From NCBI GenBank assembly GCA_964413195.1, contig CAYPRD010000001.1:27039-91038 (forward strand): 64,000 nucleotides of DNA. The letters run 5' to 3'. The notes under the pieces are model-generated. The model saw nothing but the letters and a program-made list of their open reading frames with translations. It made no database searches and was not told where the DNA came from. Source of the DNA: an uncultured Candidatus Peribacteria bacterium. Lineage in GTDB: Bacteria; Patescibacteriota; Gracilibacteria; BD1-5; JAGOOR01. Positions 1-64,000 of the stretch are shown here, one piece after another. Both the position numbers and the translations under genes were made by a program. How positions within the stretch are numbered: the first letter of the stretch is position 1; every line of letters begins with the position of its first letter.

Positions 1-649
1 CAAAGAGATGTGTGCTTGATTCTGTAAGAGGTAAATCAGTAAATGAGGTATTTGGGTGTTTTTCGATACGCTCCATAATGAGAGATCAGGTGCCAAAAAA
101 TGAATCAATTGTTATCCGTTGTTCAGAAAGAACCTCAAGAAAATGACGAAACTTCTCATGCATATGATGGGAAGCGTTTTGTTCTTCAAATGTATTACTC
201 CCAAAGAAACGTATCGTTCTCAGTGAGGAAGCACGAATGGTTGTCATCATATCGGTAAAAAGACTCTCGAGTTGTTCACCTTCATAAATACGAATTTCTG
301 GAAGAGAGAGGTCTTTGCGACTAATAGATTGGAGGAGTTCGAGGGTATTTTTTTTCTGAGATTCTAGGTATTGAACCTCCTGTTTTTTTTCTGTCAAAAG
401 GTTCTCCAATCCAGAAAAATCAGCCACAAAATACACTTTAACGCCCGTTTTTTGAGAGGAAACAATAAGTCATTTTTCCAGTAAAATGCCTAAAATTCTA
501 TAGGTTTTTGTTCGCTCAAATCCAGAACGTGCTGCAAGAATAGAGGCTGGCTGCGTTCCGAGTTCGCAGAGAAGCAAAAAGAGTGCTTGCTCTTCTTCTT
601 GTATACCGAGTGAAAAAAGGTATTTTTGTATTTTTTCTTGAATTTTCAT
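1..649 (-). CDS. TrmB-family winged-helix transcriptional regulator (C-terminal end runs off the window)
   Basis: ORFs 470-661 and 86-436 share a frame and are joined by in-frame TGA (470-472, 86-88). The frame stays open to position 1. The N-terminus MKIQEKIQKYLFSLGIQEEEQALFLLLCELGTQPASILAARSGFERTKTYRIL is a TrmB-type HTH. First ATG at 649. Confidence 0.6.
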
Positions 650-748
650 CGTTTTGTGCAAAAAAATGCACAGTAAATTTTATCTATAAATAGATAAAAA
701 TCAATATATTGTTTTTTATATTTTGACATATTTTATTTTTCTAGAAGA

Positions 749-2512
749 ATGGCTATGAAATTAAAAATGAAAAAAAATTGCCCCATTTCCAAAAAAAGCT
801 TTCTTATAACAGAAAATGAAAAAAAATTTATCGACCAAATTTCTCCTCAATTTTGTGGAAAAAAGTACCTCTTCCCTTTTCCAGAAATTTGCCCAGAAGA
901 AAGAGTCCGTATGCGTGTGCTTCATCGTAACGAACAGTATCTTTACAAGAATTCCTCAGCATTCACAGGAAAGCCACTCATATCACTCTATCGTCCTCAT
1001 ACGTGAATCAAAGTAGTCACACGCGAAGAGTGGTTTTCAGACACATGGGATGCTATCGAGTACGGAAAAGAATACACTCATGAGCAAGCATTTTTTCAAC
1101 AGTTCTCCACACTGCAAAAATCCATACCACGGGCCGCAACAGTAACAGTCAACAATGAAAATTCCGACTACACAACCGGGACCTGATACTGCAAAAATTG
1201 TTACCTCATTAACTCCTCTGAATACTGTGAAGATTGTTATTATTCAAAATTATTACAAAAGTGTAGGAATTGTATTGATACAAGCTATGCATTTGACTCA
1301 GAATATCTCTATGAATGCTTTAACTGTGAGAAATGCTTTCATTGCGAATACTGTATCAATACAACAAATAGTTCTGATTGTTTTTATTGTAAAAATTGTA
1401 TCGGTTGTCAGAATTGTTTTGGGAGCATAAATTTGAAAAATAAATCCTATTACTTCATGAATGAAAAATGTTCTCCTGAAGAGTACAAAAAGAAAATCCA
1501 ATCACTCTGACTATCAGACATAAAACAACGATCCCTCATCTGGTCTCGTTTCCGGGATTTTTTCAGAACTCAACCACACAAATACGCCAATATAACAAAC
1601 TCTGAGAATTGTACTGGGGATTTTATCATCAACTCTCGTAACTGCGAAGAATGCTATGATATCTCAGATTCGGATGCGTGTCAGTATGTACAGGTATGAG
1701 TAAAATGCCGATCACTTATCGATTGCTCAAATATGTACGTTAATCCAGAATTTTGTTATCAAACACTCGGAACTATAGAAGTGCACAACTGCCATTTTTG
1801 CCTCTATGTTTTTCATAGTCGAGATCTCCTCTATTGTGAACAATGTTTTTCTTGTAAAAGTTGCTTTTGATGTGTCGGGTTAAGAAATAAAGAATATTGC
1901 ATCCTCAATAAACAATATAAAAAGGAGGAATACGAGAAAAAAGTCATTGAAATAATTACCGATATGCAAAAAACCCATGAATGGGGTGTGTTTTTCCCAG
2001 CATGGATGTCACCCTTTGCATACAACGAATCGCTTGCGCAGGATTATTTTCCTCTTACATCAGAAAAAAATGAAGAAATAGGTGGAATTCCTGGAATATA
2101 TACCCGTACAGAAAATGGTCAGACTTATTTTTGGTACGAGAAAGAAAATTCTGAATTTGAGTGAACATGGTATGAGCCACTCCCCATCGATCAATATGAC
2201 GAAAAAAAAGTTGGTTACGATAGGGCTGCAAAAAATATACAAAACTGCCTCAGTGGAGTACTACGGTGCCAAGAAAGTGGGAGGCCATTTAAGATTATTC
2301 GACAAGAACTTGCCTTCTATATACAGCACTCGCTCCCCCTCCCTATTTTATGTCCAGATGCTCGGCATGCTCATCGTATGAAACTGAGAAATCCCAGGAA
2401 ACTTTACCCGGGCACGTGTGCAAAAACGGGAGAAAATCTACTTACCTCATATCCTCCAGGAAGTCCGGAAGTACTCTATAGTGAAAGGGCATTTCAGGAT
2501 TTACTAGAATAA
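749..2512 (+). CDS. cysteine-rich repeat protein, paralog A (587 aa in table 25; function unknown)
   Basis: The frame of ORF 749-1006 reads through 6 in-frame TGA to TAA at 2510-2512 and absorbs ORF 1964-2164. About 39 Cys lie in CxxC strings (YCKNCYLINSSEYCEDC, ECFNCEKCFHCEYC, DCFYCKNCIGCQNCFG), in two internally duplicated halves. A motif F.I...EL.FY....P.P..CP..R...R..RNP occurs near both termini. Paralog of 30723-32426. Confidence 0.7.
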
Positions 2513-2513
2513 T

Positions 2514-3311
2514 TTAGGAAAGATCGTAATGAGCTTCTTTCCCGAGGACTTTCGTAACAGAATTAACCTTTGGATCGTAATAGCTGATGAGGAGCTCAAT
2601 AAGTTCATCTTTGTTTAAGACTTGAGAACGAAGACCTACAAAATCTAGGCTTCATTTAATCATTCAGGCTTTTTCTGTGCAACGTTTTTTGAGATAATCA
2701 ACACGAGCAATGTTCCTACGAACTTCATCAGAAGTAACTGTTTGACTAATTCATCCAAAAAAACTTTTTACTATCTGAAACATGCTACGGGGAGACACAC
2801 TCTGATCATTAGTCTCATCATGAGGAATAATAATATAGAACTCTTTTTTCATGATCTGCGCGACATTTACGAGGTTCGTCAGAAACTCAATATATCGTTC
2901 CGACTGGTCTCGAAGAAGAGGATTTTTCTGTCCCGCAGTGAGTGCCTTCAGTCTATTGAGGTATCACTCAATATCGACCTTTAGAGACCGGATCAATATC
3001 TGTATTGGGAATTGTAGGGCATTGAGAAAATGCTGGAAAGAATAAATAATAGAATCCTGCTCTTCTTCTGATTTGAGGAGAAAATTCACCGCTTCCACCC
3101 GCAAAACAATTCTTGCTGAACCATCTTTCATGATAACAATATTGTCACGTACTTCAGAAAAAGGAAGATATCGCTGGGTGGAATCATCCTCATGAGTGAC
3201 ACGATCGGGTCTGACGGATTTCAGGGTAGTATCCGGCGAACTCTTTGAAACAGCATCAGTAATCTGAGTAGTTTTTTTATTGTTAAGAATCTTTGAGAAA
3301 GGATTTTTCAT
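2514..3311 (-). CDS. VirB4/TraC-like N-terminal domain protein, no ATPase domain (265 aa)
   Basis: ORF 2964-3311 extends through 4 in-frame TGA to TAA at 2514-2516. The segment RYLPFSEVRDNIVIMKDGSARIVLRVEAVNFLLKSEEEQDSIIYSFQHFLNALQFPIQILIRSLKVDIE resembles, from memory, the N-terminal region of CPR/Gram-positive VirB4-like proteins. No Walker A follows. It starts 1 nt after the PrgI-like gene stop. Confidence 0.5.
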
Positions 3312-3312
3312 A

Positions 3313-3732
3313 CTATATCTTTTTTAGATTTTCTTGGAGTTTCTTAGTGTCTTTTTTTCGTTTTTTCTCGGTTTCCACACTCTCATCAGAACGAACATAT
3401 CCAATTTTGAGAGCCGAAAAGCTGTCTACACCCCTTACCCAGACTCTTCCGGTATTGTTGGATCAGTTACCATTGATTTTATACCGAGCTAAATTTAGAA
3501 GGAATGGGAGAAACGTCATCTCATGAGTACGAAATCTTGCTACTACGAAAAATACCCCTACTATCAGCACACACACAATAAAAAGAGGAGTATTTGGGAC
3601 AGTTCATTGAAATTTATTGAAAATACCAAACGCCAGAATCAGTCCTACTATAATAATCCCCATTTGACGCAAACTAAGGTCAAAAATAATGGTATCTTCG
3701 TTCTCAATTTGTATAGGAATCTTGTACTGCAT
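3313..3732 (-). CDS. PrgI-family (VirB3-like) small membrane protein
   Basis: ATG at 3732 runs to TAG at 3313-3315 with two in-frame TGA, so it is missing from the standard-code track. MQYKIPIQIENEDTIIFDLSLRQMGIIIVGLILAFGIF matches the PrgI N-terminal pattern (Q.P..IE.EDkI.g.LsLRQ followed by two TM helices). Confidence 0.55.
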
Positions 3733-3752
3733 GGAATAATTCTGCCATAGAT

Positions 3753-4925
3753 TTGCAAAAAAAGCAAAGATTGTATGATCTTTTTATGCCAAAAACCCTC
3801 GTTCTTCATGACACTTTCCTCTACCGGGGAGGTGGAGAACGTCTTGTACTTATGATCGCCAATGCACTGGAGGCAGATATCGCTTCCGGATTTTTCAGTT
3901 CTGGAAGCTACAATCTCCGTGATCAGGGCTTCAAATGAGCCATGATATCGCTTATGCCAACATTTTTTTTGCACGAATTTCTTTGGATGCCCAAAAAAAT
4001 GGCTTTTATATGCAAAAATGGTCTTAGGCATTTTGGATTAAAATGGGCTTTTTCCGTAAATGCAAAAAAATTAGCACAAAATTACGATACCATCATTCTG
4101 AGCGGTGATTGTCTCTCCTCAATAAAACATTTTAGAGGGAAAAACATCATATATTATTGTCATACCATCCCCCGATATCTTTTTGATCAAAGAGAACAAT
4201 ATGAGAAAAAAGTTCCAAGAATTATACTCCCCCTCTACCAATGGTTAACATCTGTTTTCCGAAAAGAATATCTCAAAAATTTATGACTCATACAACGCCT
4301 TATCACGAACTCAAAAAACACACAAAAACGAATAAAAACCTATACACATCAGGATGCCCAGATACTCTATCCTCCCGTTGATACAAGTTTCTTTTCCTCT
4401 CCAGAGAAAACAATTCAAAAAAACTACTTCCTATCATTTGCACGGCTTTCATCTATCAAACGAGTTGATCGAATTGTCACAGCTTTTCAAAAAATGCCCC
4501 ACGAACAGCTCATTATCACTTACTGAGAAAATGACCCAGAAAAAACAACCATCGAAGCCATGACCAGATGATATAAAAATATTACCATGCGAAAGTCTCC
4601 TACAGACCAAGAATTACGTGATCTCATACGCGGAGCTCTTGCCACTATTTATGTACCCGTGGATGAAGATTTTGGCATGAGTCCAGTAGAATCTATGGCC
4701 TGCTGAACACCTGTGATAGGAGTAAACGAGGGTGGCCTACGTGAAAGTATCATGGATGGAAAAACAGGCATACTCATCGATCCTCGTTGTTTGCCAGAGG
4801 ATATACAAAATGCCGTTCAGAGGATTCAAACAGTCTGAAATATGTCTCCGGATTGTATAAAAAGAAGTTATGATTTTAGTCTCCAAAAATTTGAACAAGA
4901 ACTCAAAAAATTACTTCAAAACTAA
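3753..4925 (+). CDS. glycosyltransferase, GT4-like (GT-B fold)
   Basis: ORFs 3753-3938 and 3942-4286 plus the downstream same frame are joined by TGA and end at TAA 4923-4925. GT4 C-terminal motif [31 protein letters not shown], with that G encoded by TGA. Also LIITY-G-ENDPE. Confidence 0.8.
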
Positions 4926-6094
4926 AATCGATCTCGATAAAACATAAACCATGCAAGACCTATCCCACTCCCCAAAGAGGCTGACCAGAGTGGTGAAATA
5001 TGCTGGCCTATCATCCACGCCCCTAATAATGGTCCTAAAATGGCGGTGAGGCTTCCAAGCGAACTAAAATACCCCGTCACCTCTCCTCGCCTCTGAGGAT
5101 CAACATGCTGCATTCCTTCAGATTGCATCACTGGCCACATAGCCACCGTAAAAAATACCATACAAATTTCTGCCAGAAGCCAGATGGAGATCCTTGGAGA
5201 CAGTGATTGATCATAGAAGGCAACAAGGGTAAAAAGGAGTACAGAAACAGTCAGGCTTATGCTCAAAATTTGTCATGGACGAAATCTTTTGAGCCAAAAA
5301 TGATTAAGGAGATATCCCTGACAAAATGCCATAAACAAACCAACCAAAGCAAGCACATATCCTATATGTGTTTCACGAAGATGGTAAAATGCGTCCATAT
5401 AAAGACCAAAAGAATGGCGGTACACACCCGCTCCAAGGCCAATAATAAAAAAGAGCCAAAGATACATAGCTATGTTTGTCTGAAGGAGAGCACGAAAGAC
5501 AGCAAATTTTTCGATCTTATGAGTAGCAGAACGATTTGTGTGCGTTTCCTGAAGAGTAAAAAAAATAAAGAAAGCATTAATAACAGAAAACATTCAGGCT
5601 GCTAAAAATGGAACTGGAAAACCAAAACGAAATAGAAATCCCCCCAACAATGGTCCTACAACCATTGCCATACCAAACATCATCCCGAATACACCATAAT
5701 ATTTCGCTCGTTCTTTTGTATCTCGTGAAATATCAGAAAGTATTGCTTGGGCAATCGTGATATTTCAGGCAGTAATTCCATCAATAAATCGTCCTGCAAT
5801 AACCCACCAAATATTGGGTGCAAAAGCCGTCATAATCCAACCAATAGCTGAACCAACCACGCTCCAAAAAAGTATATTTTTTCTTCAAAATCTATCCGAA
5901 AGTCTCCCAAGATATGGTGCTGAAATAAAGCTACAGAGCGCATACACGGCCCCCACAACACCTACCATCATCGTTGAAACTCAGAACCGATCCATAAATG
6001 ATGGGAGAATGGGGAAAATAATCGTGAGACCGATGAGATCGAGCGCAATAGTGAGAAAAATCGCACGTTTCGGGTTTGTTATATTTTTTTTCAT
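4922..6094 (-). CDS. MFS transporter (DHA1/TetA-like)
   Basis: ORFs 4922-5266 and 5273-5593 plus the upstream same frame reach ATG 6094. MFS motif A is GRLSDRF-G-RKNIL with that G encoded by TGA. Also FIDGITA-G-N. About 12 hydrophobic segments. TAG stop at 4922-4924. Confidence 0.85.
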
Positions 6095-6138
6095 ACGCAG
6101 TATTCTACTCGTAAGCATTTTTTACCCAAAACTATATT

Positions 6139-6157
6139 AATGCAATAAAGTTGCATT
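6139..6157. promoter_or_regulatory. candidate Zur/Fur-box operator (perfect 7-5-7 inverted repeat) overlapping a promoter
   Basis: AATGCAA-TAAAG-TTGCATT lies in the divergent intergenic region between the MFS gene and zur-znuACB. The right arm forms TTGCAT (6151-6156), 15 nt upstream of TATAAT (6172-6177). Confidence 0.4.
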
Positions 6158-6184
6158 TACGATTTCGTCATTATAATTCGCACT

Positions 6185-6532
6185 ATGCGCCATACAAAAA
6201 CACGAGAAGATATACTGCAATTTTTGGAAGAAAATAAAGGCTCTTTTACTCCATATGAACTCGCAGATCTTACAAAAATAAATCCTGTAACTGTCTATAG
6301 GGTTTTAGAATTCCTCCGAACAAAATGACTGGTACACCATATTCCTTCTCTCGGAAAATGGACAGCGTGTCACTCGCATGATAAGAATACAGATCATGGA
6401 TTTTTAATTTGCAAAAAATGTCATTCTGTAGAAGAATTCGTTTTACCTCATCAATGCATACATCCTAAGGATTTCAAGTGTGAAGAACACATAACAGAGG
6501 TCTTTGGTGTGTGCAAAAATTGTCTCTCATAA
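6185..6532 (+). CDS. zur: Fur-family metalloregulator (Zur-like)
   Basis: MRHTKTREDILQFLEENKGSFTPYELADLTKINPVTVYRVLEFLRTK-G-LVHHI, then CHSHD...CKKCHSVEEF...CKNC metal sites. One in-frame TGA. Sits directly upstream of znuACB. Confidence 0.75.
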
Positions 6533-6536
6533 TTTT

Positions 6537-7454
6537 ATGAAAAAAATCTTCTCTACTATCTTTATTGGACTTCTGATATCTAGTTGCACCTTTTCACAAG
6601 AAAATAGAGATACTCAAAAAATACAAGTTTCTGCTTCTTTTTACCCGATATATTTCATCGCAAAATCTATTGGTGGCGATCAAGCAAGGGTGGTCAATAT
6701 AACTCCTATTGGAGTTGAACCCCACGAATATGAACCCAGTATTCAATCCAAAAAAAACATATTCGAAAGTCAGCTTTTTTTGATAAATGGTATTATGGAA
6801 CCCTGGGGAGAAAAGCTCATTCCAGAGATTAAAAAAAGAAATGTTACAGTTATAAAATTAATAGACAATATACCCAAAATTGAAGCAGGAAAAAACAATC
6901 ACTCTGAAGATCATAATCAAGAATATAGCTACGATCCTCACATTTGGCTATCCCCAAAAACAGTCCTCATTATGATAGACAGTGTGCTTGCTGGTTTTAA
7001 AATATCTGATCCAAATAATACTCCTTATTATGAATCAAACACAGAAAAATTAAAAAATGAAATACAAAAATTGGACATACAATTCCAAGAAAAGCTTGCC
7101 ACATGCCGTCTACGAGATATCGTAACTTCTCATGCTGCATTCGGATATCTTGCTCGAGATTACGGCCTCCGTCAAATCCCGATTGCCGGACTATCACCAG
7201 AAATGGAACCTTCCGCAATTGATATTGCCCATATAGTAAAAATAGTGAGAGAAAAGTCGATACCGGTGATATTTACTGAAAAACTCATCTCTCCTCGATT
7301 CGCCGAAACAATTACACGAGAGACCGGGACGCGCACTCTCACCCTCAATGCTCTCGAATGACTTACGAAAGAAGAAATAGATGCTGGAAAAGATTTCATC
7401 AGCATCATGCAAGAGAACCTCTTACATCTCTCTCAAGGACTTTTATGCCAATAA
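6537..7454 (+). CDS. znuA: metal (Zn/Mn) ABC transporter substrate-binding lipoprotein, ZnuA/TroA family
   Basis: ORF 6504-7361 with an in-frame ATG at 6537. Lipobox LLISSC. DPHIWLSP motif. Continues through TGA 7359-7361 to TAA 7452-7454. Confidence 0.85.
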
Positions 7455-8110
7455 ACGAAAAACAATTACTCGTCCAGCTCAAAAACATTTCCTTCTGATA
7501 TACTCCAGGAGAATATATACTCAAAAATATAAACCTTGATATATACACACGTGAGACTCTCATAATTACATGACCAAATGGAAGTGGGAAAACAACGCTC
7601 ATAAAGATATTGTGTGGATTATTGCCACCAAGTTCGGGAAGTGTTTCTTGGACACAAAAAAGAGCAACAGGCCTCATAGGATATGTCGGACAAGATGCTT
7701 CTCATTTCACCAATACCATACCCCTCTCCGTGTATGAATTCGTATCTTACAGTTCTATGGCTCACAGGAATGATCACCACATCCATAATGATTGTTGTTA
7801 CGACACGGTAGAGTACGCTTTACAGCATGTCGGTCTCGAAGATCTCAGAGAAACAGATATTCGTAAACTTTCCTGATGACAGAAGCAACGTCTCTGCATC
7901 GCTCGAGCACTTGTAGGTGATCCCAAAATACTCATCATGGACGAACCTCTCAATTGAGTAGATCAGAAAACACAAGAAAATATACTCGACCTTCTCCAAC
8001 ACCTGAACGCAGTTCATAATTTGAGCATTATCACGGTCTCTCATGATGTGTGATTATTGAAAAGGTTTTCAAGGCACATGGCCCTCTTATCTGAAACTAT
8101 TAATTCATAA
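7445..8110 (+). CDS. znuC: metal ABC transporter ATP-binding protein
   Basis: Walker A is IIT-G-PNGSGKTTL (TGA 7571-7573). The ABC signature LSGGQKQR is encoded CTT TCC TGA TGA CAG (7868-7882). Walker B is ILIMDEPLN-G-VD. The start overlaps the znuA end by 10 nt. Confidence 0.9.
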
Positions 8111-8115
8111 AAAAT

Positions 8116-8931
8116 ATGTCTGAATTACTCTGACTTTTTAGCTATGATTTCTTCCTCAAAGCTCTTTGAGCCGGAATCTTAGTTTGAATCCTGTGCCCTC
8201 TCATTGGCGTATTAGTTGTTTTGAAGCGATATTCCATGATTGCTGATACACTGGGACATATATCACTTATGTGAATTGCCCTGGGTTTATTTCTTTGAAT
8301 ACATCCCATGGTCACGACAGCAAGCTACTCAATGATTTCAGCCGTCGCTATAGAAAAAATACGCTGAAAGAAAAAACTCCCTGATGATACAACACTTGCA
8401 ATATTTTTATCAGGAAATTTGGCAGGCGCCATTCTGCTGCTTTCTCTCTCAAATTCCTTCACTGTAAATTTACATAGTTATTTATTCGGAAGTATTCTCA
8501 CGGTTCATTGGCACGATATTTTTGTACTTATTATGCTCTTATATGGTGTAATTCTTTTGGGGATAAAATATGGAAAGTACATTTTGAGTGCAGCTATAGA
8601 CCCGGAGAATGCCAATGTACAAGGGATACATGTAGGACTTATAAATTATCTTTCCATAGTAATAATTTCTCTCGTTATCACTGCATCTCTGCTTATAGGC
8701 GGCATATTGCTCGCAAGTGCTCTACTGGTAATCCCCGTACTTTGAGCCATACAAATCGCAAAAAATCTTTCGCAAACTTATATATATTCTATTGGTATTA
8801 GTGTATTAAGCACCGTATCAGGAATTATATTATCAGCAACAATGAATTTATCACCGAGCGCAATAACCACTCTCATACTTGTAGCTATTTTCATTACTAC
8901 AAAATTTTTGAAAAAATATATTCAGGCTTAA
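8116..8931 (+). CDS. znuB: metal ABC transporter permease
   Basis: ORF 8419-8745 is extended on both sides through TGA. The protein is hydrophobic throughout (LCPLIGVLVVLKRYSMIADTLGHISLM-G-IALG). TAA at 8929-8931. Confidence 0.85.
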
Positions 8932-9590
8932 AATTTCTGCTCAATATTGATAACCTGCTTATTCGATGGACGGTACAAGACGTTCATATCTTTAAACTCA
9001 AACACGAGGTCATCTTGCGCTACGTTCGAGAAGAAGATAGGATTTAATTTTTTTGAATCATCCACACTACTTACCGGAGAAACATTTTGCAGTACATCGC
9101 CATCCCGAAAAATAATAACCTGAGAAAGGGTCTCAATTCATTCTACTATCTGGGGGTTTAGGGCGACTCCAGCAGCCACACTAATACGCTGGGGAGAAAG
9201 AGTTTGTTCTTGGTACGTACTGGTCGTATCTAGTTTTTGAAATCTTCGAGCATAAATATACCCTGCCAAAACAACAAAAGCCACAATAAAGACGGCTAAA
9301 ATAGTCGTGAACATCGTGGTATCAACATCAGGAGAATTTGAACGAGCAACTTCCTCTTTGAGAGGAACCTTTTGAAAATGAGAAACGGAGGATTTTTTTA
9401 CCGCTTTACGAGGACGGGAATTTTTCTTCGAAGAAGAAGATTTTTTAGAAACAGGACTCTTTACAGGTGCGGGAGGGGTCTTTTTTGCTACTGGAGATAC
9501 ACTCTTCTTTTTTGATGGAACAGATGTTTTTTTTACAGTCTTTTTGGCAGTAGTTTTATTACTTGGTTTTTTCTGAGCGGAAGCGACCAT
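8928..9590 (-). CDS. membrane-anchored protein with a Lys/Ser/Pro-rich histone-H1-like N-terminal tail
   Basis: ORF 9138-9620 (ATG at 9590) extends through TGA 9138-9140 to TAA 8928-8930. About 85 aa of AKKTVKKTSVPSKKKSVSPVAKKTPPAPVKSPVSKK-type low complexity, then one TM (FTTILAVFIVAFVVLAGYIY), then a domain of about 100 aa. Lies directly downstream of the pilB-like gene. Confidence 0.55.
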
Positions 9591-9713
9591 AAAAAGGGTA
9601 GAAAATGAATAATGTTTCAAAGATACTCAGAAAATATTTTTTTCAAAGTCTAAAAAAATAAATACAGGTGACAAAAAAATATTTTTTTATATAAAATGTT
9701 TTATAAATATCTT

Positions 9714-11003
9714 TTATAAAATACCATTTTTCTGACATTCTTCAGTCGTGGTCATACCAAGAAGTACTTTTGCCTGAGCATCTTGCTCAAGAGTAATATA
9801 ATAATCCTTTCTTGTTTTTCGGAGTATATCGGTGTGCGTAGCACCGAGTCGTATAGCGTCGCGAATTTCATCTGTTATACGGAAAACTTCATAAATTCCT
9901 ATACGTCAGCTATACCCAGTAAATCAACACGCCTCACATCATTTTCCCTTCTGTGGAAAACTCTCATGGGAACCATAGAGCTCAAGAAGTTCCTTGTCTT
10001 TTTCGGAAAAACTATACGCATGGGGTTGTCAACATTTATGGCAAATTCTACGAACAAGTCTTTGCGAGATAATGAGATCAAGAGACGCTGCGACATCAAA
10101 AGCAGAGACACCCATATTTTCAAGACGTTCCAGTGTTTCGAGCGCACTTTTTGTATGGAGCGTAGAGAGAACAAGATGTCCTGTCAAAGACGCCTGTATA
10201 GCCGTACGAGCCGTATCAAGATCACGAATTTCACCTATCATAATGACATCTGGATCATGCCGAAGTACCGAACGAACTCCGAGTGAAAACGTATATCCCT
10301 GTCGTTCATTTATCTCAGACTGCAGGATTCCTGGAATTTGATATTCGATAGGATCCTCGAGAGTAATAATTTTGTCTTCAGGGTTTCTAAGAGTATCGAT
10401 GAGAGTATAGAGCGTGGTGGTTTTACCAGATCCAGTTGGACCAGTAACCAATATCATTCATTGTTTTTTCTGAACTGAGCTGAGTATCAGAGATTTTTGG
10501 GTACCAATGATTCCTAAACTATCCAGTGTCATAACTGTCTGAGATAAATCAAGGATACGGCAAACAATACTCTCTCCATATCTGGTTGGCATGACAGAAA
10601 CACGTACATCTATTTCTGCCTCATGACCATCCCTTCAAAAACGAAATTTCCCATCCTGCGGAACATCGTGAATGTTGAGTTTGAGATTTGATCGGTATTT
10701 CATCCGCTCGACTATGGCGGCATGATCATGACTACTGAGACTTCCAACAGACTCAAGTGATCCATCGATACGAAAACGTATTTGAGAATCATTTTCATGA
10801 AGCTCAAGATGGATATCAGATGCGTGGAGCTCTATCGCTCAGCGAACCAGTGCTCATAGTGCTATATCAGAGTCCTGACGATCGAGCGCTACTTCAATTT
10901 CATCCAAAATATGCCGAAACTCTGGTCTATGCAAATCACCAACAGTTTTTTGTTTATGGAGGATGTTTTCTAGATTTTTTATGTTCTCTAAAACTTGATT
11001 CAT
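9714..11003 (-). CDS. pilB: type II/IV secretion ATPase, PilB/GspE family (short form, 429 aa)
   Basis: ORF 10029-10457 (ILVTGPTGSGKTTTLY Walker A, RHDPDVIMIGEIRD) is extended through TGA. C-terminal zinc motif G-CEAC-G-FTGYS-G-RIGIYEV has three TGA glycines. ATG at 11003, TAA at 9714-9716. Confidence 0.85.
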
Positions 11004-11059
11004 ACCGACAGCTTACATGATTTTTTATTAATTTGCAAAAATAGGTATACTTTTCAGGC

Positions 11060-12010
11060 ATGCCTTCAGAAAAAATCACACATACATTTTTTACCACCGT
11101 TTTTGCTGATCTCAGAAATATCAGAGGAAAAGTTATACTCTGATGTTCTGGCTGACCAGATTCTATGGCCTTACTCGATATCGCACGACAGGCATGTTGA
11201 TGAGAAAATATCATTGTAGCGCATATCCACCATGGGCTACGAAAAACGGCGGACAAAGACCAGGATATTGTGAAGTGTTACTGTGAAAAACACAATATAT
11301 CGTTCGTGACAAAAAATGTAGATATAAAAAAGGAGGCAAAAAAAACAAAAAAAACTCTTGAAGAGTGCGCACGGGATGTAAGAAAAGAATTTTTCCTTGA
11401 ACTCAGAAAAAAACATCAAGCTCGGTATATTCTGACTGCCCACCATGCTAATGATCAAGAAGAGACGATTTTATATAGAATTATCAAGGGATCTGGACTG
11501 CATTGATTGCGGGGTATAGAAAAAATAACAGAAGAATATTTCCGACCATTTTTACCATTCAAAAAAAAAGAAATTCTTGTATACGTTCAACAAGAAAAAA
11601 TCCCATTCTGACTTGATGAAACAAATGACGATGTAGAAATACCACGGAATCGTATACGAAAAAAGATTCTTCCCGAAATAGAAAAAATCAATCCCCAGTA
11701 TGGGAAATCATTCCTAAAAATAGCTGAGCAGTCAACCGAATTAAAAAATAGTTTCCTGGTTTTTTTTAGCGATGTCCTACAGAAAGGTCACTTTGATCTC
11801 AATTGGTACTATCAACTCCCTCTCTGATTTCAAAAGGAGCTTCTCCACACAATATATACCACCATACACGGATCTTCTCATGGCATATCCCACAGTCTCA
11901 TCATAGAATTGATACGATTTTTATCGACTAGAAGAGGAGGGGTGAAAGAAATCAAAAATATGCGACTTGAGAAGAAACAGGGAAAGGTTTTTATCTCACA
12001 TGTGCACTAA
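11060..12010 (+). CDS. tilS: tRNA(Ile)-lysidine synthase
   Basis: PP-loop IL-G-CSG-G-PDSMALLD with TGA at 11141-11143 and 11153-11155. ORF 11270-11506 carries the LTAHHANDQEETILYRIIKGSG motif. TAA at 12008-12010. Confidence 0.85.
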
Positions 12011-13127
12011 TTCTTTCCTTTAAAATATCTACTCACTCACCAGTTTTTGCTGAAACAAAAAGAGGGTCAAGATGTTCATATTTTTCTTGGAGGAATATTC
12101 TTCTTTCTTTATCACAACGATCAATCTGGTTAAAGATATACCATCGTGGCTGGGTCGCACCAATACGTTCCAAGATAGCATCCGTAACATCTATGCGATC
12201 CTGGATATGACTATCACTCGCATCAATAGTGTGAAGGAGGATATCGCACGACAAAGACTCTTCGAGGGTGCTGGAAAATGCATCAACTAGTTCTGGAGGG
12301 AGATCTCGAATAAATCCGATTGTATCATAAATAAGAACTTCTGGTGCATGACGGAAATTACCAGATTCATCCGCATATAAATGTGATGGAAATCTTAATT
12401 TTCATACCGATGTCCCCAGAGTTGCAAAAAGTTCGTCTTGCTCATAAACTCATTTATCCGTTAAGATATTCATAAGGGTAGATTTCCCCGCATTGGTGTA
12501 TCATACGATGCCAAAAGTCCACATATTATTTCGTTTTCGGGAAGATCGATTTTGAGTACGTACTTTTCTGTAGTGATCAATCTTTCAGCGTATTTTCCTC
12601 TCCATTTCACGTAAATGTCGTCTCATAATCTCAGTATTTGTTTCCCCGATACCCTTATTGGAAGTTCCCCCACCACCACCCTGTCTATCCATTTCCATGC
12701 CCATGCCAAATATACGGGGACCCATGTGTTTTATGGACGCAAGTTGGATCTGCAATTTTGATTCGGGAGTTTTTGCGTGAAGCTGAAAAATTTTGAGTAT
12801 TAAATCCACTCGATCCCACACCTGTAATCGCATCTTTCTTTTTTCTACTTCCTGAATAATGGTAAAAATTTGTCTTGCTTTGAGTATGTTGCCAATGATA
12901 AGAGTATCTGCTCAAAACTGAGAAGCATAGTCCAGAACCTCATCCAATTTTCAACGTCAAACATATGTTTCATAATCCGGTTCGTCCCGTTTCTGAAATG
13001 TCTCCAAGATCACGATACCCTTGTAGGTAGCTACCAGTTTTTGTAATTCTACCAAACGGTCATCAAGACTGTATTCAGCCAGGAGTGTCGGGTTTTTTGG
13101 TGCTATATCAAGAAGGATGGCTCGCAT
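11991..13127 (-). CDS. hflX: GTPase HflX
   Basis: ORFs 12033-12254 and 12585-12833 are in the same frame. G1 motif FGIV-G-YTNAGKSTLMN. HflX N-domain HLREMERKI. ATG 13127, TAA 11991-11993. The 3' end overlaps tilS by 20 nt (convergent). Confidence 0.85.
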
Positions 13128-13208
13128 GATTTTTGATACATAGTATAGACAAAATCATATTCTCCAAGACTTGCATTGGAGAAAAAAAAAGTGTATGATG
13201 ACATATGT

Positions 13209-13352
13209 ATGAACACAACAAGCTCAAAAAAGACCTCAAATTTTCTTTTTACCACATGTAAAAAATGTGGCTACATCATAGACCCCGAACAAGAACTCTG
13301 TGTCGAATGTCAGAAAGAACGTCTCAGTAATCCCTCTCTATGGGCGAAATAA
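13209..13352 (+). CDS. small zinc-ribbon protein (47 aa)
   Basis: MNTTSSKKTSNFLFTTCKKCGYIIDPEQELCVECQKERLSNPSLWAK, with a CxxC...CxxC pair. First of three tightly spaced small genes. No homology recognised. Confidence 0.4.
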   Translation: MNTTSSKKTSNFLFTTCKKCGYIIDPEQELCVECQKERLSNPSLWAK

Positions 13353-13357
13353 TTGAC

Positions 13358-13672
13358 ATGCACACTGGACAGACTTTTGAATGAGAAGAAGACTTAGAGG
13401 AAAGAAGGTCAAAGGAAATTCTCCGGAAAAAACTTTATTTGCCACGAACAAGAAGATTTACTATGAAGATAGAGGATACAATATCTTGGATCTTAGGACA
13501 TGAGGAAAAAAATTTTTGACCAACACAACCGAGAGAACACTCGAAGATTGTGAGAAGTCTGCGGATTCATGTGTACAGAAGAAAACGAAAGGTAAAACGA
13601 AAAAAGATACAAAAAGATATAGAAGTAGAAGAAGGACTACGAGATACGTTGAGCAGATGGCTCGGCTGGTAA
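13358..13672 (+). CDS. hypothetical highly charged protein (104 aa, table 25)
   Basis: ATG lies 6 nt after the previous stop and the frame is open through 2 TGA to TAA 13670-13672. Arg/Lys/Glu-rich (RIHVYRRKRKVKRKKIQKDIEVEE). Supported only by open frame and spacing. Confidence 0.35.
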
Positions 13673-13682
13673 TCACAATTTT

Positions 13683-14159
13683 ATGCACAAAAAAATACTC
13701 CCTTCTCTTATTCTCGGACTCTTATGTGCTATTGGTACACATGTAGTACTTTTCACAGACCAATGACATAGGCTACAGAGTGCCATAGTAGAAAGTGATA
13801 CAACTCGACCTGCTGAAGCAGAGCTCGTATACGAAAAAGGTCTGATTTTAGTGCGATGAAATATCAAAGCTACCCAAGTAATACACTTAACTGGAGAAAT
13901 ACACTACGATCCCGAAAGCATAACTCTTTGAGAAGTTCAGTCATGACGTGGAAAAGTAACTACTCAAAAGACGGTCTCTGGAATACGTTTTGAGCTCACC
14001 TTTGACCAACCAGAAACAATTACGCTCGGACATAATCTTTTATCATTCCCCGTGACTCTACAAACAGGAGAGGAACATGCAGTTAATCTCAGTAACGTGC
14101 TCCTCTCAATGAATGACGGTACCACACATCTCTCAACCGCTGGAACAGGAGAATTTTAA
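13683..14159 (+). CDS. secreted protein or lipoprotein, hypothetical (158 aa)
   Basis: Signal peptide MHKKILPSLILGLLCAIG. Frame open through 4 TGA to TAA 14157-14159, with beta-rich composition. The antisense ORF 13673-13867 is judged spurious. Confidence 0.5.
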
Positions 14160-14803
14160 TGCGTCATATCCAAAAGCAAATCAGGCTGAAGGAGCTTTGA
14201 TGGGCATTCATGTGTAGTTATTTTTGGATTGAAAAAATTTTCCAATGCATTTTTCTTACCCTCACCAACAACACAGAGGCATGAATATGCGATATCTCAG
14301 AGAGAAGATGGGGAAAGAGTAATTCTTTGGGGAGGATTTTTTGGCGCATGATCAATAGCAACAAAACCCTTCTCTTTTGAATCTAGAACTGGATGGTGTG
14401 GAAAAAGCGATGCGGTATGTCCGTCAGGCCCCATTCAAAAGAAACCAATATCAAGAGTAGGAATTTTTCAAGAATACCTCTTACCATCATCATCTTTCTC
14501 AGGGAAAATAGCTATCATTTTCACCCCCAGACGTTTCTCAAGTGGCAGAAGAAAAAGTTCTTGTATCCGTCGATCATTTCTTTCTTCTGGAGAACAATGT
14601 ATGCGTTCATCAGTCACACACCAACGAAGTCGATCCTGAGCAATTGCCGACCACTCATTCGACAAAACAAGGGATGCATACCATACATCAAATGACGTAC
14701 CCCCTCAGAGACCTACGAAGACATGCTCCTGATTCTTTAGTAAGGTATGAAGAGAAGAAAAGAACCACGAAGTTACGTCATCAAAAGAAATCACAATTTT
14801 CAT
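14156..14803 (-). CDS. pgl: 6-phosphogluconolactonase
   Basis: ORF 14468-14665 is extended. Signature FF-G-MGPDGHTASLFP and N-terminal VGL-G-GGTSF, with the marked G residues encoded by TGA. ATG 14803, TAA 14156-14158 (4-nt overlap with the previous gene). Confidence 0.8.
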
Positions 14804-14852
14804 AATTCTATTGTCTTGCCTTCAGGATAAAAATCAAGATACTCACTCCTAT

Positions 14853-15302
14853 ATGCAATCCTCCGAAAAAACACCAGAAGCCTACATTCATTCCCTTCCG
14901 GAAAAAAGACAGAAAATACTGCAAGAACTGAGGCAAGTTTTACAAAAAAACTTACCGGATTGATTCGAGGAGACAATGCAATATGGGATGATAAGTTACG
15001 TAGTTCCTCACACGCTCTATCCAGCCGGATATCACTGTAATCCTTCGGATGCTCTCCCTTTTATCAGCATTGCATCTCAGAAAAACTATATCTCACTGTA
15101 TCACATGGGGCTTTACGCTGATGAAGAAATTCTCAAGTGGTTTCAAGAAGAATACACAAAAACCTGAAAAAAACTTAACATGGGAAAAAGTTGTATACGA
15201 TGGAAAGAAAATGATCCTCTACCTTATGATATCCTAGGCCAGCTCGCCACAAAAATCTCGCCGAGAAAATGGATACAAACTTATGAGAGCAAGATACGAT
15301 AG
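14853..15302 (+). CDS. DUF1801 (YdhG-like) domain protein
   Basis: ORF 14976-15167 is extended upstream to ATG 14853 and through TGA to TAG 15300-15302. The pattern PEAYIHSLPEKRQKILQELRQVLQKNLPD-G-FEETMQYGMISYVVP is typical of the family. Confidence 0.6.
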
Positions 15303-15305
15303 TAT

Positions 15306-15728
15306 ATGAAAGTATATCTCTACACTTGTCCTTGTTGTTTTCCTCTATTTTTCGCACAGCACAGTTGGTTCGAGGTAGAATATGAAAATAGAGTACAAAG
15401 ATACGAAATTCTCTTTTTCAAAAATAAGGAAAAGAATAACATACATAGCAACTATTATCCTTCCAAGAGTGGCATTGAGATTTTTCCTCTCATACACTCA
15501 CTCAGATCGAGAGGAAATCTTCAGTGTGAATTTTTTTGAGAAGAAGCAGAAAAAATAGCCAAAATGCTCACTACATCTGTAAAATCTTATCCCTACCGAA
15601 ACACATACAAACTCTTGTGACCAAATAGTAACACATATACTTCTTGGATTCTTCAGAAATGTTTTCTGAAAAAAGAACTTCCTAAAAATGCATTTGGAAA
15701 GGATTTTATATTTCCTTCTGACCAATAG
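15306..15728 (+). CDS. hypothetical protein, tentatively DUF3750-like
   Basis: ORF 15306-15539 continues through 2 TGA to TAG 15726-15728. YPYRNTYKLL-G-PNSNTYTSWIL recalls, from memory, the GPNSNT motif of DUF3750. Overlaps the zwf 3' end by 23 nt. Confidence 0.35.
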
Positions 15729-16869
15729 AATACTGACGTAATAATGGACAATTATCAGTACAATGAAGCAGGTCGTTGACGATTTGCCACGCCGAACGGA
15801 TACTATCCCAACGAACAAAATATGTCGCATCACGACTGAGGGCTTTGCCAATAAGCATCTCGTAAGCATTATTTTTATTCTCCAGTGACTCTTCAAATTT
15901 CTTCTCCGAGCCATCACGAAATACAAATCGAACAGAGCTTTCTTTTCTATCAAGCGCCTTCCCAGTCTCCAGGACGACAAATGTATCCATCCACAATGGA
16001 GAATCAATCGTAAGATGAGCCCGTACATACGTTTCTGTTCGTGATCCAGATTTCACTCATGAAGACTCACGATATCCAATATATTGACCAAAGACTATAT
16101 CGTGCCGCGGATCAATGAGAAGCGGTGCAATAGAGCTCATAGACTGAAAGACTCGGTCTCGGATTTCCTTTGGGTCCTGTCCATGTGGCATCTCCATCGT
16201 TGCAAGAGCAAGTACTTGTAAAAGATGGTTCTGGAGAAAATCACGGGTTGCTCCACTTTGGTCATAATACTCTCCCCTATCCTCGACAGTGATTGTTTCA
16301 CGGGCAGTGACGTAGAGCTCAGCAATTCGACCGCCATACCAGTTATCTCATTGAGAAAGACGATACTCAATCATATCGCGGACAAAGTTTTTCCCTAAGT
16401 AATGATCAACACGGTAGATTTGGTCCTCATGAAAAAGACGCTGTAAAGCAAGATTTAATGTAATAGCCGACACGAGATCGTGTCAAAATGGCTTCTCGAT
16501 CATGATGCGTGCATCAGACGTATTCAGACCAACTGAGGCTAATCCAGTTGCGACAGGAACAAAAAATTCAGGACTCAAACAAAGATGGTATGTCACCTCT
16601 ACATCACGACCAAAAGATGCTATATGAGATTTGAGCGTACTATAATTATCTCGGGTTATATCAATCTGAAGATAACTCGCAGAATTTTTTTGATTCGAAA
16701 AATACGGATATGGGGATAAAAAATTATAAAAATCTTCATCCTTCCAATCGCGCCGACCCACACAAACAAGGTGATCATATGCCCCTCGAGCCAAAAGAGC
16801 CTCAAGGGCAGGAAGCACGTATCTACGAGCCAGATCACCTGTAGAACCAAAAAGAACAAATATCTTCAT
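15706..16869 (-). CDS. zwf: glucose-6-phosphate dehydrogenase (short, 387 aa)
   Basis: ORFs 16483-16869 and 15706-16056 plus the same-frame middle. Motifs FGSTGDLARRYVLPAL, IEKPF-G-HDL, RVDHYLGKN and GATRDFLQNHLLQVLALATMEMP. TAA at 15706-15708. Confidence 0.85.
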
Positions 16870-16929
16870 ATGCGTATTATATCATTTTTGTAAAAAGCGA
16901 GAAATGAATACACTCTCTGCATATTTTCC

Positions 16930-17508
16930 ATGTCTTTCTATCTGCCTTTCTGAATCATTGGCGTTCTATTTGGACTTACAGCGTATACTTTTTACTTTCG
17001 CGCTATTTTTCGATGAGAAACCCGTCCACATTTGTACACATGGCTCATATGGTGAACACTTGGAACAACTGCTAGTATCGTATCTTTTCGAAATAATGGA
17101 TGATGGTGAATGCTGGTGCCTACTATGATGGGTATTCTCAATACTACCATCGCTATAGTGGCAATATTTTACTGAGAAAAAAGACTCAATCAAAAAGACA
17201 AGATTCTGCTTGGCATGTGCGGTCTCATGTTTCTTTTCTGGTTCATCACAAAAGATGACCTCATAACTATTCTCATCGCTTGTATCATAGAATCCATTGG
17301 ATTTTATTTTACGTGGAAAAAATCATATTCAGCACCCCTCTCCGAAGATCTCAAATCATACATTATTTGGACTTTTGAATTTTTATTCGCTATTTTAGCT
17401 ATCGAAAACATAAATGTGACTAATGGACTCTATCCAAGTTATCTTTTTATAAGTGAATTGGCTTTTGTAGTCTATCTCATCTGGAGGAGAAATATTGTAA
17501 AAAAATAA
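16930..17508 (+). CDS. polytopic membrane protein, hypothetical (192 aa)
   Basis: ORF 17215-17508 extends upstream through 6 in-frame TGA to ATG 16930. MSFYLPF-G-IIGVLFGLTAYTFYFRAIFR-G-ETRPHLYTWLIW-G-TLGTT. About 5 hydrophobic helices. Confidence 0.5.
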
Positions 17509-17509
17509 T

Positions 17510-18451
17510 ATGTCCTGGATTAACAACTTCATACAAAAACAACAACCCATCGTTGCTCTCGCTCCTATGGACTGATATTGTGATAGTGCATTTCGTTCGA
17601 TTTGTAAAACTGTGGCACCAGATATTGTTGTTTTTTCAGAATTTTATAGTGCCGATGGGCTGCATCATAACCCTGAACTTGCTAAAAAAGTTCTGACCCA
17701 TAACTCCATAGAACATCCTCTCGTTTTTCAAATATTTGGAAATACGCCAGAGATATTTCTTTCTGCTGGAAAAATCATTGCTTCATATGGAGCACAGGGT
17801 ATAGATATCAATATGGGGTGTCCGGCAAAAAAAGTCGTAAAATGTTGATACGGTTCAGGACTCATGATTGACAGAGAACGTGCCATGAAGATCGTCAATA
17901 TTTTAGCAGAAAATCTCTCCATACCAATATCCGTGAAGACGCGTCTCTGATGGAACGATGCGCAGGACTTGGTAGAATTTTGAAAGTCTCTCGTCCAAGC
18001 AGGAGCTCAGCTCATCACTGTTCATGGCAGAACATACCAACAAGAATACCGGGGAGAGGCTAACTGGGATCCTATCTATGAACTACAGAAACAGGTCAAA
18101 ATTCCCGTCTTGTGAAATGGAGATTGCCAATCATACGAAGATGGCATGAATAGGAGAAAAAAATTAGGAGGCTTTATGATCGGTCGTGGGGCACTTGGAA
18201 ATCCATGGTGTTTTTTACCAGATAATTATTCACCATCATGGAATGAAAGAATACATACGATGAGTCAACACATGAATATGATGAAGGATTCAAAATGAGA
18301 ACATCGGGCATGTTTGGAGATTCGAAAACATTTCACTCATTATCTTCATAGCTTTGAGGGGGTGAAAGAATACCGTAGTCGACTCGCTCACGTGCAGAGT
18401 GTCGAAGAAGCACAAAAAATTCTCTACGAATTATCCCAAATGAGCATATAA
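17510..18451 (+). CDS. dus: tRNA-dihydrouridine synthase
   Basis: ALAPMD-G-YCDSAFR, IDINMGCPAKKV, and VL-G-NGDC with those G residues encoded by TGA. ORF 17612-17848 is the central fragment. TAA at 18449-18451. Confidence 0.85.
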
Positions 18452-18459
18452 TATTTTTC

Positions 18460-18975
18460 ATGAATTCAGCTCATATACACATGATCATCGTGCATCTCCC
18501 TATTGTTGGGGCGACTCTGTCCATCATACCCATGATGTGGGGATGGGTAAGAAATAATCATGAAATTCAGAAAATTGGACTTTCTCTGTTAGGCATAAGT
18601 CTTCTAGGTATGCCTATAGCAATATTTTCGGGTGAAGCAACTTTTGAGAAATTTATCACTGGAACCATCTCACCTGACATAGATACTGGAGGTGCTCACT
18701 ATGCTTTTCTGCATTATCAAGCAGCGGAATTTGTATCAAAAATAGGATATTTTGCGCTGATACTTGTCTGTTGGCAAATTTTTCTCGGAAGAAAAATAAG
18801 ACACTACAAAAAGCATCTTTTCCTCACCACATTAATTCTCAATGCTGTTCTCATTATATGATTTGGATATGTTTGATATCTTGGAGGAAAAATTCGTCAT
18901 CCTGAAGTACGAACAGAGACATACCAGCCTATAACCTCTGGAACCATTGCAGAATCGGAAAAAACTCTACAATAG
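18460..18975 (+). CDS. membrane protein, tentatively DUF2231-like
   Basis: ORF 18460-18861 extends through 2 TGA to TAG 18973-18975. HMIIVHLPIVGATLSIIP resembles the HFPIAL motif of DUF2231. 4 TM segments. Confidence 0.5.
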
Positions 18976-18983
18976 AGCCCTAT

Positions 18984-20285
18984 ATGAACCCCGACCCCTG
19001 ACAGGCCTTTATTATAACTCTCTTCCTTATAGGTTTTAATGCCTTTTTCGTTGCTACAGAATTTGCTCTGGTAAAAGTCCGACAATCTCAGCTTACCCTC
19101 AAGGCAAAAGACGGAAATGCGACGGCACGTCTCGCAAAGCATATCGTCGAAAATCTAGAAAAATACCTCTCCGCAACGCAGTTAGCCATCACATGAGCTG
19201 GACTCGCTCTGGGATGGGTGGGGCAAGATATTTTAGCACAAACAATAACAGAGGTGATGCAATTATTGGGTTTCGCACCAGAGACAGGGATTATTAATAC
19301 ACTAGCATTCCCTTTAGCCTTTGCACTTCTGACGTTCATACAAATTCTCATCGGCGAATTATTACCCAAGTGTATCGCGATTCAAAACCCCCTCAAATAC
19401 ACACTCATGGTAGCATGGCCACTCAAAATATTTTATCTCATTTTTTCTCCTTTTATCTGGCTCCTTCAGAAAAGCTCAAAAATGCTTATGAAAATGATCG
19501 GCATGAATGAGGAACAGCAACACACTATTCATACAGAGGAAGAAATAAAATTACTTCTAACCGAGTCAGAAGAATGAGGCGCCATAGCGGAATCTAGCAA
19601 CGAGCTTATCCAAAATGTGTTTGAGTTTGATGACCAAACCGTTCGACAGATCTATATTCCCAGAAGCCGTATTTATGCGATAAATATCGATGATGACTTT
19701 GAAAAACAGTTTGATACTATTGTTCGTGAATGATATTCCCGGATACCTGTCTATAGAAACACTCTCGACGATATTGTCGGAATCGTATACCTCAAAGATT
19801 TTCTTCCTGCATTGAAAAATACTGGTACGGTTGATTTCCGTCGACTTATCCGCCCAGCACACTTCGTTCCACAGAGCCAAAAAATCGAGCAATTGCTCAA
19901 GGACTTTCAAAAACTTCACATACAGATTGCTATTGTCATCAATGAACATGGGGAAACTGCAGGAATTGTTACCCTCGAAGATATCATGGAGGAGCTCGTT
20001 GGAGAAATACATGATGAACATGATATAGAGGAACAAATCGTTATAGAAAAACGTGCCGGAACATATATAGTCAAAGCAGAAGCCACGATTTCGGATGTGA
20101 ATGATCGTCTCCCCTTCCCGCTTCCCGAGAGTACACAATATGATACAGTCTCTGGTCTTATAAATACTCTTTTTTGAAGAATCCCCAATGCTGGAGAGAT
20201 CATAGATTATGGTGAGTATGAACTCACGATTATGCGCCGAGGGAAGCAGGCTGTGGAGCTCATAAAAATGCAAATACAGAAATAA
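18984..20285 (+). CDS. CNNM/TlyC-family protein (DUF21 + CBS pair + CorC_HlyC)
   Basis: ORFs 19218-19577 and 19812-20177 are in the same frame and joined by TGA. ATEFALVKVRQSQL (DUF21), a CBS pair, and VINEHGETAGIVTLEDIMEELVGEI. TAA at 20283-20285. Confidence 0.85.
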
Positions 20286-20355
20286 GATAAATTATTTGAT
20301 TTTTTTAAAAGAATATGCTTTCATGTATATGGAATCCTATTTTTAATGCTGTTTT

Positions 20356-21501
20356 ATGTCTGAAAATGAAAAACCCAAAGTGATTAGTATGGAAGAAAGA
20401 GCAAAAGAAGAATTGAGAAAGAAAGCCAGGGACGATCTAAGGGCAGAAAATCAATGAAAAAAAATCGATATTCAAACCCTTGATGCTGATAGAAAGAGGG
20501 CTCTTTCTGAGAAATGGATGCAAAAGGCTGGTTTGACTCAAGAAGGAGGGATGAAGGAAATATTACAAAAGCTCTGAGATCCAAAAGACAATGAATCATT
20601 TGTAGCAGCTGTAACAGCTATACAAAAAAAATATAAACTCACTCCAGATGGTGTTCTCGGATGGAAAACTTTAGAAAAAATGGAACAAGAATTTGAAGCT
20701 ACAAAAACAGAACATTATGAAGTAGATACAAATGAAACATTTCTCGAAAGATCAGAATATAGGGCACAAAGAGAGAAAAAAGAAAAAGAAGAGAAAAAAG
20801 AAAAAATGCTTACAGATGCGAACAGTCCAGAATATAGAGATAATCTCAATTCAGCATTAAACGGAACAAGTAATGATTTACCAGAGGGTGTATCCGTAAG
20901 TGATGGAATGGTGATAATGAAAACTGATCAAATATCAGCCACTTGGAATAAAGATAGATGAGTATTTGAATGAACAATCACATATGATAATTGAACATAT
21001 ACAGGTGAAATAGTTGATGGAACTGAGAATGGAACATGAGAATACATTGATAAAGAAGATGGAAAGATATATAGAGGAACCTTCAAAGAAGGCGATATTG
21101 TAAGATGAAAAATGGAAGATACTTCGCGTAACTGGGTATGGGAAGGTGATTTTGTTTCCTGAGAGCCCTTTGGCGAATGAACCTGGAACTTAAGGTGAGA
21201 TAATAGAATTATTACATGATTTTATAATGGAGTGAGCTATGAGGGATTTAAGACAATAAGGGATAACTGAAGAATAACTGAAGAAGAAACACTTGGAAGT
21301 GAGGGTGAGGTTTTCGCGCTTCTTAAAAAATATCCAAAAACACCTAAGATTGAATATAATGGCTACTATTATACACCCGAACAAAGTAATACCGGACCAG
21401 TAATAGTAAAAACAAAAAAGGATTGAGGCTGAATTGAAAGATATGAGTATGCTAACAACGCTTGGAAAAAAGTAGGTAATGATTCTGGGACAAGCGTCTA
21501 A
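20356..21501 (+). CDS. peptidoglycan-binding domain plus MORN-repeat protein
   Basis: ORF 20680-20961 is extended through many TGA. PG_binding_1-like ILQKL-G-DPKDNESFVAAVTAIQKKYKLTPDGVLGWKTLEKM. MORN-like repeats YTGEIVDGTENGT-G-EYIDKEDGKIYRGTFKEGDIVR-G-KM. TAA at 21499-21501. Confidence 0.65.
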
Positions 21502-21504
21502 AAT

Positions 21505-22857
21505 CTAGCTCACAAACCTATCAATCACGGCTCGATACTCGAGTCGTGATTTTATATCATTAAAATGATCAGTTCCTGGTTTTGCCATCTCCATAAGGCG
21601 CTTCTCGAAGTCTGGATCTCCAGCATATCGAGCAAAGACCTGCTTCATTTCTTTTATAACATCCTCTTCAGTAACAGTAGGGGCATAGTGTTTTTTGAGA
21701 GCTTCCAGTATAAGCATCGACTGTATCCGTCGAGTTGCGGCTGGCTCAATGTGTTCTTTTTTAAAATTTTCTTCTGTCGTCTTGAGATGTTCTAGATAAC
21801 TTTTTTGGTCCATTCCCTGTCGTTCGATCTCGCGGTTGTGATGGGTCCAGAGATTTTCTACCTCTCGCGCAAGCATCTTTGGTCCGACCTCAATCGCATG
21901 AAGTTGGATCAGTTCTGTTGAGAGTTTTTCTTCTGCATCAGATCGAGCTTTATCTTTTCTATCAGCGAGCATGGCCTCACGGTACTCGACCCGAAAATCA
22001 GATACGGAAAGTTTCTTCCCCCAGAGACGCTCAATAAACTCTTCATTCCAATCAGTCTTATGGGGATATTCTACAGAAAGTACAGTAACAGAGAAAAATG
22101 CATTTTTTCCAGCAAAATCAGCACTATGGTAATCTTTTGGGAAAGTAACCTCAAACTCGACAATATCCCCTTCTTTTGCTCCAATAAGGGCTTCTTCAAA
22201 ACCCGGAATCATGGACCGAGAGCCGATTACAAGTTCAAAATCACGAAGTCCCATGCGTTCATCCGGAGTGCCTCATTTTTTATCATATCCCAGAGCATTT
22301 ACTCGAACTCGGTCTCCTTCATGAACACCCATGTCTGCGACCGTCTCAACTTCTCCATTCTCATCATGATGATGACCATGCTCATGACCACGGGGATGAT
22401 AATGTGTGTAGCGGTCAGAGATTGCCTGCATTTCTTTCTCAAGCTCCTCATCAGTAACATCAACTTTTGCTTGTGAAATACGAATTTTTTCTATCTTTTT
22501 TAGGGCCAGTTCCACATCAGGAATAACTTCTGCTTCGAGGACGACATCAAGAGGAGAAGAGGAATTAATCTTCTTGATCTCTCCGATATCAACTGGATGA
22601 ATCCCGAGTTTTTTGAGTGCCTTTGGATACAATACCTGTAGAGCTGACTCAAGTGCTTCTCCCATCAGTACAGATTCCCCTATTTCACGGGCAACAACTT
22701 CAACTGGAACATCATCTCCTTTTCGAAATCATGAAAACTGTCGAGATTCAGCGATTTTTTTTGCTGCTACTTTTTTATAATGCTCCATCTCAGCAGCACT
22801 CTCCTGAATGGTGATTTCATACGTGTATGCATTTGTCTTTTTCCCCGTAGATTTCAT
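21505..22857 (-). CDS. tig: trigger factor
   Basis: ORFs 21505-22254 and 22273-22665 plus the N-terminus to ATG 22857. FS-G-FRKG ribosome-binding motif and FKBP core IPGFEEALIGAKEGD. Has a His-rich insert (see findings). Confidence 0.85.
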
Positions 22858-22913
22858 AAAAGAAAATAAAATATAATGGGGGGATTATAGCGAAAATCAT
22901 AAATGGGCAAAGT

Positions 22914-25900
22914 TTATCTTTTCTGAAGGCGGAAAATAGGCATAAAAATGAGAGAAATGGAAAGAATGATGACCACCCTCAGGAGGAATGAGCTCAGAGG
23001 GTCATTTTCTCTGTATCATCACGAGCCTCCGATATCCTGCGGAGTATCCTTTAAATCAAGCGTGTAGTGCGATCATGACGAGGAAGAAGAAACCTTGGGG
23101 AGAGCATGGTGCACAATGAAGAAACTTTGTTCAACTTTTTCTTGTGTAATACTATCTATAGCACGCAAAATGAGAGCATGTCTTCCATACGGAACAGAAA
23201 AAGCAGACGGATTTTTTGTTCGGAGAATATCTCCATTCGGTAACACCCATTCATATTCCACCGAGTCATCTCTATTTGATTCCGCTGTAAAATTCACCGT
23301 ACATGACCCTCGACTAAAACAATAAAAAACACCCTCTTTTTCAAAACGGTTTTTCGTTATTTTCCCCTGAAAACGTATAGAAACATTGAGTGGTATTAAA
23401 AAGTGTGACGATATACTCTCAACGTCTACTTTTTCCTCAATTATCACTCGGTTATCCAGATCTCCTAGTACGAGACGAAGAGTATATTCCCCTGTATTTT
23501 TCGGGAACCATGTGTATTCATATTCGCCATATACATCGGTGACAAGAACTCTGGAATGAAGCTCATTTCATCCATGTATCTCTACAAGCACAGGAAAATT
23601 TCCCCACGTTCTCCCAGAAATATGGAGTGCACCTTTCTTGGTTTTTGAGATACGAAAGGTCGTTATGTCTTCCGTTTGGTTTTTCCAATCAATTTCTTCT
23701 TTTTCACACACCTCTCATTCTTCCTGATGACAAAATTCGAGGAGTTCTTGTTGCAAATCCAGATATTCTTTTTCTTGTTGGTCAGATAAAAATTTGGTAT
23801 CCTCTCAATTTAACAGAAGCATTTCAGAAGCAATCTTTTTCTCACCCCAAACGCCAAAAAGATTTTTCTTTGCCTCTCATTCTTTTATATCAAACATTTC
23901 ATAGCGGAAAAATGGAAACCGTCTTTCCATACGAGCATACCCAAGATCAATTAGGTGAGCATTGAAAAGTACGCATTGATCTTCAGAAAATACACTCTCT
24001 GGACACGTCCAAACATACGCCAATCTCCGTCCATAATGATCAATTGGGGCAGAATCAAAGGTGAGCCATACTTCTTTTCCTTCCAGATATTTTTTCGTAA
24101 ACTCACTCACCTCTTTTCATAAAATCTCAAGTGGCTTGTAGGGATGAACAGTTTCTGGTGTATCGACTCCAAGAAGACGAATCTTTATTATATGGCCATC
24201 GATACTCCCCTCAATGGTATCCCCATCAATCACACGAGAAACAATCATTTTTTTCGTTTCTGGTTGGAGAATTTCTGGGCGAAGAATATAGGAAGAAGGA
24301 ACGGGAAAATCCCATGAAAAAGTATCAACAAGAACGTCTCCGCAGAGCAAAGTGAGTGATTCTCGACTATTGTGGAGACGGAGTCATGAGAGGGCCTGTC
24401 GTATACGAAAAGTTTGTTTGGAACGGAGAGTGCCAGAAAGAAAATATTCTGAGGTAGAATTCTGGATACGACACTCATCAAGTATGATATCTTCATGGGA
24501 AATATTTTGTATTTCAATCCATTCAACTGTATCGGCATGAGGTGGATTTGGTAAAATTGCAGAAAAAATAATTTTTCATTTTATATCTTCCCTGCACTCA
24601 AGGCAAGGATCAGTCTGATCAAAATTTTCTACGACCTCTACTTCGTACTGAGTTTCTGAAGTTATACTTCATGAAGAAACAGTAAGTCTGATACTATATT
24701 TTCCGGGAAGGAAATTATGGCTTGGTGGATTTTGTTTTTCCGAGATTGTCCCATCACCAAAATCCCAATGCCAATGAGTCACTCATGTCTGATCCAATGC
24801 AGTAAAATTAAGAGAGCAAAATTTTGCCTTTCAACGAGCACACACAATTCATGCTGGAAGAATTTTTTTATTCCGCGTAACTTTTGTTTGTAATACAATT
24901 TGTGCTAGTACTCAATCTTTCTGATCTCATTTTTTCCGAGTAAAAATAGGAAGAATCCTTTCGATACTTTTTTCTGTATCATGAGGATAAAAAATTCGGA
25001 CAGATACGTGGGTGTCTCAGAAAAATTGCACATATCCTGGATTACATTTTTTATCTGTTCACGGGGTCTGGAAAATTCCTGATCCAAAATTCCACTCACA
25101 CAAGGCTCACACTGGAGCTTCCACAAGAAAGTTTACAAAACAAGTATCAGTTTTACATGTACGAGACTCATCAAGGCCACTTTGCACTTGGATATCTATT
25201 CCTGATAAGTCGTTCCCTTGGGGTGATACACTCCCATTGCCTGGAGGAAATCACACAAAAGAAAGAGAACGAGTCACAAGAAGGGTGTTATTTCTTGTGT
25301 CGAGAATCTGGACAGTAATCATGTGATTCCCTTCAGGAATAGTAAAAGTATTTGGATTACAATCATTTTCTTCTCTTCAAAAATCTGATGTTATTCTACA
25401 GATTAGCTGTGCTGAAGGGTTACCATCAAGTTTCGGTATTACTAAAATATTCACACGACATTCGCCCTCTCCTGTATCGCATGTATACGTGTCCAAAGTG
25501 CTATTTTCTTTCCCAAGCAGATACGTTGGTTGCTGAAAGACAAGGTCGAGAGAAATCCTTTCTGGATGAATTGTAGTATCCAAAGGAAGATTCTTTATAT
25601 AAATGAGTTCCTCTCGCAGCCTCTCTCCTGTCACACGATTTTGTATTTCTATACGGAGGATGTATTCTCATACAGGCACAAGAGAAGACACAGGATTGCA
25701 CGGATCACTTCCTGGTACCAATTCAAAATCTGCTGTTATTTTACATGACAAAAGAGCGCTCTCCTGTCCATCCAGAAGAGGCGCGACGAGAAGGTTCACA
25801 CGACACTCATTTTCCTCTGGATCACAAAAATATTCATTTTTATACACGTCTTTTTCCAGAAGGTATGTCGGGGTTTGCCAATTTCGACTGAGCGTTACCC

Positions 25901-26321
25901 GGTCAGGACTGATCACAGATTCATCTTTCCGTACAATAAATATATGTCATTCAACCACGGTACTATCGTCAGAGATTCTTTTCACACGAAACCAAACATC
26001 TGAGGTTCCATAAGGAAATTCAATAGTATTTGGATTACATTTATTTTCTTCCCCTGTCACTCCAAATCAAAAATCTATAACACAAGCATAGTGAGTAGAA
26101 GGCTCTTCTGTGGGTATACTTACACTAAAATCAAAATTCACTTTACACGTATCTTTACTGCTATCACACGTATACTGAGTCAATCCAGGAGTATCTTTTT
26201 CGAGAAGATAAGTTGGCTGCTGAAAATGAAATTGAGGAGGATCTCCGAACACATAATAATACTCCACCAGTCATAGACCGATTATTCCTGCCAAAACAAA
26301 TCGACAGAACTTCGGATACAT
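22914..26321 (-). CDS. large membrane-anchored surface protein: 3 novel repeat modules + PKD + lamin-tail domain + staphylococcal-nuclease domain (1135 aa)
   Basis: ORFs 26067-26267, 25668-25916, 25377-25634, 24117-24350, 23877-24110 and 23073-23447 share one frame, and I read every codon between them without meeting TAA or TAG. Signal anchor MYPKFCRFVLAGIIGLGLV. PKD motif HWHWDFGDGT (about 24750-24780). LTD motif ILPNPPHADTVEWIEIQN (about 24312-24575). SNase motifs VIDGDTIEG, IRLLGVDTPE and DHYGRRLAYVW (about 23900-24245). C-terminal TM LLRVVIILSISLIFMPIF followed by RLQKR. TAA at 22914-22916. Confidence 0.75.
25260..26230 (-). repeat. three tandem ~115-aa protein modules inside the surface nuclease gene (periods 348 and 342 nt)
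   Basis: Each module starts Q(Q/T)PTYLLEKD (codons at 26225, 25877, 25535). It then has Y.CD....C(K/R)VN, a C.I..DF segment and a CNPNT(F/I) segment. The copies are diverged at DNA level. Confidence 0.7.
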
Positions 26322-26379
26322 AGCTCAAATATTATACAAAGAAAAATAAAATTTGTATGACCCTATATTTTTGTACAAT

Positions 26380-26706
26380 ATGAGCATGAAAAAATTCCTT
26401 CCCTACGCACCTCTTGCAGCTCTTTTGCTCGGCTTAGGCGGAATATACATCGCTCAACCAATACAGCATTCTTTACCTATTGATATAACACAATCTCAGT
26501 GAGCAGAATTGTCACTATGTACACGGCCAGCAGCATTTATAGAAGAAAGTTCCCTACCTGCTTGGTGCCAAGAAGGATACCAAAAGAATATCAAAAAAGA
26601 AAGGAATATATGGTCATGGGAGTGCACATCAGAAAAGGAAACCACAACCTGTAATTTCGTAGAAACAGGGAATTATCCACGCCGTTGAGGAGTATTTTTT
26701 CGATAA
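26380..26706 (+). CDS. small secreted Cys-containing protein, hypothetical (108 aa)
   Basis: MSMKKFLPYAPLAALLLGLGGIYIA signal peptide. Open through 2 TGA to TAA 26704-26706. Divergent from the nuclease gene across a 58-nt spacer. Confidence 0.45.
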
Positions 26707-26708
26707 AT

Positions 26709-27629
26709 ATGCATATATCAGGCTTCTATATTATTATCGCTTCCATGATTTGGTGAGTTGATGGATATATTCGCCAGAAAATTGGTGTTTCAGAAGAGTT
26801 TTTGATTGCCTTTGAATCAACAGTGACCGGAATATTTTTCCTGCTTTTTGTCCTCCTTTTTCACAAAAATGTCATCGGAAAAATACGTCATACATGGGCA
26901 ATGATCGGTATGATTCTTTTCGAAGGAATTGCCGGCTCCTGGTGTTTTATGCAAGCAATATCCAACACCGAATCTCTCTGATTTGTTTTTATTTTGATTG
27001 GACTTCAACCACTCTTTACCATACTTTCTTCGGCAGTATTGCTCGGAGAACACCCCCGAGGCTCATTTTATGCTTTTGCTGCAACAACATTCTTCGCCAG
27101 TATTCTTCTCACCCTTGGTGATACAGGTTTCACACTGACAGACTGATCGATATCAACCTATCTATACGCTCTTTTGACTGCCCTCTTTTGGTGAATGTCT
27201 ACTACCCTCAGCAAGATAGCCATCACTGATAACTCTCAACTCTATATCATGACTCTGAGGTTTATTTTCACAGGGCTGATCGGCTGGTGTCTAGTTTTCT
27301 TTTTACCAGCAGAGGCATCTGTTACAGAACAATTCTCCACACTTTCCTATAATCTAGGAAGTATCATTTTTATCATTTTTATCTCCGATATTATCGCAAC
27401 GAGTTTATATTTCCGATGACTCGATAATACTCCCGCAACACTCTCAACTATTTTTGAACTTGCATTTCCACTCACAGGATTTGTCCTCGACTACATACTC
27501 TACGATGTGATACCTACTCCTATGAAAGTCGTCGCCGCTTTTGTCATTCTTCTGAGTATCGTGATACTTCCTCATTGTCACTTTCTTGAGGGAAAAAACA
27601 TGAAGAAAAATACCACTGTATATAGTTAA
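26709..27629 (+). CDS. EamA/DMT-family transporter
   Basis: ATG at 26709, with ORF 27195-27419 in the same frame. About 10 TM segments with 5 in-frame TGA, and two EamA-like halves (ILSSAVLLGEHP). TAA at 27627-27629. Confidence 0.7.
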
Positions 27630-27819
27630 GTCTTTTCTTCTGAGTAAAGAAGGGCCTGTTGTAAGCGTATAAAAAAGGCTTTCTGGATAGTCACATTCCC
27701 GGTATATCAAGATTGTCACAGAACATTAATAATTGCAAGCCTTGCTCTCTCTTCTACTGTTCAAGAAGTTAATCAGGATGCAACATCTATGCAACGAATA
27801 AGAATATCATCCCCGAACT

Positions 27820-29349
27820 CTAACATAAATTTTTCTTAAAATAATCCACCAGCTCGCTAATGCCTACTATTTCTTGTTCCATAGTATCTCGGTGACGAAT
27901 TGTGACCATATTTTTCTCAAGAGTATTGTCGAAGTCGATAGTCACACACCACGGCGTACCAATCTCATCAAATCGTGCGTAGCGTTTGCCAATAGAACCT
28001 GTCTCATCATACCATGTCATGAAATGCTTTGAGAGCATCTGAAATACTTCTTCAGCTTTTTCATTCAATTTTTTCACGAGTGGAAGAACAGCAATTTTAA
28101 CCGGTGCAACCTCAGGCTTTAATCGAAGCACAATTCTCTCTCCCCCCTCATCACCATCCGGTACTGTATCATAAGCATCACAGAGAGTCGCAAGGAAGAG
28201 ACGTGTAAGGCCGATGGATGGTTCGATGACGTAAGGGACAAATTTCGTATTTTTTACTGGATCAAAATAGCTCATATCTTGACCACTTTCTTTCATATGG
28301 GCTTTAAGATCAAAATCTGTGCGAGACGCGATACCCTGAAGCTCTGAAAAGCCAATACTTGGGAAATCGTATTCGATATCAAACGTTCCATCAGAATAAT
28401 GAGAGAGCTCGTCTTTCTCGTGTTCACGAAATCGGAGATTTGATTCTTTGATACCTACAGTATCCAGGAGAAATCTCTTGCAGTCAGCTTTCCACTTTTC
28501 ATGCCACTCAAGTTGTGTCCCCGGTTCACAGAAAAACTCGATTTCCATTTGTTCAAATTCTCGAGTACGGAAAATGAAGTTACCTGGAGTAATCTCATTG
28601 CGGAATGCTTTACCAACTTGCGCGACACCAAACGGGACACGACGACGACAAGTACGAACAATATTTGGGAAATCGACGAAGATGCCCTGAGCTGTCTCAG
28701 GTCGGAGATAGACGAGGGCTGAAGAATCTTCCGTGACACCTTGTGAAGTCTTGAACATGAGATTAAATTTTCTTATCTCCGTCCAATCAGCTTTCACTTT
28801 TGGATTATTTGGGTTTCTAATATCTTCACCCACCATAAAAGCATGTTGTTGTTCCGCTGTCCATGATTCTGGAATAAGATTATTCACTCCGTATTTTTCT
28901 TTGAAATATTCATATGTCTTGTTATTTCCTGCAGAAATATCTCCGGTTGCTGTAATGTCTCAGCCTGCAACTATTTTTCCTCAAGCCGAAATACTACCAT
29001 CTTTCATAGAAATATGAATAATTTCTTTTTGTTTTTCTTCAATTTTATTTTCAATCAACTTATCTGCTCGAAATCGCTCTTTTGTATTTTTATCATCGAT
29101 CAGTGGATCAGAAAATCCCCCCACATGTCCTGAAGCGACCCAAACATTTGGATTCATGAGGATAGCGGCATCGAGGAGAACCATATCAGGACGACGTTGG
29201 ACGAATTCTCGTATCCAGAGATTTTTGAGATTTTCTTTCATGAGGGAACCCAGAGGACCATAGTCCCATGTGTTGGCGAGACCGCCGTAGATCTCTGAGC
29301 CCTGGAATACAAATCCGCGATTCTTCGCAAGGTCAACAATGTGTTTCAT
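27820..29349 (-). CDS. glyQS: glycine--tRNA ligase (alpha2 type)
   Basis: ORFs 28981-29349 and 27820-28887 are in the same frame and joined through 2 [60 protein letters not shown], and the anticodon-binding domain [14 protein letters not shown] at 27820-27822. Confidence 0.9.
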
Positions 29350-29371
29350 AGAATGAAAAGATTAATAAATA

Positions 29372-30046
29372 TTATTTGCGGTTGATAATTATCTCGGAGA
29401 TCTCCATATTCTTTGGAAGTTTAATAATTTGCAAAAGTAATCACGCTACATCTTCTGTGTTCATAAATGATGATCCCATTTCTTTTCCCGATATGGCTCT
29501 TATTTGGCCTCCACGTTTTTCATTTCATTTTGTATGCATACCTCCAGGATACACACCTATAACTCGTGATGAAGTTCCTTTAAGTTCTAATTGGAGATTT
29601 TCTGTCCACATCCGAAAAGCCCCTTTACTCGAACCATAAACCGAAAAATACTGATATGGCTTGAGTGCAATAGTTGCGCCCACATTGATAATGTCAGCTT
29701 TATTTTCTTTTATAAGTGGAAGAAGCTTGCTGGTCAAAATAATAGGAGCAATGGCATTGAGCGTAAATGTCTGTTGAACCTTCCTCCAATTTAATTTATC
29801 AATTTCCTCTCCATCACCATCACCAGCACACTGTATCAAAAGATCAAAATGAGGATATTTTTCCTGTATATGTGTAGCAGCGTTATTTACACTTTGTTCA
29901 TTAGATAAGTCTGTTTCGATCCACTGAATATTTTCGGCTGGGCGTGATCGACAAAGTCCTATGACCTCATAACCATCCTGGTGAAACACTTTAGCGAGAG
30001 AAAGACCCAACCCGGATGAAGCTCATGTAAGAATAATACGTTTCAT
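29372..30046 (-). CDS. short-chain dehydrogenase/reductase (SDR)
   Basis: MKRIILT-G-ASSGLGLSLAK (TGxxxGxG with the first G encoded by TGA). YGSSKGAF active-site YxxxK. ORF 29525-30010 extends through TGA to TAA 29372-29374. Confidence 0.8.
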
Positions 30047-30061
30047 AAAATAAAATTAATA

Positions 30062-30715
30062 TTACTTTTTAGCAAAAATACGAATAAATGTGTCTCTTCA
30101 GGCAATTCACTGATTCTTTGAAAAACTTACAATAGTAAATCCAGCATCGCGTATATCGCTCAATATGTCCTCTTCAGAATAGAAAAGATATGATATAAAT
30201 TTCCCTGGCATACTAATACTCTCCTTTTCTATAATACACGTTTCATTGGCATGACATTTTACTGCCACAAAAAAGCATCACCCTTCCCTGAGACTCAAAA
30301 AACAATTCTGTATGACAATTTTTGCTTCGTCGCGACTCACGGCGATGAGTGATGAATTCGCCCATATAACATCATAATGTACCTGATATATTGGACTCTC
30401 ACTATCTACGATATCATCAATAACATACGTACCTTTGAGCGTATCTTGTAGTGCAAGGATGAAAGTCTCACATATATCACAACCAGTCACCTGGAATCAT
30501 TTTTCTTCAAAAAATTTCGCATCACGACCAGGGCCGCATCAAAGATCCAAAATATGAGCATCTTTTGAAAGCATCTGACAAAACTCTTCCCGTAAAGTAA
30601 GTATATCCATATTATCCTGAGTCAGCGCACCCTCACTTGTACGACGAGAAAAATCCTTCGCACCAGATTCGTAGGTCATTTTGATTTGAGAAAGTCTTTT
30701 TGGATCGGTCTTCAT
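30062..30715 (-). CDS. class I SAM-dependent methyltransferase
   Basis: Motif I is ILDL-G-CGPGRDAKFF with that G encoded by TGA. ORFs 30278-30490 and part of 30539-30838 are in the same frame. ATG 30715 lies 8 nt after the stop of the upstream Cys-rich gene. Confidence 0.8.
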
Positions 30716-30722
30716 AGAGTTT

Positions 30723-32426
30723 TTAATAAATATGTTTTTTGAAACATTCTTCGCAAAGAATCTGAAGTCCAGAATCTGGGGGATAGCTCGTAGAAATTGA
30801 CTTCCGACATTCCCGGCAAGAGTCGTTATGAAGTTCACGGGGATTACGGAGCTTCATCAATATTCTATTTCTCTCCCGTGAGTGTAGTGTAGGAAGAGGT
30901 ATGCCATTTTCTCTATGAAAAGCGAGTTCTTGCCTGATAATCTGAAAAGGTTTACCACTCACAGAACAATAAAAGACCGTCCTGAGAGCTTGATCAATAT
31001 TTTTCTTGGCTTCAATTTCTCCAACAATTCTCTCATCATATTGAGATATATGAAGTGGAGGGGTTCAGGAATTATTATAACTTTGGACACCGGCTCACCA
31101 TCGTCCACCCAATTTTTCTACTTCTATTTGGGATAAAGGATACCAATCATAAGCGGCCGTATCTTCATAGGGATAGGGCGAAAGATGTAGTGGAAAGAAT
31201 TCTCACCACTCACCAGTACTCTTCATATGATCAATAATTTTTGAACGAAGTACTTCAAATTCTTGTTGGCTATAGGTTTTATTCAGGATAGAAAATTTTG
31301 CATGATTTAATCAGATACATCAAAATAAATCGGAGGAATTTCGACAACTATCACAATACGTGAGATTTTTTGAATCAAAAATATAGAAACTGTATGTTGT
31401 ATTAAAAGTATTTGTAATAACACATGTGTATGCACATAACTCAGCTGCTGTAAAGCCAAGAGAATAACACCACAGGCAATCTTTGACACCACCAAAGCTC
31501 ATAATATGACGAGAATTTTCTGAGCCCCAGCCATCAAAACAATCAATACATTGAGTACAATTTTGAAGATGATCTCCTGTGGAATTATCTACATGTGTAA
31601 ACTGACTTGCAGGACGAATGCTCTCGGCACGAATTTTATTAAAAACAGCTTTTGCTTGGTCCCAAATAGTCTGACTTGATTTGAGGAGTTGGAGGGTTTT
31701 TTCAAATTCTTCTTTGGTTGATTGCTTATTATATATGCAATATTGTTTCCCGACAAGACCAGAACAGGCAATGCAGTTCTGACAATTTCGGAGTTGATAT
31801 GAGAAATAACATTCAGCACAATCTCGACATTCCTGACATCCAAAACAGAATTGGCAACGAATCACATCAAGACAATTATGAATATTTTCACATGCAGTGC
31901 TCATGGCAGAATCAAATATATTCTTTCATTCTACAGTCCAATAGGAATAATACACATCTTCAGATTTCGTAAATAGAGAACAAAGATAGCAATTTTTCGA
32001 ATAACGAGCATGACTATTGTACTCGCAATTTTCGGAACTAAAAATAGTTGTCCCTACTCGCGGTACAACATCTTGAAGAGATTTATACTGTTCAAAATAG
32101 GTTTTAGAAAAATCAAAATTTCTTCCAAATTCAAAGGCATTCCAGTCATCTGACCACCAAAGTTCATGATTATATACTGGAAAAATAGTATCTGGAGAAT
32201 ACTGTGAAAGTATATTTTGTCATGTTTTGCTACATTTTCGGGAAAATAGATTCCATTCATTACGAAATGCAAAAAGATTTCTCCAAATTTCCCGTGGACA
32301 TAAAGTAGGTGCTGGGATACCAAACTTCTCATAAAAAATCATATCACGGTCAGTCACGACAAATTCCTCCCCAGTTATGCGGCATTTTTTTGTTTGTATG
32401 ATATTTTCGTTTGGTGGTAGGTACAT
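30723..32426 (-). CDS. cysteine-rich repeat protein, paralog B (567 aa)
   Basis: ORFs 32220-32450 (ATG 32426), 31320-31904 and 30723-30962 are in the same frame and joined by TGA. CQFCFGCQECRDCAECYF strings. The C-terminal zinc ribbon is intact (SCRECRKSISTSYPPDSGLQILCEECF). Collinear similarity to 749-2512 over the whole length. Confidence 0.7.
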
Positions 32427-32431
32427 ATTTA

Positions 32432-32683
32432 TTATTTGAGTAATTCCCACATTTTACGAATCACGGGTAATGCTAAAGTCGACAGAAAATAGCCACATGT
32501 AGGAACAAAAGCATGCAAATACCAGTTCTCAAGACCCAAAAGCATCATGTAAATACTCAGAATCACATAGGTTATGAGAAGAACAGAAATACGTCGTGTC
32601 CAGGAAATTTCCCATGCTTTATCACACTCCACACGAACGTTTCGAGATTCGAGGGCCTGTATACGAGATTCTATATTATTCAT
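32432..32683 (-). CDS. small 2-TM membrane protein with N-terminal coiled-coil (83 aa)
   Basis: Intact standard-code ORF. MNNIESRIQALESRNVRVECDKAWEISWTRR followed by two hydrophobic helices. The TAA stop lies 5 nt upstream of the ATG (32426) of the next gene. Confidence 0.55.
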   Translation of the reverse strand: MNNIESRIQALESRNVRVECDKAWEISWTRRISVLLITYVILSIYMMLLGLENWYLHAFVPTCGYFLSTLALPVIRKMWELLK

Positions 32684-32686
32684 ACG

Positions 32687-33230
32687 TTAAAAATTATGAT
32701 GCGTTATTTTTTCGGATAATTGTTTATCAAAAGTTCAGTATCAAAAATACATTGGGAAGAAATCCTGCGTTCTCTGTGTAGGAACGAGCATAACATACCA
32801 ATCGCGAACTTTTTCAATAGCAATACAATCATCAACATCATAGATATCATCTCTATGGGGTTTCTGGTTGCCAGAACATAGTTTTTCGAGAGCACGTTGA
32901 GAAACTTCTTTTTGATCCGCTCATACGTAAAAACCTATCTCATGAAGTTCTCAAAATTTTTCCGAAATATACCCTCCAGCATTCACAAAAAAGAGTTTTT
33001 CATTCTGATTTTCTGGTAACTCAGAAGAAAGACATATCTCATACCCATCAACGTATTTTAATTCCAAAAAAGCATCAATATGACACTCAGTTTCTCATCC
33101 CACCCATTTTTTACGTAAATCCTCATAACATTCTTCAATAGTTTCACCAACAGAAAATTGGACATCATGCATTTCAATATGACACCCTTGCACTCTCCCA
33201 CCCAGATAACAAGCAAATAATTTTTTCATA
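32687..33230 (-). CDS. DUF1543 domain protein, with a possible -1 frameshift or TTG start near the 5' end
   Basis: The main frame (TAA 32687-32689) gives NIEMHDVQFSVGETIEECYEDLRKKWV-G-ETECHIDAF, typical of DUF1543. ATG 33230 opens a different frame (MKKLFACYLGGRVQG) that also fits the family N-terminus. An in-frame TTG at 33217 is the alternative start. Confidence 0.5.
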
Positions 33231-33240
33231 AAAAGTTCTA

Positions 33241-33278
33241 AAAACCCCAATAATCACGCTCATGCGGATTATCGGGGT
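33241..33278 (-). terminator. rho-independent terminator
   Basis: On the minus strand the sequence reads CCCCGATAATCCGC-ATGA-GCGTGATTATTGGGG followed by TTTTT. It lies about 120 nt downstream of the stop at 33396. Confidence 0.55.
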
Positions 33279-33395
33279 CTAGGGTATAGACGGTTCCACC
33301 CGAATGTTTCACTTTTTTATGTCTCTCACAACTCCGTGCCACAGGAGGTATGCTCAGTATACTCCGAGAGAAAAAGTTGCAAGTTTCGAAAAAGA

Positions 33396-34310
33396 TTAAT
33401 GAAGCAGAGTCTCTATTGCTTCTTTTATCTCTTGTATAGTGACTGGTTTACCTAAATACGCATACTGCCTTTTATGCTGGACTCAAAAAGCATCATCAAT
33501 TTTTTTACGATTTGTCGGATCTCATGTGATAAATATTACCGGCTTCCCTTGCTGTAGGGCATACGAACCACGACGAAGACCTCCATTGCTATTCGAAACA
33601 TCATTTGTATCATTTACATCAGTAAAAACAATATCGGCCTCATCAATAATAATTCTTTCTCTTTCTGTTACTTCTGGGCTATCTTCTTCTCATGCATGTT
33701 TCGGTGTAGTATCGTGATCAGTTAAGGATTGAAAAGATGCGGCACCCCGAATTAATCAAGATCATAGTTGCCGAAATACTCTTTCATTCTCAAAGAACAC
33801 GGCTCTCATGGTCTTTATCCTTTCAGTATGAGACATCTTATTTTGCTCCCCAGGAGAAGAGAAAACAAGTCGAGCAATAGAGTGATCAATATCTTTCCAT
33901 CCAAAATAATGCATTGTAGAGCAATATAAATCCAAAACTTCATCAGTTGGTTCAATATTATCCGAATTACCAATTACAGCAGAAACGCCTTGAATAGTGG
34001 GCAACACAGCATTTGTAAAGATGGGCAATATACTTCAATCTCAATTTCCATTTTTAGAAATATTGTAGAATTTGAGTCGAGTCCATATCATAACCTTCAA
34101 TTTTCCATCTCAAATAAGAGCAAAAAGGGATTTTAATCTATCGAGAACTCCAGTTGGCCTATCCGACGGTTTAGCTCAGAAAGCTATTTCTTGAAATCAG
34201 AGGATGAATGGTTCTCTGTCTGTTTCTTGTAGGGTTCCTTGAATACTTTCTAGAGAGATGTTTTTACGAGATATCTCCGGGAAGTTGGAATCAAATAATT
34301 GTGCATTCAT
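33396..34310 (-). CDS. hypothetical protein with a C-terminal nucleoside 2-deoxyribosyltransferase/SLOG-like motif (tentative)
   Basis: ORFs 33762-34028 and part of 34197-34412 are in the same frame, joined by TGA, with TAA at 33396-33398. The first ATG after the tRNA is at 34310. The C-terminus IIIDEADIVFTDVNDTNDVSNSNGGLRRGSYALQQGKPVIFIT-G-D loosely fits the D..aD.v.a.....D.GT..E.G.A.a.GKPV pattern. Confidence 0.45.
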
Positions 34311-34383
34311 AGATATAATTTTATCACATAAGTCCTGGTAAATCAAAAAATCTCCCTTTTTCCAAGAGAGATTTGCAAGTTTT

Positions 34384-34458
34384 TGGTGACCCCATGGAGA
34401 ATCGAACTCCAATTGCAGGAATGAGAATCCTGTGTCCTAGCCGTTAGACGATGGGGCC
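34384..34458 (-). tRNA. tRNA-Glu (anticodon CUC)
   Basis: GGCCCCATCGTCTAACGGCTAGGACACAGGATTCTCATTCCTGCAATTGGAGTTCGATTCTCCATGGGGTCACCA. Cloverleaf folded by hand: 7-bp acceptor, anticodon stem CAGGA/TCCTG, loop TTCTCAT, encoded CCA. The body is like E. coli tRNA-Glu. Confidence 0.9.
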
Positions 34459-34461
34459 AAG

Positions 34462-34480
34462 ATGGGGCTTTACGCCCCAT
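34462..34480 (-). other. 7-bp hairpin between the rplK stop and tRNA-Glu (possible processing or terminator structure)
   Basis: ATGGGGC-TTTAC-GCCCCAT lies 3 nt after the rplK stop. No U-tract follows, and the tRNA 5' end lies 4 nt further on. Confidence 0.35.
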
Positions 34481-34483
34481 AAA

Positions 34484-34912
34484 CTACTCACATTCGATAC
34501 CCATCGAACGAGCTGAACCACGGACAATCATCATAGCCGCTTCTAAATCATTTGCGTTCAGATCAGGCATTTTTCTCTTGGCAATATCAGTAATCTGTGC
34601 TTTTGTTAGTTTACCAACTTTTACTTTATGAGGTGTAGCAGATCCACTTTCGAGGCCAATCGCTTTTTTGATAAGATTGGTCATCGGTGGTTGCTTCATC
34701 TCAAATACAAAACTTCGATCTTCATAGATAGTGATAATCGTTGGGAGTACCCAGCCAATCTGATCACGAGTTTTATCGTTAAACTGCTTACAAAAATCAG
34801 CAATCTGGATACCCGTCGGACCAAGAGCTGTACCAATTGGAGGTGCAGGATTAGCTTGTCCAGCGGCTATCTGAAGCTTAACAATTTTTTTGATTTCCTT
34901 CTTTTTAGCCAT
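34484..34912 (-). CDS. rplK: 50S ribosomal protein L11
   Basis: Intact [37 protein letters not shown] is the canonical L11 N-domain. Confidence 0.95.
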
Positions 34913-34966
34913 AAAAATAAATAAGTAATAGGCATTCGTGAGAAGCCCTCTTTCGAGGCACGAAAA

Positions 34967-35042
34967 TGGTGGGTCCTCTGGGGATCGAACCCAGGACCGC
35001 CGGCTTAAGAGGCCGTTGCTCTACCAACTGAGCTAAGAACCC
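34967..35042 (-). tRNA. tRNA-Lys (anticodon CUU)
   Basis: GGGTTCTTAGCTCAGTTGGTAGAGCAACGGCCTCTTAAGCCGGCGGTCCTGGGTTCGATCCCCAGAGGACCCACCA. Cloverleaf folded by hand, loop CTCTTAA, encoded CCA. Confidence 0.9.
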
Positions 35043-35135
35043 GTATAGAGATGGTACGCGTGAGTATAACTGAAAATACCAAAAGGCAAGAGAAAAATAC
35101 ACATGATGAGTTGCTCGAAATGACCCTCAGAAATA

Positions 35136-36314
35136 TTATGTTTTTTCGATGTATAAAGGTACTACACGAAAACAATCAGGAGGTATTCATAACAAGCGAG
35201 AAAATGGTTCTATCATAAATTTTGAAGGAACAAAATGGAGAGGTATTTTTTTTATTTGAGCTCGGTACAGACTTAGGAGAATAAACTTGTAGACTAAAAA
35301 AAACTTTCTCAGCAATGTTGGCCTTCTGAGAGAATGATAAAAATCAATAAATCGCCATCTTTGAGGGATATCATCCAGAGTTTTAATATCTTGAGCAAAT
35401 GGACTAATGATGCCAAAATCATGGTGCATAGCTACCGTCGGGATACGTTTTTGCAAAATAGCTCGTACCCCCAGAAATCACCATACTCTCTGCATACTTT
35501 GTATCCAGATCAAGTCCGGATTAAACCTCTGTATCTCCTTGGATATTTTCAAAATTCCAAATATATTTACGACACTTACAATCACATTCATGCATCGATG
35601 AAAAAAAGTACTTTTTTTTGATCATAAAAGACCTACATTTTTTCACTTATAATCAAGCGTGTGCATAAATGTGTGTGTAGTTTTCTCCAGCCCACCAATA
35701 ACCTCGGCATAATCAGATATAAAGAGTATATTTGAAGCATAGGGAAAATGAGTATCAAAAACTCTCAGAAATTCATGTGGATTGTAGTGAGCGACGATGT
35801 TTCATATACAATTTTTGAGATTCAAAAAGTACTCATCATCCCTCAAAACAATATCTCCCATAAGCTTCACAAACGCATCACTATTACTTTCTGGTAATAT
35901 GCTAAGTTCCGGGAGCAATAGTTGAGACAATCCGCCTTGTGAAAAAGCAATAGTAGGAACTCAAAGGTACCCCATCTCAAGAGCAGAAAGTCCGAAAGTC
36001 TCCAAGAAACATGATGGCATAATATGTATATCGCATTGTCACAATATATCGATCATGGACTCAGGGTGTCTCCAGCCGAGAAAAAAAATACCAGATGATG
36101 GAATACTATGATTTGTTGCTGGAGAAATGTCCTGGAGCCCCACAGGAATAAGAGAAGCTTTTAATGATTTTTCTCTACTTCATTGCCCACATATCAATAA
36201 ACGATGTTGTTTCCAGAATCATACACGCTCCAATTTATGAACGATATCAATCAACATATCGATTCACTTTTCTGGTTCAAGACGTGAAAAAAATATGAAA
36301 GTCCTAGGTCGCAT
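35136..36314 (-). CDS. GT-B (GT4-like) glycosyltransferase with apparent circular permutation (C-domain first, N-domain second)
   Basis: One frame is open from ATG 36314 to TAA 35136-35138; every codon was read and the only interruptions are TGA. The first half is FIFFSRLEPEKGIDMLIDIV...LLICGQGS...ETFGLSALEMGYL-G-VPTIAFSQGG, a typical C-domain. The second half is NILFISDYAEVIGGLEKTTHTFMHTLDYK-G-KNVGLL...NPDLIWIQS...VAMHHDFG, a typical N-domain. Confidence 0.6.
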
Positions 36315-37668
36315 GATCCTGAAATGAAGCAATCGCAGCAAGCAGAATAAAAAGAATCAAAGAAGAATGCATAGACTCAAACGAATGTAGAAAAATATTC
36401 ATCACCAGAACACCAATAAATGCTCCAAAAATAGGATGAAAACGGTATATTTTTATTCCAATAAGACCCAAAATAAGGAGAAATAACATTCCTCCAATTA
36501 TTCCGCCCTCTATAAATTGTTGTATATACCAACTTTCGGGTATGTAGTATGTTTCTGAAGTATAGATAAAATCTTTATTCTTTTTTCTTAAAAGACTGAG
36601 TACTGATTGAATTTTGGGATCATCCGGATGTTCAACCGGCTGATCATTCACCGCAAAGCGTGATCGACTCGCTGGACCAGAAGAAGCTAAACCAGATCCA
36701 AATGGCGTTTCTTGGAATCGAATAATACCGATATACATTCTCTCAAAGTGCCCAGAAGTAGATGCTTGACGGCCCATGATGGACTGCAAACGAGAACCAT
36801 AGAAGAAGAAAACAAGTCCACACCCTATAACTCAGATCAAAAAAGAAAGAAAAATGATACGCAGAGTTTTTTTCTTGTTTTTATTCCGAAAAAAGAAAAA
36901 AAGATACGCACAAAATCCTACAAATAACCCTAACATTGCACTTCGACTGTATGTCTGAAAGAGAAGAAAGCCCAGAATGATGAGTATACAGGTGGTGAGG
37001 AAAAAATATTTCTTCTTTCTTCTCATAAATTCCCAAAATGATGCTATATAGATCAGAAGAAAAAAAGCCATCTGATTAGGCCCCTCTAAAACTCCTTGAA
37101 AACGCACCACAGAAGCACCATGTATACCATGGTAAATTGGTGGTACAGCCCCGTCCCAGACACTTACTTTCCCACTAAAACCAAAAACAGTGAGCAATGT
37201 TTCTCAGAAAATATATCGGATGAGAATGCCAAAAAAAAGCATCAATCCGCCTGATATGAGAAATATCTTTAACAGCTGCTGAAAAGAAATTCCCCACCAA
37301 GGCAAGGCTCTTCTAAAAAGAAAAAATACATAGAGAAAGAATACATCATACCTCAGTCAATACACATATCCTATAAAGGAAACTTTGTTAATATAACTCA
37401 CAATCAAGAGACAAAGAACGTAGAGTACAATGCTGACATCCAAAATATCAAATCGTATTTTTTTCCTGACGCCGTCTCTTGGTGAAAGAAAGTCGAATAG
37501 AAAAAAAACAGAAATAAGTATCAGGATTACTTCCTTGAAAATTTTTACTTCCCCGATGCCAAGTACTTGTGTAAAAAATACAGAGAAAATGACTGACCAT
37601 GGTAAAAATCCAACAAGAAAGAAGATAGACCAAGAGCCCGCTTTCCGGAAATCGATATATCTCATCAT
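36304..37668 (-). CDS. O-antigen ligase/polymerase-like (Wzy_C) membrane protein
   Basis: ORFs 37357-37668, 36832-37197 and 36304-36789 are in the same frame and joined by TGA. Polytopic, with the LFQTYSRSAMLGLFVG motif. TAG at 36304-36306. Confidence 0.75.
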
Positions 37669-37672
37669 AAAA

Positions 37673-37819
37673 CTATGGGAGTGTTACCTCGGATGAAACT
37701 GGAGGAAGTGTTGGTGGGATGAAAGTCATCCACGCTGTTCCAACAACTCACAAAAGTATTCCTGCGAGAGCGAGAAGGGCTATAATTTGAACCCAGGTAA
37801 TTCGAAAACGTTTAACCAT
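37673..37819 (-). CDS. small membrane protein (48 aa), hypothetical
   Basis: MVKRFRITWVQIIALLALAGILL-G-VVGTAWMTFIPPTLPPVSSEVTLP. Stops 4 nt upstream of the O-antigen-ligase-like start. Confidence 0.4.
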
Positions 37820-37870
37820 AAAACAAGAAAGTGTAAGAATTATAGCGAAAAAAACGTTCTGTCACGCTCA

Positions 37871-39337
37871 CTATTTTGTTGTGCGGCACACTCGAGGGTT
37901 TACCTTGTATTCTTCGTTGCGAGAAAATATACAATTAAACCACGAGAGCTGACTTTTTATCGTTCGAATTTTTTCCTGTTCTAAATTTTCTGAACGAAAC
38001 AATGAAGATTCATTCACACTACGAAGGAGTTGCTCTAAATGTTCTACCAATATCTCAGTTTGAACAAGGTTTCATTCTGAATCCCTGATATCTTTCCGGA
38101 GCTCAAACCAATATTCTTTTTTCGTAAAATAGGTATTCTCTAGAATACTTTTCAGATTTTCAAGGGATGTCAAAGCCGACGTCAACATTGTTCTTTTCAA
38201 TTTTTCATCAGTTTTTGGATCAGAAAAAATATCTCCTCAAACACGGATCATTTCGTTCATTATTTGCAATGAATAAGCACTTCCCATTTTTTCATGAGCA
38301 AATATATAGTTCAAATATGTCCACGATTCATACGTAGATTCACTCGAGGAGAGGCGTACCATATCAAGAATTTTCTTATCACGGGTCACCTTTGCATTTT
38401 TGTCTCCATTCATCAATCATGCATGATAAAAGTAAAAAACATCTCTCCAGGAGTTCTTTATTTTCTGAGCATTGATATCAAGCTGTATCCAGGATTGTAT
38501 GGCTCGACGCAACGGAACAAAAACTTCTGGGAACGTAGAGACATAGCGATTCAGTGTTTCTGTGAGGAGTGAAAAACAACTCACATAATCAGCTCCACAG
38601 GGCTCTCCAACATGGATTTGCTGGATAATGAGGGTTATTTCTTCGAGGCTTGTACGAACTCGAAGATCATGATGAAATCTATCTTTTCGAATTTTAGGCT
38701 CCCGCTCCAAGAATGACTTTATCATTTTATCAATATCAGACTTTGTCACATTGCCAAGAATCCTGACTCTGTCACGAGGGAAAAATGTTGTATAGAGCAT
38801 CCAGAGATCTTCGGGGAGTAAATCCTTTTGTTCAAGAATATCAAAAAACTCTACCTTACCTTCTCTCGTTAGAAAAGATGGCAAAATTTCTCCAGATGTT
38901 CAATTCAAAAGAACTTTTCCATCAAAATTAGCAAGAATTTTTTTATTCGTATCGAGGAAAACTCCACCAACTCCCTGAAGAGTAGATTCGACTCAAGATC
39001 CTTTGATAATAACATGCATGGCAGGATCTATTGTTCGTACAATCCATTGTCCTCATTCGGGGAAAGTGATATGAATTTTTCCAGTGGTTCACAATTTTGG
39101 TATTGGTCATTGACCATATATGAGGATTCATGTATCTTGGTAGCTAACAAAACCACTTTTTTTGGCATCAAATGAACTTCTTTTCCATGAACCATTATTT
39201 TTCTCAATCGTTCTCCAGCCGACATCAATCTGAGAGGATGGAATATGAATAGGCGAATGCCAAGAATTCATCCATACCACAAAAAGGACTGTCCCTAAAA
39301 CAGCGGAAATCAGAGGAATCCATATCTTTTTTCACAT
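37871..39337 (-). CDS. membrane-anchored hypothetical protein (488 aa)
   Basis: ORF 38417-38884 is extended both ways through TGA; every codon was read. ATG 39337, TAG 37871-37873. N-terminal anchor IWIPLISAVLGTVLFVVW. No family recognised. Confidence 0.6.
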
Positions 39338-39364
39338 ACCACGGTTATAGTACACTATTTTTCG

Positions 39365-40366
39365 CTACGGAGCAACTTTTGCGGCATTCCAATCGATTTC
39401 AAAGATATTTTTGACAGTTTTTACCTCTGGACCTTGGAAAAAAATACCAATTTCTCTATTTTCCTCCAAAGAATTTTTTGTAAAATTAAAACTTCCCACA
39501 AAAGCACGATCACCATCGTATATTAAACCCTTTGCATGCAAATGTGGTTTTGAGATAATTTTCATACGTAAACATGGCTTTTTAGGAAGAGCATCCTCAT
39601 AAGCAAGCAGTATCCGAACGGATACCCCTGATTGGCAGAGCTGATCAAGTGCATCTATAAAAATCTCATCGGTAAGTGAGGGAGCATACATCATCACCTC
39701 CTTCTCTACTGTGGCAAATATTTTTACCAACTGTTCACGGGCATGACCCGGGCCAACTAGGAGAGAATTGTGATAACTTTTTTCGAGTCGAATATTTTGA
39801 AAATCAGCCACAAAAATTTCTTCCAAACTCTTTACGAGAGCTTCTTGATTGCCACTGAGAATCAACTCTCTGTTTCGAGAAAAACTACTCCGGGTCCAAT
39901 TTGATGTTCCTATAAACCATTTATCATCAATAATGGCATATTTTGCATGCATAAAAGTCATTTTTTCTCCTGTGTTTTCCCGATAGGAGATACGATGGGT
40001 AGAAAGGAAATTCTTCGTTTCTCGATTGATAGTTGTGTTATCAAATGGGTATCATTCCAGAACAACACGAACATCTATTCATCTTTCTTTGGCAGTCAAA
40101 AGAGCTTCTCGCAAAGAAGGAAGAGTAAAAGTATACACACCAACCCACACTCTTTCTTTTGCTTTCTTTATAGCATCCAGAAAAAAATCTTCCGCACCAG
40201 GAAGTACACGGACAGCCACATTTTCTTCAAAATTTACCTCTGGCAGAGTTTCGATCTTATGATGTTTTTTATAACGATCTACATCTATATTTCGGACCGC
40301 TATGACCAGCATCACAACAATAAGTGTGACAGAGAAAAATTTTTGCAGTAAATCACGATGACCCAT
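39365..40366 (-). CDS. phospholipase D / cardiolipin synthase family protein (two HKD motifs)
   Basis: ORFs 40079-40366 and 39365-39961 are in the same frame and joined by TGA. N-terminal TM. HKD motifs MHAKYAIIDDKWFIGTSNW and LHAKGLIYDGDRAFVGSFNF. Confidence 0.8.
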
Positions 40367-40659
40367 TATCGAAAATGAAGATGGATCTCATGATCAAATC
40401 CATGATGAGCGAGAACCTTCACAATGGCTTCTTTGAGGCCACCCTCACAAGAACGAAGTTCAAAATTAATAATTGGCTTACCAGTCACAATCGTCACAAC
40501 ATCTCGAAAAAATGTTACCGTAGAAATAACTCCCGCAAGATCCTCTCTTCCTACCTGTGTTAAATATTTCCTTACTCCGGAAAGCAGCAAAGAAGAAAGT
40601 ACGAGAGGACTATTTCGTTGGACCGCCTTGGTGTCAAGAATGTAGGATCGGGCTACCAT
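40366..40659 (-). CDS. small hypothetical protein (97 aa)
   Basis: Part of ORF 40366-40719. The ATG at 40659 overlaps the mraY stop (ATGGTAG arrangement). No confident family assignment. Confidence 0.4.
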   Translation of the reverse strand: MVARSYILDTKAVQRNSPLVLSSLLLSGVRKYLTQVGREDLAGVISTVTFFRDVVTIVTGKPIINFELRSCEGGLKEAIVKVLAHHGFDHEIHLHFR

Positions 40660-41714
40660 AAAGGCGGAATAAGATAAAATATCAACCCACATGCTGATAG
40701 CAGAGCACCTATAAGCCAAAATTTCATAACTATAGTCTCTTCCATCATACCCTTCGCTTCCAAATGATGATGATACGGTGCTATAAGAAAAACTTTCTTG
40801 CCTCTTCGAAGTTTTTTACTAACAATCTGAATAATCACAGAGACCACTTCTGCAATGTAAATGAGCGAGATAATCGCTAAAATAAATAAAGTGTCTGTCA
40901 TAAGGGCAATGACGGCTAGCCCTCACCCAAGTCAGAGAGCTCCGACATCAGAAAGATAAAATTGAGCTGGTTTTATATTGAACCATAGAAATGCTGAGAG
41001 TGCAGCGGCAATCACGGTACAGAGAGTTGAGAGCAAAAACATGCCCTCATGATACGTGATGAAAGCGTATAAAAAATAATTCTGTGCCAAAAGTCAGCCA
41101 GCAAGACCATCAAGTCCATCAGTAATATTTACACTGTTTGCCATGGCTGTTATAACAAAAATGCTCAATACAATGTAAAACCAGCCAATATTAATCAGGC
41201 CAATTCATGGTATTGTAATGCTATCATGACCTAACTTGTTACTAAACCAATAAGCGCCCAGGAATGCAAAAAGCGTCAAACCAAACATCTTCACTCGCGC
41301 GCTCATTCCTTTTTTTCCTCCAATATTCCGGACATTTAAAAAATCATCCACAGCACCCAGTGCCCCCATGGAAAATATAGCAAAGAGGGGAAGAAAAGTT
41401 TCTGATCGATTCCAGAGAGTATGATGAATATCAAGACCAAGTGGCTCTTGGAGTGGTTCCCCCAATATGGTCAAGAGTACCATAATTGCCACGATAATAA
41501 GTACTATACCGCCACCCATAGCTGGAGTGCCCTGCTTATGCGCATGAAGCTCATGAAAACGGGTTGCCTTGCCTCATCACATAGATGCTTCAGTACGAAT
41601 TTGTTTTCCAAGTCTGAAATACCTCAACAACCGTATATATGTTGGAGCGATCAACATTCACACAGCAAAAGTGACTAATCCAAAAACCACTATTCGCAAA
41701 ATATGATGATCCAT
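40653..41714 (-). CDS. mraY: phospho-N-acetylmuramoyl-pentapeptide transferase
   Basis: ORFs 41205-41519 and 40653-40901 are in the same frame. [49 protein letters not shown] at 40653-40655. Confidence 0.9.
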
Positions 41715-41833
41715 ATAACTAAGAGACTGAGGATATAATCGATTATTAGAGATAGTATAAAGAGAAGTAAAGAATCTGACGACAAAAAGCTTGACTCTAA
41801 AAAACAAGAGTTCCATTATATTTTTCGTTTTAT

Positions 41834-41867
41834 GAAAAACACCCTCTCGATCGAGAGGGTGTTTTTA
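41834..41867 (-). terminator. rho-independent terminator after groEL (symmetric, potentially bidirectional)
   Basis: Perfect palindrome ACACCCTCTCGA/TCGAGAGGGTGT (41839-41862), flanked by an A-run and a T-run. Lies 15 nt downstream of the groEL stop. Confidence 0.65.
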
Positions 41868-41881
41868 TTTGAAAAGAGAAA

Positions 41882-43519
41882 TTACATCATGCCCATTCAT
41901 CCCATTCCCCCACCCATTGGTGGCATTGGTTTTTCTTTCTCTGGAAGCTCATAGATAACAGCTTCTGTAGTGAGAAACATACCCGCAATGGACGTAGCAT
42001 TTTCGAGTGCTGTGCGTGGAACTTTTGTTGGATCAATGATCCCTTCATCCACGAGGTCAACAAAAATATTTTTCGCAGCATCATATCCATAGCTAAAATC
42101 TTTGTGCTCAAGGATAGTATTCACAATAACTGCTCATTCTTGACCAGCATTTTCAGCAATTTTCTTGGTAGGATAACGTAGTGCTCGCTTCACAATCTCA
42201 ACACCGATTTGTTGATCAGCATTTGGTGCTTTGAAAGTATCGAGTACTTTTGCAGCCTTGAGAAGAGCAACCCCACCACCTGGAACAATACCTTCTTCCA
42301 CTGCAGCACGTGTAGAGTTAAGAGCGTCTTCGAGGCGAAGTTTGAGTTCTTTCATTTCCACTTCTGTTGCCGCGCCAACTTTGATAACAGCGACACCTCC
42401 TATGAGACGTGCCAATCGCTCAGACATTTTTTCTTTATCATAATCAGAGTCACTCTTCTCGATCATGCGACGAATTTCAGAAGCACGAGATTCGATATCT
42501 TTTTTACTTGCCTGAGTGGCAACGATAGTCGTTGTTTCCTTCGTAGAGACAACAGAGTCAATCTTTCCAAGTACTTCGAGACCAACAGTGTCTAGTTTGA
42601 GACCAATTTCTTCGGATACTACTGCTGCACCCGTAAGAAGAGCGATATCAGCAAGGTTTTCTTTGCGACGATCACCGAATCCAGGAGCCTTGATAGCCAG
42701 GATAGAAAACACTCCTTTGAGTTTATTGAGAACAACAGTTGTTAGTGCTTCTCCATCAAGATCTTCACAAATGATAACCAATTCTCTTTTTCCAGATTGC
42801 AGGAGCGATTCAAGGATCTTTAAGATATCTTTAGTAGAAGATATTTTTTTGTCAGTAATAAGGACAGGGATATCCGAATAACGAGCCTCCATTTTTTCTG
42901 CGTCATTTACCATGTATGGAGCAATATAGCCATTCTTGAATTGCATACCTTCAGTAACCGTTACAGTCATACCGAAAGTCTTTCCTTCTTCGACGGTGAT
43001 AACACCATCTCGCTTCACCTTGTCCATAGCATCAGCAATGATTTTACCAGCCTCTTCATTCTGAGCGGAAATAGTAGCAATAGCTGCAATTTCTTCAGAA
43101 GATTTCACAGGACGAGAGTGCTTACCAAGTTCTTTGGCAACTTCAGCAGCAGCTAATTTCATACCATTCTTAAGCTCAATAGCGTTGATACCCGAACGAA
43201 TTTCTCGGAGACCCTCTGAAATCATTGCATAGGTAAGAACCGTTGCCGTTGTCGTACCATCACCAGCGGCATCATTTGTTTTACTCGCAACATCTTTGAT
43301 AAGTTCCGCACCCATGTTTTCAATTGGATCCTCAAGATCAAACTCTTTTGCTATAGTCACACCATCGTTAGTAACCTGTGGGGCACCATAACTTTTTGGG
43401 AAAACAACATTACGACCTTTTGGTCCAAGTGTTGCCGATACTGCCTCGTGAAGTTTTTTCACTCACTCGAGCATCTTGAGACGTCCAGCATCTCAGAAAA
43501 GTACTTGTTTTTTAGCCAT
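41882..43519 (-). CDS. groL: chaperonin GroEL
   Basis: ORFs 42134-43462 and 41897-42124 plus the N-terminus. [23 protein letters not shown], with TGA at 43493-43495 and 43463-43465. C-terminal tail [16 protein letters not shown] at 41882-41884. Confidence 0.95.
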
Positions 43520-43546
43520 AGGAAAATGGAAAATTAAAAAATAAAA

Positions 43547-43828
43547 TTAGTCTACTTTTGCCAAAATATATTCTGCAGCTACGATTGTCAGATTCTCTTC
43601 GCCTTCAATTTTTATATCATCACCAGAATATTGTCCTTTGATAACTTTATCACCTTTTTTGAGCTCATAACCTAATTTTTCAGTAACCAGTGGACCCACT
43701 TCTTCAACAATGAAGACATTTGGGCTATCGTTTTGTTCTTTTGGAAGGATGATACCAGAAGCCGTTTCTTTCTTGGCTTCGAGTTTTCTCAGAACAAGGC
43801 GATCTTGGAGTGGCGTAATATGTGCCAT
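43547..43828 (-). CDS. groS: co-chaperonin GroES
   Basis: Intact ORF. PLQDRLVLRKLEAKKETASGIILP is the canonical GroES N-terminus. Confidence 0.95.
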   Translation of the reverse strand: MAHITPLQDRLVLRKLEAKKETASGIILPKEQNDSPNVFIVEEVGPLVTEKLGYELKKGDKVIKGQYSGDDIKIEGEENLTIVAAEYILAKVD

Positions 43829-43873
43829 AAGAAAAGAAAAAATTAAGAAAATAATATAATCTGATACACCAGA

Positions 43874-43900
43874 TTAGCACCGGTAGTATATAGGTGCTAA
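43874..43900 (-). promoter_or_regulatory. CIRCE-like operator (HrcA-binding inverted repeat) upstream of groES
   Basis: TTAGCACCG-N9-AGGTGCTAA against the consensus TTAGCACTC-N9-GAGTGCTAA. 8 of 9 positions pair. Lies 46 nt upstream of the groES ATG. Confidence 0.7.
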
Positions 43901-43919
43901 CTTTCTTGTCAATAGAATT

Positions 43920-45278
43920 TTATGAAGGGGTTTGGTGTGGTATTTCAATTCGTACAGTAAACCCTTCTCACTCAGCACTAATAAGATCGACAGCCCCCCC
44001 AGCGTCACGAATAATTTTATCAATAATAGACAGTCCTATACCCAGTCCCCTATCACGCACATCGCCTGATTTTGATTTATCAGCCTGATAAAATTTTTCT
44101 TTCAGGTACGGGAGATCATTGGATGTGACTCATCTCCCGTTATCCTGAAAAATGAGGATATCGGTATGCTGTTCTCGGAGAAAATTCACACGAAGTTGTG
44201 TATCTGGACCGGCGTAGCGGAGAAAATTAGAAACAACATTATGAAATATTTGTACCAGATTATCGTGATCAAAAACAACCGTAGCTCGCTTTGGTCCAGC
44301 ATATGTCATAGATTGTCTGTGGTGAGAAAGCTCACCAGAGTGAGTTTCTTGTACAATATGAAATATGTCTTGGATATTTATTTTGGTATGATGGAATTCG
44401 GTGGGACGGCTCTCAAATGTCTGAAAATGCATCAAACTTTCCACAATACGTATGAGGCGTGCAAGCTCACCGGCAAGTGCATCTATGTTTTTTGCATTTA
44501 GTTGTATGACGCCATCTTTTATTCCCTCAAGATAGACGCGTATGGCTGTCATCGGGGTCTTGAGTTCGTGACTCATATCTGTCAAAAATTGTGTACGTAT
44601 TCTTTCTTGATGATCGAGGCGCATACGCAAACTATTAAGTGAATCAATGAGCGGGCGGAATTCATCGTTTCGATCGTAATCCAACATTCTTCCGCCAGAA
44701 GCAGTGAAGTTGTCCAGAATATCGGTAATGGCCCGAATAGGTTGAAAAGATTTTCTCAAAAAATACAACACAAAAATAACAATCAAAAGAACGAAAAGGA
44801 AATTAATTCCCAGCATTGCAACTCACACTTGTGCTACAAACTGACGCTTTGGGTCATTTCACTCAGTAAAACTAAAACCCAGGGGAGCTTCTTTTAAAAA
44901 GGCAGAGAGGGCATTAAGCCCGATAACGTCCTCTACTTGTTGCTGTTCAACACCAGAATTTTCTAAATATTTTCCAACAGAGTCCCTGTTAAACTGCGGA
45001 TTGGAATCAATATATTTTTCTAAACCGGAAGCCAGAAGCCCCAGATCGTTGTCAATATCAGTGTACTGCTCCAGAAGTTCTAGAGCATTATCTGGAAATT
45101 GTTTTATAAGTCCCAAAATCTCAGCGTCAATCTCATTTTTTTTTGTTTCTGTGTAGAATTGCTCCAAGAAATCAAAGAAATACCGCTTGGTCACCATCGG
45201 CAATATCGTCAGATTCAAAACTAAAAACAATGTCACTATTCCAGCAACAAGCAAAAGTATTTTTCGCGTAAGGGTCAT
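43920..45278 (-). CDS. sensor histidine kinase (no adjacent response regulator)
   Basis: ORFs 44859-45278 and 44130-44816 plus the C-terminus are joined through TGA. Two TM segments. HisKA FLTDMSHELKTPMTAI. HATPase_c GLGIGLSIIDKIIRDAGG. TAA at 43920-43922. Confidence 0.8.
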
Positions 45279-45357
45279 AAAAAATTGAAATTTGTGGAAT
45301 ATCTCTAATGTGTTAGGTACTATACGAAGAAAAACTATTTTGTAAAAACCTCGTACA

Positions 45358-46353
45358 ATGCGCTACGTCACACCAGATGCCGACGATAGAGGTCAGCGAC
45401 TCGACCGTTACACAAGAAAAATATTTCCCGGAGCAAAACTGGGAGAAATATACGAGGCTATTCGGACAAAAAAAATCACCATAGGAGGAAAAAAACTGCC
45501 AGAAAGTACGCGTCTCAGAGAAGGCGATATACTAGAAATCTGACTCTCAGACGCATTGTGGGAAATTTGGACACAAGAAGAAAAAACATCCAAAAACATC
45601 CAAAAAAAACTTCATCCCGAGCGCATACTCTACCAGGATACTCATCTTTTTATCTATGATAAACCCCCTGGACTTATCGTACATAGCCCGGATCATAAAA
45701 CAGAGGAAGTGTCTCTTATAGACCAGATAGAAGATTATCTCACTTCACGAGGATGGAAACCTACTGGTACGTTTGATCGCCCCGCTCTCGCACACAGAAT
45801 TGATCGAGATACATCGGGGATCATCATCACTTGTCTGGACCGAGTATCCTATGAACATCTCGCAGAACAATTTCGCACAAGAAAAGTGGAGAAAACCTAT
45901 CTTGCTCTTGCCACAGGGGTACCAACACCTCCTGAATGAGTCATCCATGCTCCCCTCAAACGGATCGATGAACATGAAGATACGAGGGCAAAGGTTATCG
46001 TAGATATGAGCGGAGAAAAGGCAGAAACACGGTACAAAGTCTTGATTCATTCACCTTCAAAACAATGGAGCCTCGTGGAACTCTCTCCAAAAACAGGACG
46101 AACACACCAGATTCGTGTCCATATGTCACATATTGGACACCCCCTTGTGGGAGACCGCCGCTATGGATGAAAAACTATTCTCCATTTTCCCGAACTTATC
46201 CATACATGCCCAGAATTATGAGATCATCATGGACACATCCTTCACGCAGCATCTATACGTTTTAAAAATATAGACAACACAGTCATCACAATTGAATCAG
46301 TTCCCCCTTGGCTTAAGGCTGTGCAGCCTCAAAAAGTTTCTGCGCCAGAGTAA
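45358..46353 (+). CDS. RluA-family 23S rRNA pseudouridine synthase (RluD/RluC-like, with S4 domain)
   Basis: ORFs 45358-45543 and 45556-45939 plus the downstream same frame. [13 protein letters not shown] and [27 protein letters not shown] at 46351-46353. Confidence 0.85.
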
Positions 46354-48697
46354 GTTTATTATTTCGAACGTTAACATCATTCAGGATAGCATCAGGGAAG
46401 AGTTTTTTCAAACCATCCTCTGCCTGAACGCCATTCGTTGGATTATTTCCTCAAAATGCCTGGCGAATATCATTCTTCTCATCGATAGTAAGTTTGGTCT
46501 TATCGATTGTAGGATTAGTAGGATCAATAACTTGTCGGTTACTTCCGAAAGCAATCTGATTTCACTGGACGCTAGCAGCACTAAATCGAAGTGTTGCAGG
46601 CGTCGATGAAGATGAAGATTGTCATCCCTCTTTGATCACCTTGAACAATTCCTGGGATTTAGTATCCGTAAATACCGAATTAAGATCTGAATCAATAATT
46701 TGAACTAATTCACCCTGAGATTGAGAACCTTGTATTCTACGAATTATGTCCGTCTTCTTGGCTGCATCTATAGTTGATGCTTTAACCATTTCTTCTAGAG
46801 CTATTCTTTGTGCTTCAAGTGCTTTTGCTGTCACACGTGCACCTTGAGGAATATTTCGTAGAGCATTAGTAAACCCATCTACGTTCGTCGCAGCATTTCT
46901 CGCTGCAGCATCCAAATTAAGAAGTCCTGGCGTTTTGAGGATATCTTGCAAATTCTTTCGTTCATTGAGCTCATGTTCATCGACGGATCGACGGAGAGAC
47001 TCAGCAACGGCAGTCATACCAGAAGGAGTGAGAGCCTTAAATGCAGGATGCGGAACCGGGATATGACTTGGAAGGTGTTGGACAAAGTGTCCAACGCTTT
47101 CTCCAAATTTCGCAAAAGGTTCAAATGCCACACGAGTAATCTCATCATGTTGAACCGCGGCCTTAACTCACAACCAAATAATGACGAGTGAGATAAGGGT
47201 GAGAATAATATGCGCAAAAATATCTTCCACACTCGAAATCAATCCTGAAGCGACTCATCCTACTCATGCTGCACCTGTACCAAGTGCACTAGATTTTTCA
47301 GCGCCTCCAATAAATCATGAAAGCATATCACCAAATTCAAATGTTATTGCATACTCTCCCGCTCCTCACCCATTCTCAGCATTCGTCGTATCCGTGCCAA
47401 TAATAAGTCGAGAAGTGTATCCTTGTTCTGATTGCCCATCCGCTGTGATACAGTATTTCACAAGGAAATCACCCGTCGTACAATGCACGCCAGCTGTCGG
47501 CGTTCCATGAATGGCTCATTTAAAGGTATTACTGATAACTCATACAAAAAGCAGTCCAAATGAAAGTACAGCAGATACTAATACCGGTACCATAGCAAGC
47601 TTGAAGAATGGAACAAAACCAAATTCCCCCAACGATGCTCCACCACTTCATCATCACTCAGAATTGAGCGTCTTCCCGGCTCATTCATCACCGACGGCAT
47701 ACGCTAGCCCGAAAAGAGGGGAAAACATCACATAAATCCAGAGTTTAAATGCCCGCACAAGCAGTACCCAACACAGTGCAACTAAGAGAATAGCAAAAAA
47801 CATCGTGGTCACGAGAGCAACACCAAATTTTCGTAATACGGCCATCAAATTCTTCACACAAGTTTTAGAGTCTTGGTAGGTAGTTCATTTATTTTCCGAG
47901 GTGGCTGCACTACTGCAAACATTACTGAGCTCTATAAGTGAGGTTTTCTGGATTTTAAAGATGTCATATGCATAAATCATAATGATGAAAAAGGGACCGG
48001 CCTGATTGTAGCTCACAAATTCAGCAGCAGAGATACATTTTCCTTGTCCATCTCGTTGATTTCCGCTCTCATCACAACCGACCTGTGCAGGATCAGAGCC
48101 GGGACTGGTGCTCCCCATAGCAAAACTGAGTTTTGTCGGGATCACTTTTTCATGAAACATCCCTTTATCTTCTCCTGGTGCAGTCGGGTCCTGCATACGA
48201 GCAATAGCACCCATAGGAACTGAAAGTACTGCTGCTACAGCCTGATTGGCAAAGGAAAGTGTCCAGCTCACAATAAGCCATGTAAATGGCACCATAAGAA
48301 TTCCAATCAGAAATCTTCCTATTTTCTGTTTAAATGCAAATTTATGCTCTCCTCCGCCAAAAATATTCATGACTGCCATGTAGAGCAGAAGAAGCGCAAA
48401 GATTATGTAGACGATATTTGATACCAACACCCAGACTTCCAAGAAATACGCTCGGAGTCCAAAGAAATCTCCCATAGTCCAATCAGGAGAAAGGAGCCAA
48501 CCAGCAATGATAATTGCTGGAGTAAGTAAGATCACGAGTATCCCAAAAACAATATCCAATATCTGGATGATACCTCTCACCACATCACTATCTCCGCTAC
48601 TGTCTGCTGCAAAAGCACACCCAAAGAGAAAGGTAGCAAAAAAGATACTTCTTTTTAGAGTGATAAGAGATCGGAAAGACGTGAGGAAAGAAGTCAT
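46313..48697 (-). CDS. large polytopic membrane protein with hydrophilic C-terminal extension, tentatively VirB6/TrbL-like (794 aa)
   Basis: ORFs 47885-48718 (ATG 48697) and 46622-47131 share one frame, and all codons between them were read with only TGA interruptions. Signal-like N-terminus, at least 7 hydrophobic helices, Gly-rich loops, and a soluble tail of about 270 aa. TAA at 46313-46315. Confidence 0.6.
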
Positions 48698-48698
48698 A

Positions 48699-49517
48699 TT
48701 ATTGATTGTCGGTAGCAAAAAGTTTGAGTTCTTTCAAGGCAGCAATATTAACCCCTTCTGGTAATCGAACCGTAATACCCTGAGCCAGAGCAGCGGCATT
48801 GGCTCGTAGAACAGTAATACGCTGCTCCGAAGCCTGTATGAGGGCTGCATATTCACGAGCAAGACGACGAGAAAATACAGTATTATTTCGATGTTCTTGT
48901 TCCTCTATGCGAAGCTCTTCGAGCTGAACAAGACCCTTTATGATAGCGCTGCTATCTCGATTGTTGTAGGCATTCTCGAGAGAGTTTTGCGTATTTTTGA
49001 TCTCTTCCTGAATGCTTGGGAGTATGCCTGCATGGAGGTCAGCCTGCTGTGTCAACGTATTCATTGCCTCCTTTGCATCATTTTTTGCACGATCGAGTTG
49101 ATCAATATAATTTTCTAATCCGCTCAGCCTATTTGGCTGAAGACGCAAGTATTGAACAATATCAATTTGCAAAATTTCTGTTAATTCTCCTATCCGTTTG
49201 AAATGTTCTTGGAAAAATATCTCACCAGTAATCGGGTTCTGGACAATCGCTTCTTGGACACGGGCAGTATCTTCAGAAAGTCTTACCGGAACAGCATCGG
49301 CCTGAGGGATATCAGTCCCAATATTATTACCGAGAGCAACTCCTACAAGTGCGAGCGGCTCTTCTGGAGCACTGTTGAGTGTGAAAGAATTCGGACGGAG
49401 AGAAAGAGAAAACCCATACGCCGTCAGGGTGATGATGAGGAGCGCTAAGCACACAAATCCAAACCATTGAACTGCATCAGAATAACGTTTGAATCGAAAG
49501 GAAGAATAAAGTTTCAT
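48699..49517 (-). CDS. N-terminally anchored coiled-coil protein, tentatively VirB5/TrbJ-like (272 aa)
   Basis: ORF 48699-49523 contains no TGA. TM FGFVCLALLIITLTAYGF, then a long Q/E/A/L-rich helical region. The stop lies 1 nt from the ATG of the downstream polytopic membrane gene. Confidence 0.55.
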   Translation of the reverse strand: MKLYSSFRFKRYSDAVQWFGFVCLALLIITLTAYGFSLSLRPNSFTLNSAPEEPLALVGVALGNNIGTDIPQADAVPVRLSEDTARVQEAIVQNPITGEIFFQEHFKRIGELTEILQIDIVQYLRLQPNRLSGLENYIDQLDRAKNDAKEAMNTLTQQADLHAGILPSIQEEIKNTQNSLENAYNNRDSSAIIKGLVQLEELRIEEQEHRNNTVFSRRLAREYAALIQASEQRITVLRANAAALAQGITVRLPEGVNIAALKELKLFATDNQ

Positions 49518-49584
49518 ATCCAAATCCTACCATACTTATTCCAACAACTCAAACACAGAGACAGGAAAGTGAGAGCAAGAATAC

Positions 49585-49613
49585 TTGACATATATCGTAA
49601 GAGTAGTAAATAA
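49585..49613 (+). promoter_or_regulatory. candidate sigma70-type promoter for aspS
   Basis: TTGACA (49585-49590), a 16-nt spacer, then TAAATA (49607-49612), about 70 nt upstream of the aspS ATG. By eye only. Confidence 0.3.
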
Positions 49614-49682
49614 AAAATGAAAGAAAAAACGTGACTTTCCGAAAAATTTACAATAATTATCCTACTACATTTTTTCTTTTCT

Positions 49683-51446
49683 ATGCACCGAACGCACACT
49701 TGCTGACAACTCAATGAGCACCATATAGATAACACCGTGACACTCGCAGGATGGGTCGCTCACCGGAGAGATCATGGAGGTGTCATATTTATCGATTTAC
49801 GTGATCGGTATGGCTTAACACAGATTGTTTTTGATCCAAATGCTTTTCCAGAAGCGGCAAAAAATGGCGATATGGTACGGTCAGAATGGGTGATAAAAAT
49901 AGAATGACATGTTCGTGCCCGACCAGCATGACAAGCAAATCCAAATATGGATACTGGGGCGATAGAAGTACTGGTACACAACTGTACCATCCTGAGTCGT
50001 GCAAAAACTCCTCCATTTGAAATAATGGATTCCACCAACGATGTCAATGAAGAAATTCGCTATAAATATCGTTATCTTGATCTCCGAAGAGATGTCCAAC
50101 GCAAAAAAATTGAATTCAGAGCAACCGTTAATACCTACACGCGGAAATGGTTCCAAGATCGAGGGTTCCTCGAGGTGCAAACGCCTCTTTTCACGGTCAG
50201 CTCTCCTGAAGGAGCACGAGACTATCTCATCCCATCACGTCTCCATCCGGGAAAATTCTATGCTCTCCCCCAAGCACCCCAACAGTATAAACAACTTCTC
50301 ATGGTGGCATGAGTCGATAAATATTTCCAAATCGCGCCCTGTTTTCGTGATGAGGATCCGAGAGCCGATAGACATAGTTGCGAATTTTATCAAATCGATT
50401 GTGAAATGAGTTTTGTGCAACAGGAAGATGTCCTGGATATCGCAGAAATATTTGTAAAAGATCTCGTCACCACTGTAGTTCCAGAAAAGAAATTAGCACA
50501 AAAAGTATTCACTCGACTCACACACAAAAATGCACTCGATATGTATGGCTCGGATAAACCGGATTTACGATTTGACTGTCACTTTGAAGACTTCACACAT
50601 GATTTCGCGCATTCATGATTTGCAGTATTTTCTGATACAATCAAAAATGGCGGAGTGGTAAAAGCCTTTAAACTGAGCGGTGTATCCATGTCACGAAAAG
50701 ATATAGATGAAATAACCCAAATCGCTCTCGATAATGGAGCAAAGGGGCTCGCCTATATTCTCTATGAGACAGAAGGTCCCAAAAGTCCGATACTCAAATT
50801 CTTAACACAAGAGGAATTGCAAGCACTCGAGACACGACTCAAGCCTGAAGTGGGTGATATGATATTTTTTGGAGCCGATAAACGTACAACAGTCAATAAA
50901 GTTTTAGGAATCCTCAGAAATGAGCTCAAGCACCGATATAATTTAGCCGATCAAAATAGTCTTTGCTTCACATGGGTAACAGATTTTCCTATGTTTGAGA
51001 AAGATGAAAAAACTGGAAAACTGGATTTTGAGCACAATCCATTTAGTGCCATCAATGCAACCATTGAAGACCTCCGTACGATGAATCCTCTTGATGTATA
51101 TGGGTTTCAGTACGATCTCTCTCTCAATGGGTATGAAATACTCTCTGGCTCAATCCGTAACCACGATATTGAGCTTCTCGTAGAAGCATTTCGTATGGTT
51201 GGGAGAAGTGAAGAAGAAGTAAAAACGAAATTTGGCGGCATGTATGAAGCGTTTCAGTATGGTGTCCCTCCCCATGGATGATTCGCATTTGGAGTTGATA
51301 GGCTCATTATGATTCTCATGAACGAGGAGAATATTCGCGATATTTACGCCTTCCCAAAGTCTGGAAAAGCCCAAGATGCTATGATGAACGCACCCAGCTG
51401 CGTCGATGAAGAAAGTCTTCGAGAGTTACACATAAAACTGAGATAG
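49683..51446 (+). CDS. aspS: aspartate--tRNA ligase
   Basis: MHRTHTC-G-QL (TGA 49704-49706), [56 protein letters not shown], and [11 protein letters not shown]. ORFs 49947-50312 and 50655-51281 are in the same frame. TAG at 51444-51446. Confidence 0.9.
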
Positions 51447-51519
51447 TATACAATACTATTTGACAAATATTTTTATATTATTAAAAATATCATATTAATT
51501 GAATATTTATTTTAATTAT

Positions 51520-52035
51520 ATGGCTCCTACTGAAAGTGCTTTTAGCTGAGATAGAGACAGGGAAGGTGAGGTAAATCTTGATATCCTATACCCTACTTTA
51601 GAATCTCGCTTAAAAAGAATTACACAAGAAATCTTTAATAAATTTGCACGTTCCCAGACCATAATAAAGGCTATGTTATTAACTGCATGATATGAAGAAG
51701 ATGATATAACAGATCCTATTGTAGCAAGCTACAACCCTCTCAATCTTAATCACTTGGATATACTTCTGAAAAAATGTGTAGCTAAAGGTGGCGTATGGAA
51801 TAAAAGACAGCTAGAAGAATTTTATGCAGAGCTCATTAATATAAGAACAGCCATACTCCAATTAACAAAAAGTTCTCTCATATTATCCCGAGATTTGTGG
51901 ATCAAAAAACACTGGTGGAAAATAATACTTATTCTTGGAGGTATTATGATAGGATATATATGTTTAGAGAAACTCCAAGAAGAAAATCCCCCTGCTGAAA
52001 GGTCAGAGCCAAAACAATTATTGACTGAGAGATAA
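51520..52035 (+). CDS. hypothetical protein with C-terminal TM (171 aa)
   Basis: ORF 51754-52035 extends upstream through 2 TGA to ATG 51520. TM WWKIILILGGIMIGYICL. No family recognised. Confidence 0.45.
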
Positions 52036-53373
52036 GAGGAACAATACCACTGATCAAGTAAAGAGCACCACCCCCAGCATTCGCAATACGTAGGTTCCAA
52101 AAAGCTTACTTCCAAATTTCTTCGCAAGGCCAATTTTCATGATCGTATTCATGATGATGGCGATCAAGATGGCAGTTGTTGCTGCCAAGGTAGAGATAGA
52201 TTGATTGTTGGGGTTGGAAAGCTCTGACATTTCTTGAGTAATTGCATCCACATCAGCTAATCCAGAAAAGAGCGCGACGAGATACAGAGAGAAATCTCCG
52301 AATTGATCTTTATACGCAAGTGCAATGGTAGAGAGGAATTTAATCAAAACAACAAATCCGGCAAATTTGAGGGCTGGAGCGATCTGAAATGGACTTTCAT
52401 GAATTTCGGATATCTGAACTCCAGTATCATGCTTCTTGGATTTTCACCATGCCCACCAGAGAAGAACAATAGATGCCACAATCATCGAAAGTACTGGAAA
52501 AAGGAGTGTACTCAGAAGTTCTGGATTAAAGAGCATCACGATTCCTATGATACGAAAGAGCATGATAGAACACGCTGTGATTGTCGCAATAACCGTAGGA
52601 TATAAAAACGCCTTCTCCTCACTCTTACTTTTTTCTGCCATCGCTGATGTGACAGCCGTCGATGACACCAATCCCCCAAGAGCACCAGAAAAAATGATAC
52701 CCTTACTCGCTCCAAAAGCTTTACTCATAACATACCCAACGTAACTCACTGCCGACATGATGACGACAAAAAACCAGATACTGTACGGATTAAAAAACGG
52801 TATCGTGGTAAAATCGTTGTGTGGCAAAAATACAAACATGTCTGAAAGAGCATATTTATAGTCTGGCAAGAGAGGCAAAATAATGAGGGAAATAACAGCA
52901 AATTTCAGCGTCGTTGAGATTTCATCTTCACCAATTTTATCGATAAGTGGAGCAATGCGGGATTTGTAGTTGAGCATAATGGCTACAAATATTCCGATAA
53001 ATACTGCTACCTGTACTTCACCGAGCATCGTCAGGGCTCACAAGAGAAAAACAGTAAGAGCCGCAAATTCACTCGTGACACCAAATTGGTGTTGTTTAAA
53101 AGCAGAATACGAATACGAGACAATAATGAACAAAAAGAGCGTTATCCCCGTAAACATGAAGACAAGGGGCATATGGCCCAGGACTTCTCCAAGATAAACA
53201 GAGACAGCACCAAGAAGTGCCATGAGGGTATAGGATCGGAGTCCTCCGAAAATCACCTGAGGCGAATTGTAGTCCGGATACAAACGATTGGATACCACTT
53301 CCCTCTCAAGACCAATAAGCGCTCAAATAGCGGCTGCCTCGAGAAAACGAATAACAATTTCTATAAGTTCCAT
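52018..53373 (-). CDS. MgtC/SapB-family membrane protein with DUF4010-like C-terminal half
   Basis: ORFs 53038-53298, 52444-53028 and 52054-52347 are in the same frame and joined by TGA. MELIEIVIRFLEAAAI-G-ALIGLEREV (MgtC motif). Polytopic. TAA at 52018-52020, with an 18-nt convergent overlap. Confidence 0.7.
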
Positions 53374-53537
53374 AGATCCATTGTATCACGACTCAAAAAA
53401 AATCACAAATTTTATAATAGAAAAACCCCAGAAAATGTGTTCGGATAGTATTTTATATAAAAAACTTGCATTTTTTTAAAAATACCTACTATAGAACTTG
53501 TAGAGACAAAAAATATTACTTATCTTTTCCTTTCTAT

Positions 53538-56510
53538 ATGCAAAAAAACAAGTATTTTTATCAGACGATTCTCGGATGTATGATCTTCTGTTTTGGATCA
53601 GCATTTGCGTATACAAGTGCCGATTGTGAAAATGCATCTCGTCTGGCAAGCAATGGTATCATCACCTATCAATCATCTTGCCCAGGCTATGCACTCGATC
53701 GCAACATTACTCGAGCCGAAGTAGCTGCTGTAGGTCTCAAAATCGCAGAAACATGTGGAGCACTATATGAAACATGGAATACCTGTGAAGGTATTTATTG
53801 TGATGTTACCTCTACCGATCCAAACACATGGGCATGTCGAGCAGCAGAAACACTCGCACGAAATGGTATCATCTCCCTCAACACTCAATCAGATGGATTT
53901 AATCATTTTTACCCAACAAGAAATATTACACGAGCAGAGGCTTTAGCAATTATTCTCAAGAGTGGTAAACTAGATTTTCAGAACTCCACCTACAATGATT
54001 GGCGTTTCAATGGGACAGGGGCAAACAGTTGGCAAAAACCTCTCATGCAATATGCATTTAATAGTGGCTATATAACTTCTATAAATGGTTTCTGACCAAA
54101 TCTTCTTGCTCGCCGCCATGAAGTATTTGGATACGCAGAACAAGTGCTCAGAACATGTGGTGGAGGTGGTGGAAATACTTCATCATGTGGTATCGGTCAA
54201 TATTGGTCTGGAAATACATGTTACAGCTGTTCTGGAGCACCAGCAAACGCATATTATACCGGTAGAAATTCATGTGAATGGACCTGTAACAGTGGATACT
54301 ACAAAAGTGGAAGTAGCTGTGTGAGCAATAATAACAATTACAATCCTTACGGGACATGTCCTGCATGACAATACTGGGCTGGAACCTGTATTTCATGTTT
54401 ATCTGCTCCAGCAAATGCATACTACACAACCTACAACTCATGTGCTTGGACGTGTAATAACGGATACTACAGAAGCGGAGACACGTGCGTGAGCAGTGGT
54501 GGCTGATATGGATCATGTAGTGTAGGGCAATATTGGAATGGATATAGCTGTAGTTTTTGTGGGAACCTCCCTACAAATGCGTATTATAATAGCCAAAACA
54601 GTTGTGAATGGACCTGTAACAATGGATATTATAAGAGTGGTAATAGTTGTATAAGCACGTATAACACCGCTTGTGGCGTCGGACAATATTCATCTGGAAA
54701 CACCTGTTTCTCTTGTAGTTCTGCTCCAGCAAATGCATACTATACGACACAAAATTCATGTGAATGGACTTGTAATAGTGGATATTATAAACTCGGAAGC
54801 AGCTGTGTCAGTTTCAACAATCCATCAACATGTGGAGTCGGACAATACTCGTCTGGGAATAGTTGTTATTCTTGTAACACACGTCCAACCAATGCCTACT
54901 ACACACGAGAAAATTCATGTGAATGGACTTGTAACAGTGGGTACTACCGAGATGGAAATTTTTGTGTCCAAAATTATCAAAACTGTGGTATTGGACAATA
55001 CCTCACTGGAAACATGTGTCTTGGTTGTACCAACAAGCCATCATACGCATACTATACAACCGTTGGATCATGTGAATGGACCTGTGAAAGTGGGTATTAT
55101 AGAAATGGAAACACCTGTACACCTTCGTTTAATCAAAACTGTAGTATCGGACAATATCTGGTAGGAAACAGTTGTGTTTCATGTGGCAATGCTCCTTGGA
55201 ACTCAACCTATACAACCGTTGGATCATGTGAATGGACCTGTAACAGTGGATACTACAGAAATGGGGATAGTTGTATACAAAATGTCGTCAATTGTGGTAT
55301 CGGGCAATACCAACTCGGTAATACGTGTCATAGCTGTACAGGCTTACCTGCAAATGCCTATTACACGACCACCGGCAGCTGTGCATGGACATGTAGTTCA
55401 AACTACTACGCATCAGGAAATCAGTGTTTCCCATACGTAACAAATTGTTGAGTAGGGCAATATCTTTCTGGCAATGCCTGTGTATCATGTACTGGGCTGC
55501 CAACAAACGCATACTATACCACACAGAATTCATGTAGTTGGTCTTGTAGTAATGGCTATACCCAGAGCGGATGATCATGTGTTCCAAATACGTATAATTT
55601 CTACGCATGGTACACGAGTAGTTATGGGACATGTTCAGCAAGCTGTGGTGGAGGAAACCAATACCGCACTGTAGAATGTCGAAATAATCTTGGAATAACT
55701 GTAGCTGATGCGTTTTGTTCTGCAACAGCAAAACCAGTTACAACACAATCATGTAATACGCAGGCATGTACTAATTATGCGTGGTATACAGGAAATTATG
55801 TGACATGCTCAGCAAGCTGTGGTGGAGGAAACCAATATCGAACCGTGGAATGCCGCGATGGAAATGGAATGACGGTTTCTGATAGTTATTGTTCTGCAAC
55901 AGCAAAACCAGTTACAACACAATCGTGTAATACGCAGGCATGTCAAACAGTTACTTATGGATGGTTTGCTGGAAGTTATGGTTCTTGTTCTGCTGTATGT
56001 GGTGGAGGAAATCAATACCGCCCCGTAGAGTGCCGAACAAACACAGGAAACACCGTTGCTGATAGTTATTGTGCACATATTACTCGTCCAACCAATATCC
56101 AATCATGTAATACGCAGGCATGTACTAATTATGCGTGGTATACAGGAAGCTATGGGACATGTTCAGCAAGCTGTGGTGGAGGAAATCAATACCGCACCGT
56201 AGAATGTCGAAATAATCTTGGAATAACTGTAGCTGATGCATATTGTACTGGGACAGCAAAACCAATCAATGCACAATCATGTAATAGTCACGCCTGTGCT
56301 GTGGCGACACAATGTAGTGGATTTCGATTTTGTACAACAGACAACTTTGGTGAGTGGTGCGAGACACCAGAATGTCCCGTAGGATGCACCGCCGTTCTTT
56401 CTGATGCAACAGATAACTACGCAGATATTCGATCCACAAATAATGGACGAAGTATGAAAGGGAAAAATTGTGATGCCGGAACCGAAACCCTCAAAGTATT
56501 TTGTCGATAA
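53538..56510 (+). CDS. secreted SLH-domain protein with 9 Cys-rich (ephrin-receptor/furin-like) repeats and 4 ADAMTS-type thrombospondin type-1 repeats (990 aa)
   Basis: ORFs 53466-54095, 54144-54368, 55014-55451 and 55800-56510 are all in one frame and joined by TGA. Signal peptide ILGCMIFCFGSAFA. SLH-like segments NITRAEVAAVGLKIA and WACRAAETLARNGII...NITRAEALAIILK. Repeats CG.GQY..GN.C..C...P.NAYYT...SCEWTCNSGYY..G..C. TSRs W(Y/F)..SYG.CSA.CGGGNQYR.VECR...G..V.D..C....KP...QSCN.QAC. Confidence 0.8.
54186..55580 (+). repeat. nine tandem ~50-aa cysteine-rich repeats (coding)
   Basis: GQY-containing units: CGIGQYWSGNTC, CPA-G-QYWAGTC, CSVGQYWNGYSC, CGVGQYSSGNTC, CGVGQYSSGNSC, CGIGQYLTGNMC, CSIGQYLVGNSC, CGIGQYQLGNTC, C-G-VGQYLSGNAC. 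Six Cys per unit. Confidence 0.8.
55602..56296 (+). repeat. four tandem thrombospondin type-1-like repeats (coding), with near-identical DNA between units 1 and 4
   Basis: Segments 55623-55711 and 56151-56239 (89 nt each) differ at 2 positions. A 49-nt linker (CAATCATGTAATACGCAGGCATGTACTAATTATGCGTGGTATACAGGAA) occurs identically at about 55747 and 56100. Confidence 0.8.
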
Positions 56511-56517
56511 GAAATAA

Positions 56518-56541
56518 AAAGCCTTCACAAGAGGCTTTTTT
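56518..56541 (+). terminator. rho-independent terminator
   Basis: AAAGCCT-TCACAAG-AGGCTTT followed by TTTC, 8 nt after the TAA of the SLH/TSR gene. Confidence 0.6.
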
Positions 56542-56703
56542 CTTGCAAAAAAACCAGATTCGATATACTGCGCTCGTCACTCGGAAAATGAGTGACCCGC
56601 TTTGGAATTATCTACGGAATTTTCCTCTCTAAGAATGAAAAATTAGAGCCTCAATTTCCGGCTATGGTATTCAAAGTTTAAGGATTATTTTTTATTTTTT
56701 TCT

Positions 56704-57444
56704 ATGTCTCTCATTAAAGACATGCTGCATAATGCAGTCCACATCGGTAGTGACACCCGCCATTGGTCTCCTGCCATGAAACCCTATATTCACGGGGTTC
56801 AAAATGGTATCCATGTTTTTGATCTTACAAAAACAGAATCACATCTCATCGAGATGCAAAAAGCCCTCGAGGAATTTTGCAAATCTGGGAAAGATTTACT
56901 TATCGTTGGGACAAAAGTTCAAACACAAAAAATCGCACAAGATTTAGCAGAAAAAACAGGACACTCCTGCATCACTTCGGTATGGGTTCCAGGGCTTCTC
57001 ACAAACTACAATACCATCAAACGCCAAGTACGTGAGTACAACAAAATCATGAAGGATATCGAAACAGGTGAAATCAACCGTCTTTCCAAGAAAGAAAAAG
57101 CAATGGTTATGACCCGTCTCAGCCGTCTCAAAAAGCGATATGAAGGTATCAAAGAAATGAAAAAGGCTCCGGATGGAATCTTTGTCATTGACGGACATTA
57201 TGAACTGCAGGCAATCAAAGAAGCAAATGTTTTGGGCATTACCGTATTTGCCATTCTTGGTACTACTGGGCAACCAAAACTCTGTGATTACTTTGTACCA
57301 GGAAACGTCAACAATCTCAAGTCACTTTCCTTTGTCACAGGAGAACTCGCTGCCTCTATGAAACGTAGTGCTCGACAAACTGTTGCGGAAAAGATCGCAA
57401 AGGGTCCAGCACAAAAGACAGAAACCCCAGAAGAAACAGCATAA
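56704..57444 (+). CDS. rpsB: 30S ribosomal protein S2
   Basis: Intact ORF. MLHNAVHIGSDTRHWSPAMKPYIHGVQNGIHVFDL is the canonical S2 N-terminus. Confidence 0.95.
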   Translation: MSLIKDMLHNAVHIGSDTRHWSPAMKPYIHGVQNGIHVFDLTKTESHLIEMQKALEEFCKSGKDLLIVGTKVQTQKIAQDLAEKTGHSCITSVWVPGLLTNYNTIKRQVREYNKIMKDIETGEINRLSKKEKAMVMTRLSRLKKRYEGIKEMKKAPDGIFVIDGHYELQAIKEANVLGITVFAILGTTGQPKLCDYFVPGNVNNLKSLSFVTGELAASMKRSARQTVAEKIAKGPAQKTETPEETA

Positions 57445-57466
57445 TATCTACCACTAATCATCCTCT

Positions 57467-58258
57467 ATGACTACTATTACTCTCGAACTTATCAAAGAAC
57501 TCCGAGACGCTACCGGGGTTTCTATCACAGAATGTAAAAAAGCTCTGGAAGAAACTGGCGGAGACATCCAAGCTGCGATCGATGAATTGCGAAAAAAAGG
57601 TATCGCAAAAGCAGGAAAACGTGCTGAAAATGCAACAAAAGAAGGTCGCATCCAGATCAAAAATATTGGAAACAAAGCCTACGTTGCTTCTCTTACCTGT
57701 GAAACAGACTTTGTTGCTCGTACAGATAATTTTGCAAATTTCATTGCTGAACTCATGGAAGTTCTCGTAAAAACCGGTAACCCTGAGGAAACAAAATCAG
57801 CTTTCACACCTCGTATGTCAGACATCATCCAACAGACTGGTGAAAACGTTGTTTTCGGACCCCTGGATGTGATCGAATGACCCGTGATCGGAAGCTACGT
57901 GCACTCAAATAACAAGGTCGCTGCAGTCGTTTCAGCAAACGCTGGAACTGATGAGGAAAAAGTACGACAGGTTGCCATGCATGTCACTGCAACCAATCCC
58001 AACGCCTTGCGTGTATCAGACTTCCCTGCTGATGTTGTCACTCATGAACGTGAAGTACAAATGGAAACTATGAAACAGGACCCAAAAAATGCTGGTAAAC
58101 CAGAGAATATCCTCGCAAATATCCTAGAAGGGAAAATGAAAAAATTTGTCGAAGAAGGAACACTTCTCACACAACCTTTTGTCGTCAATCCTGATCAAAC
58201 AATAGAGCAGTTTCTTGGTGGAGATGTTCTTACATCATTTAAGCGATATTCGATTTAG
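57467..58258 (+). CDS. tsf: translation elongation factor Ts
   Basis: ORFs 57467-57880 and 57884-58258 are in the same frame and joined by one TGA. LIKELRDATGVSITECKKALEETGGDIQAAIDELRKKG is the UBA-like N-domain. Confidence 0.9.
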
Positions 58259-58283
58259 TATTCTCTTTTCTGAGGAAGTTAAA

Positions 58284-58311
58284 ACAAGCCCATTAGAGGG
58301 CTTGTTTTTTT
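58284..58311 (+). terminator. rho-independent terminator after tsf
   Basis: ACAAGCCC-ATTAGA-GGGCTTGT followed by TTTTTT. Confidence 0.65.
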
Positions 58312-58348
58312 GAGTACTCTTTCTACAATGCCCAAGCACATATCGTGA

Positions 58349-58423
58349 AGGGTGGTAGTACAATGGTTAGTATAGGGATCTCCAAAGTCCTTGATCTCAG
58401 TTCGATTCTGAGCCGCCCTGCCA
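58349..58423 (+). tRNA. tRNA-Trp (anticodon CCA)
   Basis: AGGGTGGTAGTACAATGGTTAGTATAGGGATCTCCAAAGTCCTTGATCTCAGTTCGATTCTGAGCCGCCCTGCCA. Cloverleaf folded by hand, anticodon loop CTCCAAA, discriminator G, encoded CCA. The body is like E. coli tRNA-Trp. Confidence 0.9.
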
Positions 58424-58460
58424 AGAAAGATTTTCCATCGAAATTCCCTCAGGGGAATTT

Positions 58461-58868
58461 TTATGAGTCACCATATTCAACACAGAATCGAGGCCTTTCT
58501 CAATCAATGTTCAATTCATGAACGATTTTATATCAAAACCGACCACACACCCTCCCTATAGGAGTACGGAAAAAGTTCTTTCTCCCTCATAAAGTTCTTC
58601 TGAAAATACGCTCATTATCAAAAGCAAGTTCACCTATGATCATAGTTGGGCTATACTCACGATCAAAAAAATCAAAGAGTGGAACTCAAAAATCCCCACA
58701 TTCAGCAGTGTTTTCATAGAAAAATATTTCCAGGACACCTGTAGGATCATCATATGAAAAGATGGCATATCCTAGTTCTGAGCCTTGTTCATCATAAATA
58801 TCAACACGCCTTTTACCATCAGTTTCAGCATTTATGTGATATTCATAAACAATATTGCTTTCATTCAT
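58461..58868 (-). CDS. hypothetical protein (135 aa)
   Basis: ORF 58686-58868 extends through 4 TGA to TAA 58461-58463. No family recognised. Confidence 0.4.
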
Positions 58869-58910
58869 GAGTATATTATAAAATATAATATAATTAATAC
58901 AATTTTATTA

Positions 58911-59939
58911 TTAAATATTTTCCACCCACATAGCATCACCAAAACTGAGAAATCGGAAGTTGTGGTCGAGGGCATATTGGTAGGCGATTTTCATGTTTTC
59001 TAATCCCATAAAAGCAGCGACGAGGACGAGGAGTGACGTGCGTGGTGCATGAAAATTGGTAATGAGTACATTGACGAGCTGGAATTCATAGCCCGGCGTG
59101 ATATAAAGATTCGTATCACCCGAAACGCCGTAGGCTTGCTCCTGGAGTTTACCAGCTGCGTAGGATTCGAGTGAGCGCAGAGAGGTCGTACCCACGGCTA
59201 TCACTCTCCCCTTTCGGTTTTTCAGAAGATCAAGAGTTTCGGCCGGAATAGTGACAAATTCAGAGTGAATCTGGTATTGCGTGACATCATCTTCATAAAT
59301 GGGTTTAAATGTTCCTGGGCCTATATGGAGCGTGACGTGGGCAATCTTGACGCCCATATTTTTGATTTTTTCGAGAAGCTCAGGCGTGAAGTGGCGACCT
59401 GCTGTGGGTGCTGCGGTAGAGCCGAGATTTTTCGCATAGACGGTCTGATAGAGTTCAGAGTTAGCAAGATGTTCAGTGATATAGGGCGGGAGCGGGACTT
59501 CACCATATTTCTGGAGGACTTCCAACCATTCGTGATGAGGCACAGGAACTCGGACGAACCTCCCTGCGTATGTCTCCCCGACAACCCCGAGCGTCATTCA
59601 GTTTTCGAGAATAATTGTTCGTCCGATCTTGAGTCTCTCTCCTGGGAAACACATGATCTCCCACATATCCGCGGCGGTATTGCGAAGAAAGAGACATTCC
59701 ACATCTTTTTTTCTTCCATTTTGGAGAATCGTCTGTCATCTGATACGTGCTGGCATAACACGAGTATCGTTGATAACAAGGATATCATCAGGACGAAATA
59801 AATCCGTGATAGTATAAAATATTCTTTCTTCACATATGCCGTTCCAGAGAGTGAGAAGCCGGGATTGGTCTCGTATGGAAATCGGGGCCTGAGCAATCCT
59901 CTCAGGAGGAAGATCGTAATCAAAGAGGCTTGTCTTCAT
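58911..59939 (-). CDS. queA: S-adenosylmethionine:tRNA ribosyltransferase-isomerase
   Basis: ORF 58911-59597 and part of 59736-60050 are in the same frame. [53 protein letters not shown]. Confidence 0.9.
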
Positions 59940-60033
59940 ATACATCTGGATATTCTCCATTTTCAAATCAAAATCAAGAAAAGATATCGGTACTTCTTGC
60001 AATTTTACAAAATCCATTTGCATTGAGGGGAAA

Positions 60034-61971
60034 ATGGCCATAATTTGCAAAATTCATTATGCGTTATCAAAAGCAGGTCCCCTGCTCTCTCAAATACACT
60101 ACCCCGCTGATATGCGAGAGAAATTCTCTCTCGACGATCTCCCCACTATATCCCAGGAAGTCCGACAATACATCATCGATGTGATCTCAGAAATTGGGAA
60201 TAGTCATTTCGGCGCGAGCCTCGGTGTAGTAGAATTAACCGTTGCTCTACACTACGTCTTCAACACTCCGGACGATCAGATCGTATGGGATGTATGACAT
60301 CAGGCATACGGTCACAAAATTCTTACTGGGCGCAGAGAAGTCTTTCACACCAATAGGACAAAAGGAGGTATTTCTGGTTTCCCAAAAAGAAGTGAAAGCC
60401 AGTATGATACCTTCGGCGTTGGGCATTCCTCAACTTCTATTTCTGCTGCTCTTGGGATGGCTGTTGCTAGTCACTACAGTGGAGTCAAAAACAGACAGCA
60501 TATCGCCGTTATAGGAGATGGGGCGATGACCGCTGGTCTTGCATTTGAATGACTCCATAATGCAGGATCTCAAAACGCAAATCTCTTGGTCATACTCAAT
60601 GATAACAATATGAGTATCGACCCGAACGTTGGTGCTCTGCGTGACTATTTCACGAAAATCACGACCTCTCACACATTCAATTTTGTTCGTGAAGAAATCC
60701 GTGATCTCTTTGATAAAATCGGCAAACTCTGAACCGTAACAAAAGAATTTCTCGAACACACAGAGCAGGGCCTCAAAGGAATCCTGATGAAAAATAGTAA
60801 TCTTTTTGAATCACTCCATTTTCGTTATTTTGGGCCCGTTGATGGACACGATGTTGTCGGTCTTGCAAAAATACTTCATGATCTCAAGCATATTCCTGGA
60901 CCAAAACTTCTGCACGTGCTCACAAAAAAATGAAAAGGCTACAAATATTCAGAAGAAGGAAACGAAACAACCTGGCATGCGCCTGGCGTATTTAACAAAG
61001 AAACAGGAGAAATTTTAAAACCTATTTCTGCTACTCCTCAACCTCCGAAATATCAGGATGTTTTTGGTCATACCATTGTCGAACTCGCTGAAAAAAATCC
61101 AAAAATCATGGGGATCACTCCCGCGATGCCATCAGGCTCATCGCTCAATATCATGATGAAAGCGATGCCAGAAAGAGCCTTTGATGTCGGTATAGCTGAA
61201 CAACATGCAGTCACATTTTCAGCAGGTCTTGCAACGCAAGGCATGATACCATTCTGCAACATCTATTCGTCTTTTATGCAAAGAGCATACGATCAAGTCA
61301 TTCACGATGTGGCTCTTCAAAATCTCAATGTCATTTTTTGTCTCGATCGAGGAGGTCTCGTAGGAGCTGATGGAGCAACACATCATGGAGCCTACGATTT
61401 AGCCTACATGCGCTGCATCCCAAATATGATTGTCACAGCACCCATGAATGAATCAGAACTTCGCAATCTTATGTACACTTCTCAAAAAGATAATATGGGG
61501 CCATTTTCTATCCGCTATCCTCGTGGCAATGGTGTCATGATTGACTGGAAAACACCTTTTGAAATCATAGAAATCGGAACAGGTCGATGTATTACAGAGG
61601 GGGAAGAAGTTGCTCTTCTCTCGATTGGGCACCCAGGAAATTTTGCGCAAAAAGCATGTGCCGAATTAGCAAAAGAAAATATCTTCCCCGCTCACTACGA
61701 CCTACGTTTTGTGAAACCACTGGACGAGAAACTTCTCCATACTATTTTCCAGAAATTCAAAAAAATCATCACTATAGAAGATGGGTGTATTATGGGTGGC
61801 ATGGGCTCTGCTGTACTCGAATTTATGGTCAATAATAATTATTCAGCAGAAGTTATTCGTCTTGGTATACCCGACACATACATACATCACGGAACTCCCG
61901 CGGAGCTCTATGCGGACTGCGGGTTTGATGGTGCAGGAATAATGAAGGCTGTAAAAACCCTCTCGATATAG
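60034..61971 (+). CDS. dxs: 1-deoxy-D-xylulose-5-phosphate synthase
   Basis: ORFs 60034-60297 and 61108-61971 are in the same frame and joined through [69 protein letters not shown]. Confidence 0.9.
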
Positions 61972-61977
61972 GTATTT

Positions 61978-63498
61978 TTGAGAGGAGAGATATTGCATTC
62001 TGATGCGTTTCTCTATACTCTCAGCGTGTCCTACGCCTCTCCTGTCATTCTCAGTTTCGATAAAGCCAGTTTCTCCTTTAATGATGGGAAACGAGTCATT
62101 CTCAATGAAGCCAGTTTCTCCATTCGAGAAAATACCAAGATTACTATCATGGGTCAAAATGGTGCCGGGAAGTCTACGATGTTCAAACTCATTATGGGAG
62201 AACTCAAGCTCCAGTCAGGCAAAATGAACCTCGTCCCGGGAAAAACTGTTGCCATAGCGCGTCAGGTTATCCCTCGAGATCAGATGTATCTCACAGTCAA
62301 GGAATATTTTGCAACAGCATTTAAACATCCAGACAATAAACTCGAACGAAAAATTGCCGATGTCCTCTCAGAAGTAAATCTCGTAGCCCCTCTTGACAAA
62401 ACACTCAAACAATTTTCAGGTGGACAGCAGGCTCGTCTCCTCCTCGCACACGCCCTCATCCAGGAACCAGATATTCTCCTCCTGGATGAACCAACCAATA
62501 ATCTCGATACTGCCGGAATAGGTCATCTTATTAGTTTTATCCTTGGGTACGAAAAAACAGTGGTGGTTATCTCGCATGATGCGGATTTTCTCAATATGTT
62601 TACGGATGGTGTCCTCTACCTCAATGTCCAGAGACAAACGGTCGAACAATACTGGGGAAACTACTATGATGTCATCGAACAAATCGCTGCTCAAATCGAG
62701 AAAGAACGTCAGCAAAATGCCCGCATGGAGAAAGAAATCCAGGATTCAAAGGATAAAATCAATTTCTTTAGCAACAAAGGAGGGAAAATGCGAAAACTTG
62801 CCAGCAAGATGCGAGATGATGTCGCTGAAGCAGAAGAGAACAAAGTCGCTGTACGCAAAGACGACAAAACGATTCCAAAATTTATCATAGAATTCCCAAA
62901 CCTTATTGGACCAATCGTACAAATCAACAGCCTCAGTCTCATGAGCCCACTCACACACGACGTCGTCCATGTTCCATTTTCTCTTACCGTAAAAAAACGC
63001 GAGCGCTATATTCTCAAGGGGCCAAATGGTATCGGTAAATCAACCCTCCTCAAACGACTCACGAGCGGAAAAGATGAAGATGCCGTTATCACACCAGAAG
63101 TCTCTATCGGCTACTATAGTCAGGACTTTGATGCACTCGATATGAATATGACAGTGTGGGATTCTCTCCACTCAGCCACGGACGAATGTACCGATCAAGA
63201 CGTCTATAAAGTCGCAGCACAATTTCTTCTCACGGGAGATCTTCTCAAAAATCCCATTTACGCTCTCTCAGAAGGCCAAAAAGGACTCCTCTGCTATGCT
63301 CGATTTGTTCTTCAAAAACCACACCTCCTTATCCTCGACGAACCAACAAACCATATCAACTTCCGTCATCTACCTGTCATCGCTGAAGCACTCAACGACT
63401 ATCAAGGTGGTATTATCATGGTAAGTCATGATGACACATTTGTGGAGAAAATTGATAACCTCGAAGAGATTGATTTGAAGAGGCTTCTCGGAATCTAA
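61978..63498 (+). CDS. ABC-F family ATPase (two ABC cassettes, no TM domain)
   Basis: Intact ORF. GQNGAGKSTMFKL, FSGGQQARLLLA, LLLDEPTNNLD, GPNGIGKSTLLKRL, LSEGQKGLL, LILDEPTNHIN. Start uncertain (TTG 61978 or GTG 62026). Confidence 0.85.
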   Translation: MRGEILHSDAFLYTLSVSYASPVILSFDKASFSFNDGKRVILNEASFSIRENTKITIMGQNGAGKSTMFKLIMGELKLQSGKMNLVPGKTVAIARQVIPRDQMYLTVKEYFATAFKHPDNKLERKIADVLSEVNLVAPLDKTLKQFSGGQQARLLLAHALIQEPDILLLDEPTNNLDTAGIGHLISFILGYEKTVVVISHDADFLNMFTDGVLYLNVQRQTVEQYWGNYYDVIEQIAAQIEKERQQNARMEKEIQDSKDKINFFSNKGGKMRKLASKMRDDVAEAEENKVAVRKDDKTIPKFIIEFPNLIGPIVQINSLSLMSPLTHDVVHVPFSLTVKKRERYILKGPNGIGKSTLLKRLTSGKDEDAVITPEVSIGYYSQDFDALDMNMTVWDSLHSATDECTDQDVYKVAAQFLLTGDLLKNPIYALSEGQKGLLCYARFVLQKPHLLILDEPTNHINFRHLPVIAEALNDYQGGIIMVSHDDTFVEKIDNLEEIDLKRLLGI

Positions 63499-63510
63499 TT
63501 CATATTCATT

Positions 63511-63957
63511 ATGACTCACATTGGCACTCGCGACGAATACAAAAAAATCCTCTGAGAAAGGAAAATGATTGGAAAAGAAGGATGTCCTTTTTGTAATTTA
63601 GAAGAACAGAAAGATATGATCCTCTGGAGAGGAAAACACTGGTTCATTATCCAAAATAAATTCCCCTACACAGGAACAAAAGATCACATTATGGCCGTCC
63701 CCTATGAACATCACATACATGCCAGTGAATTTGCTCCAGAAGTGTGGGCAGAGATGGAGAGCATTCATTCATGGATAAAAGAATTTTATGGCGAAAGAGG
63801 ATATTTTTCCTTTACCCGAGAAACGATAAATGATGGTGACAGAGATACGAGGAGTATCGAACACTACCACACCCATTTTTGCGTTGGAAGGCTTCAAGGA
63901 AAATATCTCAGAAATATGCTCCAAAATCAGGGATTTCCGATTGAGCAGGGTTTATAG
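63511..63957 (+). CDS. HIT-family (histidine triad) protein
   Basis: ORF 63565-63957 extends upstream through one TGA to ATG 63511. HxHxHx motif EHYHTHF, plus an N-terminal CPFC. Confidence 0.7.
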
Positions 63958-64000
63958 GTTTACTTTTCCTCATTTACCTATACATTTCAAATTATGAATA

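Follow-up and report, generated by a model that had tools for sequence, protein, structure and literature searches.

Read with the standard code, the 64,000-nucleotide stretch of DNA analysed here (hereafter the window) contains almost no gene that is not cut short at a TGA, which raises the question of what UGA means in this genome. Recoding in the BD1-5 lineage has been described since 2013; in that year Campbell et al. and Rinke et al. reportedly documented table 25, in which UGA is read as glycine, for Gracilibacteria/BD1-5 and Absconditabacteria/SR1. UGA is assigned to glycine in both Absconditabacteria and Gracilibacteria (PMC8629427), and proteomics validated the assignment in Gracilibacteria (Hanke et al., 2014, PMC4032931, as summarised in PMC6851277). 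We are highly confident that the window is chromosomal DNA of an uncultured bacterium, probably of the BD1-5/Gracilibacteria group, that uses table 25, with UGA encoding glycine, UAA and UAG serving as the sole stops and all remaining codons, including CGA and CGG, keeping their standard meanings.

We compared how much of the window was covered by open reading frames (ORFs) of at least 300 amino acids under different sets of stop codons. With the three standard stops, coverage was 10.8%, versus 79.0% when TGA was read as sense, a gain well beyond chance; the controls, in which TAG or TAA was read as sense, gave 13.0% and 16.8%, respectively. A preliminary description of the window had called the standard-code ORF track fragmented and nearly every gene cut at TGA, and both statements held. 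At least one TGA occurs in 49 of the 56 genes called with TGA as sense. Across these 56 ORFs there are 264–272 in-frame TGAs (264 in 19,661 codons, or 13.4 per 1000 codons), and TGA accounts for ~19% of the glycine codons in the window. UGA is a sense codon in these genes. The set includes one spurious ORF (61702–63369, minus strand), which we rejected as the antisense shadow, arising once TGA is read through, of an ABC-F ATPase gene without TGA (62149–63498, plus strand).

Genes end in TAA (39) or TAG (16). The preliminary description had stated that every gene ends in one of these two codons, which is partly true by construction, but the ends of the ORFs agree with those of their homologues and the TGAs are evenly spread along genes (28, 33, 31, 23, 27, 29, 26, 24, 22 and 21 in successive deciles), with no TGA at a true C-terminus and no enrichment toward the 3' end. 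The same data bear on the possibility that the code is standard and the genes are broken, whether as pseudogenes, through sequencing errors or by carrying many selenocysteine or read-through sites. Table 11 does make nearly every gene look interrupted. However, random decay would also yield TAA, TAG and frameshifts, and the genes that hold 264 in-frame TGAs hold no in-frame TAA or TAG; their frames are intact across every TGA and match full-length homologues, the TGAs fall at Gly rather than Cys or selenocysteine columns, and independent relatives have the same pattern. With TGAs the only interruptions, frames intact and the pattern common to relatives, broken genes are ruled out, and we give this reading practically no credence.

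To assign the codon, we aligned proteins of the window to orthologues taken from five regions of E. coli K-12. Glycine lay opposite 32 of 65 TGAs (49%) and tryptophan opposite none, against a background Gly frequency of 8% (binomial p = 1.7e-19). In the same comparison GGN codons fell on Gly in 66% of cases and TGG on Trp in 33%, and the 61 other sense codons showed either their standard partner or merely conservative noise. UGA means glycine here rather than tryptophan. The share of TGAs in Gly columns (49% versus 58–69% for GGN codons) is compatible with many TGAs occupying positions under weaker constraint and, taken alone, may leave room for some decoding ambiguity. It also qualifies the earlier statement that TGA falls on invariant glycines, which is right for about half of the TGAs, at conserved Gly columns; the remainder occupy variable columns.

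The alignment also covered CGA and CGG, which were paired with E. coli Arg in 37 of 74 and 14 of 21 cases, respectively, and with Trp in none. These counts speak to the extended code of Absconditabacteria (SR1), a sister lineage, in which UGA is glycine and CGA and CGG have moved to tryptophan. Reassignment of CGA/CGG to Trp has been predicted in Absconditabacteria, and of CGG in some Gracilibacteria (Shulgina & Eddy, 2021; PMC8629427). The window has UGA as glycine in common with that variant but differs from it in that CGA and CGG are abundant (114 and 37 per 10,000 codons) and read as Arg; their abundance and Arg alignment rule the extended code out for the window, and we regard it as exceedingly improbable.

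Individual genes place TGA within motifs that require glycine, and all TGA coordinates quoted in the preliminary description proved correct when we re-read the sequence. In a ZnuC-like ABC ATPase (7445–8110, plus strand; E. coli Gly opposite 4 of 6 TGAs), positions 7871–7882 read TCC TGA TGA CAG, so that the TGAs at 7874–7879 supply both glycines of the LSGGQ signature, and the TGA at 7571–7573 lies in the Walker A motif (IT-X-PNGSGKT, where X is TGA, giving G-PNGSGKT). A putative ZnuA-like solute-binding protein, named by eye from sequence and outside the initial ORF pick, occupies an open frame at 6495–7454 (plus strand) and would complete a znuA-znuC-znuB cluster. The PilB/GspE-type ATPase (9714–11003, minus strand) carries eight TGAs, four of which fall at conserved columns where one or more solved GspE/PilF structures (PDB) have Gly: one before Walker A and the others in the zinc motif (G-CE, C-G and Y(R/K)-G-R), which in frame reads C-X-Q..K-X-CEAC-X-FTGYS-X-R. 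For TilS (11060–12010, plus strand), two TGAs had been assigned to the PP-loop; that at 11153–11155 is indeed the second Gly of SGGxDS (SG-X-PDS), whereas that at 11141–11143 lies two residues upstream of the motif. The E. coli residues opposite the TilS TGAs include one Ala, and the residue opposite 11141–11143 in the E. coli PP-loop is, we assume, Ala.

Further cases came from both strands. The HflX GTPase (11991–13127, minus strand) has E. coli Gly opposite 5 of 8 TGAs. TGA provides the initial Gly in T-G-ASSGLG (LT-X-ASSGLG) of a short-chain dehydrogenase (29372–30046, minus strand), the Gly of LDL-G-CGPG in a SAM-dependent methyltransferase (30062–30715, minus strand; complement of 30539–30541) and a residue of DGLDGLAG-G in MraY (40653–41816, minus strand). 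GroEL (41882–43519, minus strand; Gly opposite 3 of 4 TGAs) has TGA at the complement of 43493–43495 (LF-X-DAG) and of 43463–43465 (LE-X-V), as well as within its GGM tail (GGGMG-X-MGMM). In aspartyl-tRNA synthetase (AspRS; 49683–51446, plus strand; Gly opposite 4 of 6 TGAs), the TGA at 49704–49706 gives HTC-G-QL.

We compared codons with those of two syntenic relatives (L006 and L008). Opposite 98 TGAs of the window, the relatives had GGN in 52 cases, TGA in 17 and TGG in none; conversely, opposite 112 TGAs of the relatives, the window had GGN in 64 cases, TGA in 17 and TGG in none. TGG was conserved as TGG 84 times and was never replaced by TGA. UGA and GGN codons swap over evolutionary time. 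ORF coverage, Gly columns and codon exchange together bear out the claim that the whole window reads UGA as glycine, and each refuting condition of the preliminary description that the data allowed us to check came out on the side of table 25.

The exchange data also weigh on table 4, the code of Mycoplasmatales and several insect endosymbionts, which assigns UGA to tryptophan. TGA is clearly sense in the window, as table 4 would have it, and proteins of the close relatives in a public protein collection already carry W at TGA codons, which shows that pipelines default to a table 4 reading. Against this, Trp lies under none of the 65 TGAs aligned to E. coli, TGA and TGG were never exchanged, and TGA sits within LSGGQ, Walker A, SGGxDS and TGxxxGxG, motifs that require Gly. 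The tRNA-Trp gene (58349–58423, plus strand), which follows tsf here and lies at the same place in both relatives, has the anticodon CCA in all three and reads UGG only. The window resembles the table 4 organisms (Mycoplasmatales, Hodgkinia, Nasuia, Zinderia and others) in that UGA has been captured, and is unlike them in reading it as glycine and in keeping CCA in its tRNA-Trp. The column and codon-exchange tests rule table 4 out, and the chance that it applies is vanishingly small.

A mixed reading would have UGA decoded mostly as glycine, but also as tryptophan by wobble or still as a stop in some genes. An anticodon with U34 could in principle read UGG as well, a potential ambiguity that has been noted (PMC8629427), and in translation and chaperone genes TGA accounts for 8.0% of Gly codons, versus 20.8% elsewhere, a 2.6-fold depletion that points to a possible cost of its use. 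Any codon read by a rare tRNA would likewise be avoided in highly expressed genes, however, and homology ends at TGA in no gene, TGAs are evenly spread along genes, and TGG/TGA exchange is zero. We consider mixed decoding highly improbable and retain glycine as the meaning of UGA.

The lineage was probably BD1-5/Gracilibacteria (GTDB class JAEDAM01, Patescibacteria/CPR), judging from the best named homologues and bearing in mind that the NCBI label 'Gracilibacteria' also spans some table-11 genomes (bioRxiv 10.64898/2026.05.24.727570). Among the best 120 matches to AspRS, nearly all named ones are 'Candidatus Gracilibacteria bacterium' (58–65% identity), two are named only 'bacterium' or 'Patescibacteria group bacterium', none bears an Absconditabacteria name, and metagenome proteins reach 76–77% identity. 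The G+C content of the window is 39% and its gene content is CPR-like.

How UGA would be decoded is suggested by the lineage and the literature. Tables 4 and 25 arise by the same route, the loss of release factor 2 together with the gain of a new tRNA with the anticodon UCA. In the window's genome, a dedicated tRNA-Gly(UCA) would decode UGA and would keep the GlyRS identity elements G1:C72, C2:G71, G3:C70 and U73. It would be charged by the single-chain class II glycyl-tRNA synthetase encoded at 27820–29349 (minus strand; class II core and HGTP_anticodon domain), the enzyme that, we infer, would have to perform this step. Release factor 2 would be absent, such that nothing terminates at UGA, and RF1 would handle UAA and UAG. 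UGA-reassigned genomes are expected to encode a tRNA-Gly(UCA), for which identity rules have been given (PMC8629427), and prfB has gone undetected in any available BD1-5 genome, whereas prfA is present (PMC6851277). Rfam at the gathering threshold identified three tRNAs in the window and nothing else; tRNA-Glu(CUC), rplK and tRNA-Lys(CUU) lie at 34384–35042 (minus strand), and none of the tRNAs in the 64 kb has a UCA anticodon. The class-I release factor motif GGQHVN is missing from every frame of the window, which spans just a small fraction of the genome.

Metagenome contigs carry a conserved 76-nt tRNA(UCA) (plus CCA) with G1C2G3, C70G71C72 and U73, which was present in 71 of the 120 matches listed. 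On the contigs that bear it, the fraction covered by ORFs of 200 or more amino acids rose from 0.06 to 0.76 when TGA was read as sense, and TGA fell on E. coli Gly in 143 of 274 cases and on Trp in 3 of 274. This tRNA often adjoins tRNA-Gly(GCC). Synteny around it is variable, with BipA among the neighbouring genes. A strict pattern searched on genome contigs, allowing 28–31 nt between G3 and U33 where the common family has 32, returned 11 matches, one of them labelled Gracilibacteria (L013, an NCBI MAG). None of the metagenome matches listed was on a contig of L006 or L008, and the tRNA(UCA) contigs carried no close orthologue of the window, the best protein identity being 47%; the tRNA is thus tied neither to the window's lineage nor to its relatives at 76% identity. 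As no conserved 76-nt tRNA-Gly(UCA) is linked to the window's genome, a different decoding tRNA is conceivable. That UGA, now a major Gly codon, is decoded by such a different tRNA, or that its depletion reflects decoding cost or ambiguity through wobble of U34 onto UGG, strikes us as very unlikely.

The window is like the table 25 systems of Gracilibacteria and Absconditabacteria in having UGA as a sense codon on Gly, TAA and TAG as stops, low G+C and CPR-like genes, and it differs from them in nothing of kind; its best AspRS match has 77% identity, and its G+C content exceeds the 28.9% that Sieber et al. report for their closed BD1-5 genome (PMC6851277). UGA as glycine in the BD1-5 lineage is already known biology, and the window probably represents one more member of this recoded lineage. 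The value of the finding is practical and lies in annotation, as every gene, domain and 'pseudogene' or 'fragment' call in the window hinges on table 25. Under table 11 the genes fall to pieces, table 4 puts Trp where Gly belongs, and W at TGA positions in public proteins of close relatives spoils LSGGQ, Walker A and similar motifs. Reading through TGA also gives rise to long antisense ORFs that are spurious, the one opposite the ABC-F ATPase gene among them.

We listed stop-to-stop open reading frames (ORFs) across the window, whose G+C content is 39.3%, under four stop sets. With the standard stops TAA, TAG and TGA, only six ORFs of at least 300 aa were found, covering 10.8% of the window; with TGA as a sense codon there were 41, covering 79.0%, which bears out the preliminary description's claim that the standard code fragments the genes. 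Coverage jumped only when TGA was freed, and not TAG (7 ORFs, 13.0%) or TAA (10 ORFs, 16.8%), which makes it an effect of TGA in particular. Greedy gene picking with TGA read through gave a list of 56 ORFs, which occupy 92% of the window and hold 272 in-frame TGAs; after one spurious ORF was swapped out, the list contained 264 TGAs in 19,661 codons, along with 1,126 GGN and 222 TGG codons. At least one TGA occurs in 49 of the 56 genes, and all complete genes end in TAA (39) or TAG (16), as had been proposed. Pfam domains ran full-length straight across TGAs in families that include ABC_tran, ABC-3, T2SSE, the PP-loop family, the HflX domains, G6PD, Dus, trigger factor, class II aaRS and adh_short.

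To assign an amino acid to TGA, we aligned the window proteins, with X at every TGA, to orthologues of 15–16 window genes drawn from five 50-kb regions of E. coli K-12 MG1655. TGA stood opposite Gly at 32 of 65 aligned positions and never opposite Trp, supporting the proposed reading as Gly over one as Trp (table 4). Given a background of 8.0% Gly among aligned E. coli residues, this excess has a binomial p of 1.7e-19; as yardsticks, GGN faced Gly at 66% and TGG faced Trp at 33% of positions. The other partners of TGA were Ser, Ala and Arg (4 each), gaps (4), Asp and Thr (3 each) and a scattered rest. The 64-codon tally gave every other codon the partner expected under the standard code; the exceptions, at AGC, ATC, TCG and TGC, are noise from low counts or conservative replacements. 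The trinucleotides quoted in the preliminary description all lie where it placed them, and its statement that TGA falls on invariant glycines holds for about half of the sites, the other half being at variable columns. In PilB, four of eight TGA positions are Gly in at least one solved GspE/PilF structure (before Walker A, G-CE, C-G and Y(R/K)-G-R), and the remaining four columns are variable in these structures (N/K, E, L/Y and K). The TGA at 11141–11143, described as part of the tilS PP-loop, instead lies just upstream of the motif, probably opposite Ala when the motif is lined up with that of E. coli TilS.

Closer relatives allowed codons to be compared directly. Among the 120 best matches to the window's AspRS, identity reached 77%, and two of these relatives sit on long contigs, L006 (ENA ERZ22666180, 462 kb) and L008 (JGI 3300028581), which are syntenic with the window from ~39,400 to ~60,000. 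When orthologues were compared codon by codon, the 98 window TGAs were matched by GGN 52 times, TGA 17 times and TGG never; the relatives' 112 TGAs were matched by window GGN 64 times, TGA 17 times and TGG never. Window TGG met TGG 84 times and TGA not once. TGA and GGN thus behave as synonyms, whereas TGA and TGG do not. The window encodes tRNA-Glu(CUC), tRNA-Lys(CUU) and tRNA-Trp(CCA), the last kept downstream of tsf in both relatives; its CCA anticodon reads only UGG, which further argues against table 4.

The 64-kb window contains no tRNA with a UCA anticodon, but encodes at 27820–29349 a single-chain GlyRS that would charge tRNA-Gly(UCA). Together with such a tRNA, the loss of prfB is a genome-level hallmark of the code. 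A class-I release factor motif was absent from every frame, which at 64 kb carries little weight; in available BD1-5 genomes, prfA is present and prfB undetected (Sieber et al., PMC6851277). We searched for tRNAs combining a UCA anticodon with the Gly identity elements G1:C72, C2:G71, G3:C70 and U73 (after Shulgina & Eddy). A strict pattern gave 11 matches in GTDB genomes; a relaxed one gave at least 120 in metagenome contigs, and 71 of the 120 listed form one conserved family of 76 nt plus CCA (GCGGGGGTAACATAAAAGAGTGAGTGTACTAAGGCTTCAACCCTTGGGTGTGCGAGTTCAAACCTCGTCCCCCGCT-CCA) with an 11-nt D-loop. This family matches the published tRNA-Gly(UCA), in which the D and anticodon arms are divergent and the GlyRS identity elements retained (PMC4695839). 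On its contigs, median coverage by ORFs of at least 200 aa rose from 0.06 to 0.76 once TGA was sense, and TGA faced E. coli Gly at 143 and Trp at 3 of 274 positions. In the loci scanned, the tRNA is often in tandem with tRNA-Gly(GCC) or tRNA-Arg(GCG). Because these contigs are not closely related to the window (best protein identity 47%), the tRNA is established for the code and not for the window's own genome.

The searches also returned other tRNAs. One strict match, in the NCBI 'Candidatus Gracilibacteria bacterium' MAG PL25b_bin.48, is a 77-nt tRNA(UCA) (L013, 4485–4561) that has Gly identity but is distinct from the 76-nt family; its locus has two long ORFs without in-frame TGA, of 491 and 456 aa, which by eye resemble an IleRS fragment and a glutamine synthetase, respectively. 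This lineage may make very little use of UGA. tRNA(UCA) with Gly acceptor identity also occurs in MAGs of lineages not known for UGA recoding (L014 2860–2933, L011 16–90, L018 153–226 and L066), among them Anaerolineaceae, Alphaproteobacteria and a Thalassotalea MAG in which it sits between tRNA-Tyr and tRNA-Thr, the place that glyT occupies in the thrU-tyrU-glyT-thrT operon of E. coli. Natural opal suppressors of the glyT type would be one explanation for these tRNAs, assembly variants another. A 72-nt glycine-like family on low-GC contigs (L034, L051, L058, L091, L104, L106, L110 and L132) has stem halves TCAGC and GCTGA enclosing an anticodon loop, CTTCAA, that appears to be just 6 nt long. 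A Dehalococcoidia MAG contig (L019, 597–4838) packs 31 tRNA genes and a tmRNA into ~4.3 kb.

Within the window, the share of TGA among Gly codons was 8.0% in eight genes for translation and chaperones versus 20.8% in the others (Fisher p = 5.8e-6), as would be expected of a codon read by a minor tRNA; rpsB, rplK, groES and the ABC-F gene lack TGA altogether. Absconditabacteria are reported also to read CGA and CGG as Trp, and some Gracilibacteria CGG as Trp (Shulgina & Eddy, PMC8629427). This extended code was ruled out here, as both codons are common (CGA 114 and CGG 37 per 10,000 codons) and face E. coli Arg (37 of 74 and 14 of 21, respectively) and never Trp; plain table 25 applies. Among the 120 best AspRS matches, the named proteins were nearly all labelled 'Candidatus Gracilibacteria bacterium' (58–65% identity), two had only the broader labels 'bacterium' and 'Patescibacteria group bacterium', and none was labelled Absconditabacteria. 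NCBI applies the name Gracilibacteria to some table-11 genomes as well; in GTDB, the clade using table 25 is class JAEDAM01, which comprises the orders BD1-5 and Absconditabacterales (bioRxiv 10.64898/2026.05.24.727570).

Several other products stood out. A 990-aa secreted, cysteine-rich repeat protein (53538–56510, +), in which thrombospondin type 1 repeats (TSP1_ADAMTS, E = 1.3e-44) occur four times alongside a weak SLH match, has an architecture unusual in bacteria; its homologues are 50% identical in L006 and 37% in L008. Two apparently related cysteine-rich proteins of ~570–590 aa (749–2512, +; 30723–32426, -) had no Pfam match and look alike by eye in their C-terminal region (RQELAF...LPLP...KLRNPR.L). 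A 1157-aa protein with 26 in-frame TGAs (22914–26387, -) has a staphylococcal nuclease domain together with PKD and lamin-tail domains. It probably acts as a nuclease outside the cell or on its surface. At 2514–3732 (-), a PrgI-family membrane protein (3313–3732) adjoins a 265-aa protein, and the pair may belong to a type IV secretion-like system.

The reading of UGA as Gly is correct and belongs to known biology, being table 25 in a CPR bacterium probably of the BD1-5 type; it matters chiefly for annotation. Reading TGA through also generates artefact ORFs, such as the 556-codon ORF at 61702–63369 (-), an antisense shadow of the TGA-free ABC-F gene at 62149–63498. Several N-terminal extensions in our first gene list were likewise spurious, and those of adjoining ORFs masked three frames that simple longest-ORF picking overlooked, named by eye as a ZnuA-like binding protein (6495–7454, +), a 6-phosphogluconolactonase/NagB-like protein with F-X-MGPDGHTASLFP, X being encoded by TGA (14156–14848, -), and a small membrane protein (18379–18975, +). 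In the public protein collection, the AspRS proteins of L006 (P0003, 10001–11761) and L008 (P0006, 10001–11767) have W at every one of their own TGA codons. Both were translated with table 4, which leaves Trp in place of Gly in the lineage's database entries.

What the first reader, a model, noticed from the sequence alone, without database searches (positions are those of the whole stretch)
22914..26321. 1135-aa doubly anchored surface protein fusing a lamin-tail DNA-binding domain with a staphylococcal-type nuclease
Read in table 25, six listed ORF fragments plus unlisted stretches form one ORF. In order it contains a signal anchor, three novel ~115-aa modules and a degenerate PKD-like segment (CEWNFGSG). 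A canonical PKD domain follows (HWHWDFGDGTISEKQNPPSHNFLPGKYSIRLTV), then a lamin-tail domain (ILPNPPHADTVEWIEIQNISHEDIILDECRI) and an SNase fold (VIDGDTIEG, IRLLGVDTPE, DHYGRRLAYVW, LIDLGYARM). After about 270 further beta-rich residues comes a C-terminal hydrophobic helix followed by RLQKR, with no LPXTG motif that I can see. Lamin-tail domains accompany DNA-handling envelope proteins such as ComEC in CPR genomes (from memory). CPR bacteria generally lack nucleotide biosynthesis. A cell-surface DNA-capture nuclease for scavenging, or for digesting host or prey DNA, is therefore a plausible role. I do not recognise this architecture as described.
Basis: partly seen in the sequence, partly recalled or inferred. 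Interest (0 to 1): 0.7.

Follow-up and report, generated by a model that had tools for sequence, protein, structure and literature searches.

The report
Surface-anchored DNA-cutting enzyme of a Gracilibacterium
This is a real, intact 1,135-residue gene, readable only when TGA is translated as glycine, for a nuclease held on the outside of a tiny uncultured bacterium by a stalk of antibody-like domains; it is a lineage-specific version of the surface nucleases other microbes use to harvest environmental DNA, not a new kind of system.

Summary
Window 22914-26321 (minus strand) is one 1,135-codon ORF with 25 in-frame TGA codons that behave as glycine. SNase and PKD pass Pfam thresholds. LTD is just under threshold here but is found in 18/18 family members. 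All Ca-binding and catalytic SNase residues are present and are kept in 22 of 23 full-length relatives.

Corrections:
- The three "novel" modules are divergent PKD-type Ig-like domains.
- The N-terminus looks like a cleavable signal peptide, so "doubly anchored" is unlikely.
- The C-terminal region is a helix, two Ig-like domains and a disordered stalk.
- Nothing shows that the LTD binds DNA; it is acidic in every member.

The gene is a fast-evolving core-genome gene in conserved synteny (GlyRS, nuclease, trigger factor) across related Gracilibacteria/Peribacteria genomes.

Best reading: a C-terminally membrane-tethered, Ca-dependent, non-specific nuclease displayed on an Ig-like stalk, degrading nucleic acid outside the cell.

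The design is known: ExeM/Xds, Haloferax Hvo_1477, YhcR and Nuc2, plus a PADLOC family named "SNc+LTD". Public databases already call relatives "thermonuclease family protein". I rate it a new variant of a known kind, of moderate interest.

The parts
22914..26321 (-). Whole gene: 1,135 codons plus stop, 25 TGA=Gly codons
   Evidence: Table-25 translation. Full-length relatives at 36-50% identity. TGA=Gly test.
26244..26321 (-). Residues 1-26: N-terminal signal peptide (n-region MYPKFCR, ~12-residue hydrophobic core, possible cleavage VFG|DPP); cleavage inferred, not tested
   Evidence: Hydropathy. Orthologue N-termini have signal-peptide form.
25887..26234 (-). Residues 30-145: PKD-like Ig module 1 (QQPTYLL...C-D...C.VN...C...F...CNP)
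   Evidence: Module alignment with 10 invariant columns including 4 Cys. hhalign to modules 2 and 3 at 99.9% and to module 4 at 97%.
25542..25886 (-). Residues 146-260: PKD-like Ig module 2
   Evidence: AlphaFold model of the orthologous module has pLDDT 87 and is all-beta. Foldseek finds Ig-like sandwiches.
25254..25541 (-). Residues 261-356: PKD-like Ig module 3 (the most conserved of the three)
25200..25253 (-). Residues 357-374: Gly/Ser/Pro-rich flexible linker
   Evidence: Sequence. The homologous stretch in relatives is variable and rich in G or W (=TGA).
24912..25199 (-). Residues 375-470: degenerate PKD-like module 4 (CEWNFGSG...CNPG)
   Evidence: hhalign to canonical PKD 94.8%, E 5e-8
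24618..24911 (-). Residues 471-568: canonical PKD domain (HWDFGDG)
   Evidence: Pfam PKD 46.7 bits and PKD_4 41.5 bits, both above cutoff
24252..24614 (-). Residues 570-690: invariant CxxC (C573, C576) plus lamin-tail domain (LTD) with invariant C617 and C660
   Evidence: Pfam LTD 27.2 bits in context and 32.4 bits alone, against a cutoff of 34.3. LTD is the only family hit, in 18/18 members. The LTD-SNase stretch aligns contiguously with proteins whose LTDs score 195-369 bits.
23844..24245 (-). Residues 693-826: staphylococcal-nuclease (SNase) domain. Ca ligands D701, D720, T721; catalytic R715, E723, R765; Y763; family-specific disulfide loop C773-C783.
   Evidence: Pfam SNase 57.3 bits. NucI 101 bits. 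PDB SNase E 1.6e-15. Residue mapping. Conservation in 22/23 relatives.
23664..23843 (-). Residues 827-886: strongly acidic helical linker (~40-residue helix) with invariant C864 and C872
   Evidence: AlphaFold model of the orthologous region. Charge -13.
23418..23663 (-). Residues 887-968: Ig-like beta-sandwich domain (no Pfam family)
   Evidence: Model pLDDT about 90. Foldseek hits to tandem Ig-like domains of the adhesins SiiE, RbmA and Bap.
23088..23417 (-). Residues 969-1078: C-terminal PKD-like domain
   Evidence: hhalign to the canonical PKD 99.1%, E 1.6e-18. Model.
22998..23087 (-). Residues 1079-1108: disordered juxtamembrane stalk with the family-specific motif YTLDLKD.PQDIGG
   Evidence: Motif conserved in all orthologues. 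pLDDT below 50. Found only in this family.
22917..22997 (-). Residues 1109-1135: C-terminal transmembrane helix (1109-1130) and basic cytoplasmic tail RLQKR
   Evidence: Hydropathy up to 2.56. A helix plus basic tail is present in orthologues and across the wider superfamily.

Best explanation
The gene encodes a type I membrane protein of a code-25 Gracilibacterium.

Proposed mechanism:
1. It is exported by Sec through an N-terminal signal peptide that is probably cleaved.
2. It stays tethered by its C-terminal helix, with the short basic tail in the cytoplasm.
3. From the membrane outward it has a disordered stalk, two Ig-like domains, an acidic helix, the SNase domain, one LTD, and a distal array of five PKD-type Ig domains.
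4. The SNase domain is a Ca2+-dependent, sugar-non-specific endo/exonuclease. It cuts DNA and RNA near the cell surface into 3'-phosphorylated mono- and oligonucleotides.
5. The Ig-like domains act as spacer and reach, and possibly as an adhesive array that gets the enzyme through the envelope or onto a partner cell.
6. The likely benefit is harvesting phosphate and nucleotides from external or host-derived nucleic acid, for an organism with limited biosynthesis.

Shown: one intact ORF, the domain identities, the intact and conserved active site, extracytoplasmic hallmarks, a conserved C-terminal anchor, and core-genome synteny.

Inferred: signal-peptide cleavage, enzymatic activity and metal dependence, the physiological role, and any role of the LTD.
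For: - ORF and recoding.
- SNase above the Pfam cutoff with all Ca-binding and catalytic residues; these are kept in 22/23 full-length relatives.
- Nine invariant Cys pairs, as expected for an exported protein.
- Signal-peptide-like N-termini in orthologues, and a C-terminal helix with basic tail in all orthologues.
- PKD/Ig-like nature of the non-catalytic domains.
- Conserved position between GlyRS and trigger factor in four related genomes. The nuclease is 37-50% identical while its neighbours are 64-85% identical, typical of an exposed surface protein.
- Experimentally studied analogues: ExeM (signal peptide, LTD, nuclease, C-terminal helix plus Arg tail; stays in the membrane; needs Ca2+ and Mg2+/Mn2+; PMC6085458). 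Hvo_1477 (lipobox, SNase, LTD; identified as important for eDNA metabolism in H. volcanii; PMC3929857). YhcR (Ca-dependent, sortase-anchored, reclaims eDNA phosphate; PMC11458576). Nuc2 (membrane-anchored SNase; PMC3994088).
- Gracilibacteria are reported with limited nucleotide synthesis and lacking PRPP synthesis (PMC11452946).
Against: - No activity, localisation or expression data exist for this family. The 'endonucleases' detected in Gracilibacteria proteomes were type III restriction enzymes.
- Signal-peptide cleavage and topology could not be predicted with a dedicated tool.
- Nucleotide auxotrophy of this organism is unverified, and one closed Gracilibacterium genome encodes most purine and pyrimidine synthesis.
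- No nucleotidase, nucleoside transporter or ComEC gene lies beside the gene. Its neighbours are housekeeping genes.
- One syntenic orthologue (P0023) has lost the catalytic residues yet keeps the whole scaffold, and many superfamily members lack SNase. The scaffold therefore has a function of its own.
Confidence: 0.62

Rival explanations
1. The protein is primarily an adhesin or host-contact fibre. The distal PKD-like array and LTD bind a partner cell or matrix polymer, and the nuclease is an accessory payload that digests host nucleic acid or eDNA matrix at the contact site (predation, epibiosis, or biofilm entry and exit).
For: - The C-terminal domains resemble tandem Ig-like domains of giant adhesins: SiiE, RbmA, Bap, MpIBP, GhpA.
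- The Ig modules are strongly acidic; modules 1-3 carry a mean net charge of -26 across the family.
- The protein evolves fast relative to its neighbours.
- The syntenic orthologue P0023 keeps a 1,291-aa scaffold with a dead active site.
- Many superfamily members share the scaffold and C-terminal anchor but lack SNase.
- Large PKD-bearing surface proteins are invoked for host attachment in the sister lineage Vampirococcus (PMC8080830).
Against: - No binding partner or host is known.
- The active site is strictly kept in 22/23 relatives, so catalysis is under selection.
- Ig-like arrays are equally explained as passive spacers.
- This reading is compatible with, rather than exclusive of, the best explanation.
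Confidence: 0.25
2. It is an uptake-coupled competence nuclease (functionally like EndA or NucA, from my own knowledge). It nicks or cuts DNA captured at the surface so that type IV pili and ComEC can import single strands, which are then recycled to nucleotides.
For: - DNA uptake through type IV pili and ComEC for nucleotide supply is the prevailing model for CPR bacteria (PMC8080830; PMC11452946).
- The enzyme is membrane-tethered.
- A PilB/T2SSE-type ATPase gene lies 12 kb away at 9714-11003.
Against: - There is no linkage to com or pil genes. The conserved neighbours are GlyRS and trigger factor.
- By established SNase chemistry, the enzyme degrades both strands to small 3'-phosphorylated products rather than leaving long substrates.
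- About 280 residues of stalk separate the enzyme from the membrane, where an uptake pore would sit.
Confidence: 0.15
3. It is an intracellular anti-phage defence nuclease of the PADLOC candidate family 'SNc+LTD'.
For: PADLOC model PDLC01096 (C3a212, 'SNc+LTD') hits the protein with E 1.5e-28.
Against: - Only the SNase half of that profile aligns (positions 43-183 of 279), and the domain order is reversed here.
- The protein has a signal peptide, nine conserved Cys pairs, seven Ig-like domains and a C-terminal anchor.
- It sits in a conserved housekeeping context with no defence partners.
Confidence: 0.03
4. It is not a functional single gene: either a pseudogene or several genes, with the long table-25 frame being a coincidence or an assembly artefact.
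For: Standard-code gene calling splits it. Public databases hold many 137-419-aa fragments of relatives.
Against: - P about 3e-24 for the open frame.
- Collinear full-length relatives at 86-100% coverage.
- TGA interchanges with GGN codons.
- Window-wide recoding.
Confidence: 0.01

Closest known systems
ExeM (Shewanella oneidensis) / Xds (Vibrio cholerae) extracellular endonucleases
   Same: The layout is the same: signal peptide, LTD upstream of the nuclease, then a C-terminal hydrophobic helix with a basic tail. ExeM stays membrane-associated, acts on DNA close to the cell and needs Ca2+ (PMC6085458).
   Different: Their catalytic domain is EEP (endonuclease/exonuclease/phosphatase) with an OB-fold region, not SNase. 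Their C-terminus is a GlyGly-CTERM rhombosortase signal with GG abutting the helix. They have no PKD array. They occur in diderm Gammaproteobacteria.
Haloferax volcanii Hvo_1477
   Same: It has the same two core domains, SNase and LTD, on a membrane-anchored extracytoplasmic protein. It was identified as important for extracellular-DNA metabolism in H. volcanii (PMC3929857; PMC5118699).
   Different: The domain order is reversed (SNase 23-215, then LTD 236-326). It is anchored by an N-terminal lipobox, is about 330 aa with no Ig/PKD stalk, and is archaeal. The PADLOC 'SNc+LTD' profile has this order as well.
Bacillus subtilis YhcR
   Same: It is a large, multidomain, Ca2+-dependent, non-specific nuclease displayed on a monoderm cell surface through a C-terminal signal. 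It reclaims eDNA phosphate (PMC11458576).
   Different: It is anchored covalently by sortase YhcS; here there is no LPXTG and no adjacent sortase gene. From my own knowledge, not tested here, YhcR also carries OB-fold and 5'-nucleotidase domains and lacks LTD and PKD.
Staphylococcus aureus Nuc2 and Nuc (NucI and EcnA are the nearest NCBIfam models)
   Same: It has the same catalytic fold and residues, and Nuc2 is a membrane-tethered, Ca2+-dependent surface SNase (PMC3994088). The best NCBIfam hits are NucI (101 bits) and EcnA (69 bits).
   Different: Nuc2 is a small type II protein with an N-terminal anchor and no accessory domains. The scores are far below the equivalog cutoffs (250 and 180), so this protein is not a member of those subfamilies. 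Its SNase carries a family-specific disulfide loop (C773-C783), and His replaces Lys84.
Uncharacterised multi-LTD/PKD/Big + SNase proteins of uncultured bacteria (e.g. P0277, P0319, P0289, P0276, P0294)
   Same: They show a contiguous alignment over the LTD-SNase-helix cassette (query ~578-870) and have Ig-type arrays around it. The two named clusters are called 'thermonuclease family' proteins, one of them from Gracilibacteria.
   Different: They carry 4-8 LTD copies and Big_13, Big_9 or CARDB domains instead of the QQPTYLL-type PKD-like modules. Identity is about 31-36%. Their taxonomy is mostly unknown.
Candidatus Izemoplasma 1,049-aa protein with nucleic-acid-binding, nuclease and LTD domains
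   Same: It is a large secreted protein combining LTD with a nuclease, in an organism shown to forage on extracellular DNA (PMC8289736).
   Different: It is encoded in a dedicated DNA-degradation locus beside genes interpreted as nucleoside or nucleobase transporters, and the paper reports nucleases or nucleosidases in the same neighbourhood in related genomes. I did not compare its domain types or sequence.

Membership tests
Staphylococcal nuclease / thermonuclease (Pfam PF00565) | Profile match above the curated cutoff | tested here: met
   57.3 bits against a cutoff of 21, residues 713-825. PDB SNase E 1.6e-15.
Staphylococcal nuclease / thermonuclease (Pfam PF00565) | Ca2+ ligands Asp21, Asp40, Thr41 | tested here: met
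   D701, D720, T721. D720 and T721 are invariant and D701 is at least 90% conserved across 24 sequences.
Staphylococcal nuclease / thermonuclease (Pfam PF00565) | Catalytic Arg35, Glu43, Arg87 | tested here: met
   R715, E723, R765, kept in 22/23 relatives.
Staphylococcal nuclease / thermonuclease (Pfam PF00565) | Ca2+-dependent DNase/RNase activity | not testable with these tools
   Needs expression of a TGA-recoded construct.
NucI / EcnA equivalogs (NCBIfam NF047694, NF047969) | Score above the equivalog cutoff | tested here: not met
   101.2 bits against 250, and 69.4 bits against 180.
Lamin tail domain (Pfam PF00932) | Profile match above the curated cutoff | tested here: inconclusive
   The window copy scores 27.2 bits in context and 32.4 alone, against 34.3. 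LTD is the only family hit, in 18/18 members, best E 5.3e-10. The cassette aligns contiguously to P0277 836-1138, whose best LTD stretch is 836-932 (LTD total 245.5 bits over six stretches).
Lamin tail domain (Pfam PF00932) | Ig-like beta-sandwich fold matching solved lamin tails | not tested
   No model of this segment was made. A sequence profile found no PDB chain, which is uninformative.
PKD domain (Pfam PF00801 / PF18911) | Profile match above cutoff and the WDFGDG motif (residues 471-568) | tested here: met
   46.7 and 41.5 bits. HWDFGDG is at residues 518-524.
PKD domain (Pfam PF00801 / PF18911) | Membership of modules 1-3, module 4 and residues 969-1078 | tested here: inconclusive
   There is no direct Pfam hit. 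hhalign gives a chain: mod1-mod4 97.1%, mod4-PKD 94.8%, PKD-cPKD 99.1%, but mod1-PKD is only 79%. The module model is an Ig-like sandwich with TM only 0.4-0.5 to solved domains.
ExeM/NucH/Xds extracellular endonucleases | EEP catalytic domain | tested here: not met
   No EEP family appears among the Pfam hits at E up to 1.
ExeM/NucH/Xds extracellular endonucleases | GlyGly-CTERM sorting signal (GG directly followed by a helix and basic cluster) | tested here: not met
   No NCBIfam sorting-signal model hits the tail at E up to 10. The conserved GGG lies about 10 residues before the helix.
Hvo_1477-type lipoprotein nucleases | Lipobox anchor and SNase-then-LTD order | tested here: not met
   There is no lipobox in the first 40 residues. 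The order here is LTD then SNase.
Sortase (LPXTG) substrates | LPXTG-type motif just before a C-terminal helix and basic tail | tested here: not met
   The helix and basic tail are present, but there is no LPXTG-like motif near the C-terminus. The only loose match is NPVSS at residue 209.
New lineage-specific C-terminal sorting signal (hypothetical) | The same tail motif recurring on otherwise unrelated proteins | tested here: not met
   A tail-profile search of 5.8 billion proteins returned only four hits, all C-terminal fragments of this same nuclease family. Sensitivity for a 16-residue motif is low.
PADLOC candidate defence family C3a212 'SNc+LTD' | Full-length profile match and a defence-island context | tested here: not met
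   Only profile positions 43-183 of 279 align. The context is housekeeping.

The most novel reading that the evidence does not exclude
Gracilibacteria carry a modular surface-display platform. It consists of a signal peptide, QQPTYLL-type PKD-like modules, PKD, LTD, an exchangeable payload slot, Ig/PKD stalk domains, a juxtamembrane motif, a C-terminal helix and a basic tail. SNase is one payload.

On this reading the distal array docks onto a host or prey cell and the nuclease digests nucleic acid released at the contact site. The family would then be a direct molecular handle on how these uncultured epibionts feed. Orthologues that lost catalysis but kept the scaffold (P0023), and SNase-less members, would be adhesion-only derivatives.
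Probability: 0.15. Interest if true: 0.6.

Novelty: new variant of a known kind. Interest (0 to 1): 0.36.

Why it matters
CPR bacteria such as Gracilibacteria are thought to live off other cells' building blocks. The model in the literature relies on pili and ComEC; a dedicated surface nuclease has not been part of it in the papers I read.

This gene is conserved, sits in the core genome, and keeps an intact active site. It therefore offers a concrete enzyme to test: recode, express, assay.

It also exposes a practical annotation problem. Relatives in public protein databases are either chopped into 137-419-aa fragments (standard code) or carry Trp where Gly belongs (TGA read as Trp). Both hide the architecture from routine searches.

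It does not change what is known about surface nucleases in general.

Tried and rejected
1. C-terminal sorting signal. I asked whether the conserved YTLDLKD.PQDIGGG motif, helix and basic tail is a new or known sorting signal. NCBIfam gave no hit. A tail-profile search found only fragments of the same family. No LPXTG or lipobox is present. The idea is not supported.

2. LTD profile against PDB sequences. There were no meaningful hits, which is uninformative. Family-wide Pfam scanning and transitive homology were used instead.

3. Structure prediction of the window protein itself.

4. A novel fold for the ~115-aa modules. Rejected.

5. Independent minimal LTD-SNase proteins (P0134, P0136). They are fragments of larger superfamily members.

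6. Expression evidence from Gracilibacteria metaproteomics. The reported endonucleases are type III restriction enzymes.

7. Literature on EcnA. Nothing relevant was found.

8. Promoter and terminator scan. Sites were no more frequent than in shuffles (8 found, 12.3 expected).

9. Paralogues or similar anchors elsewhere in the window. None.

10. The adjacent 108-aa secreted ORF as a possible partner or inhibitor. It is conserved only in L002 and absent from L001, L003 and L004, so it is not coupled.

11. Taxonomy of the distant LTD-SNase clusters. Almost no names were available.


Full report
**1. The observation**

The minus strand from 26321 to 22914 is a single frame of 1,135 sense codons ending in a stop at 22914-22916. 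It has 25 in-frame TGA codons and no TAA or TAG. Under the standard code it falls into 25 pieces, the longest 164 aa. The probability of such an open frame at this composition is about 3e-24.

The whole window is recoded: 128 stop-to-stop ORFs of at least 150 aa under table 25, against 35 under table 11.

TGA means glycine. At the 25 TGA sites, 23 full-length relatives carry G (175 cells) or W (117 cells). The W entries arise because those database entries were translated with TGA=Trp. GGN-glycine sites show the same G/W mixture. Genuine TGG-Trp sites are W in 285 of 318 cells and never G. TGA-735 aligns with Gly55 of S. aureus nuclease.

**2. Domain content**

Pfam finds:
- SNase at 713-825, 57.3 bits (cutoff 21).
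- PKD at 504-563, 46.7 bits (cutoff 23.5).
- LTD at 581-670, 27.2 bits (below the 34.3 cutoff; E 5e-6).

NCBIfam's nearest models are the thermonucleases NucI (101 bits) and EcnA (69 bits). Both are far below their equivalog cutoffs.

Against S. aureus nuclease, the Ca ligands D21, D40 and T41 map to D701, D720 and T721. The catalytic R35, E43 and R87 map to R715, E723 and R765, and Y85 maps to Y763.

The LTD segment alone scores 32.4 bits. LTD is the only Pfam family hit, in 18 of 18 family members (best E 5e-10). The contiguous LTD-SNase-helix stretch also aligns to more distant proteins whose LTDs score 195-369 bits. I accept the LTD assignment at family level, while noting that the window copy formally misses the cutoff.

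**3. The 'novel modules' and the C-terminal region**

The three ~115-aa modules are true repeats. They share ten invariant columns, including four cysteines.

Profile-profile comparison links the domains in a chain:
- modules 1, 2 and 3 to each other, at least 99.9%;
- module 1 to the degenerate module 4, 97% (E 6.5e-11);
- module 4 to the canonical PKD, 95% (E 5e-8);
- the canonical PKD to residues 969-1078, 99% (E 1.6e-18).

An AlphaFold model of the orthologous module (pLDDT 87) is an all-beta sandwich. Its best PDB matches are FN3-like, S-layer, cadherin and filamin domains at TM 0.4-0.5, with none better than E 0.005. The modules are therefore divergent PKD-type Ig-like domains, not a new fold.

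The region after SNase was modelled on the orthologue (pLDDT 80.6). It consists of:
- a roughly 40-residue acidic helix;
- two confident beta-sandwich domains that resemble tandem Ig-like domains of giant adhesins such as SiiE, RbmA, Bap and MpIBP;
- a disordered stalk.

**4. Topology**

Nine cysteine pairs are invariant across the family, which fits an exported, disulfide-bonded protein.

Orthologue N-termini have the form of cleavable Sec signal peptides: a basic n-region, a 12-15-residue hydrophobic core and small residues, ending about 5 residues before FQQPTYLL. In the window protein the hydrophobic core is only FVLAGIIGLGLV, and VFG|DPP fits the -3/-1 rule. 'Doubly anchored' is therefore unlikely, but I could not run a dedicated predictor.

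The C-terminus is conserved in form in every orthologue: KYTLDLKD.PQDIGGG, about 10 variable residues, an ~18-22-residue helix, and a short basic tail. A helix plus basic tail is also general in the wider superfamily.

There is no LPXTG and no lipobox. No curated sorting-signal model matches. A profile of the tail retrieves only fragments of this same family. The simplest reading is a stop-transfer anchor of a type I membrane protein.

**5. Family and context**

About 24 full-length relatives (36-50% identity, 86-100% coverage) exist. The sources call them 'endonuclease YncB (thermonuclease family)' or 'micrococcal nuclease'.

Among species-representative genomes, full-length copies occur only in Gracilibacteria/Peribacteria-type MAGs.

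The gene sits between GlyRS and trigger factor, followed by CorC, Dus and G6PD, in the window and in four related contigs. It is a core-genome gene, not part of an island. Its neighbours are 64-85% identical between genomes while the nuclease is 37-50% identical, so it evolves fast.

Twenty-two of 23 relatives keep every active-site residue. The exception, P0023, occupies the same slot upstream of trigger factor but has lost D21, R35, E43 and R87 while keeping a 1,291-aa scaffold.

A broader superfamily of 700-1,500-aa Gracilibacteria proteins shares the modules, PKD, LTD, stalk domains and anchor, often without SNase.

An exhaustive search gives 137 representative clusters at E up to 1e-30. 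Dozens of these match the LTD-SNase-helix cassette inside proteins with 4-8 LTDs plus PKD or Big domains.

**6. Mechanism**

The best-supported model is as follows. The protein is exported by Sec and held by its C-terminal helix. It projects from the membrane as stalk, two Ig-like domains, acidic helix, SNase, LTD and five PKD-type domains.

The SNase domain should be a Ca2+-dependent, non-specific nuclease producing 3'-phosphorylated products. That chemistry is established for this fold; here only the residues are shown.

The physiological role most consistent with the organism is scavenging phosphate and nucleotides from external or host-derived nucleic acid. Gracilibacteria have been reported with limited nucleotide synthesis and without PRPP synthesis (PMC11452946). 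This is not universal, however (PMC6851277), and cannot be checked in this window.

The LTD's role is unknown. Its function in ExeM is unresolved, and the LTD-less enzyme still clears DNA in vivo (PMC6085458). Here the LTD is acidic in every member, with net charge -2 to -11, so 'DNA-binding' is an assumption.

Rivals:
- An adhesin or host-contact reading and an uptake-coupled (competence-type) reading remain open, and they overlap with the main model.
- A cytoplasmic defence role is disfavoured by the topology and context, despite a PADLOC hit to a family named 'SNc+LTD'.

**7. Comparison with what is known**

- ExeM/Xds have the same layout (signal peptide, LTD, nuclease, C-terminal helix and basic tail) but an EEP catalytic domain and a GlyGly-CTERM signal.
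- Hvo_1477 has the same two core domains in reverse order, with a lipobox anchor, and was identified as important for eDNA metabolism in H. volcanii.
- YhcR is a sortase-anchored, Ca-dependent nuclease that reclaims eDNA phosphate.
- Nuc2 is a membrane-anchored SNase.
- A Candidatus Izemoplasma protein combines LTD, nucleic-acid-binding and nuclease domains in DNA-degradation loci.

The window protein works like these but is not a member of any of the named families beyond SNase, PKD and (at family level) LTD.

**8. Verdict**

The combination of QQPTYLL-type PKD-like modules, one LTD, SNase and a type I anchor is lineage-specific and uncharacterised. The principle is well known, and relatives are already auto-annotated as thermonuclease family proteins.

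I rate it a new variant of a known kind, with interest about 0.36. Its main value is as a testable enzyme for CPR nutrient acquisition and as an example of how code-25 genes are mis-stored in public databases.

Noticed in passing
window 53538-56510 (+): A 990-aa secreted protein. It has a weak SLH hit near the N-terminus, about ten Cys-rich ~55-aa repeats (CG.GQY..GN.C.SC...P.NAYYT...SCEWTCNSGYY), and four thrombospondin type-1 repeats (Pfam TSP1_ADAMTS, E 1.3e-44). TSP1 repeats look unusual for a CPR bacterium (my impression; not checked).
   Followed up: partly
window 749-2512 (+) and 30723-32426 (-): Two 587- and 567-aa CxxC-rich proteins with no Pfam hit. By eye they share a C-terminal region (...IIRQELAF...PLP...LRNPR...TSYPP...), so they may be paralogues of unknown function; they were not aligned.
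   Followed up: no
window 39365-40366 (-): A 333-aa protein with an N-terminal hydrophobic segment and two PLD/HKD domains (PLDc_2, E 4e-43). It is a membrane-anchored PLD-family enzyme and could be a lipid synthase or a second, Nuc-type nuclease.
   Followed up: no
window 9714-11003 (-): A PilB/T2SSE-type ATPase (E 1.6e-114). It is a component of type IV pilus or competence-type machinery, 12 kb from the nuclease.
   Followed up: no
window 26380-26706 (+): A 108-aa ORF with a signal-peptide-like N-terminus and four Cys, divergent from the nuclease gene. It has a 41%-identical homologue next to an EamA transporter gene in L002 (2479-2829) but is absent from L001, L003 and L004. It is a real gene and not coupled to the nuclease.
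   Followed up: partly
window 46313-48850 (-): An 845-aa protein with several hydrophobic stretches in its sequence and no Pfam family.
   Followed up: no
database relatives P0001-P0023 and P0121-P0133: Public protein collections store this family in two faulty forms: with Trp at TGA positions (a TGA=Trp table was used), or as 137-419-aa fragments (standard code). Routine searches therefore under-report the architecture.
   Followed up: yes
L081 2331-6206 (P0023): The syntenic orthologue upstream of trigger factor has lost the SNase active site (D21N; R35 to W, which may be a TGA-encoded Gly; E43T; R87S) while keeping an intact 1,291-aa scaffold with four QQPTYLL-type modules.
   Followed up: partly
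window 26322-26345 (upstream of the start codon, minus strand): A perfect TATAAT preceded by TG ends 9 nt before the ATG at 26321 (read). This suggests a very short leader or a leaderless mRNA. The consensus scan did not list it because no -35 element matches.
   Followed up: no
window 23326-26273 (+), antisense to the gene: Five stop-to-stop ORFs of 192-276 aa lie on the opposite strand under table 25. With only two stop codons, such antisense frames are expected. I did not search them for homologues, and found nothing that suggests they are genes.
   Followed up: no

What the first reader, a model, noticed from the sequence alone, without database searches (positions are those of the whole stretch)
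53538..56510. Eukaryote-like adhesin: SLH anchor + 9 ephrin-receptor/furin-like Cys repeats + 4 ADAMTS-type thrombospondin repeats
The 990-aa table-25 ORF has a signal peptide and three SLH-like segments (F.P...ITRAE pattern). It then has nine ~50-aa repeats CG.GQY..GN.C..C...P.NAYYT...SCEWTCNSGYY..G..C. These resemble GCC2_GCC3/ephrin-receptor-like or furin-like repeats known mainly from eukaryotic surface proteins. Last come four units (Y/F)AWYT.SYG.CSA.CGGGNQYR.VECR...G..V.D..C....KP...QSCN.QAC. These match the ADAMTS-type thrombospondin type-1 repeat pattern W..G.W..CS.TCG.G.Q.R.V.C...G.......C....KP....C....C. TSRs are metazoan and apicomplexan adhesion modules and are rare in bacteria. 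An S-layer-anchored protein displaying them in a likely epibiotic or predatory CPR cell suggests host-attachment mimicry or horizontal acquisition.
Basis: partly seen in the sequence, partly recalled or inferred. Interest (0 to 1): 0.7.

Follow-up and report, generated by a model that had tools for sequence, protein, structure and literature searches.

The report
Wall-anchored bacterial protein carrying thrombospondin repeats
A tiny, probably host-dependent bacterium that reads TGA as glycine encodes a cell-wall-anchored, disulfide-rich surface fibre ending in four thrombospondin type-1 repeats, an adhesion module otherwise described almost only in animals and protists. Relatives carry the same gene in the same chromosomal slot, so it looks inherited rather than newly borrowed.

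Summary
With TGA read as Gly, window 53538-56510(+) is one 990-aa ORF with five in-frame TGA codons, four of them at Gly-conserved repeat columns. It has a Sec signal peptide, an SLH-type wall anchor, nine 44-45-aa six-Cys repeats, four 54-aa six-Cys thrombospondin type-1 repeats (TSRs) and a 70-aa orphan Cys-rich tail.

- **TSRs:** certain. Pfam TSP1_ADAMTS scores 187.7 bits; the AF2 model has pLDDT 89-98; Foldseek matches THSD7A and thrombospondin-1 TSRs at E=1e-7 to 1e-4.
- **SLH anchor:** supported for one segment by Pfam, and for the triple only weakly.
- **Nine repeats:** they match no Pfam family (not Ephrin_rec_like, furin-like or TNFR_c6). The model resembles Eph-receptor and TNFR cysteine-rich domains only weakly.

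The gene sits in a conserved slot (AspRS, MgtC/DUF4010, this gene, RpsB, Tsf) in about 15 Gracilibacteria/Peribacteria loci. The passenger part varies between them, with 0, 1, 3+, 4 or 6 TSRs. Codon usage is native, and the four units here arose by local tandem duplication.

Similar TSRs also occur in a lineage whose close relatives are annotated Omnitrophota. The most likely role is a rod-like adhesin for host or prey contact. I found no paper describing it.

The parts
53538..56510 (+). Whole CDS: 990 aa with TGA=Gly (genetic code 25), ATG start, TAA stop
   Evidence: 94 Cys (9.5%)
53538..53609 (+). Sec-type signal peptide, aa 1-24 (MQKNK / hydrophobic core / AFA|Y)
   Evidence: Read from the sequence. 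A24-Y25 is invariant in eight homologs
53622..53753 (+). SLH-like segment 1 (aa 29-72, ends ...DRNITRAEVAAV...)
   Evidence: ITRAE motif. Not hit by the Pfam SLH model on its own. The family profile aligns positions 30-208 to the SpaA SLH trimer 6cwr at E=0.14 only
53793..53963 (+). SLH segment 2 (aa 86-142), the Pfam-supported one
   Evidence: PF00395 at aa 95-135; 24.7 bits on the whole protein and 31.1 on the segment, cut-off 20.8. The family profile hits B. anthracis Sap SLH 3pyw at E=1.5e-3
53991..54155 (+). SLH-like segment 3 (aa 152-206, YNDWRF...WQKPLMQYA...ARRHEVF)
   Evidence: Aligned to the second SLH of Sap in the profile-versus-PDB alignment. Strongly conserved in the family. No Pfam hit on its own
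54186..55580 (+). Nine six-Cys repeats of 44-45 aa (aa 217-261, 274-317, 327-371, 379-423, 432-476, 483-527, 535-579, 586-630, 637-681); consensus CG.GQY.SGN.C.SC...P.NAYYT...SC.WTCNSGYY.SG..C
   Evidence: The AF2 model of two units has pLDDT 75 and is all beta-hairpins. Best Foldseek matches are EphA4/EphA2 CRD, then 4-1BB and TNFR1. No Pfam family
55602..55769 (+). TSR 1 (aa 689-744)
   Evidence: Pfam TSP1_ADAMTS; six-Cys pattern
55776..55943 (+). TSR 2 (aa 747-802)
   Evidence: 81% nt identity to TSR 1
55956..56123 (+). TSR 3 (aa 807-862)
   Evidence: AF2 pLDDT 89-98; Foldseek matches solved TSRs
56130..56297 (+). TSR 4 (aa 865-920)
   Evidence: 86% nt identity to TSR 1
56298..56507 (+). 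C-terminal 70-aa Cys-rich tail (7 Cys), unassigned
   Evidence: No Pfam hit. AF2 pLDDT <50. No similarity to the C-terminus of L015
54093..54095 (+). First of five in-frame TGA (Gly) codons; the others are at 54366, 54504, 55449 and 55572
56516..56540 (.). Palindromic hairpin flanked by A5/T5, 6 nt after the stop codon; terminator-like
   Evidence: the scan reported it on the - strand; the sequence is symmetric

Best explanation
The gene encodes a secreted surface protein of a code-25 (Gracilibacteria-type) bacterium. An N-terminal SLH-type module holds it on the cell wall. It carries a long, disulfide-stapled passenger: nine TNFR/Eph-CRD-like beta-hairpin repeats that form a stiff stalk, then four TSRs and a small Cys-rich tip held away from the cell.

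Its most likely job is contact and adhesion to a partner surface, such as a host or prey cell, or matrix polymers. The TSRs and the tip would be the binding end.

It is the local version of a fast-evolving, positionally conserved surface-protein locus. Its passenger modules are gained, lost and tandemly amplified between lineages.

- **Shown:** the reading frame and code, the domain identities, the TSR fold, the conserved position, the variation in modules, and the native composition.
- **Inferred:** cleavage of the signal peptide, wall anchoring through SLH, disulfide formation, the rod shape and orientation, and the adhesive function and its ligand.
For: **Domains.** TSP1_ADAMTS scores 187.7 bits in four stretches. 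The TSR model has pLDDT 89-98, and Foldseek gives E=1.4e-7 to THSD7A and about 1e-4 to thrombospondin-1, properdin and semaphorin-5A TSRs. SLH is above the Pfam cut-off, and the family profile hits the Sap SLH structure.

**Stalk.** The repeats are modelled as consecutive beta-hairpins. The best structural neighbours are extracellular Cys-rich stalk domains of Eph receptors and TNFRs.

**General anchor with adhesion-type passengers.** An exhaustive search with aa 1-185 found 507 representatives, 135 of them at E<=1e-10. Sampled members carry Big_9/cadherin-like, VWA, Calx-beta or subtilase passengers.

**Conserved slot, variable passenger.** AspRS, MgtC/DUF4010, this gene, RpsB and Tsf are syntenic in about 15 loci. 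Neighbours are 62-89% identical, while the anchor is only 44-57% identical. Cys-repeat counts range from 1 to 10 and TSR counts from 0 to 6.

**Native composition.** GC is 0.427, GC3 0.226, and the codon-usage log-likelihood z is +1.0 for the TSR module.

**Possible high expression.** TGA makes up 5 of 109 Gly codons against a 20.9% background (P=1.5e-6). This resembles GroEL, GroES, RpsB, Tsf and the 142-aa ORF at 34484-34912.
Against: - No binding partner, expression or localisation data exist.
- The TSRs are close to neutral (3 K+R versus 2-3 D+E per unit). Each has only one Trp and one Arg in the layered core, so the classical glycosaminoglycan-binding face is not evident.
- Only one of the three SLH segments is significant in Pfam.
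- The partner wall polymer and its pyruvyl transferase were not looked for.
- A protein with 92 extracytoplasmic Cys needs an oxidative folding system, which I did not identify.
- The tip domain is an orphan with a low-confidence model.
Confidence: 0.55

Rival explanations
1. Recent horizontal acquisition of animal ADAMTS-type TSRs, used to mimic or bind the extracellular matrix of an animal or protist host.
For: The repeats match the ADAMTS-type model far better than other TSR models: 187.7 bits versus 49.1 for TSP_1 and 16.2 for TSP1_spondin. After the Gracilibacteria units (56-57 bits), the best outside units to an HMM of the window's TSRs are a mollusc THSD4 unit (52.7 bits), P0051 (49.6 bits; a metagenome protein of unknown taxon) and a sponge ADAMTS9 unit (46.7 bits). 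Three of the four units keep the C-x-x-S/T-C-G O-fucosylation motif. The TSR+tail region has 0 of 31 Gly codons as TGA.
Against: Codon usage and GC are native. TSR-bearing positional orthologs exist in several MAGs; one isolate name (GFS_12135) may indicate a glacier-fed stream, but that is my reading of the name. The window's four units form one clade (87%), while deeper nodes are unresolved (12-15%). Identity to eukaryotic units (median 38%) equals identity to the Omnitrophota-like units (37%). No other ADAMTS domains are present. The low TGA count applies to the whole gene and to likely highly expressed neighbours.
Confidence: 0.12
2. It is a structural envelope component rather than an adhesin. 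It would be an S-layer-associated coat or spacer that builds or stiffens the outer surface.
For: It has an SLH anchor and low TGA usage like likely highly expressed genes. It occupies one conserved slot next to rpsB-tsf in every relative. Its long repetitive passenger is rich in polar residues (N+S+T+G+Y is 52%).
Against: Its 9.5% Cys content is not what I expect of lattice-forming S-layer proteins (from my own knowledge). The same anchor is also carried by 1100-1460-aa low-Cys proteins that are better lattice candidates. The passenger varies strongly in module type and number between close relatives, which fits an interaction surface better than a lattice.
Confidence: 0.25
3. Artefact: a chimeric assembly, or eukaryotic contamination joined to a bacterial gene.
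For: The TSR part alone has its best named matches in animal proteins, and it contains no TGA codon.
Against: It is a single ORF with uniform composition. The same fusion occurs in independent assemblies: L001/L009, L012, L015 and P0107. A terminator-like hairpin follows the stop codon. The flanking housekeeping genes are syntenic.
Confidence: 0.01

Closest known systems
ADAMTS-type thrombospondin type-1 repeats (Pfam PF19030; ADAMTS, ADAMTS-like, papilin, THSD4, THSD7A)
   Same: Same repeat family by profile. Six-Cys pattern W....[YW]..CS..CG.G.Q.R.V.C...G..V.D..C....KP....C....C. Same elongated fold in the model. Tandem arrangement.
   Different: The host is a bacterium. There is no metalloprotease, disintegrin, spacer or PLAC domain. 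The second core Trp is replaced by Tyr and only one core Arg remains. The units are near neutral. The eukaryotic glycosylations are not expected here.
SLH-anchored surface proteins of monoderm bacteria (for example B. anthracis Sap, P. alvei SpaA)
   Same: An N-terminal signal peptide is followed by an SLH module with TRAE motifs. There is a Pfam SLH hit and a profile match to the Sap SLH structure 3pyw. A variable passenger follows.
   Different: Only the middle SLH segment reaches significance. The module carries six family-conserved Cys. The organism is a code-25 candidate-phyla bacterium whose wall polymer is unknown.
Cysteine-rich stalk domains: Eph-receptor CRD / Ephrin_rec_like, TNFR_c6, furin-like repeats
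   Same: Short disulfide-stapled beta-hairpin units with C..G.Y....C..C and C.W.C..GYY..G..C motifs. EphA4/EphA2 CRD and 4-1BB/TNFR1 are the best structural neighbours. Metagenome proteins that share the repeat (P0075, P0085, P0088; unknown taxon, eukaryote-like by my reading) also carry bona fide TNFR_c6 domains.
   Different: No Pfam model matches. The Foldseek matches are not significant (E>=1e-2, TM about 0.28). The 45-aa six-Cys unit is a distinct, unnamed family.
TSR proteins of an Omnitrophota-like lineage (P0056, P0060; loci L002-L004)
   Same: Bacterial proteins with four to seven ADAMTS-type TSRs (171.7 and 74.8 bits), found in small candidate-phylum bacteria. The neighbours of P0056 are at least 90% identical to proteins annotated 'Candidatus Omnitrophota bacterium'.
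   Different: They have a different anchor, a pilin/Flp-like N-terminus (KAQ.V.EYLLIV), and a different context downstream of MlaE-MlaF-MlaD. There is no SLH and there are no 45-aa repeats. Their units are about 37% identical to the window's.

Membership tests
TSP1_ADAMTS / thrombospondin type-1 repeat | Match to the family profile above the curated cut-off | tested here: met
   PF19030 scores 150.7 bits (whole protein) and 187.7 bits (segment) in four stretches, cut-off 23.8. PF00090 is also above its cut-off
TSP1_ADAMTS / thrombospondin type-1 repeat | Six cysteines per unit at the canonical spacing (CS..CG.G ... C ... C ... C....C) | tested here: met
   All four units. Cys columns are invariant in an alignment with animal and bacterial units
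TSP1_ADAMTS / thrombospondin type-1 repeat | Elongated three-stranded TSR fold | tested here: met
   AF2 pLDDT 89-98 over both modelled units. Foldseek top hits are all TSRs: 8oxr at E=1.4e-7, and 7yyk, 3r6b and 1lsl at about 1e-4
TSP1_ADAMTS / thrombospondin type-1 repeat | Stacked Trp/Arg layered core (W..W(..W) with R.R(.R)) | tested here: inconclusive
   Each unit has one Trp plus one Tyr at the second aromatic position, and one Arg (QYRTVEC). This is reduced relative to the canonical core
TSP1_ADAMTS / thrombospondin type-1 repeat | Three specific disulfide bonds | not testable with these tools
Only the Cys count, spacing and fold match are available
SLH domain | Match to the family profile above the curated cut-off | tested here: met
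   PF00395 at aa 95-135; 24.7 and 31.1 bits, cut-off 20.8
SLH domain | Three tandem SLH segments forming the wall-binding module | tested here: inconclusive
   Segments 1 and 3 do not hit Pfam. The family profile aligns segments 2-3 to Sap 3pyw (E=1.5e-3) and positions 30-208 to SpaA 6cwr (E=0.14). tblastn matches residues 56-205 to loci at about 30% identity in other metagenome assemblies, many of them human gut; I did not annotate the proteins there
SLH domain | TRAE-type motif in each segment | tested here: met
   ITRAE in segments 1 and 2; a degenerate ARRHE in segment 3
SLH domain | Pyruvylated wall polymer and CsaB-type pyruvyl transferase in the genome | not tested
   Only a 64-kb window is available and it was not scanned for this
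Ephrin_rec_like (GCC2_GCC3) / Furin-like / TNFR_c6 | Match to any of these family profiles | tested here: not met
   No hit at E<=10 on the whole protein, the repeat region or two units. Only EGF_MSP1_1 appeared, at 26.4 bits against a cut-off of 27
Ephrin_rec_like (GCC2_GCC3) / Furin-like / TNFR_c6 | Structural similarity to solved members | tested here: inconclusive
   The model has pLDDT 75. Best hits are EphA4 CRD 4m4p (E=1e-2, prob 0.98, TM 0.28), then EphA2, 4-1BB and TNFR1. None reaches E<=1e-3
ADAMTS / ADAMTS-like / papilin proteins | Reprolysin protease, disintegrin, ADAM-TS cysteine-rich/spacer or PLAC domains alongside the TSRs | tested here: not met
   None of these Pfam families hits the protein, although they are present in the animal hits
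Genetic code 25 (TGA = Gly) | In-frame TGA at positions where homologs or repeat copies have Gly | tested here: met
   Five in-frame TGA codons. Four are at Gly-conserved repeat columns; the fifth is at an anchor column with G in 5 of 7 homologs. 20.9% of Gly codons in the window are TGA. Homolog P0014 shows W at the same columns, which I read as TGA translated as Trp

The most novel reading that the evidence does not exclude
Thrombospondin type-1 repeats are a genuine, vertically maintained bacterial adhesion module. Two unrelated groups of ultra-small, host-dependent or predatory bacteria use them: Gracilibacteria on an SLH anchor, and an Omnitrophota-like lineage on a pilin-like anchor. In both they would serve to grip partner cells. 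The ADAMTS-type TSR of animals would then share a common origin with this prokaryotic pool, through an ancient inter-domain transfer whose direction is open.
Probability: 0.2. Interest if true: 0.8.

Novelty: new variant of a known kind. Interest (0 to 1): 0.55.

Why it matters
How Gracilibacteria and their relatives attach to other cells is largely unknown. The papers I read invoke pili and secretion systems, not this protein family.

This locus gives a concrete candidate. It is a positionally conserved but rapidly remodelled SLH-anchored surface protein. In one sublineage its distal end is built from TSRs.

It also adds well-supported bacterial examples to a fold usually treated as an animal and protist adhesion module. 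That bears on where that module came from.

It is directly testable. The TSR+tip fragment has no TGA codon (nt 55575-56507), so it can be expressed as it stands.

Tried and rejected
- **NCBIfam scan:** no hit.
- **GTDB genome scan with the whole protein:** found nothing, because the exact 8-mer patterns were too specific. The anchor alignment worked.
- **Metagenome scan:** added only four family loci; the rest were more distant matches at about 30% identity.
- **Exact look-ups:** the 990-aa protein is not in the collection, and no encoding contig is on record for RpsB. The source genome is therefore unnamed.
- **Exhaustive search with the full table-25 protein:** I used the TGA-free anchor instead.
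- **Profile of the Cys repeats against PDB sequences:** only insignificant sushi and Eph hits, E>=0.13.
- **C-terminal tail:** no Pfam hit, a low-confidence model, and no similarity to the tail of L015.
- **TSR-unit tree:** it cannot resolve donor or direction (12-15% support).
- **Literature:** searches found bacterial thrombospondin type-3 repeats only, nothing on bacterial type-1 repeats or on this family.
- **Rejected readings:** lipoprotein (the ILGC at aa 11-14 is not conserved in homologs) and ADAMTS-like protein (no ancillary domains).
Full report
**1. The observation**

Translating window 53538-56510(+) gives 991 codons. The five internal stops are all TGA and the last codon is TAA. 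Four TGA codons fall where the other repeat copies have glycine: CPA*QYW, SSGG*YG, C*VGQY and SG*SC. The fifth (aa 186) lies in the anchor and reads INGF*PN; 5 of 7 homologs have G at that column.

Window-wide, ORFs become much longer when TGA is not a stop; the longest is 1162 versus 508 aa. TGA supplies 20.9% of all Gly codons. One public homolog (P0014) has Trp at these Gly columns, which I read as TGA mistranslated. The table-25 reading is therefore sound, and the product is 990 aa with 94 Cys.

**2. Anatomy**

| Region (aa) | Feature | Evidence |
|---|---|---|
| 1-24 | Sec signal peptide (MQKNK, hydrophobic core, AFA\|Y) | The A-Y junction is invariant in eight homologs |
| 29-206 | Anchor: three SLH-like segments with ITRAE, ITRAE and ARRHE motifs | See below |
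| 217-681 | Nine units of 44-45 aa with six Cys each | |
| 689-920 | Four TSRs of 54 aa with six Cys each | |
| 921-990 | Orphan tail with seven Cys | |

- **Anchor.** Pfam finds one SLH stretch (aa 95-135; 24.7 and 31.1 bits, cut-off 20.8). A profile of the family anchor hits the SLH structure of B. anthracis Sap (3pyw, E=1.5e-3) across segments 2-3. It hits P. alvei SpaA only weakly over positions 30-208 (E=0.14).
- **Nine repeats.** No Pfam family matches them. Only EGF_MSP1_1 appears, just under its cut-off. An AF2 model of two units, built on an alignment of 45 unit pairs, has pLDDT 75 and consists of beta-hairpins. Its best PDB neighbours are the cysteine-rich domains of EphA4 and EphA2 (E=1e-2, TM 0.28), then 4-1BB, TNFR1 and MSP1-19. 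None is significant.
- **TSRs.** Pfam TSP1_ADAMTS scores 187.7 bits in four stretches, against 49.1 for TSP_1 and 16.2 for TSP1_spondin. The AF2 model of TSR3-4 has pLDDT 89-98. Foldseek returns only TSR structures at the top: THSD7A at 1.4e-7, and thrombospondin-1, properdin and semaphorin-5A at 1e-4 to 1e-3. At DNA level the array is a 174-nt repeat x3.8.
- **Tail.** It has no Pfam hit, a model below pLDDT 50, and no similarity to the tail of a relative.
- **After the gene.** A palindromic hairpin with a T-run follows the stop codon.

**3. Family and genomic position**

- **Homologs.** The k-mer search returned about 17 proteins with the same anchor and Cys repeats. Where they are named, the source is Gracilibacteria or Peribacteria.
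- **More loci.** A scan of species-representative genomes with the anchor alignment gave 11 more loci in such MAGs. A metagenome scan gave four more.
- **Synteny.** Where the fetched locus or contig extends far enough, the order is AspRS, MgtC/DUF4010 (minus strand), this gene, RpsB, Tsf. No RpsB or Tsf match was found in the roughly 3 kb downstream of the L012 and L015 genes.
- **Rates.** Neighbours are 62-89% identical to the window's, while the anchor is only 44-57% identical.
- **Passenger variation.** It carries 1-10 Cys repeats, a different four-Cys 'GQCG' repeat, or three acidic repeats of about 125 aa.
- **TSR counts.** There are none in most loci, one in L001/L009 (five Cys, ending at TAA), at least three in L012, and six in L015 (one canonical plus degenerate four-Cys units). 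P0107 has one degenerate unit.
- **Reading.** The TSRs are an inherited, amplifiable module of a subclade, not a peculiarity of this genome.

**4. The anchor is a general device**

An exhaustive HMMER search with aa 1-185 found 507 cluster representatives at E<=1e-3 and 135 at E<=1e-10. Sampled members carry Big_9/cadherin-like repeats, VWA, Calx-beta, a subtilase, or long unannotated passengers of 1100-1460 aa. The window's protein is thus one of a suite of wall-anchored surface proteins, and many of their passengers are adhesion-type domains.

**5. Origin of the TSRs**

- **Composition.** GC is 0.427, GC3 0.226, and synonymous-codon log-likelihood z is +1.0. These place the TSR module inside the genome's own range.
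- **Tree.** In a neighbour-joining tree of 65 units, the four window units form one clade (87% bootstrap). The canonical first units of L012 and L015 pair at 98%. All deeper nodes are unresolved at 12-15%.
- **Identity.** Median identity of the window units is 49% to other Gracilibacteria units, 37% to the Omnitrophota-like units and 38% to eukaryotic units.
- **Other bacteria.** ADAMTS-type TSRs also occur in P0056 and P0060, encoded downstream of MlaE-MlaF-MlaD in ordinary bacterial contigs. The neighbours of P0056 are at least 90% identical to proteins annotated 'Candidatus Omnitrophota bacterium'. These proteins have a pilin/Flp-like N-terminus instead of SLH.
- **Conclusion.** A recent transfer from an animal is not supported. 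An ancient inter-domain transfer, in either direction, remains open.

**6. Expression hint**

TGA is used for only 5 of 109 Gly codons in this gene (P=1.5e-6 against the background). GroEL (4/48), GroES (0/7), RpsB (0/17), Tsf (1/18) and the 142-aa ORF at 34484-34912 (0/10; it looks like ribosomal protein L11 by eye, not scanned) also avoid it.

This fits a highly expressed surface protein. It is an inference, and some orthologs with zero TGA may belong to standard-code genomes.

**7. Mechanism proposed**

The protein would be exported by Sec and the signal peptide cleaved after AFA. The SLH module would hold it non-covalently on a wall polymer, and the cysteines would be oxidised outside the cell.

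From published sizes of TNFR-type repeats (about 3 nm) and TSRs (about 5 nm), which I take from my own knowledge, the nine repeats and four TSRs would form a fibre of roughly 40-50 nm. The TSRs and the orphan tip would sit at the far end, where they could touch a host or prey cell or matrix polymers.

The architecture is shown; everything functional is inferred. Two points count against a classical TSR ligand. The units are near neutral, and each has a reduced Trp/Arg core.

**8. Comparison with what is known, and novelty**

- It works like an SLH-anchored modular surface protein of monoderm bacteria, and it carries true TSRs.
- It is not an ADAMTS-like protein, because the ancillary domains are absent.
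- Its nine repeats are not members of Ephrin_rec_like, furin-like or TNFR_c6.
- Papers found describe bacterial thrombospondin type-3 repeats, and pili or secretion systems in Gracilibacteria. None describes bacterial type-1 repeats or this family.
- That search covers open-access text only, and domain databases may already list bacterial TSR hits.
- I rate it a new variant of a known kind, of moderate to good interest.

Noticed in passing
window 22914-26387 (-): A 1157-aa table-25 protein with staphylococcal-nuclease, PKD and lamin-tail-domain Pfam hits and hydrophobic ends. It is probably a surface or secreted nuclease.
   Followed up: partly
window 749-2512 (+) and 30723-32426 (-): Two paralog-like proteins of 587 and 567 aa that are rich in CxxC motifs (about 6% Cys). 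The first has no Pfam hit; the second was not scanned.
   Followed up: partly
whole window, e.g. 41882-43519 (GroEL-like by eye), 56704-57444 (rpsB): TGA supplies 20.9% of Gly codons overall. It is strongly avoided in GroEL, GroES, RpsB, Tsf, the 142-aa ORF at 34484-34912 (L11-like by eye) and the surface-protein gene. The reassigned codon looks disfavoured in likely highly expressed genes.
   Followed up: partly
window 46313-48850 (-): An 845-aa multi-pass membrane protein with no Pfam hit at E<=1e-5.
   Followed up: no
L002 8001-10172, L003 2668-4839, L004 6001-9438: Bacterial proteins with four to seven ADAMTS-type TSRs and a pilin/Flp-like N-terminus (KAQ.V.EYLLIV). They always lie just downstream of MlaE-MlaF-MlaD. 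The neighbours of P0056 are near-identical to proteins annotated Candidatus Omnitrophota.
   Followed up: partly
L012 5926-9204 and L015 5956-9603: These positional orthologs carry three acidic repeats of about 125 aa (DNF.ITTDD.SPD...) between the anchor and the Cys repeats. They also carry shortened four-Cys TSR-like units (Y.W..G.WG.C.NN.Q.R.V.C...) after one canonical TSR.
   Followed up: partly
proteins P0130-P0209: The same SLH-type anchor heads many proteins of 1100-1460 aa. Their public translations (for example P0154 and P0204) appear to have Trp where I would expect Gly, probably TGA read as Trp, so database sequences of code-25 organisms may be partly mistranslated. I judged this by eye and did not test it against alignments.
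   Followed up: no
P0013, P0005, P0007 and others: Many family members alternate the 45-aa repeat with another four-Cys repeat (GQCG..(I/V)NSC.SGTFYD..DYGNYAYWNC.G.NG..VSC). The window's protein lacks it.
   Followed up: no
window 58349-58423 (+): The window holds only tRNA-Trp(CCA), tRNA-Glu(CTC) and tRNA-Lys(CTT). No tRNA-Gly(UCA) that would decode TGA is present in these 64 kb.
   Followed up: no
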